39,624 bases of DNA from Bigelowiella natans CCMP2755 (GCA_000320545.1 ADNK01000338.1:1-39624), one strand, 5' to 3'; positions 1 to 39,624 are shown, counted from the first letter of the stretch. Notes: generated by a model from the letters alone, not told the origin. Numbers and translations are program-made.

Positions 1-18
1 AATAATATACTCATCCGC

Positions 19-62
<44 letters not shown>

Positions 63-177
63 GATATCCGCTGAGCCGTGAAGATGATGATGATTGATGA
101 TAACAAAGATTCTTTTCTTCTACCACCCACCCTCCCCCCCTCCTCCATTTCCTCCTCCTCCTCCTTCTATCTCTCAC

Positions 178-234
178 ATGTTGTGGAAGCTCATCCCCAG
201 GGGTATACTTCCCATCCTTCCGTTTCCTTGTTCC

Positions 235-278
<44 letters not shown>

Positions 279-2243
279 CAGAGAAGGAGGAAAGAGGAGG
301 AAGAGGGTTCATTAATCAATGAGACTTGAGTACTACTTCTTCTCAGAATACGACTGCAAATCATAACATCTGTTACTAAATGCAGTCTTAAGACAAAGCA
401 CGGCACACTCGAAAGTCCTTAAGAACAACTGTGAAACAACTAGGTTTCTGGTCAAACGCATCGCCGAGCCAAACGAACAAATGCTAGTTCGGCTCGCCAG
501 TGTCGGCAAACAGCAGCAATGACAACTATTCTCCCTCTTTTTCGCCCATTGTTTTTTTTGAAAAGGAAATCATCGGTAGTACTTGGCCTCGAAGAGAGAT
601 GCTACAGCCGCTTTCAGCTTCCATGCGCTTCTGCGCTACTCCTGAGATATTGTAGCATTACATTGATTGTAAGTCAGGGATTTCGCTTCTTAAACAGCTT
701 AGAAATCTCACAAAACAAGTGGACGGGTGGGGAGAGAGAGAGAAAGAGAAAGAGAAAGAGAGAAGGCAATTTTGAAATGCACACCGCGTGGCCCGATGAT
801 GACTCCTGGAAAGTTATAGTCTGGGTACTTGTCGTAGGGGATAAATATGCGCTTTTCAAGCGTCTTCTTGATCAGGCCGATACGCACCGTGTGAAGCACG
901 GGTAATCTGGATTCGGGGGAGGGTGGTGTGGGGTCGGAGGGAAGTGATTATTAGGATTATATATTCGCGTCGAGATGAGGCGCGGGGGAACTCAATATAG
1001 CTCAAATGGAAAAAAAGGAAGGACAGCAGGACATATTCTCTCTCAGGAAATAATTACCTAAATATTGTATGCTTCAGAAGCTCTTCCATTATCTCGACAC
1101 GTTTCGCTTCGACTTCATCCTCAAACCGCTTGACGATTTGCGAGTGGCCGTAAAAGGAGAGGGGGGGCGGGGGGGTAAGCAGCAATGATATCGCAGTTAT
1201 CAGTTCATTATGATCAGCACGTGGAACATGAGGAAGGAGGGCATAAGATGTATTATTGAAACAGCCTAAGATTTCTTCCCCCGTTTCTCCTCCCTCACCT
1301 GCTTTCGAGTATTTAAACGCGTCCCTGCTTCATTGTATACGGGTGGTGGGGAGGGGGACCGCTCTTCAAGAGGCTTCTCTTTGAAACCCTCCTCCTTTTT
1401 CTTGTTGACCTCCCTGAAATAATGCAAGAGAGCAAGGAGAGAGAGAGAGAGAGAGATGGCATCTGAGCTGGAGTTCTGGCAACTGCTTTTTGGGAAGGGG
1501 GGGGACCACAGCCTATTTAATTTACCTGAGCTGTTCTCTCAGGCTCTCCAAATTCAGACTTCGATTCACTTGCGGGGCCTGCATCTTCGTCATGCTTATT
1601 CTGAGCAGGATGCAACAATAGCATTTAGTTTGGCGACGGTAAACAGAGGATATCGCTATCATAGTTTACCCAGGCGCTGCTGACATTTGGAGGCCTAGCA
1701 TCAGATTTCGTGTTGTATTCTGAAGTCCCATGGCGTTCACACCCCCCTGCAGGAAACATATCATTATTTTGAGATGCAAGAATAAGTCAGGTACGGGTAG
1801 GAAAGGGGGTCATGAACAGGGAACTGTTTAATGACCGGGAGTCCTGGAATAGTTGCAGGAATTGAAGGAGCTAGCTGTGAGGCAGCTGCGCCTGCACCGG
1901 GTTTATCCCATTTTGACTCACGCTTCTGCAAAGTTACGCATCGCGGGAAAATGGTAAGCGCGATCGTTTATCCGGAAACAAATGGCTTGCGCTATTTGCG
2001 ATGTGATTATGGTGTCTATATACCCTCACAAATTATGTACATTTTGTCGGTTTTGTTTCATAACGGAGCCGCTCTCTGCACTCGGTGCTTATGAGAATAC
2101 TCTCAACTGTGCGCGGAGCCCTTCCCAATATTCCGAAATAGTCGCAGCCTACTCACGTTCGTAAGTAGCTCGAAACGATGCATCATACCTTCTTCCGCTT
2201 TCTCTCCTTTGACCGAGAACGGCTCCGCTTCTTATCCTTCTCC
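178..2243 (-). CDS. SF1: Splicing factor 1 / branchpoint-binding protein (STAR-type KH), multi-exon, partial. The 3' end continues off the left edge; the most 5' exons (to about 2.8-2.9 kb) are not resolved.
   Basis: Minus-strand exons splice in frame: 2243-2189 (EKDKKRSRSRSKERKRKK), from 1925 (KRESKW, U2AF-ligand-like motif), 1413-1299 (RSPSPPPVYNEAGTRLNTRKQ), 1128-1058 (RFEDEVEAKRVEIMEELL), 906-785 (KRIFIPYDKYPDYNFPGVIIGPRG), 641-583 (VAQKRMEAESGCSISLRGQ), 234-178 (GTRKRKDGKYTPGDELPQH). This matches the SF1 RSPSP helix-hairpin plus KH GPRG architecture. Confidence 0.92.
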
Positions 2244-2829
2244 CTGATTAAGTTTCGGAAAACACAAATTTCACACTGGCACTAATCCGTGCAGCCGCCG
2301 ACGAACAGCCGCTCATGAGAAGAAGGGAAATGCACGACATTTTGAAAATACTATTTCAATAATAAGAAAAATAGGTGGCAAACACGCCACATTGGCAACG
2401 CAATGAAATGCTAGCCGAAGTGCATTGCGGGCGGCGTGCAAGCTCGGGCGGCGAAGCGACCCCATTCGGAATTTCTCAGGCTTATCAAAATCATCGGTCT
2501 CATGTAGTAAACCCTAATAGCCTGCTGTTTGTAGATATTTCCCCCATTTTTCCCTGTCTCATTTCTAAATTAGAACAGATCATCTTCCCTTTCGACGTCA
2601 CGTCTCTGCTTCTCGCCTGTCGGCGCAACTAAAATATTTCTTACGACTTCGATAAATCTTTGTCGTAAGTAGAAATCAAATTGCTTCTCTCATATCGAAC
2701 TTATCCAGAGTGGCTCCGACCTGGACGACAGATCTGCATACCCGATATTTTATTCTTCGCGAACCAAAAAAATCGCTCCTTCCGAGATTGCCGATTGTCG
2801 TCATCGTCATCCCCTCCAGGAATTTTCCC

Positions 2830-3026
2830 AGAACGCGGCACGCTTAAAATATGCTTGACAATTTTGAAGCGACAATGTAAAATATGCTCATTTAACAATA
2901 AATGCACGTCATTAAGATATTTGAATCACGTTTTTGGTTCTACATTAGACTGACCTCGACACCAACCTCGGTCAACCTTCATCCCCCCCCCCCACATTCC
3001 GAGATCTTATTCAGGAAGAAGGAACA
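2830..3026. promoter_or_regulatory. Putative compact bidirectional promoter between SF1 (-) and tepsin (+)
   Basis: Inferred only from head-to-head geometry; the SF1 start codon is not pinned down. Confidence 0.35.
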
Positions 3027-5889
3027 ATGGCATCCTCTCGATCGCTACTGTTCAAAGCGACATCGGATGATTCCTCTCCCGTGGACGGAGTGGTACTGCG
3101 GCAGCTTGTGCAGAATACAAGCCTGGGGACAGAGGAGTGCCAAATTATGCGGCAGCTCCTCGATAAGCGAATCAACAAAACTTCCGCAAACATAAAGTAC
3201 AAGGCCCTTCGCACCGTCTCATATCTTTCCGAAAACGGTAAGAATTTGTAACCGAATGGGGTGTTGAAGTTATTAAGTCTCCGAAGTGCGCAACATTCGG
3301 AAATCCTTGCCACATGAAACACTTTGGTCTTTTGATTTTCTCGCAACAAAAACCCTTGTTATGAAATTTCAATTGCGTAATCAGCGCACATTTTCGCGTG
3401 ATTTGTTGAGATAAATGGTGTGACATATATGCCTCATCGCCTTGTATTTCCTTCTTAATTTCTTTTCCACTCGAATACCCTCATGTACACCCGCATTACG
3501 GTGCATCTATAAAATTATAATATGGCTGAGTCGATAAATAAGAGAATGAGGAAATTTATCAGGGAATCTTTGAGTAACTACAATATAGTATCTTCACTCT
3601 GTTTGTCCTCCCTCTAGGCGCCGTGGAGTTTCGTATGCAATGGCAGCGCGACAACAATATCCTGCGTGAGCACACATCGTACAAGGGAACTCCCGACCCC
3701 CTCACCGGCGATGCAACGAACATCAAAGTGCGCGAGGAGGCAAAACGGGCTATGAAGGCCATATTCAGTACTATTCTTTTGATACTCACACGCAAAACAT
3801 GAGATATGACGAATCGTTCAGTCGCCGCCCTAGTACGCGGAACCGTTGACGATGTTTTACGTGCTTGCAGGCACAGGGACATCGAAATCTTCATCTAGCT
3901 ACTCAAGCAAGATGGAGGGCTATGGATCATCTGCGGCTCCTTCGTCGTCAAGTGGGGATGGTGGTAGTAGTTATGGCGGCTTTGGCTCTTCCTCATCTTC
4001 CGGCGCCTTTGCATCTGTCGCCTCTTTCGCATCCAGGTAGCGTGTCTAAGTTTTGGCGAATATTAATAGCCCAGATTCCCATCTCTGCAGTTGAAAACTA
4101 TTGCTTGGTGCTGTTTGGAAATTGACTTCAAGAATGACGACAAGGAAAAGCAAAATAACCATGTTTATGATCTGAGACCTGCTCGCAAAGTTCTTTTAGA
4201 ATCATTAATTTGACACTTCTTTTGATTCTCACAGCTATATCGGCGGGTCATCAGAACCTACGAGTGTAGCACCGAGTGCGCCCGGGAACAAATACGGGGG
4301 CATTGGAAGCGATGGAACCTACCGCCCGGGAAAGTCGTCGGGCCTCTTCGCCGAAACGAGCAAGCCATTTGAGAGCGTCTCCGGAGGGGGGGGCAGGTTG
4401 GACTATCATCATCATCAATCATTACCATTGTCATCATTGTCAGCATCATCTTCATCGTTATTAACAACACGAACAACAATAGCCCTGTTCCTCCTCCTAG
4501 TCCTTCTCATACTCACCACACTTACGTCATGTGTCATCATTGTGACACGACGAATGCCCTGATTGACGCCTCCGCTATTCCACCACGCACCGACCTGTAG
4601 GAAGGACAGCGTGTGGACAGTCGTCGTAAAGAATGGCGTCAACGTTCGGAGCAGGCCCAGCATCGCAGGCGAGAAGACGGGGCGAAACCTACAACAGTAC
4701 GAAAACGTTGTGATGATTGACCAAGTGCTTGGCCACGAGCACTGGATTAAGCATTCAAGAGGGTGGTCATGTGCTAGAACAGCAGATAAGGTATATGATG
4801 ATGATGATGATGATGATGATGATGCTGGTGTATGGTAGTAGCAGTGATAGTTATTGTCATAATGATACGACGAAGAAACGCACTGGTTGCTTGAAGGACG
4901 AGATGGGGGGGGGGGGGGGGGGCGGAGAGTGCAGCTGCAAAATATCCAATGAGAAAAATGGGAGTTATACGTTAGAATCCTCATGATACACTCTACACCA
5001 TTAATGCTCTCCCTTCTTCTTCTTCTTTTTTTTTCGCTTTCCTGTTTGCTAACATATATCCTATCCGGTTACGACCCACGCAATGAAACAACTAGGTGCT
5101 GATGCAGCCGCAAAGCGGAAGCTACACCGCTCCAGTTCGGGAGGACAACCAAGAAACGACGACTTTCAATAGTAGCACAAATAACAATAGCAGCAACAGC
5201 GCAAGTAGCAGCAATAATCCCTACCCGGATATGAAGAATCCGTACGCAGCTGGTGGGCACAATATTGCCAACAACCCATATCCGAATAGCGCCGCGATCA
5301 CGATGCCACAGGCCGCCGCGTCGTCTTCGTCTTCCAGCGACTCTTCCGGGTACCGTGGCTGGTTCAATATAGTATGGTGTTTTTTGGGGGGGAGGAGGGG
5401 GGGGGGGGTTCTCCGTATGTTCTTTGTGCTGGTGAATTTTCATTTCGGTTAACGTCTCACCGTTGTTACTCTCTCCGCCGTAGATACGAAACGCGGTTGG
5501 TGGCCGACATCTGCAAGCCAACGGGCATTAAGATGATGCCGCGCCGCGAAGAAATGAAGTCCTTCATGTCGCGATGCGTGAATCTGGACAAAACCCAGCT
5601 GTGCCACCTCCTCGACCAGCAGCTTCGGAGCACAGCCCTCAAGTCGCAGGGGAAGGCGTTGCACGTGATCGCCGCGATGTTCCTCAAGTTCCGCGGCCCT
5701 GTCGCGCAGTACTTCACGCAGCACCCGAACAACATCACAGCGCTGGCATCTGCGGTTACGCCATCGGTCCGATCGAAAGCTACACAGGTCATGGCTGCGA
5801 TAGGGCTTCTCACACAGCCACAACAACAGCAACAACAGCAACAACAACAACAACAACAACAACAGCAGCAAGCTGTCGTGGTACAGCAA

Positions 5890-5924
<35 letters not shown>

Positions 5925-7164
5925 ACCGGCACAGCCTGTGAATCTCTTTGAAGTTGAAGAAACAGCGACGACAACGGCCTCAGGACCAGCTGCTGCGACT
6001 AGTGGACTCCAGAGTATATTTGGGGGGGGGGGCAATGACCCTAGCGGGGGTGGAAGCACGGGCGGCGAAGAGTCCTCTGCATTAGCATTTTTAGGTGAAG
6101 AAGGGGGGGGGGCGGCGGAAGGTAAAACGACGGCTGCTGCCAATGGAGAGTCATCTTCCTCCTCGGCATTTGGATTTCTGGAGGGAGATGGTGGGGCCGG
6201 TGATAGCAAGGAGGGGGGGGAAGGAAAGGGAGACGACCAGCCATCTGCCTTTGATTTTATGGGAGGAGGAGGAGGAGAAAACGGCAGCACAACAGAGAAT
6301 AAGTCTAGTAGCACAGGGCTCACCGGGGCAATGGCCAACTTGACGGTGGAGGAAACAGATTCGACGGGGGGGGGGGGCTAGCAAGAACTTGATGCCGTGG
6401 AGTCGCTTCTAATGGGCTCAACGAGACAGATGCCAGCCACCGCACAACAGTAATATCATAAAGATGATAATAGTGATGATGATGATGATGATGATGATGA
6501 TTATGATGGTGACGACTGCGATTGATGTCATGAGGGAAAAAGGAAGAAGGAAATATGTCTGTGGTGGAGATGTGTATGATCCGTGCTTCAACGATAGAAA
6601 GTAGTTCATCGTATCCTCACATCATTTTCTATCACCGCCATTTACAACACCATTTACAACACCACTTACATCCACATATTATCGACCCGGCCGTTTACCC
6701 ACATCCTCAGATATGCACAGCAGCATGGAGGCTACTATACTCAGCAGCAGCAGCAGCAACAACAGCAGTACTACGGACAGCACCAAGCAGCTGCTTACTC
6801 ACAGCAGCAAAGATACTACAACCAGCAGCAGGCCTATGGAGGAATGGGCGGCGGCGTGTCAGGCCAATCGATTAACGTCAACCCCACCGGCAATGACCTA
6901 AACTTCTTCATGGGAGGGGGGCAGCAGCCGCAGCAGCAACAAAAGCAACAAACGAATATCAACGTTGATATGTTCACATCTACTGGAAATGGAGGGGGGA
7001 AGGCCATGCCCTCCATCGTTTCAGATAGCGGCAGGTTCTCGCCTGACCTGCTCTCGAGGCAATCATCGGCTGGGTCAGTGGGAGGAAGCAAGAAGAAGGG
7101 AAAGAAGAAGAAGGAGGAGGCCGCCGCCGACGACTTTTCTTTTGTCGGAGATCTCATGAAATAG
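3027..7164 (+). CDS. TEPSIN: Tepsin (AP-4 accessory protein: ENTH + SH3b-like insert + VHS/ENTH-like domain + disordered tail)
   Basis: Phase-consistent exons 3027-3237, 3618-3767, 3871-4036, 4235-4396, 4601-4790, 5096-5349, 5484-6345, 6382-6449, 6711-7164. N-terminal ATSDD...KYKALRTVSYL...GTPDPLTGDATNIKVREEA matches the tepsin ENTH domain; YETRLVADICKP...REEMKSFMSRC...KALHVIAAM matches the second tepsin domain. Ends DDFSFVGDLMK-TAG. The 6345/6382 junction is less certain. Confidence 0.9.
5818..5922 (+). repeat. Coding (CAA/CAG)n repeats encoding two polyQ tracts in tepsin
   Basis: Directly visible CAACAACAG and CAGCAG arrays in the coding frame. Confidence 0.95.
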
Positions 7165-7249
7165 AAGTAGGAAGAGGGCACTGCAGCAGCCGCTAGGTGT
7201 AAGTCCGGTGAAGAAGATATTAGACAAATAAAGGAGGACAAACTAAACT

Positions 7250-8400
7250 ATCGCTCAGCGCTATATTTTGCTATTTATCGTCAAATTACGTATTGTAATT
7301 CATGGTGAACTACGCATCATAACGGTCAATATTCATCACAGAATCAGAAGTTCATCGATAGGTTCTTCTACTAGCTAATCTATGTATAATAAACTGGGTT
7401 ATATGAATGAAACGCAGGGCTTAGGATATATGAGCAAATCGCTCAGTATGCATGCATTTAGATGCATATATCGATTTGCAGTCGGAGTACGTTGGCTAGT
7501 TGGCCTTGCTGGCGGTGATCGATGAATCGTTGGCCACAATGCCGTAATGCATGTAGTTTAAAGATTTATATTCAAAATTGTGAAGCACGCATTGCTAGAT
7601 TGTCTAGACTATATACTTGTATATCTTATTCTAGCTAGCTAGTCCTGCTGATCGATATGTTCGGTAGCTTGCAGTATCGTTCTTTTGAATGGGCGGCGTA
7701 CGTAAATTTATAAATTATATTACTGCCACAAAAAACAAAGCATCGATCGTCGCAAGCAAACCGCCACTTACCTAGCTATGTGTGTCTAGGTGTAGCTACA
7801 TCTAACATGAGGTTTTATGACTTAATATATGAATTCCAATCACTGATTGCCATAGAAACAACATAACAACGCGACGTGTGTCGCGCAGTGCGTGCGTTGC
7901 AGCTAATGCAGGCGGAAAATATATAGCCATTATTATAAGGCTGCTGTTGAAATAACGTTGTACAAAACTAATATTAATTAATCGCATTTATCTAGTAGCC
8001 GTAGAACTAGAGAATTGCATAGCTGCATTAATACTTAATTCATATTAAGGACAACGATTGAATAATTTCAAAGTATTCTTACATCCGTCTCATAGACGGC
8101 TCGCACGTGCGCGTGCGTGCTGCATCGGGACACATAGAACAGAGTACTAGAGTAAATAATGCGCCAACTTCAACATCAGTATGGAACATATTTAGTTCCA
8201 TATGTTTCATTCGTCACTACTAGTGAACTAAAAATCGAAAGAGGCCACTTTGTGTTGAGAATGCCAATTTAAGTTTCATTTTTTGTTTATCTCGTTACAT
8301 TCATTGATATATCATTCGTAGGCAATCTATATAAATCACGATAGCCAAGGCATGCAGCTGGGGCGGAGGAGGTTACTATACTCTATCCAAATAAGTAGCA
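7250..8400. other. Palindrome-rich tail-to-tail spacer 1 (tepsin / CN hydrolase)
   Basis: About 13 CTAG by manual count, CTAGCTAGCTAG at 7631-7642, ATCGATCGTCG at 7742-7752, no CC from 7207 to 7503, no microsatellite arrays, no credible ORF. Confidence 0.75.
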
Positions 8401-8494
8401 CAGCGTGTGATGGCGATGATGTTCGAAATTCCGTACGTGGTTTGTATCCGGTACCACCAATAGACACAATTACTTCGATGTTAACGCATGACTA

Positions 8495-9355
8495 CTATGC
8501 CAGCTCCAAGTGCCTTACGGATGCATTTCCTTGATATCCAATCTCCTGAAGCCCGTCTATTGTAATCTCTTGGAACGAGCTCGTCCCATTTCTCATGAAA
8601 ACCTCAGAGCTCCCTAGCGTCGAGACTAGCATTGAAACATTGAATTTTTTTGCCAAGTGCCCTCCAGTCAACCTCGCGATTGAAGGCACTCCTCCGACTG
8701 ACCATAACAGCGTCGTTGCACCTTGATCAATTAAGGAGTCAAATTGAGAATAGTCTCCAGTAATTGTTGGGTAAACCCCCTCGTAGCAAATAGCAACACC
8801 CCAGCGCCTTCCAAGGAGGGAAAAGGTCGAGGGGGCAAAGGGCCCGGATTTAAAGAATAGCATCTCGCTTGGGAAGAGGTGATGTTTGTGGTAGATAGAA
8901 ACTGCCCGGCCTTTTGAGTCAAATACAATTTCTGTGATACGACGAGATTTGTTTGCAAATTGGACGAAGATGTTTGTCGCGATTGCAATTTGGTTCTCCC
9001 TAGCGGCGCAGCTTAGTGCGGTCTGCTGCGGCGCGGTCACGTTTGGAGAGAGGCAAGGGTTGAATCCAATGGAAGAAATCAAAGGCTCGTAGTAAGTAGA
9101 CCATGAAGGCATTCCAGCAAGGCCATATCCCTCTGGTAGGAGCAGAATATCAGCTTTTGCGTCGGAGGAAGCAACAGAAGCTGCCTGAGTGTAGACTTTG
9201 AGGTTGCACTTGATGAGCTCCAAATTATCACTAGAACGACAAGCAGATTCACGCGACCAAGCACTAGAATCGTGTCCAGAGAGCACGGAAACATGGACCG
9301 CGAAGGAAAGAGGGGTGGTAATGGCGATAAGTGCAAGGGGGAGGGCAGCCGACAT
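8495..9355 (-). CDS. Secreted carbon-nitrogen hydrolase (nitrilase superfamily, vanin/biotinidase-like), intronless, 286 aa
   Basis: Uninterrupted ORF with a hydrophobic N-terminus (MSAALPLALIAITTPLSFA). Glu-Lys-Cys triad motifs: ADILLLPEG, YHKHHLF, GVAICYEG. Confidence 0.9.
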   Translation of the reverse strand: MSAALPLALIAITTPLSFAVHVSVLSGHDSSAWSRESACRSSDNLELIKCNLKVYTQAASVASSDAKADILLLPEGYGLAGMPSWSTYYEPLISSIGFNPCLSPNVTAPQQTALSCAARENQIAIATNIFVQFANKSRRITEIVFDSKGRAVSIYHKHHLFPSEMLFFKSGPFAPSTFSLLGRRWGVAICYEGVYPTITGDYSQFDSLIDQGATTLLWSVGGVPSIARLTGGHLAKKFNVSMLVSTLGSSEVFMRNGTSSFQEITIDGLQEIGYQGNASVRHLELA

Positions 9356-9515
9356 GGTGTCCTGCAGTTCGTAACACAGTTGTCGTTGTTCTCCAGAGAA
9401 TCTCCGATGATTATTTGAAAAATATCCTCTATTTATTTTCTACGACAATAACAAATGTCTATAATTCTCTAGATTTCAGATTTTACAAGGAGCGACTATC
9501 CAGAACCCATCCGCG
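9356..9515. promoter_or_regulatory. 160-nt head-to-head spacer, putative shared promoter of the two hydrolases
   Basis: Start codons at 9355 (-) and 9516 (+); promoter function is inferred. Confidence 0.5.
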
Positions 9516-10586
9516 ATGGTGCTGCGTATAGCCCCGACCCTCTTCATGAGCTGGTTTCTCTTTTTTCCCAAGATGAGCTCTGCTGACTACCCTTCATGCG
9601 CCCCTGGACTAACGTGCTCGAAAATTACCCCCTCTAATCACCCCAATATGCACTTCGATTGTGCTTATGTTCAACCTGCAAACGCTCGTGCCTTGGTCTA
9701 TCACATGCACGGTAACGACGGGCCGCGGTCAAAGGGAATGTTCTTCGATCTGATGCTACAACTTTCTGAGGCCGGTTTTAGTAGCTTAGCTTGTGACCAG
9801 CGGGGGTACTCGCCAGAAGCCTCTCCCAACGAAATGCCGGAGTATTATTATGACAAGCTAGTAGGCGACATATTCTCCATCGTCAACGCCTCTGGGCTAA
9901 ACCAGGACCCGGAAGGTAAATTCCACCTTGTTGCTCACGATCAAGGTGCTCGCGTTGGCTGGCATGCAATTGGCCTTGGAGAAGGCCGGCGCCGGTTTCT
10001 CTCCTTCTCTTCACTTTCGATCCCTCATTCGGACGTTTTCTCTGATGCACTATACGGTCCGTCAGCGGATAGTGACCAGCAGGCAGCAGTTCAGTATGTT
10101 CGGATGTTCATCCTTCCGAACTCCACCACTGTATACAACGACGCTATACTGAATACTGTTTGCAAGTCGTTCAGCCATCTTGATCAACCTTCTTGCCAGA
10201 GATCGCTTTGGTGGTACAATGGTGCAATCGACTCGGGGGCAGAGGCGCTCGCCCCTCTGGGCCCATACGGATACGTCCCCAAGTTCATTGGAATTCCACC
10301 AGATGTCCTGGCAAACATGACACAATATCCTCTTGATGGGGTGCCTCAAACGGTGAAGGTTGGCTACGTAAAGGAATTTCCAGTTTTGTTTTCTTGCGGA
10401 GCAGGGGACGGCTCTGACTTGTGCAAACCAAAATTTGGGGACCAGAGTGGAAAGCTAATTGAAAAATTTAAATATCTCCGGATGGACGCCCCTTGCTCCC
10501 ACAACATCTTGAAGTGCCCTGATGCAGCCCAAGTTCAGCAGCTCCAAGATGCGATTGTTGCTAACATACAATCAGTTTATGAATAA
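9516..10586 (+). CDS. Secreted alpha/beta hydrolase (epoxide hydrolase / dehalogenase-like clan), intronless, 356 aa
   Basis: Uninterrupted ORF with a signal-peptide-like N-terminus. Motifs: HG oxyanion loop (YHMHGNDG), DQRGYS, nucleophile elbow FHLVAHDQGARVGW, SLSIPH, candidate acid (GAGD) and His (CSHN). Confidence 0.9.
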   Translation: MVLRIAPTLFMSWFLFFPKMSSADYPSCAPGLTCSKITPSNHPNMHFDCAYVQPANARALVYHMHGNDGPRSKGMFFDLMLQLSEAGFSSLACDQRGYSPEASPNEMPEYYYDKLVGDIFSIVNASGLNQDPEGKFHLVAHDQGARVGWHAIGLGEGRRRFLSFSSLSIPHSDVFSDALYGPSADSDQQAAVQYVRMFILPNSTTVYNDAILNTVCKSFSHLDQPSCQRSLWWYNGAIDSGAEALAPLGPYGYVPKFIGIPPDVLANMTQYPLDGVPQTVKVGYVKEFPVLFSCGAGDGSDLCKPKFGDQSGKLIEKFKYLRMDAPCSHNILKCPDAAQVQQLQDAIVANIQSVYE

Positions 10587-10599
10587 TAGGATGATTGAT

Positions 10600-11760
10600 T
10601 ACACTGCACGCAAGCATAGTGGATTTATGGATATTGATAAGTAGCCATACATATTGCATCAAAGTGCTTTGAAGTAAGCATGGTGCTGTCGACATTGCAT
10701 GTACACTTGCTCAAACTGCAACACATTTTTTTAATTGTAGCAAAGATGGCAAGCAGCTCTCATTGTTTAATATCATGAAATTTTGCTTGTTGTACTTAAT
10801 CCAATAAATGCATGTGGCAACAGACTGATAGTCACAGAATTGGCCGCGTATCGTAAGTCGGAAAAAGTTCTAGTCCTAGCTACGCATCAACATTGCACTT
10901 TGCGCCCACTTCTGCTTGTACTTATTTAATTGTTTGCCAAGTCTAGCGCTTGCAAAAGTCGCTTATTTTCACGTTTCTGTCCGACCTGAATGCCGATACG
11001 AACGTCAGAGCCTTATAGATCATTTTCCTCGCTGATAGATTCATTGCTATTTGGCCAAAACTAGGAAACTAGAAAATGAAGTTGTGCCGCAAGCTAGCAA
11101 GCCCCAGCATGCTAGCATGCGTTGACTTATAGAGCTCGTATGAGTTAACGGGTTGTCTATATAGTCATAACACAGACAGTCTGACAGTCTGCATGACAGC
11201 GTTTTTTGAGACGGATGCAATGAAGTGATTAAATCTTTTCAGTAGGTCATCCTAATTTATTAGCGCTGCAAAGCAGCGGCTACGCACAGCGCTCAAGTTG
11301 CATCATTGCATTATTTGTCTCGTCTAATGCTATGTGTGCGATTGCGACGCGATGTGTAATGAATCAAATTAAATTTGTTCAATAGTCATATGATAGATCG
11401 CTAGATCGACACAGTATCATATATGCTTGTGTGCATAGTATGTATGTAATACGTCGTATGGTGTGCTACATGTCTATCACGAGTATTACATGTGTCTCTA
11501 TAATAATTCATTCTCATAACTAGATAAATCTGTGCATGTGTGTAAGACTGGTGTAATCAATGCAAATTAAATTTATTCGATCAATGGTAGGATATCTAGA
11601 TATGGCTAGATAGTCTAGCAGTGTGAAGCATATGCGCTATCTAAGTCTAATAGCATAGTATGCGCTAGTGCGTCTAGGTCTAGATGTGTAACGCAATACG
11701 TCTTTCTTGAGCATATAATAACACGGCGTATGTCATGTTGTTCGTTGGAAGGCGGCACAA
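10600..11760. other. Palindrome-rich tail-to-tail spacer 2 (alpha/beta hydrolase / rpl18)
   Basis: About 15 CTAG by manual count, GCATGCTAGCATGC at 11107-11120, no CC on the plus strand from 11253 to 11765. Confidence 0.75.
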
Positions 11761-12195
11761 ATTAGCCGGTACGCTACGATGGCGACTGCAATGCTCATCA
11801 GCCAAATTTTGCATGATAGCTGTAGATAGCTTCGACAATTTTTATTTTTCGATTGGACACGACAGTATGTGCTCGTACCGAAGAGATCGCTCAGCAGAGA
11901 AAAGTGAAATTATCATTCGATAGTTCTGTGTTACTAAGTGCACATTTTACGGACATACAAGAAACTCTATTTCATATTAATAATTTCGGGAATAAAGGAG
12001 CGAGTACCGAAGTTGTTCGATCACTTGTTCAATCATCGAGTAGTTTGCGAGAATACAAAGATAGCGAAGAGTGATCATCGAGTAGATACGTTAACTAAAT
12101 CGATTTCCCCCCACTATGATGTATGTGATTCTCATAAGGAGAGTTCCCCATACCCGTGACCCCGAATGATGATGCTATTTTCTGTATGTAAGCAA

Positions 12196-12852
12196 TTAAA
12201 ATTGAAGTCCAGCTTCCCTTGCCCCGTCAGCAATACCAGCTACACGCCCATGATATTTGTATCCGTTGCGGTCAAATACTACTCGCTCGATTCCCTTCTC
12301 CTTGGCTCTTTCGCCAAGAAGCTTTCCTACAATTTCTGCCTGTTCCTTAGGAGTCTTGTCAGCGATTTGCTCTTTCACCACTTTCTCCACAGTTCCAGCC
12401 GCTGCTAACGTATGGCCTAAGGAGTCGTCAATGATTTGGCCGTAGATGTGGTTATTGGATCTGAACACAGAAAGGCGTGGCTTCTCGGAGGTACCCTCAA
12501 CCTTCTTGCGGATCGAAAGTTTACGACGACTCCTACGCTCTTCCTTCGAAATTCGTTCGTTAATACCGTGACCAAACATAATGGCATCGCAACCAACGTC
12601 TCTGCTCATGGATGGTCTTAAGCCCTGCATGTGCATAGCCATAGGGGCAACAACCCCCCTAGCACCCACAGCTGAGAGGCTCAAGTCCCCAGCAGCAGCC
12701 CAGTTAGCTGTAACATAGCCCATTACGCATACACAACCAACTATAGCCCCAATGACAACTGCACTTAATGAGCTTCTTCGCTGAGAACTGAAACCACCCA
12801 ACATATTTTGCGTTGCCTCTGAGACAGGGGGGAGGGTTTGATAGGCGGACAT
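12196..12852 (-). CDS. rpl18: Nucleus-encoded plastid 50S ribosomal protein L18 with bipartite targeting leader, intronless, 218 aa
   Basis: The C-terminal ~120 aa are bacterial/plastid uL18 ([30 protein letters not shown]...[28 protein letters not shown]). The N-terminus has a hydrophobic segment ([17 protein letters not shown]) followed by an Ala/Arg/Ser-rich transit-like stretch ending RDVGCDA. Confidence 0.96.
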
Positions 12853-13523
12853 TCGAGTGGTGTGGGGAAAGGGTCTGATCAGACTTAAAGTCTTTCTCGG
12901 CTACATTATCATTTTGCAAATAAAGGACAAAAAATGGAGAAATCCATAATTTTCTTGTCGCAATAAATGAAATAAACGATATCAGAGTAAATATGCATGT
13001 AGCCGAGGAACACAGGAGCCTGGAATTACATAATCGCCGCCCCGTTGAACCGTCACTGACCGTCAGTCTCGGAGACTCTCTTTCTCGGAACATCTTTGCC
13101 GCCGTAAAGAAGTGCGGAAATGCGCACTTGGAATTCGGAATGTATTTGCTCTTTTTTAGTACCAACATATCGAGTTTCCATATGAAAATGAAGGTGACGT
13201 TGATTTTGGAACGTATTTGCGGTTTTATTTGCTGTCTCATGGGTAAATTGCACTCCTTTACAGTACGGTCAGCTTCAGATTTCGCACGTCATTTGGAATT
13301 GTCGGCAATGGAAGCCTGTCCGCGCCCCTGAGGAAAGCACAAGCTTGGCTTTAATACAGCGCCTATAGGCCCTCACGGAATCGGTGGACTATAAGGTTGC
13401 GTGATAATTGTTGTGTTTTCGGTTGTATCGCTCTCACTGCGCCTAACAACTCTTTCACCGGCTTTCGGACAATGCATCCCAGTCAGCAGCTGACGTTTTC
13501 ACGATGTGGTATTTCCAAAGGGG

Positions 13524-15319
13524 ATGGAGGAGCTCCAGAATGCCCTTCGGCTGTATAGCGTCGTCAATTCGATCGAATCTGACCTCAGATCGATATGCCT
13601 CGAGAGCCGAAAGAAAGGCAAAGGGATGTTCATGCAGCTGAAGCAGGTTACCCCCATCCCCAACCCCTGATGTTTCTTGGCGAAAGAATTTGCTCAGAGG
13701 GACTTCGTGTTTCCTTTTAGGCTGCGGAGAAGGTAATTGTACGGCTGCGAGGAATCCACGAGCAACACGCGGCTTTTGCACAACACAAGACCAACTATCT
13801 TTATCGTACAAACATGCTAAAGGAGAACCTCGATGCCATCCAGAAGGTCGGGTACTTGTAGAATGGGGGGGGGTCAAGTGGGGCAGCGAATTGAAGATGA
13901 CGTGGGGACGAGAATGGGAATTCCTTACGCATTCAAGCACTTTCGCTACCCATTTTTTTAAAGAGAAAAAATGTAATTAAATTGACGAGTTTTTGTAAAT
14001 GCTTAACAGCCCCTCAGTTGGCATTAATGCCAAGTTAGTCGTGCCGATTAGCTGCGTTGCAGATAAATTCTGTGCTGCTTTACCTGATATATCAAGTTTC
14101 AAGAAACATATCTGGGATGTTATTATTATTCAACAGGCAAGTAATGCGCACAACAGCATCGATAGGGACACAAACTACCAATATCAGGTCCCTTTTCTTG
14201 TGGCAATCATCAATATATCTCCTCCTTCCATCTTCCCCGTCCCCCCCCCCCTTTCCCTCCTTCCGAATCGATAGTTGAGGAAAGAAAGACACATTTCAAT
14301 TTCAATAAACACGGTTCTAGTATAGAATCAATTCAAGATCACAATCACCGACATCTTTCACAACAATTTCGATCGTTTCCCAGTACACGGAGGACGGCGA
14401 AAAGATGACGGAAGGCTACATGCGGATAAGATTACAATACCTGGACGAAGAAATGAAGAAGAAGGTAGAGGGATTCTCTGCGTGCTCCACGGCCTTCCCT
14501 TCAAAAAAATATAAGATTCACACCGTATTATTTTCACTTGGGTCTAGGATGATTAGATTCAATCAAGCATGCCGTTTATTGCAGCAGTATATCCTTCACT
14601 CAACCGCCCCCAACCCTCTCTCCTTACTCTTCTCCTTCTCCTTCTCCAAGGCGTTCATTTTCAGTCAGGATGCCCTCAACACGTTACGGTACAGAATATA
14701 CGACGGTCGTTGTCATCATCGTTTTGCAGTTATCGGAGCTCTTTTCTTGCACGCAGACAGTCACCGTCACCACAACTCAATAAAATTATTAGGTCCCAAC
14801 AAACGCTGCGTCCATTTCTTATAGCATGCGCAACGAAGTGGCCAGGGTAACAACACAGACACACCATTTCCTGTGGTTATAACCCCTTGTCAACCATGCC
14901 CGGTTTTGTCCCATGTTCTTACTTGCTTTTGTTGGCGATCCGACTATACAGCGTCACGCTGCTGGCTCTGAACGCAATGCAGCGTCTTCTGAGCATCGGT
15001 AGGAAATCACAATGAGTTGGCAGTGTTGACAGGACTATATATGACCACTATCGATGAAACAAATGCATGTACATTTGTTGTAGATAACGACATAATTGGA
15101 GTAATATCGTTCCTTTGAGGGACATGATCACTATTGCCCGAATACTCACAACTTTTTCGAATCAATCCCCGGCCTCACGCCCCCCCCCCTCTCCCCCTCG
15201 CTCTTTTATTTTTTTTTGAATTTACATGTGCACGTTTACAGGGGCCATTGTGGATACCCAGCCTGGAATTATCATCGGCACGCTACGAATTCAGGCTGAA
15301 ACTAAGCATCAAGTACTCA

Positions 15320-15411
<92 letters not shown>

Positions 15412-15984
15412 TGTTCGCACTCATACTAGCACAAGCAATACGATTGCTAAATGTTTAAGATGGCGAATCCATGATGTTCCATGTACAAAAAAAACAACCC
15501 GTAATTTCGACGTTCATCTCGATTTCCCACTTTGAAGAAGAAAGAGAAGAAGAAGAAGAATGAGAAGAAAAAGAAGAACAAGAAGAAATGATGATGGTGA
15601 TGAGGAAAGCTACTCCTTGATTAGCTACTCCATCTTTCACTGCGAACGTCTCTAACATCTCGCATTTCTTCCTCCCGGCTATTGAAGAAGGGAGAGCCTA
15701 CAGCGTGAATGTTCCACAAATGACGGACTAATTACATGATATCGATGATAACAATCACAAAGGGCGTCCAATTGAAGATCCTGCAAACGCTGACACTAGC
15801 TCTAACCCCTGTCATTTCTGCGGCAAGTGCTAACACCATCCGCCTCGCTGCTGCATCAGCTATTCCAAGGTGAGACGAGAGGAGCAACTCATATTCGCAT
15901 TGTTTCACACTAGGAAGAGTAGAGGAGGAGAACATTAGAAAAAATGTCCTCTCTCACTCCTTCATTTTATTATATATAAATATA

Positions 15985-16043
<59 letters not shown>

Positions 16044-17873
16044 TATTCTTATAGCGGACTCTACTCCTGAATTCTGGTCTCCCCCCCCCCCCTCTCCCCT
16101 TTCAGACCCACGTCGCTGCCGGGAGAAGACATGAAAGGAGGCGGTGAGCATCAGCCTGGCGTCGTGAAGAAGCATAAGATCGATTTGAACACGCCAAAAG
16201 AGTGAGTACCCGCAAGCTGCTCCCCACCCTTTTCATATCGTAAATAAGATGAAGTGCACAGTCAACGACTGGAGGGAGGTGGAAAAAAATTCTATTTGAG
16301 ATTGGATCCCAAAATGCAAGCGTGGGGATCAGTTATTTTACGAGAAAGAAATGGCGCTGTGTGCGTGCGTCCTCTTGTTACGGTTGGTACTGCGGAATAA
16401 TTAAACTTACTCTCTCTCTATATCTCTCTACCCCGCTCTCTGTGGAATTTTTACCCCCCCCCCAATATCAAGGCTGCAAGTTAGCCAAATCCCCCGCGCG
16501 GCAAGAATCTCCGACCTTGTTGATACGGAAGGTGCTGTTCTCCACCTCCCCCCCCCCCCCCCCCCCCTTCAGTAGCGGTTTGTATGGTAAGGCGTCTTAC
16601 GTTCTGTGCAGCGGGGCGAAGATGACAACGAATGTTCCAACCGCTTGATCCACTCGAATTAAATACTTAAATAAAAATAAAGTTCAATAAAAATAGAAAT
16701 AACAATAGCGGTATAAAAACTTTGCGGGGCTAACTTTTCCACAAACCTGCTACGCACGTGTTTGTCGTTAACTGCAGGGCTGGAGACGATCATGCTGCAA
16801 TCTCTATCAATATGCTTTAGGTAATAGTGTTAGTAATATAGAGGGAGGGCGATCATTGAGATAGAGTATTTTGCCTCTGCTTACTGTAGACTTCTTGGGG
16901 TATCTACCGCCGCCATCTATCACACGGCATTTGCTACCTTGCGACAGGTCGGTTAACGCAGTGTTTCCGCGTCCTGTGTTTCCTTCTATTGTTTTTGGAT
17001 GGCGCAAATGAGAAAATGCAATTTATCATATTAGCCTGACAACACACACACACACAAATACGTAATGCTTACAACACAGGTCGTTCAGCTGCTCTACGAT
17101 AGCGTTTCGCAGGTTAGAGAACGCTGAGAATATATCTCCAGACGTCGCCCTTGATGAGTGTTAATTGCAATCGTCAGTACAAATGAGAAATGGTAACACA
17201 TCAATCCAGGTGTTCCAGAAGGTGCCAGAACTAGGCAAAAATACATCCGGGGAAGAAGCAAAGCTAGACAAGCTTCCGCTCGAAGCAAGTAGGCTTGCCA
17301 CATTGTCTTGCTTTTCCTCCGCACATCTCAAATATCAGAGCATGGCTTGTGATTGCGGTCGTTGCGGTTAGAGTTTATAGAGTCTTCGTGCAAGGGCCAT
17401 AACCACCGAAATACCGATATTCGATGAATTGGAATGTAGATTTGATTTACATCTCCAATTCAAATCGTGTGAATCTTGGCTTTATCTCTCGAAAAAAATA
17501 TGTTTTTTCCATGCCCACTGCCATTACCCCCCCCCCCCCCCCGCCGCCCCCCTTTCTATCTCCCTCCTTTCTACACCATACACAAAGATGGCGAGAAACT
17601 ATTCATTTTTATCTATTATTTTTTGATTCTGATGGACATGAGAGAAAAAATAGGAGCCCTGAGGCATCTCCCTACTACCCCCCCCCCCCTCTTCCTCCCA
17701 CTTTTATTAGAAATGGCCTTTAAATTGTTCAAAGATCTATGCTATTTGGCCACTGCGGAGGGTACAAAGACGGAATGGCTAATGGTAACGTGTATGTAGC
17801 GCTCTCTGATCATATCCTCTTCTTTATCTTCGTCTGTATGAACGCGTGCGCGTGCGCGTGTGAGTGAGTGAGC

Positions 17874-17919
<46 letters not shown>

Positions 17920-18822
17920 AGGGAAAGTAAAAAAGCCAGCAAATTTCCGCAGGTATCGAGGATGCCTAGTGTCTCTCAAACAGCATGCTTGGAGCTGATC
18001 GAGCTAGTGCTAAAAACGCATCATCGCATGTACGCAGCAGAGTGTTGACCTAACTATAAATCTAACAGCATTTTCCATACTCCTTTCGAGCAGCTTTACG
18101 CAACAACAATAACAACAACGACGCCATTTCTCTTCCGAATCTCTAGATTCTACTAGTTTTTATGTTCAATACTTAGCGTATCTCTCCTACTATAAACTGT
18201 TTGAGTTTGCTTACAGTGCGTGAGCGCCTGTGTGTTATATATGCGCGTATGAAACGCCGGTGGTATGCAGTAACAAGTGAAATTAATAAACGGTCACGAT
18301 CATCATTTCATGGCCTTTGGAATCAATTTGTTCAGCTTCAAGTCGGAGCCGTTCTTCACACACCTAGTGCAACAACAGCTGGGGACTATGCTGGTATCCC
18401 CCCCCCTCCTCCTCTCCTCCCTTCTCCCCCTTGCAAGCACAAGCAAGCACAAGATTCACGCAATTACTTATTTTCCCTGATGTATCCGTTTGGTATCCCC
18501 TCCGCTTCCTTTTCCTTCTTAATATTGCTAGGTAACACAGCTCAGGACGGCGTACGAGTTCCCAAAGGTACTTCTTCCGCTATTTGTAGCTGCCGATATG
18601 ATGATGATGATGATGACGATGATGATGGTGATGATGTGCCTTTGTGATGCATGATTAGATTCTAAACAGTAGAGCTGAAATTATCCCCTCCCCCTTCCCC
18701 CCCCGTTTCCTACATAGGTGTTGCGCCTTGTTAGAATCGGCACGGTTCTCGTCAGGGAGTACCGGAAAAGATTGGTAACAATAAACGCAACACATATGCT
18801 ACTGCGTTTCGAATATCAAGAG

Positions 18823-18866
<44 letters not shown>

Positions 18867-20162
18867 CTAGTGTATAGTGATTCTGTTTAATGATCATCGG
18901 TATGATTACGATGTTTTCCCCCCTTATCCAGATCTCTGAGTGCGAGATGCTGCTCTCTATCTTCGTTCGCATGTACAAGGCTCTAACTTTTAAGACAACA
19001 GCACATCCTATCAGCTGCACTTATCTGCCAAAATACTTCTCAACACTTAGACTGATTAAAGGCGCTGCTAGAGAGGCTGCTTTCTTCCATCTCCCTCGCT
19101 AAAGTGTTGTTTGTGTTGTCTGTGTTGTCCTAGGCTGGAACCTGATTTCCCCTTATGGCACCGGGTTCTGATATTGGAAGGTGCTGCCTGCTAATGCCAC
19201 TACTCTCTCTTATGTCGGATGCAGGAGATATACGCTTTTCCTCTCGGCACTCCCACCCCCCCCCCTCCCTCACCCTACCCCTCTATGCGGTCGCATATGT
19301 ACTAGCCCGACGGTGATGATAGCCTCCACGCGGAAAATGCGAGCATGCAAACGACTGACATTCTGTGTGCACGTATATCAGGCATCTGTGAGTTCTGCGA
19401 TGACCCGGACTTACTGTAATGCGAAGCAGCAAGAAACACCGCGATTATTGACATGTTATCTAATGCCAATGCCGCTATTCGGACGTAGTTACTGCGCTTT
19501 ATCTTTGGATTAAATGCGGAAGTATCTTTCGCACTTCTGTGCTCGCGTCAATGCGCGTGCTGCCTTCATAGAGCTGTCTCAATATATATGAGAGAATGTA
19601 GATATTACCAACTCCTTCCTCTTGTTGTCAAACGATGACGACTCGCCTTTCGAGAGAACATCTTCTAGCATAGAGAGTTGGTCTCCCTTGCCTAATCGTC
19701 GCTGTTTACATTCACGCAGCTACCACGTGTTCGTCTCTTACGACATGCAACCTCCCGCAACGAAGGTGGTGCGACTTATCGGTTTCGTTTTCAATGAATA
19801 GAAATGCGCCTTGGTTATTGATTGGAGATTGCCATGGATACGATATGCTCCGTAGGTTTTCGGTTCCATCACGCACGTCCTGTCGAGGTGAATTTGAATA
19901 TACAACGACAACGATAACAACAATCACCTCTCCAATCATCGTGTAGGCCGTGTTGATATTATCATGCGTTTGAAAGGTTTGTGCAGCACGCGAACTGGAG
20001 CAAGAACCCCTCGCTATCCGACCAAGGGGGGGGGGGAGCAGCAGGGCAACAACAAGGCGCTCTTCCAGGTTGTCGGAACTACTCGAATTTATGCGCCCCC
20101 GCCATTGATAAGTCAATTTGGAAAATGAAAGAATTGGAAATGTTATTCCATTTCTCTCTCTG

Positions 20163-20218
<56 letters not shown>

Positions 20219-20878
20219 GCGCGCACACACACACAAATGCAAATGCACACGCAGGGGCAGCTAAAGCGCCTACCTCGGCCGCGACGGTGACATCATCCTT
20301 CGCATCTACAATGCTATCCACGTTCGGGGTGAGGAGAGCGAATGCCCCGAGCACGCCCTCAACGGAGATAATCGGAGCCCACCAGACGTACTCAGGAGGG
20401 GGGGGTAAGCATTCATGCTGTTGATCTATGCTTGGATAATCATCTCTCACTCGGAGAAAGAGAAGAAGAAGAAGAAGAAGAAGAAGAGGAGGACCAAGCA
20501 GTCACTATTGTAGATGGTGTTTCGATGATGATGTGCATGGTCTTCGAGATAAAAACCGCACGATTATTCGCCTCGGAACGCATGCGTTGTCGCTATTAAA
20601 AATTTGTATATTCCCGACATAGGATTTTCCACCTTTAGTGGCAGTTCCCCCCCCCCCCCCCCTCTCTCTTTCTCACTCTCATACTGCCCCACACTCATCT
20701 CACATAAAAAGGGTGCATATACAAGGACTTACACCGTCGTCATCGGACCCCACGCCTGAAAGCCTGGGCGCCTCCATGTGGAAAAACCACCGCTCGGGGA
20801 GGGGGAAGTCCAAAGGGCTTGCCCTGGTTTCCGACCTCTCCCCCCCCAACTACCCAGAAACCTAATGACCCACACACA

Positions 20879-20932
<54 letters not shown>

Positions 20933-22027
20933 ATTAAAATGATGGAGAGATGCACGAGACACATGCTGCATCATCATAAATCCGATTCGAGCAATGTGTG
21001 CGGAGAGTAGCCTCTTCGTTCCAAAAAAACCAAGTTCCAAAAGCACAAAGTCGCAGTGTTACAGAGAGACTCAATGGACTCTTCTTCCATGTGGTGGCTC
21101 TCCTCATTGAAGAATTTATGAAGATTGCTTTTACCGCTGCACAGGTATCCGGTCACCGTCGCGGTGAAGGCCATTTCCCGCGTTATAAATAGCTTCTCGG
21201 TCATCGCAAAGGCGATGAAGAGGGGGGAGGAGAGGAAAAAACAACGCTCGAGGGCTGCGAAGAGGAAGGTCAGAGATTGTTTGGAAATCCTTTTTAAGAA
21301 ACAACAAAGCATCAATATTAAACTAATGCACCCGTGAAATATGCCTAATAAAACACCCAGAAACGCTGCGGTTCTTCGATAGTAACAAGCATAACACAGC
21401 AGCAGCATGGTGGGGGCAAAGACCGCACAGTCGCAGCTGCTTCCTCCGCAGAGGCGAAATCAGCCAAAGAAGATGTGGAGAGTAGCAGCAGCTCACAAAC
21501 GAGGAAGGGCCCGGAAGTAGCTGAATCTGATAAGAACATACGCACCCCCTCCCCCGCCGCGTCTTCGTCATCGTTGCCGCCATTGTCGTCATCAAGACGG
21601 ATGGGGGTACCACCGAGGCCGAGGAGGGTTGATGATATCCTTGAAAATGCTGATTTTGAGGTAGAGATTGCGTGTATGCCGTTGGTATTTTTGCGAGTAT
21701 ATGGATATGTACCTTGGTTTGTTTAGCACTTCGCATGCCGCGCGCGCGTGTGTGTGTGCGTGTGTACGCGGTTAAACATAACAGTTGTATTGAATGATAC
21801 TGACAGGTGTGTGTGAAGATGTGCAAGACTGTGCTTTTTCCAGTTCTTGCCGCCCTCTCGTATCTTCTCTCCAACTGCGTCAATGCAGCAGAAGTGTGTA
21901 AACCCTCCTCCCCCTCCCACCTTTCCCAAAGTGAATGATTTTTGAATATATATACAGCGTTGGTTGGTTGTGCGGTCAAATGATGCAAAGTGGACATCTA
22001 ATACTAAATATTAATTGCATTTGTACC

Positions 22028-22063
<36 letters not shown>

Positions 22064-22235
22064 TACACACACACGCACGCACGCACACACGCGCGCGCAT
22101 TGAAGTAGCGTTGGGAGTGATATATGTTCTTCTCTTCCAGATTCAGCACGTGTTGATTGCGTACCAAAGCTTCACAGAAAGCTGCCTCATGCTCAATGGT
22201 AATGCAAAGAACAATGGCAGCGATGATAGTGATGG

Positions 22236-22266
<31 letters not shown>

Positions 22267-23372
22267 AGTGATAGTGATGATGACGCCATAGCAAGGGCTA
22301 TAATAATAACGATATTTGTGAATTTGACAGCGATTTTCACCTCAATTGTACAACTCATTAGTTCTTGATGCTGCTTCGTCGTTTGTCGAGAGTCTCTGCA
22401 AGTTTGCCCTTCCGACTTCACGTAAAAATGAAATTTGTCAAATAACACTCGCGCAGCGTAGATATGAAACGCGATTCGTTTGGTATTTGAATAAATGGTT
22501 TTCGAGCATCAACAGCCTAAAAAACAATTGCAAGCAACGGATCTTTTGGCGACTAGTTTTTTTGAACTCGTTGGTTTTGCCCCAACTTCTCCTTCACGAA
22601 GTTCTCCATAAAACTGTTTCGATGCGCTCTGAGCGATCAATGGCGCATTGCAATGCGAAGCAACGATGATGACGATGTGTCTTGTTTAAAGATTTCTTCA
22701 GTGCTAAACGATATTTCCGATGTTTACAATAATTATGTCGATCTGGCAGGAAACCAACCGCAAATTACCCAGAAGATGGCCATGCCGAAAGACATCAAAG
22801 ACGTACGCGCCCATAGAACCCAACGATGTTACAGTTTCGAGTCTCCCTGTCAAAATTGCAAAACAATACATGCCTCGCAATTGAGACGCATCATCCTATA
22901 ACTAGGTGAAAAACATGGAACACCTCCTCAGCCCCAAGCACATCCTCGTCCTCAAAGCTTTGCTATCCATTGCGCACAATTCTGGAACGATGCTCGGGCC
23001 GATATGGATGGGGTGGGGTTAACCCAAAACCAAATGCAAATGCTATCTTGCATTGCGTGAGCAAGCTTAATTGTAGCAGCTGATGATTCTTCTTTCTTAC
23101 CCAGATTGCTGCGGACTTTCCATACGATGGATCAGATATTGCGAATAAACGCAAAAGCGGTATATACGGCGCTCGTCAAGATTATATAATCTCACATAGC
23201 ATGCACTCGGAACTGATTTCAGTTGTACCCCCCCCCCTCCCCCCCCTAGTTCTTACACATTTTCTTATCTCCACCAGATACAGATTGTATCCAGAAGCAA
23301 GCCAGGAGGGACCAAAGACACCGCGACAAACGTGAAAGTACGGTTGCAGTTATATATTATAAATGTATATAT

Positions 23373-23407
<35 letters not shown>

Positions 23408-24344
23408 TATAAACCTCCACACGCACACGCACTCACGGAATTATATATGTGCTCGTAGGAAACAACGATGCTGTCAAATTTGCTACCTTCAGCAGAGGTA
23501 TGAGAGTGTTCTTACCAGTTCTTAACAAGCGCGAGCAGTTAGTATCATCACCATAATTACCACAATCATCATCATCATCATCATTGCCACCAACAACGAC
23601 ATGTTTCCACCGCAACACAAACCGATTTCTATCAGGATTTGGAAGCTCTCAAAGTTTCTCTGGAAGATCTTTTCTCTTCTTCTCACCGCCTCACTGATGA
23701 AGCATTGTCGCACCTAATGTCCGCTCTTGGTAATAGTGCGTTCGAAACCCTACGATAAGTGCAGTTTTCAACGGATATTTCATCAAAACCATCTCTCTGT
23801 CTCCCCCTTCCTTCCATGTTTAATAGGATTAAATCGTCCATTTGTTGTGATTGTTGTTATTTTATCAGGATCTCTTTGCCTCACCGCCCTCGCCAATGCA
23901 GCGACAGCAGAAGCAGAGTACTTTTGTGACTTTCTTGCGTCTGTCCTCTCACTTTACCCGCTGTTTCGCGGCGTGTAAATCGTCGGCAACTCGTATCATT
24001 ACTATTATTATTATTAATAATATTATTACCTTCAATTACTATTATTATTGCTATCCTTCTACTCGAAAATTCGCCTTCAAGGCGTGTACATTTTCGCCTC
24101 TTATTATCAATATGTGGTCGATTGTGCTGCGAGAGTTTGAGGCCTGAAAGTTGTTTTTTTCCTTCTTTTTATCCTTTTTTCTATGTTGCTATTTGGTCGC
24201 TCTCTAGACTCGAAGATATGAAGAGCCTAACACCGACGATAATAGCACCGCACACGGTTCAATCCCCAAAAAAATACGGATATGAATATATTTAAAACAA
24301 AAGCATTTTTATGTATCTACACCTGAGTACATGCGTGTATGTGC

Positions 24345-24381
<37 letters not shown>

Positions 24382-24423
24382 TCTTGTTGTGCGTTTGGTG
24401 CATGATGCGTGGAGTATGCATTT

Positions 24424-24481
<58 letters not shown>

Positions 24482-24485
24482 ACAC

Positions 24486-24530
<45 letters not shown>

Positions 24531-27500
24531 AATTAATATACATTTATCAGGGAGCACCTAATGAAGATCACACCAGCCACCTCACGCCGCGCGTATTCGC
24601 TCTGAATAAGCTTCTCATCACCATCGAAAGCAACATGCACAGGGTAAGCTGCGAGAAATGAAGATGTTAATGAATGCGGGAGGAGTGTGGCAATAACCGT
24701 CGTGTATAAACTGTTCATCCATTCTCGAGCAGGTCGTGAATCCAATCTGCGACTCGAATTACGAAGATCGTGACGAGAAAGGCGGGGAGGGAGAGGCCGC
24801 CGTTGAAGGAGGAGTGGATCATTTGAATTTATGGGAGGTATGGAATTAGTAGCGCGAATAGCCTGGAGGTTATTCATCTTCGTATATTTTTGCAAATAGT
24901 ACAAGACCACCGTCCTCCTCATTTCCTCCTCCTCATTTCCTCCTCCTTCTCCTCCTCCTCCTCCTCCTCCTCCTCCTCCATCATTATCATCATTGTCGTC
25001 GTCATCGCCAGCATTATCGTTCCGTAGTCCCTCTCAACGACTACACACACAAAGGACACACACACACACACACACACACACAACGCATCATCATCATATC
25101 CCAGGTGGCAATGGGATACCTAAACATCATGATGAATCACAAAGATCGAGCGATTAGAAGGTAGTAGTAGCGCAGAAACACGATGTTCGCCGAATTACAA
25201 AAAACAGCCTATAAAGACGCATTCATCCACTCGATGAAAGCATTAGCCACTCCTCTCTCTCTCCCTTCCCCTCTCTCTCTCCCGTGCATCAATATTTAGC
25301 AGCATGTACATTACCATCATCGAGCATGAGCTTGATCATTGCACCTCAGATACGGAACATCCTGCCTACGCCGTTTCTTGCTGCAAGCCTTCAACAAAGC
25401 GAATGATGAGGAGAGCGACGGCAGCTCCAAAACGGACGCGGGAGGCGTCGAGGGTGGGGAGAACAAGGACAGCAGCACCACCAAAAAAACTGAAGGAGAA
25501 ACACCCGAGAAAAAACAGAACGAAGAAGAGAAAACTGGCGCGACAATGAACAACAAAAAGGTGAGGATGATCTATTGTCACAATTAGACAACTAACACAC
25601 ACACACACCTCACACGCTTCCACGCTTACACATGAACATACATCGTTCCGAAAGCGTATACGATGCAGCCTCGAGCTCATAAGCGCAACAACATCAATAT
25701 AAACTTGAGATGGAGAATATTTGCAAAATATAATGCAATTCTGGAAAAATGACAGCCGAAATGTGTCATTTTGGCCTTTTGCGACTACTGCGCTGGTTGA
25801 GGCACTAATGCTCGATAGATATCTATCTGCTTTGATTTCAGCGACTGCCTTCTCTCCCCTTCACGGAGAGTCCATCATTTGTATTTGGCTGTTAATGTCT
25901 TTTGTATTCTGACTAATGGAATCAGGGAAAACGGCCAAGTATTACAGTAGAAGACGACGAAAGGGAGGGGAACCACCTCGGAGACGCGAGCGCTATATCC
26001 GCAGCAGAGTCGTCGACATCGTCGTCGTCGCGTATCGTTCGCATGGCCGAAATCGAGAGGGGAAAGCTTGAGCACCATCTCCTGTCGCCAATGGTTGATT
26101 TCTACAAATCAAAGTACGTGGGTCTAGGAGGGAAAGTGAGAGGGGGGGGGGGGAGAGAGAGAGAGAGAGAGAGAGAGTTGTCTTAATATGTACGAGTGTG
26201 CAGGAGCATTCGTAAGACACACACTTCCACGCATACAAACACATCGTCTGCTCTCGCATTTAACCTTGCCCTGGGTACACATAGATACTTAGACACGCGA
26301 ACGTGCACGCTGGAGGTTCTTTTCACACTGCTGCAGAGCTATGGCCACAGTTTCCACGGAGAGGGATGGGTTATGGTGAGTGCTGCCAGAGAGCAAGTAT
26401 AGAAAACAATTGCGAGAGAAACAAATTAAAGCTTCGATTTCTTTGGAAGATGGCAGACACGCACGTGTGCGCGCAACAGCCCTGAGCAAAGCGAGTACTT
26501 CACTTGCCCACTCCTCGCCTCACAAAATGAGGGACATCTACCCGCCCTGGTAAGTCGAGAACACAACTGCTTGGTGTATTTATCCAGGTGCTAACGATTC
26601 TATCGACTGTCGCGTCTCCTCTCGGTCCTGCTGCCCTCCGCTCAGTGCCTCAGTACATCTCCCCCCCGCGCACACCAGGATCTTCTGCAGAACAACAGCC
26701 ATCTCCAGGGAGGAAACGGCAGATGAGCATAGCGCAGACGGCGACGAAGGAAGAGGTCAAAATGGGGCTCGAGAGCTTGCAGCTGATCACAGATGATTTC
26801 CTGGAAACCATTCCAGTGGCACATGTCCCCATCCTCATAAAGGCGATAGGTACTTAAACAGCAGCAGCAGCAGCAGCTTGGGAGGCGTTGTTCATTGCCA
26901 CTGTGCTAGCAGTAGAAGCGTGCTTGTCCGCGTCCATCGTGCATGGGGGATTTACATAGATAAGGTACATGTAGACACTAATATGTATATATTATACTTG
27001 TCGTTTTTCCAGGCCTCTATTGCCGCCAAAGCAAGGATATAAACGTGAGCTTCAAGTCAACAACGCTCCTCTGGAGTATCTCTGATCATCTGCAAAAAAT
27101 GGCCGTCCACCCACCCCCCCCCTCGTCCTCCTCCTCCCCTTCCGAACCTAAAAATGAAAGTTCAGCTTCAGGAGGCGATGGGGAAGTGCCTTCTCATGCC
27201 ACTGATACTAGCAAAATCAGCAGTAGAAGTAGAAGCAACAGCAATGCCATCAAAAACAGGCGACGCGCCATAAGTGCGAGTGGTGCTGTAGGAAGGGGGC
27301 TGACAATTGATGAGGTAGATTTCCCTTCTGATTTTCAATCTTCCTCGCACATTTTTTTGTGACTTTTTACTTAGGGGGGGGGGGTTAGGTTGGGTATTGA
27401 TTTGCTCCTTCGCTGTCTTTCTTTTTCTGATGATGACACTTCCTCTGCCTGAGTAATTGCACACGACACTACTGCTCTCAAGGTTGATAAGCTCAGCATG

Positions 27501-28172
27501 AAAGTGTTTGAAGAGTTGAAGCTGCTGTCGGTAGATCCACGCTCGCAGGTGTGTTATGTCAGCCACCTCGAGAAGAAGTCAGGAAATTAGAGAAAAGCAA
27601 AGGCGATGTTGTTCGCCTTTGATCGCTCGAATTTCGGAACCTGTCCCGCTTTTTTGGGGCAAAATTCCCACGATATTGTAGTCGTCGGCTTGGTTTTGCT
27701 GAAGCGTCATGCATGGACAATGATCTGTGGCGAATTTTGAACGGCTGCGTATTCGAAAGTTTACTACTGATATATCCTAGCCTCCCCGTGAGACGATTGA
27801 TTTGCATTGAGTTGTGGGGTGGATAATGAAGTGGAGAGACTTTTTGGAACGCCTCTTTGCACTTTTTCCTCGTTGACCCCATCACTCTCGGCGCACACGC
27901 ATAGGTGCGCACAAGTGCAATAAAGACTTTCCAGTCGACACTCAGCGCTCACGGTATATGCAAGCGTTTGCGTGTGATAATGAGAGAAAAAGGGTAGATG
28001 TTTCCAAGAGTGTTTTCGAGAACGTGCGCTAGTTTTTACCACCTTGTCGGTCGCTAATATGTGTTGTTTCACACTCGCAAAGGAGGGAGAATTAAGAGCG
28101 AGACATGGATTTTGTGCCTGAATACCATCATTTTTCCTTTGATGGAAGGTTTGTGTGTGACAAAGTATAAAA

Positions 28173-28210
<38 letters not shown>

Positions 28211-28477
28211 GATAAATATTTGTCAGGAGTCTTGTTCGAATTTTCTTGTTGAATTTTGTTGGAATAGGGTTATATGTTAGTTTCTTCTACTTCCCGATTT
28301 TGATGATCTTTTTTGCCGCATGCCTCTTAACGTACTCTTAGAGCTCCTTGACCACAGCAAGGATAGCGAGCGGACTGACAACAAAGACAAGGAGCTCGGT
28401 TGTAGCAATGCGTCGATAGATACATCGAGAGATTATTATTATGGCGTGTTATAGAAGCAGTAGCCATTGTCCAATAC

Positions 28478-28518
<41 letters not shown>

Positions 28519-29791
28519 AAAGAGGGGACATCGAGCATGTGGGAATATATTTTATAGATAGATCCTCTCTCCTTCCCTTCCTCCTACCCCCCCCCCCCTT
28601 CCCCATCTAAAACGCCACCGCGAGCAATTCTCGCTCTCAGACATGAGAAGATGAAAATCGGCGTTTATCACATTGCGGTGAGCCAACAACGTCCTCGCTG
28701 CTAAAATATTAGGCAAGGACAGAGGCACTGGCGAGGCTGTATTAATGATGGTGCACTACTCGAGAGATACGGCGCAGAAGCAATGGGACGAAACACGTAC
28801 AGACAGACAGCCTTTATTCGTGTACCAACATGCCGCATTTAATTCGATTCATGTATTTCTGTCGTGGCTATATTCAGGCGTCTTCGCGCTGCGCGCTATT
28901 GCCGCGATGATCGGCGAGTTCATTCCGATAATGAACGAATCTCGAGAATTTCCCAAGGTACGTTTATGTATGCGGTTTTTGAGTAGAGAGGAGAAGTGAG
29001 CTTTTCCATTTCCCAACAAAAATGAATCTTCTTCAAAACATCCACGTTTGTGCGAAAGCTTGCCGACTCTAACCGTTGCGTCGATATGTCGTCGATGTGC
29101 CTTTCTCCTTTCTGCATCCTGGCCGCTCCCGAAGGCCTGGGCCAAGTTTCTAAAGCACATTGAATTCTGCGTGCTGAATAGCAATTCAGAGGTATATGTG
29201 ATGATGATGATAATGATGATAATGATGATGATGATAATGAAGATGAAGATGATGATGATGGTTGTAATGATAGTCGTAAATAATCTGCAGCATTACGTGA
29301 TCTGTTCTATTCCCTTTATATACCTCGAAGATAGCTTTTCCATCGTGCTTCCTTTCCTTCCCTCCAGGTCGCTACGAATGCAATACTGAGCCTCAAAACG
29401 GCGATGACGTACGCTGGCACTGTCACCGTCATCAAGAAGTCTCGAGTCGTTTGGGTAATAATTATACAAATGATAAGACCGTTGATTCTAAGCTGCGTCA
29501 CAGCTGTTTCTCATCAACGTCGTTTCTTCATTCATCAGGGGATGGTACTCCAGCTGTACGTGAATCTCACTAAAGATGCTATCTCTCGAGCCCCTAGATT
29601 ATTCGTCAGTACAGGCAGCAAGGTTATTTCTTCTGTTGTTGGGAAGAAATTTTGATTTGGATGAGCCGCAGCTTCATGCCACTTGACATGCTTACAGTGG
29701 TCGCTAAGTGCGGGGGAAACCGTGCATTCTCTGAGAAAATCAGAGATGGGATTTGCCTCCAAACACAATGCTTTCAGCTGAAGTGTGATTG

Positions 29792-29824
<33 letters not shown>

Positions 29825-31084
29825 GCTTATTGCAGATTCAGGAGGAGGAAGTCGAGCGTTGGATTGCAGTTGTGACTCAGCTGGTGAGGGACACGCATCC
29901 ATCCACACTCCGATTACTACTTTACGTTTTCTAAAGCAAGAGCGGCGCTGTGAAGGCGAGATTATGCAAATGACAATTATTATTAGTACTGTTGTTGTTA
30001 TAACCATCAAATACTATAAATAGGTTCAATCGTTGGGCCCGATCGTTGCAGCTGTGAGGCCGCATCTTACCCATGCGGACATTTCAACAATAGCTTGGTA
30101 GTAGTCGCAGCAGCCAGCAGCATCATATGCGCGCGAAGTAGACGATGTTGGTCATTGTTCCTGCAGATTAGTGTTTTCCTCATGTCGCACGCGTCGATAC
30201 ACCGCTGTTGTAAATAAGCGATCTTTTGAGAGCATGGATGCAATACTTTGCCCTAGGATGCTACTTGCTAACACTAATATTAATTCCTATTATTCTTCTC
30301 TCTCCCCCCCTTTCCTTCTCTATCCGCTCGATCAGGATTTGCCATATGATATTGTCCATCAACACTCAGCCGGTTGCATTGCGGAAAGGTCAACGTTAAA
30401 AAGAAAATCGATGTCTGTTTTCCAAGGCGCTGATGCTGTACATGAAATCGATGCGAAAACTCTCTAAAATCTTTTCCTGATTCGTTTTTGGTCTAGATGA
30501 AGCGTCTTCCTCTTCGGTCAAGAGTTCACCGCTGATGATGCGACTCCAACGTCAGAAATGCAGCAACACAAATCTACGGTAGTGGTAGTAGTGGTAGTAG
30601 TAGTAGTAGTAGTATTAGGTAATAGCAAACAACGTTATGAATGAGAAAGCAACCAGGCGAATTGAGTTCTACGGGGGGGAACGGATAACGCCTCCTCATT
30701 TTGATGATGCCTGGAAGCTTCTTAAAAGTGATTGCCCTTTAATTGTCCATCAGCGTGAGTGTGGTTGGCGTGATGGAAGTGCTCGCTCCGCTCCCCCCCT
30801 CGTTGTGGAACAACATCATAACGCAGCTGCTCGATTACGTGCTAGATCGGCCTTCACAGGTGGGTGAGCAGGAAATGCCTAAAACAAAACAAAATCAATT
30901 AATTTCCGATGTATCCGATGCAGATATGCAATCGGAAGAGGGCCAGATCTGACTCCCTCTCAGGAATCAACGGCGACGGCGCCTCAGGAGACAGACGGAC
31001 TACTAGAAACGAGAGAGCTGGTGAAGACGACATCTCTGATGCCTCATATGCGGTAGGTATCACATGCACTCAGGAGATCTTGAA

Positions 31085-31127
<43 letters not shown>

Positions 31128-31640
31128 TTAAAGCGGGTCGTTCGGTATCTGCGCTGCGATTTTCCCACCCCCCATTCAATTCTGCCTTTTTTTACGCCTT
31201 TTCTACGTAACGGGGTGGGAGTGTCAATGCGATTTTGATTTTCAAAAAGAAAAATAAATTAGTAAATAGAAAGAACATTCTCAAATCGACCAAAAAGCCC
31301 AAAGACGTCGAGCGCGATTGCATTGTGTGAAGGAGTTATTTCACCACTTGTATCGATTTTTGAATTCCAGGATTCAGCAACGCGTATGCGAGCGGCTGAC
31401 GATGAGAAAGAACTGCTACGAGTTTACACGAAAATTGACCAGAGCGTCCATGGTGAGGCCTTTACATTCCCCGCAAGTGTGCTCGATGTTTCCCCCGTAC
31501 ATGACGCATCGTTTTGCTTGGATGGTGGCGAGAGGATGAGAGTCGCCTCATCGCTTGCCGTATTATTGACCGATGATGCGAAATTGCAGAGCTCTGGAAC
31601 GTCTTTGATGCTGTGAAGGATGAGGAGGACAAAAGTACAC

Positions 31641-31681
<41 letters not shown>

Positions 31682-32594
31682 GACAGACAGACCGAATAAC
31701 CCTAAATTCCAACAGTCCAACAAAGGTTATAATGCCATTGTGAGCTCTGTTACTTAACGTCCTTGGTATTCTTGAAATAGACAAAGTCGCAGAACGTGTT
31801 CTCCCCCCCCCCCCTGCCCAGGAGAAGACCTTTCACCTACAGGTCAGCGAAGGGTGTAACAGTGAGACGATAATGATGCTACTGATCAAGATGATGATAA
31901 GCGAAGTAGAAAATACGTGGGTATTAATCACACACGACATACGTTTTTGCATGATAGGTGCTAAAGACGCTAACGACGCTATACTGTGAGAAAGCACCGG
32001 TATGAAGCAATTAAAAGATAAACAACTAACATGGGCATGCAACTGCAATACCATATGTTCTTCAGCTTGGATTAAAACGAGGGAGGAGGGGGGGGGTGGG
32101 GATTGGTTTTGTGTTGCGAAATCGCTGATAGTTGTCGGAGAGGGGGATATAAACTTTAAGCCTCTGAGCTATGATCATGTTCAGAGCCAACCGTTGTTGT
32201 CCATTGTGTGTGTGTTGGCGTTGCGCTGTTCTCAAATGCAATTATAGCAATAACAGTGACATGTGATTCTGCTGTGTTGTGTATATATATGTGAAGGGAT
32301 TTGTCAAAAGCAGCAATATGATGAAGGTGTCGGATGCACTCTCCTCCCTGGTAAGTGCCTCGAAAAGTCACTATTGTCAAAATTGCATTTATAATGCAGT
32401 TGGAGGAGGGGGGGGGAGGTCTAGTAGCGTGTACATGTTGGGAATGTATGGAAGAGATGCAGATTATAGTATACATTGATGGCACTTGACTATTTTCCAT
32501 TCTAATACTACTACTATCTGATTTTTATATTCAGATTCTCAACTCTTCGTCGCCAGCGTGGAGATTAGCATTAACACTCCCGCACAGGTATATA

Positions 32595-32668
<74 letters not shown>

Positions 32669-33387
32669 GCGTATGTGTGCTTCATCATATCCGTGAATGT
32701 ACGCATCTGTTTGTTAGAGCTCGGAATTTCGAATTAGTCACAGAAGCTGTCGTGGCGTTGATCAAAGTAATAATACTCGAATCTTCACCTTCGCTATCGT
32801 TCGTATTGGCCTCGGCTTGCCTGTGTTTCCCCGTCAAACACACAACGCACGCATGTATAAGGAAATCTAATGAAGCGCATATGTGCGAGTATTGCTTCGA
32901 TAAGTGTGTGTCGTTGATGAGAGTTACTAAGTAAAGCACGTGTTTCTCCATGAAGGTGTTCGCATCGGCCCTGCCATGTATGCAATACGACTCCCAACAG
33001 CACGTAGACGCGATATGGAAGAAGGTCGTTTCGCGTCTTTTCTTCGTCTCTCGGCCCGTTGTAAACAGAGAGAGATGCCGCGTGTGCCAGCACGCGTGTG
33101 AGCGACTGACACACACTTTTACATACGAATGGAATATTGGACAAATGGGAGAGAGGGAGAGAGGGAGAGAGGGAGAGATGTGGGCTAGCATACCCAATAT
33201 ACCGATATCTTGCCTACACACACAGGTTGTGGCCACAACACGTTCCTTACTGCTGACATCGAATATAGAGACGCTTCTCGAGAAGGTGATTAGATTTGCG
33301 ATCCCCTCCCCCCACCCCTTTTCTCACGATGCTGTGATTTAGATCGGAAAAGAAAAGAGACGTAATCCCGAGATTACTGTACATATT

Positions 33388-33432
<45 letters not shown>

Positions 33433-33817
33433 GCTGTATGCTATACATACTTCAAACACGGTCATCAAATCTAGAACAAGGAGAAGAAAGACGGCAACGT
33501 CAGCGAGAGCGATGACTCTCAATTGATCCCGTTGTGGATTAACGCACAATCGCACGTGGTGGAAGGACTTGTTAGCGGTAGTATGCCCTTTTCTGACCGG
33601 AGAGTTGGATGTTGTATTTTTCCATTTTTTTTAACAAATAAAGTAACGATTAAACGATAGCTGTGCCACTGCATTTTGGGTTGATTTTGACTCAAACCGT
33701 TGTCGCAGGCATCCTACCGCATTCGAAACCGGCCTCGTCGCATATACAGACGAATCTTTTAGCGCTTTTAGGTATCTGATTCCGATTTGGTGTTCCGGCA
33801 AGGGCCGTGCTTATCTA

Positions 33818-33868
<51 letters not shown>

Positions 33869-34796
33869 TCTCCCTCTCCTTCTATTTGTAAGGGCTGTGC
33901 AAGTATGGCTATGTTAAAATTAATCAACCTCATTCTTTGAAGTAGTTGTCTTGATTGAAGAGAAGTCGATTTATCAGAAGTTTTCAACGGCCTTACTTCT
34001 TGCGAAGTCCTTCCTTACGTGGTTGCTTGTGTTATTCTTCCCTATCCCCCCTTCTCCACTAATTAGGAGACGTGGCGTGTGATAGGCTGTCACAGGACAC
34101 GAAGATGAAGCACAATAAATCGTAATGCATATTTTCATGTTTGTTTTTCATGTTACACTTATCTACAAACCTGCGCAAGTGAATATGTGTATGGAAGAAG
34201 ATAGGTAAATTGTATTTTAGGATTTCCATGTGCAAATATGCCTCTCTTTGTTTAGCGTGACCGGCGTCCTCCTCAGCCCCATCCTCGCCATCTTCCTTCT
34301 TATATTGTTCTACCCAAACATCTATCTTTCAGAGGAAGTGTCGCGTTGATGCACGAGTGTTTGCTTGGCCTTTTCACCCTCTGCCACCAAGGTGCGGTTT
34401 TGAGCGTGCGAGAGGGAGGAATAGGGGGGGGGAATACAGAGAGTTATCGAAACATTAAAGATAGATAGTTGTAGTATCTTATGTTAACAACGCTCATTCG
34501 TGCACTCGCACTTATCACTCACAAATCTGATGGGAAAAGGAGGTTCAAAGGAGACGACGCACAGCTGCTACATGTATATGGCGCATCTTGCAGGTAGCAT
34601 CATCGTTGTAGATCCATCAGGAGGTTGCGCGCGCGTTCCATGCACACAGATATGCTAGATATGTGAATGCATGTCAAGCAGCCGAGAGCAGTGCGAGAGT
34701 GCGGAAATACTGGAAACAGATTTCAAACATTAACACGATTCTACCATCCCTTAGCCCCGCTCCTCTTGTCTCGTTGTGAGGAGTTATTGGTACTTA

Positions 34797-34849
<53 letters not shown>

Positions 34850-35891
34850 TATTTGTGTGTGTGTGTGCGTGTATGTGTGTGTAACAAATTTCTGTTTTAT
34901 TTCAAGAGATTTGTACAGCATAAATGAGCGTTGAATGCCTTGCGGATTAGATGTGCCTTCGTTTTATTGTTTCTCCGCTGCGGTCACAGGCACATTGCGC
35001 AAGCACAATCAATTCGTTTTGATTATTATATGGCATTTTGATGGTTTTCAACCAGACAACATACATACGATTGGAACGCGGGCCTCAGTCGTCAGGAGAG
35101 GCTGAAAGTAAAGGCGATGATAGCACAAAGGTGGTGGCAAATGCAATGCTTTCCATGTGTTTTTCGTGTGATTCGAAGAGACGTTTCGAAGGATAAGTTC
35201 TGTCCCGCGACTTCACGAATGCTGTTGTCGCAGGGTAGAACCATCCTGCTTTTTCTTCGCCGTCGTTTGAATTTCCGAACTGAGCATCTTCGTCTTTGTG
35301 CCTCTTTCTCGTTCTATATTCTGGATTAAGTCTTCGTCGCAGCAGCAGCAGCAACAACAGCAGCCATCCATTGAATTGAGGTAAGATTTCTTCTGGAGAG
35401 AGTATTATCTTTAAAGGGGGGGGGTTATGTGTGGGTCACTAACACACGTACGAACTCACACACCGCGCGCGCGCTGAATAGTTCCCCAAATCTAACGCAA
35501 TTTTTGCTTTCATCGTCGTCATCATCATCGTCATCCTGACAAGGGGTATGCACATACTATCATCGTTGTCACCGCAGGAAGGAGATCCGTTTTGTGCTGA
35601 AACAGCTCAAGAACCTATCCCTACATCCGCATGTATGTGAAAATAGAACACAGCACATGTTTACATAAGACAGCACTTTACAGTTTTGTTGGTGGTGATT
35701 CCCATAGTTTGAAGTGTCAATATTAGGCGCGGGTGGGGGGGAGGGTAGCAGGATAAGCAGAATCTTAGGATCATTCACAAATCAAACATTCCTAACTCTC
35801 TGCTCCCTATCGTGTCTTCATGTCTCTCTTCTCAGGTTTCGAAGCGCATCTACACTACAGACGGGAAAAGTCCCCCAATAGTGGCATCTTC

Positions 35892-35928
<37 letters not shown>

Positions 35929-36764
35929 CAACTACCATCCTCGTCATCAACAAAGCCTCCAGTTTCTATCCCTCCCTCTTCCTCTTCCTCATCCTCCTCC
36001 TCCTCCCCCCCTCCCGTCACCGGGGACGCTCCAACGGCAGCGATAGAAACATCAGCAGCGCCGGTGAAAGGTGTGATCAGAAGAACAAAGAACAATGAGC
36101 ATGTGTACCAATACGGGTCAAAGCCCCGTTATCTTGTAGTAATTCATGTTGTACTTCTGCGCTTGCTGCATGATGGAGGAAACAAAGTAAGATTTGCATT
36201 GCCTCCCCTTCCCCCTCTCGTCCCCATCCATAATCAGATGGTGAGGATAAAGAGACGAGCAAGGAGGATGACTCCAAGCAGGAGGAATTAGATCAAGAGG
36301 CAGTTCAGGAGCGAAACTCTGCGGCCGCTGCATCATCGACATTGTCTTCATCGGGTGCTAACCTAGGGTTTCCTCTCGAGCATCCTGGTAACAGCCAATA
36401 TTGCTGTTGTTTGGGGGGGGGGGGGGGGGGGGGATGTAGGGTGTGAGCTCCATCTACTAGCCAGTGACTTCGTCTTGTTTTTCTGATGGTAGAATTTAAG
36501 CAATATTTCGCCTATATATTTCGAAATTTGCAACAAAAATGGTACTTACCCTTTTATACACGTACGTTCGCAGGGGGGGGAGACGATGCGCTCCGATTAA
36601 TACCACAAACCCATAATCGAGGACATTTGTTGAAGCTTTATCCCGTGTTTTGCCGATGTATAGGCGTGCAAGATCAGGGTAGTTCTGAAATTATGTATTA
36701 TACTAATGCTTTCGTGGGCTCTGCCTTCGCATAGACACACACATGTCATATATCACATATCTCA

Positions 36765-36802
<38 letters not shown>

Positions 36803-36946
36803 TACGTGTAATTCAATTTTTGCAATTACATGTGCATGGATATTTACAATTTTTGAACCTCATTTGTAGGAATTCGAGAAGCTGTGATGGAGATCATGCT
36901 TCTCATTGGGCAAGAATTCGGCATCATTACTCCAAGTGTCAAGTAG
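13524..36946 (+). CDS. MON2: MON2 (Sec7-family-related endosome/Golgi scaffold), roughly 80 exons
   Basis: Exons trace colinear MON2 motifs: IESDLRSICLESRKK...AAEKVIVRL (13524-13846), LRPFLIACATK...LALNAMQRLL, VQLKILQTL, TAFATLRQ, LFKDLCYL, ISECEMLLSIF, SYDMQPPATKVF, VLAALSYLL, FVESLCKFALP, LKALLSIAHN, FALNKLL...NMHR, LQLITDDFL, LLWSISD, VDPRSQVRTSA, VHYSRDTAQKQWDET, LLLSRCEELL, KEIRFVLKQL, HLLKLYPVFCRCI. Last exon GIREAVMEIMLLIGQEF...TAG at 36944-36946. Several internal junctions are ambiguous. Confidence 0.93.
15326..15407. repeat. Compound (CA)n(GA)n microsatellite in a MON2 intron
   Basis: Directly visible; a similar compound repeat lies at about 20871-20931. Confidence 0.95.
15972..16041. 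repeat. (AT)n microsatellite in a MON2 intron
   Basis: Directly visible; similar (AT)n arrays at about 22-61, 18827-18860, 23375-23404, 28178-28206, 31088-31122, 34807-34844, 38867-38903. Confidence 0.95.
20152..20233. repeat. Compound (CT)n(CA)n microsatellite in a MON2 intron
   Basis: Directly visible; similar at about 31640-31681. Confidence 0.95.
24345..24528. repeat. Microsatellite cluster (GT)n, (CT)n, (CA)n, (AT)n in one MON2 intron
   Basis: Four dinucleotide arrays in under 200 nt. Confidence 0.95.
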
Positions 36947-37099
36947 TTTCTCTGGAGTAGAGAGTAACATCAAGTTGCTTTTTTTTAAAACCACTATAGT
37001 GCCACGATTACGCATTTCACACATGCATGCTGCGCAATGTGTAGCGCACAAACAGTGTGTTCGTTGTTGATGAAAGATCTTGTGCTTGACATTTGATTT

Positions 37100-38150
37100 G
37101 CACAGCAATGATGATGCTGGAACAGCCCAGCTCTAGCTAGCTGTCATAGAAATGACGCATGCCCATCCAGCCATGATCATATATATTATTATATATGCTA
37201 TTACTATGTCTATTATGAGATAGACACGTAATATCATATATATATTATATATGCTCACGAATGATTGACAGATTTCCAGTCTCACCTGGTCCCAATTGAA
37301 TCAATGAATGATCACTTTTTGCTTCAGTTAGCCACTGTGGGACGCTGCTTGGCTAGTTGTGATGCTCACCGCAGACCGCCCACAGGGTGCTCCAGTGCTG
37401 ACAGCTGACAGCCTGGCAATGCACTGACAAGACATCGCAATGATTTTTGTCATTGAGGCGCTGCTGCACGCACACACACCTAGACATGCGGGCATGCTAG
37501 CATGCTTGTTTCCCATGTAGCTCTTGCGGAACAATGATCGGATGTCAATGACACTGCCTCTGGAACTGCTAGACTGGTGTGGCAGCGAGCCAGCTAGCCA
37601 GGCTAGCAGGCGAAAGCATTCTGTCCAAGCTAGCAAGCACACCAGCACACTCTAGCACTGCTAGACTGGCACAACACCTGTGTCTCATCATGCTGAGATC
37701 GCGCGTGCATGCATGTGGGCTCATCTTGCTAGCTTGTCATGCTAACATGCGTTGCTGCTGAATTCTTCCAGTCTAGCTAGCTAGCAGTGCGTCGTGTCGC
37801 GATGATCCCAGCATTGCACATTGCTAGATTGGCTTGGTCTGCACATAGCTCATGCATGCATGACCACGAGCTGGCGAGACTTTGTGTGACATGAGACGAC
37901 GTGCATACACATTGCATGTTGTTGACGTGCAATGCTCTGAATGCACAGCGATCGATCGTCGTTGCAAATGCCACGTGCATGGATGCGCAGCTCTAGAGCT
38001 AGACAGGCACATCCATCTGCGCTAGAGCGTGCTAGCGTGTGCGCGCTCATGCATCGCTAGATCGGTTGCATGCTAGCATGCCATTCAGCATGCGAGACAT
38101 TGTCTAGCTTGCTAGGCAAATGTCTTGTAGGACGCACACATTTTAGTATC
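37100..38150. other. Palindrome-rich tail-to-tail spacer 3 (MON2 / acyl-CoA dehydrogenase)
   Basis: About 21 CTAG and 19 CATG within 37480-38115 by manual count; GCATGCTAGCATGC at 37492-37505 and 38068-38081; CTAGCTAGCTAG at 37773-37784; ATCGATCGTCG at 37951-37961. Confidence 0.8.
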
Positions 38151-38313
38151 GTAGATGAATCTAACTAGAAATGTTAATTTTAAGACCATCGTCCCATCTT
38201 TATGATCTGCATGAACGCATCCATTATGTCTGCTGATGATGGTCTGCAGCGTGCTTTGGAACAACGACCAGGTGTACAACGTCAAACGATGCGATGCGAG
38301 AGAAAGATACCAA

Positions 38314-38574
38314 TCAGAGCTTGCTTCTAAGCTTCTTAGCCTTGGCAAAAGTGCTCCGCATTGCGAAATCCAAGAGAATCTGCAGGACACGTCGCCGGCA
38401 TTATTAGACATTAAGGACGAAAATTAGCCGGCATTTATAAGTTCGTAGAAATAAGAAGTTTTGCTGTGGAAACTATACATGCAATTTCTTGCACTCTCAA
38501 CATTCACCAGTGTCGATGTTCCTTACTAAGCAGTCACAATGCATACGATTATCTATCTTTAGCGACAGCATCGC

Positions 38575-38608
<34 letters not shown>

Positions 38609-38863
38609 GTTATCATTATCGTCATCGTCATTGTTCACACCTCTTCGGAACCACCAGGAATAGCACTTGAACGAACCTTACATCACATAAATCCACACAT
38701 TCAGTTTTGTTTTTGGTACAAGCGTGTGCAATGTAAAGAAAAAGTGGCTTGGCGTACTTCTCGTGAGAGTCTTTCGACAACAGCACCCCGCCCCTCCCTC
38801 ACGATGCTTGATCCACCAAAAACCTACGCAAACACGGGAGAGAAGTACCTCACTGAAACTATT

Positions 38864-38906
<43 letters not shown>

Positions 38907-39435
38907 TGCACGATGCAGGACAGACAAAGAGAAACTACGTATACATAGTATACATTGCCTCCCCTGTGTCTCTTACTGGGAATCATCAGAAACAAAACAA
39001 CACAAATTGTCGGGCTTGTGAGCTTATTTTTTTCTACTCTCGAATGTGAAGTCCTAGCCGGCCATGCTTTCATGATAAAACCACCAATCGTATATTTCCA
39101 AGAAATTCAAAGCCGAGCTTAAAAACATCTCAGGCACAGTTTTTCCCTTTTCGTTGTTGAGTGAAGTTTGGGCGCGAAGTCCTACAAAGAACTGATTTTT
39201 AAGATGGACCCGTCATCACCTGTGACGCCTCGCGTGAGCAAAACTCAAACGTCCTACTTGCTTGAACCTTCGCAAAAACATAGAGAGGCAATTCTCATCT
39301 CTCATCATTCACATGTCAGATAGTTGATTAACTTCGCTTTGATTTCTTTCTCTAAATTGGGGCGCATATGCATGCCTACTGTGACCGCAACCTTCAGTAG
39401 AGCGCAAGCTTCCCCCATCTTGCTGTCGTCGACGC
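38314..39435 (-). CDS. Acyl-CoA dehydrogenase family protein, C-terminal exons (5' part off-window)
   Basis: Exons 39435-39392, 39267-39220, 38823-38758, 38676-38641 and 38379-38314 splice to GVDDSKMGEACALLKVQASRTFEFCSREASQVFGGSSIVREGRGAVVERLSREVRSSAIPGGSEEILLDFAMR...TGA. The QxFGG and IxGGSEEI motifs are typical of the ACAD C-terminus. Confidence 0.9.
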
Positions 39436-39491
39436 CTGGTGGTGTGTGAATGGATACCGATGTGCACGTGTGCGTTTGTGTAGGTGTAAAC

Positions 39492-39536
<45 letters not shown>

Positions 39537-39624
39537 TGTGTGTTTGGCGCGCATGCAATCATCATAATACGTGATATTTACCTCAACTGCCGCAACTAGT
39601 ATTACGACTACGACTACTACTAAT

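Follow-up and report, generated by a model that had tools for sequence, protein, structure and literature searches.

Convergent genes and the DNA between them

The window, by which we mean the whole 39.6 kb (39,624 nt) stretch of DNA that was analysed, carries a tepsin-like gene on the plus strand (3027–7164), with an ENTH exon at 3027–3251, a VHS-like part in 5374–6381 and its stop at 7162–7164. It is followed by an intronless carbon-nitrogen hydrolase gene on the minus strand (8495–9355; PF00795, 1.2e-12), an intronless alpha/beta-hydrolase gene on the plus strand (9516–10586) with an exact transcript match, and an intronless gene for an organelle-type ribosomal protein L18 on the minus strand (12196–12852; PF00861, 1.5e-44). 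The remainder is largely taken up by a long intron-dense region on the plus strand (13519–36945), which appears to be one single gene; its first exons, read by eye, look MON2-like, its last exon ends ...GIITPSVK* at 36945, and nothing convincing was found by way of minus-strand coding within it.

A preliminary description of this DNA had placed a class rich in palindromic words in three convergent spacers, and both sliding counts over the whole window and a Markov track located it there. Taking the change points of a cumulative score as edges, we delimited block R1 at 7237–8360, between the tepsin stop (7164, plus) and the carbon-nitrogen hydrolase stop (8495, minus); R2 at 10519–11872, between the alpha/beta-hydrolase stop (10586, plus) and the L18 stop (12196, minus); and R3 at 36991–38632, 3' of the long gene's final exon (stop 36943–36945), with the strongest signal at 36991–38300. 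Blocks, spacers and scars are given without strand. The class set in 0–75 nt from the three stop codons: 73 nt past the tepsin stop in R1, at the hydrolase stop in R2 and, in R3, 46 nt past the long gene's last stop. The first 324 nt beyond the L18 stop lay outside it. At least 10587–10716 of the transcript matching the alpha/beta-hydrolase gene is 3' UTR and lies inside R2. The two head-to-head spacers that could be placed were of ordinary composition, one without scars of the kind described below (9356–9515) and the other without any CTAG (12853–13518). The class thus occupied three of three tail-to-tail junctions and neither head-to-head spacer, which supports the earlier proposal that, within this window, it sits at every tail-to-tail junction but not in head-to-head spacers. 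Restriction to convergent spacers and a position downstream of any 3' end are not separable here, as tandem junctions are missing from the window. The blocks represent gene-free DNA between convergent genes in the nuclear genome of a chlorarachniophyte, very probably Bigelowiella natans.

In the sliding counts, CTAG, CATG, TGCA and AGCT together reached 17–47 per 500 nt in the blocks versus ~3–14 elsewhere, and CC plus GG came to 10–30 versus ~45–75. Dinucleotide odds (rho), computed strand-symmetrically, were 1.75, 1.77 and 1.76 for GpC in R1, R2 and R3 (1.08 in the rest of the window) and 0.66, 0.47 and 0.47 for CC/GG (0.96 in the rest), in agreement with the poverty in CC noted before. AA/TT lay at 0.71–0.89 versus 1.04, and CpA/TpG was enriched. 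R1 and R2 were depleted neither in CpG (rho 1.28 and 1.07), in line with the earlier remark that CG is still common, nor in TpA (1.13 and 0.99). Relative to the rest of the window, CTAG was 7.6-fold denser in the blocks, GCTA 3.9-fold, CATG 2.7-fold, TGCA 2.4-fold and AGCT 2.1-fold. The blocks were as free of microsatellites as had been described, with none of the 71 TRF array rows falling inside them. In a leave-one-out second-order Markov log-likelihood track, each block was recovered by a model of the other two and nothing else in the 39.6 kb was marked; 22.05–22.5 and 29.85–30.3 kb were only marginally positive and contained no perfect N4-CTAG-N4 scars. The three blocks are therefore one compositional class. 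Since palindromes of 6–10 nt were in excess of a first-order model only in R1 and R3, and order-3 composition largely explained them, the palindrome richness is mainly a matter of few words, chiefly CTAG and TGCATG.

CTAG between 4-bp flank duplications

Inspection of the CTAG sites indicated that many were bracketed by two copies of the same tetranucleotide. Such perfect N4-CTAG-N4 scars (4/4 flank identity) accounted for 26 of the 53 CTAGs in the blocks and for 0 of 64 in the other 35.7 kb; identity at three of four flank positions added 9 more of the 53, versus 2 of 64 elsewhere (Fisher p = 1.3e-11 for flank identity in blocks versus elsewhere). Order-3 Markov simulations that kept the CTAG count gave an expectation of 0.44 +/- 0.61 perfect scars against the 26 observed; for one-mismatch scars the expectation was 4.1 +/- 2.0 and the observed number 16. 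Some 12 further scars are one-mismatch copies, some of them nested or overlapping. All perfect scars lay inside the three blocks: R1 held 6 perfect and 1 one-mismatch between 7492 and 8154, R2 held 6 and 5 between 11057 and 11687, and R3 held 14 and 10 between 37163 and 38115. In control contigs from other eukaryotes, 0 of 22 CTAGs were scars in one contig and 1 of 9 at a second locus (one locus, two samples).

The structure was stereotyped. In an unbiased scan of repeat length against core length, the sole periods to stand out were 8 (4+4, z = 14.6) and 4, and when all 256 cores were compared CTAG alone stood out (24 cases, all in blocks), the next cores being microsatellite artefacts. The core was CTAG in 26/26 perfect scars, and footprint variants with other core lengths or longer remnants showed no excess in the window. 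Identity did not extend beyond the duplication, as the fifth flanking base matched no more often than by chance (8/26 on each side). Target preference was weakly symmetric, 5'-MNNK, with A or C at position 1 in 23 of 27 targets and G or T at position 4 in 24 of 27, and was often CNNG; as a result, scars tend to read GCTAGC or TCTAGA and create GpC steps. When scars were peeled, that is, when the 8 bp were removed, further nested and overlapping scars were uncovered, which is what sequential insertion predicts. Peeling 45 events lowered block CTAG density from 13.6 to 4.0 per kb, versus 1.8 per kb in the rest; about three quarters of block CTAGs belonged to scars, which also took up 25% of the R3 core (37290–38125) by length. 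Together, these data show that a stereotyped 8-bp insertion, N4 to N4-CTAG-N4, happened here at least ~40 times. A literature search turned up no paper describing these scars or blocks.

The perfect scars of R1 are TTGG-CTAG-TTGG (7492–7503), ATTG-CTAG-ATTG (7591–7602), CTAG-CTAG-CTAG (7631–7642), GTGT-CTAG-GTGT (7782–7793), AGAA-CTAG-AGAA (8003–8014) and AGTA-CTAG-AGTA (8143–8154), the third being an insertion into an earlier CTAG. R2 contains CAAG-CTAG-CAAG (11090–11101), CATG-CTAG-CATG (11108–11119), ATCG-CTAG-ATCG (11397–11408), ATAA-CTAG-ATAA (11516–11527), ATAT-CTAG-ATAT (11592–11603) and TGCG-CTAG-TGCG (11661–11672). Events are most crowded in R3, where single scars comprise CATG-CTAG-CATG (37493–37504), ACTG-CTAG-ACTG (37565–37576), CAAG-CTAG-CAAG (37626–37637), CTTG-CTAG-CTTG (37725–37736), ATTG-CTAG-ATTG (37820–37831), AGCT-CTAG-AGCT (37989–38000), CGTG-CTAG-CGTG (38028–38039), ATCG-CTAG-ATCG (38053–38064) and a second CATG-CTAG-CATG (38069–38080). 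New events also landed in or beside older scars, yielding (CTAG)3 and targets offset by 1 nt: CCAG-CTAG-CCAG overlaps CAGG-CTAG-CAGG at 37590–37610, where peeling restores GCCAGGCG; CACT-CTAG-CACT overlaps ACTG-CTAG-ACTG at 37648–37668; and at 37769–37788 the outer scar of CAGT-[CTAG-CTAG-CTAG]-CAGT is visible only once the inner one is removed.

These events account for the longer words that the preliminary description had found to be shared between spacers. All three words are present at exactly the positions quoted, yet they do not reflect homology but independent insertions on the same short targets. The 14-mer GCATGCTAGCATGC (11107–11120, 37492–37505 and 38068–38081) is a scar at CATG: with GCATGC as target, insertion produces the 14-bp "perfect palindrome" GCATG-CTAG-CATGC. 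The word CTAGCTAGCTAG, found at 7631–7642, is a scar within a scar. The flank duplications and the nested scars uncovered by peeling likewise refute, for most CTAGs, the suggestion that 5mC deamination made them. A RIP-like or 5mC-deamination scar would consist of transitions in a fixed dinucleotide context with no insertions; here, the events that bring in CTAG are 8-bp insertions that duplicate the flank.

The composition beneath the scars

Scars did not explain all of the composition. The layer beneath them was rich in GpC, CpA/TpG and ApT and poor in CC/GG and AA/TT, and since it persisted after peeling (rho GpC still 1.70, rho CC/GG still 0.55) it is not attributable to the scars. TGCATG was 9-fold enriched after scar removal, the blocks had a weak 4-nt period, and no period-8 signal, which would mark older scars, was left after peeling. 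The palindrome richness is thus shown to have two layers, with scars lying over a GpC-rich, CC-poor composition.

In R3, a further process was apparent. The core at 37290–38125 is a TpA-erased island overlaid by scars: it contained 27 TA versus 46.8 expected, 22 of the 27 inside CTAG, and its 26 peeled events covered 208 of 836 bp. Peeling shifted rho TpA from 0.58 to 0.14 and rho CpA+TpG from 1.80 to 1.98. [quoted passage not shown] The R3 core passes both cut-offs only once peeled, whereas R1 and R2 are not TpA-depleted and do not pass the TpA cut-off. Matching the published pattern, the R3 substrate has been through this TpA-to-CpA/TpG hypermutation. Among the core-mutated scars of R3, four of six read CCAG or CTGG (decayed CCAG cores at 37163, 37388 and 37638, and a CTGG core at 37867), and this decay of CTAG agrees in direction with the published process. 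The "spared" CTAGs of the R3 core are younger scars, older ones having decayed to CCAG or CTGG. Neither CTAG nor flank duplications nor convergent spacers are mentioned by Mettrop et al.

Origin of the scars

We think it rather likely that the scars were left by the excision of a cut-and-paste DNA transposon that duplicates a 4-bp target, and that these footprints have been kept only in convergent spacers free of genes. Such an element would insert and duplicate its 4-bp target; on excision, its ends would leave CT and AG, or a self-complementary 4-nt CTAG overhang would anneal and be ligated. The annealing-overhang model would explain why the footprints are almost uniformly canonical. Consistent with footprints, the scars combine a fixed-length flanking duplication (26 of 53 block CTAGs versus 0.44 expected by simulation), constant residual bases (CTAG, presumably from the element termini) and a symmetric target preference as for a dimeric transposase (MNNK).

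Excision footprints of the Tc1/mariner type consist of target duplication, few terminal transposon bases and target duplication again, e.g., TA-CA|TG-TA. The scars are similar in that a duplicated target surrounds a short constant palindromic remnant, and the two systems would share staggered cleavage inside the element ends, end joining and a tendency to re-insert locally. Unlike in Tc1/mariner, 4 bp of nearly any sequence (MNNK) are duplicated in place of TA, CTAG is what remains, and both the uniformity and the density of the footprints (26 perfect in 3.9 kb) are far above the usual. In piggyBac excision, 4-nt 5' overhangs anneal and are ligated seamlessly, the overhang being the TTAA target, and no scar is left. 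A 4-nt stagger repaired by annealing of complementary overhangs would likewise explain the near-invariant outcome here, except that the two copies of the target persist, with an additional CTAG between them. Target duplications of 4 bp are made by the Sola, Chapaev, Ginger and Academ superfamilies, a likeness in the length of the duplication. None of these is known to us to leave CTAG, and we know of no described transposon superfamily with CTAG as its canonical footprint.

The 39.6 kb window contained no transposase and no donor element with a 4-bp duplication and matching ends (terminal inverted repeats). Metagenomes searched for the window sequence gave no match, and among the indels of published mutation-accumulation lines listed in the supplement text that was covered, none was a CTAG insertion. 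Convergent spacers may be the only sites in a compact genome that tolerate a resident element and its local hopping; alternatively, the element may target the chromatin or topology of termination zones. Outside the blocks, no scars were found in 35.7 kb that include abundant intron DNA, counted together with the rest. Scar-free introns are hard to explain by selection on the 8-bp scar alone; they call for targeting, or else for strong selection against the insertion during its transient stay.

A host nuclease or repair process could also write scars. It might be a domesticated transposase or integrase, or else a topoisomerase-II-like enzyme, which would make 4-nt staggered breaks under the torsional stress of converging transcription; the ends would be filled in and rejoined to give N4N4, sometimes with CTAG. 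This would naturally explain the restriction to convergent junctions, and a 4-nt stagger is a Top2 signature; trapped Top2 yields de novo 2–4-bp duplications via end joining (bioRxiv 10.1101/2020.05.03.075358; PMC8795545). Those duplications resemble the scars in being 4-bp tandem repeats from filled-in staggered breaks, with Top2 action expected where transcription converges. Plain N4N4 duplications were indeed ~3-fold denser in the blocks; however, many are (CATG)n-like runs that could come from slippage, and they lack the MNNK preference of the scars (3/10). Fill-in of staggered breaks has no source of an invariant CTAG, Top2 inserts no constant tetranucleotide, and the definition of Top2-type duplications (2–4 bp, nothing inserted) does not fit the scars. 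Moreover, reports of the Top2 events concern tumours and yeast that was mutant or treated with drugs, and do not present them as a source of spacer DNA. We consider a host process of this kind unlikely. Equally unlikely, in our judgement, is that the blocks are functional cis-elements forming a bidirectional termination or insulator zone, with selection maintaining the composition (TGCATG, many CTAGs that contain stops, an absence of C or G runs) and the scars incidental. The onset close to three stop codons, the 9-fold TGCATG enrichment and the identical composition of three unrelated sequences would suit such a role, and the only available transcript has its 3' end at 10716, 14 nt past one TGCATG (10696–10701). 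Against it, selection cannot explain 4-bp flank duplications, the DNA downstream of the L18 stop is not of this class, there is no sequence conservation between blocks, no Rfam family matched in them and the sole recurrent element has no significant fold. The TGCATG-rich, CC-poor underlying layer itself could still have a terminator or insulator role.

It seems to us highly improbable that the blocks are a mutational sink, in which untranscribed DNA is altered by a point-mutation bias that depends on context, be it methylation with deamination (CCAG/CTGG to CTAG, CpG to TpG/CpA) or another. CC/GG depletion and CpA/TpG enrichment would be expected of it, context-specific hypermutation exists in B. 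natans, and the underlying layer has no other explanation so far. But 26 perfect 4-bp flank duplications are impossible by point mutation, the published bias removes TpA and does not create it, the decayed scars run from CTAG to CCAG/CTGG and not the reverse, and R1 and R2 show no CpG depletion. We give just as little credence to a decayed dispersed repeat or satellite family inserting at convergent ends. Short words common to the blocks, the weak 4-nt period and a ~45-nt element common to R1 and R2 point that way, yet the all-versus-all comparison proposed for revealing such a family gave no significant alignment between or within blocks by sensitive BLASTN. No copies aligned over most of their length, as those of a dispersed repeat or satellite would, and repeat families in the blocks were limited to 14–24 nt motifs that are the scars themselves. 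The earlier suggestion of a decayed repeat family nonetheless comes closest in spirit to the transposon-footprint reading, under which the signal is mobile-element activity that left footprints and not copies.

The comparison made earlier with the convergent strand-switch regions of kinetoplastids holds insofar as two transcription units meet tail to tail. Those regions lie between polycistronic units and carry base J and histone variants; the genes here are monocistronic, and DNA modification is not readable from sequence. We know of no comparable scar structure in kinetoplastids. Extending the excision-footprint reading, we tentatively raise the possibility that an undescribed B. natans mobile element, or a nuclease domesticated from such an element, is directed to convergent termination zones, where repeated insertion and exit would build palindrome-rich, CC-poor spacers as a self-generated "safe harbour". 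If so, every cycle would write N4-CTAG-N4 and duplicate the element's own preferred target, and the process would thereby feed on itself.

Composition of the tail-to-tail spacers

The window is intron-dense nuclear DNA with a G+C content of 45.7%; the published G+C content of Bigelowiella natans is 45%, and its exon and intron sizes also match the window (PMC12730881). Reading from the left, we placed a tepsin-like gene on the + strand (ENTH exon 3027-3251, stop at 7164), intronless genes for a carbon-nitrogen hydrolase (8495-9355, - strand), an alpha/beta hydrolase (9516-10586, + strand) and an organelle-type L18 (12196-12852, - strand), a long intron-dense stretch on the + strand (first exons 13519-13846, last exon ending at 36945), and a gene on the - strand right of about 38.3 kb. 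We infer that 13519-36945 is a single gene, putatively MON2-like from our reading of its exons. Its N-terminal exon had no match in a PDB sequence search, a Pfam search with 30 ORF pieces from the long gene and its flanks matched the ENTH exon only, and a codon-usage map did not tell the small exons apart. The alpha/beta hydrolase gene exactly matches a 1203-nt transcript contig (L001) from a JGI-hosted transcriptome sample; its homologues include a B. natans protein (52% identity) and Chlorarachnion proteins, and many of them are annotated in bacterial style, as pimeloyl-ACP methyl ester carboxylesterase. Exact-protein transcript look-ups for L18 and the carbon-nitrogen hydrolase returned no records, and Rfam and tRNA scans across the window returned nothing. 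Of the junctions between these genes, three are tail-to-tail, at least two (9356-9515 and 12853-13518) are head-to-head, and none is tandem. The three intronless genes are clustered at 8495-12852, bracketed and separated by the first two tail-to-tail spacers, and all remaining genes are, unlike this trio, extremely intron-dense.

The preliminary description assigned all three tail-to-tail spacers to a distinct, palindrome-rich DNA class, and their composition is indeed matched nowhere else in the window. Change points delimit three blocks, R1 (7237-8360), R2 (10519-11872) and R3 (36991-38632), and a model trained on two blocks recovered the third and no other stretch of the window. The dinucleotide odds ratio (rho) of GpC was 1.75-1.77 in the blocks against 1.08 in the rest of the window, and that of CC/GG was 0.47-0.66 against 0.96; AA/TT was low, and ApT and CpA/TpG were high. 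CATG, TGCA and AGCT were 2-2.7-fold denser in the blocks and CTAG was 7.6-fold denser, CTAG alone among palindromic tetramers exceeding maximal-order Markov expectation (z = 6.2). The reported near-lack of microsatellites also held, as TRF arrays are plentiful in introns and number zero inside the blocks.

The class begins at, or at most 75 nt past, the other stop codons examined, and the 324 nt past the L18 stop (11872-12196) lie outside it, so that the class is not simply 3' UTR composition. At 11253-11765 on the + strand, CC is nearly absent (1-2 per 340 nt) and GG depletion is milder; this asymmetry is local, with no consistent polarity switch across the spacers. Deamination in R-loops, which predicts such a CC-versus-GG switch in strand polarity across the blocks, was rejected as no consistent pattern was seen, and we regard a reading by point mutation as very improbable. 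Nor do the spacers behave as the decayed repeat family that had been proposed: they were unalignable in sensitive BLASTN and repeat finding, which between and within blocks gave no alignable similarity beyond motifs of 14-24 nt. Given this lack of BLASTN homology between blocks, there is little to recommend a repeat family as their source.

CTAG scars within the spacers

We compared the flanks of every CTAG in the window. Perfect N4-CTAG-N4 scars, in which a 4-bp target is duplicated around CTAG, account for 26 of the 53 CTAGs in the blocks and for none of the 64 in the other 35.7 kb (Fisher p = 1.3e-11), and a further 9 block CTAGs have flanks matching at three of four positions. Order-3 Markov simulations that preserved the CTAG count gave 0.44 +/- 0.61 perfect scars; one-mismatch scars numbered 16 against 4.1 +/- 2.0 simulated, and two-mismatch scars were at background level. 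An unbiased scan of repeat length by core length singled out just two patterns, 4+4 (z = 14.6) and a plain period of 4 (z = 6.6), and among 256 cores tested CTAG was the lone outlier. Peeling, the computational removal of the 8 inserted bases, uncovered more events: with an inner CTAG-CTAG-CTAG removed, an outer scar, CAGT-CTAG-CAGT, became visible. Overlapping scar pairs have targets one base apart (CCAG/CAGG and CACT/ACTG). The target is weakly symmetric, 5'-MNNK, most commonly CATG, CAAG/CTTG or ACTG/CAGT, a preference that gives the scars the form GCTAGC and brings in additional GpC steps. Perfect scars lie mid-spacer; their distance to the placed flanking stop codons, all except the stop right of R3, ranges from about 330 nt to over 500 nt. 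Each event adds 8 bp, including a duplicate of its 4-bp target; the insertions took place in sequence, favour certain targets and fall only in the three spacers.

The three longer words that the spacers had been said to share are all present and correctly placed. The 14-mer GCATGCTAGCATGC, found in three copies, is a scar at CATG within GCATGC, and CTAGCTAGCTAG is a scar nested in a scar; each occurrence of a shared word arose independently through the same process. Short perfect palindromes common to several loci can therefore be convergent insertion products, not homology or binding sites. A period-8 event without CTAG occurs at 11175-11191, where the 8-mer GACAGTCT is exactly duplicated in tandem and followed by GCATGACAG.

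Substrate beneath the scars and TpA erasure

Before the 45 perfect or one-mismatch events were peeled, the blocks held 13.6 CTAGs per kb, and afterwards 4.0; outside the blocks the density is 1.8 per kb. The period-8 signal disappeared and a weak period 4 persisted, while rho(GpC) was still 1.70 and rho(CC/GG) still 0.55, with CATG/TGCA/ATGC about 2.5-fold enriched. TGCATG/CATGCA now ranked first among words (6.5 versus 0.73 per kb), and the dinucleotides in excess, TG, GC, CA and AT, are precisely the four that make up (TGCA)n. Since these features outlast peeling and period 8 does not, the scars are fairly young and were added to DNA whose composition was unusual before they arrived. We also considered that the whole composition was built from older CTAG scars, which we rejected because period 8 vanishes on peeling and two-mismatch scars are within noise.

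Several processes are candidates for this underlying layer. In scar-free block sequence TGCATG shows a 9-fold enrichment, with copies at 7449, 7548, 10696-10701 and 37024, and at 8351 and 38048 on the - strand. One possibility is a motif for 3'-end formation or termination: in the single transcript available, that of the alpha/beta hydrolase gene, the sense copy at 10696-10701 stops 14 nt short of the 3' end. TGCATG is a candidate 3'-end processing signal that at this motif density is not significant alone; that the layer reflects a selected terminator function appears unlikely. Duplicative growth at palindromic 4-mers is a second candidate, consistent with plain N4N4 duplications being 3-fold denser in the blocks, and staggered breaks of the Top2 type are another. 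Sense copies of TGCATG lie 80-290 nt past the stop in five of six genes. Separately, R1 (8050-8100, - strand) and R2 (11195-11245, + strand) have in common an element of about 45 nt with the core TGAGACGGATG(T/C)AA(T)GAA, both copies fitting GACGGATGTA with at most one mismatch; it folds no better than shuffles, and R3 has no clear copy.

The core of R3 (37290-38125) holds 27 TA dinucleotides against 47 expected, and 22 of these 27 lie within CTAG; peeling takes rho(TpA) to 0.14 and rho(CpA+TpG) to 1.98. TpA-specific T/A-to-C/G hypermutation has been demonstrated in B. natans (Mettrop et al., 2026; bioRxiv 10.64898/2026.01.13.699255), in a preprint that mentions neither CTAG nor convergent spacers, and the scar-free values of the R3 core lie beyond its hypermutation cut-offs. 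More simply than by sparing of CTAG from hypermutation, this pattern is read as insertion of the R3 CTAGs after most of the TpA erasure. In R3, six scars have a mutated core, and in four of them it is CCAG or CTGG, the product expected when the TpA of CTAG changes to CpA/TpG, which supports this reading. As insertions younger than the mutated background, they would provide an internal clock for TpA hypermutation. The 3' end of the long gene is shortly followed by about 85 nt of AT-rich sequence (37173-37260) that makes up a nested inverted repeat and is predicted to fold into a strong hairpin (-31 kcal/mol; z = -4.8 relative to shuffles), which could be a foldback/MITE-like insertion or a terminator hairpin.

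Origin of the scars

Classic transposon footprints consist of a duplicated target and a constant palindromic remnant. Because the scars have this architecture, we consider it fairly probable that a cut-and-paste transposon left them behind as excision footprints. Variant footprints are nearly absent, which suggests that self-complementary 4-nt CTAG overhangs would anneal and then be ligated. Restriction to convergent spacers might arise by targeting or by selection, and their complete absence from the plentiful intron DNA of the window points to something beyond selection on the scar itself. No donor element, intact or partly excised, was found in the window. It is possible, if rather doubtful, that a host nuclease or Top2-like process writes the scars instead. 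In the accessible part of the supplement text of the hypermutation preprint, indel list included, the string CTAG is absent; among the de novo insertions in B. natans mutation-accumulation lines, two, TGTTTGTAACA and TACGCGCAACA, are 11-bp units ending in AACA (bioRxiv 10.64898/2026.01.13.699255).

Control contigs reached via the hydrolase homologues come from other, GC-richer eukaryotes; they lack the block class, and 0 of 22 and 1 of 9 of their CTAGs are scars. The lone case, CCCT-CTAG-CCCT, lies at 16557-16574 of a contig with 64% G+C from an unrelated small eukaryote (L003) and is probably due to chance in a C-rich context. Metagenome scans with an exon word, and with a scar-spanning pattern permitting empty or filled sites, returned nothing. 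In the literature found on CTAG footprints, convergent-gene palindromes and chlorarachniophyte transposons, neither N4-CTAG-N4 scars nor palindrome-rich convergent spacers are described.

Together, these data turn a vague palindrome-rich DNA class into a countable molecular event, an 8-bp insertion with a 4-bp target duplication, by tying the scars to that class and its shared words and by separating them from the underlying composition and from TpA erasure. If the scars are truly footprints, the convergent spacers of B. natans would be a dense, datable archive of transposon visits, tens per kb with none in the window's abundant intron DNA, and transposon targeting, or selection on transient insertions, would become directly measurable.
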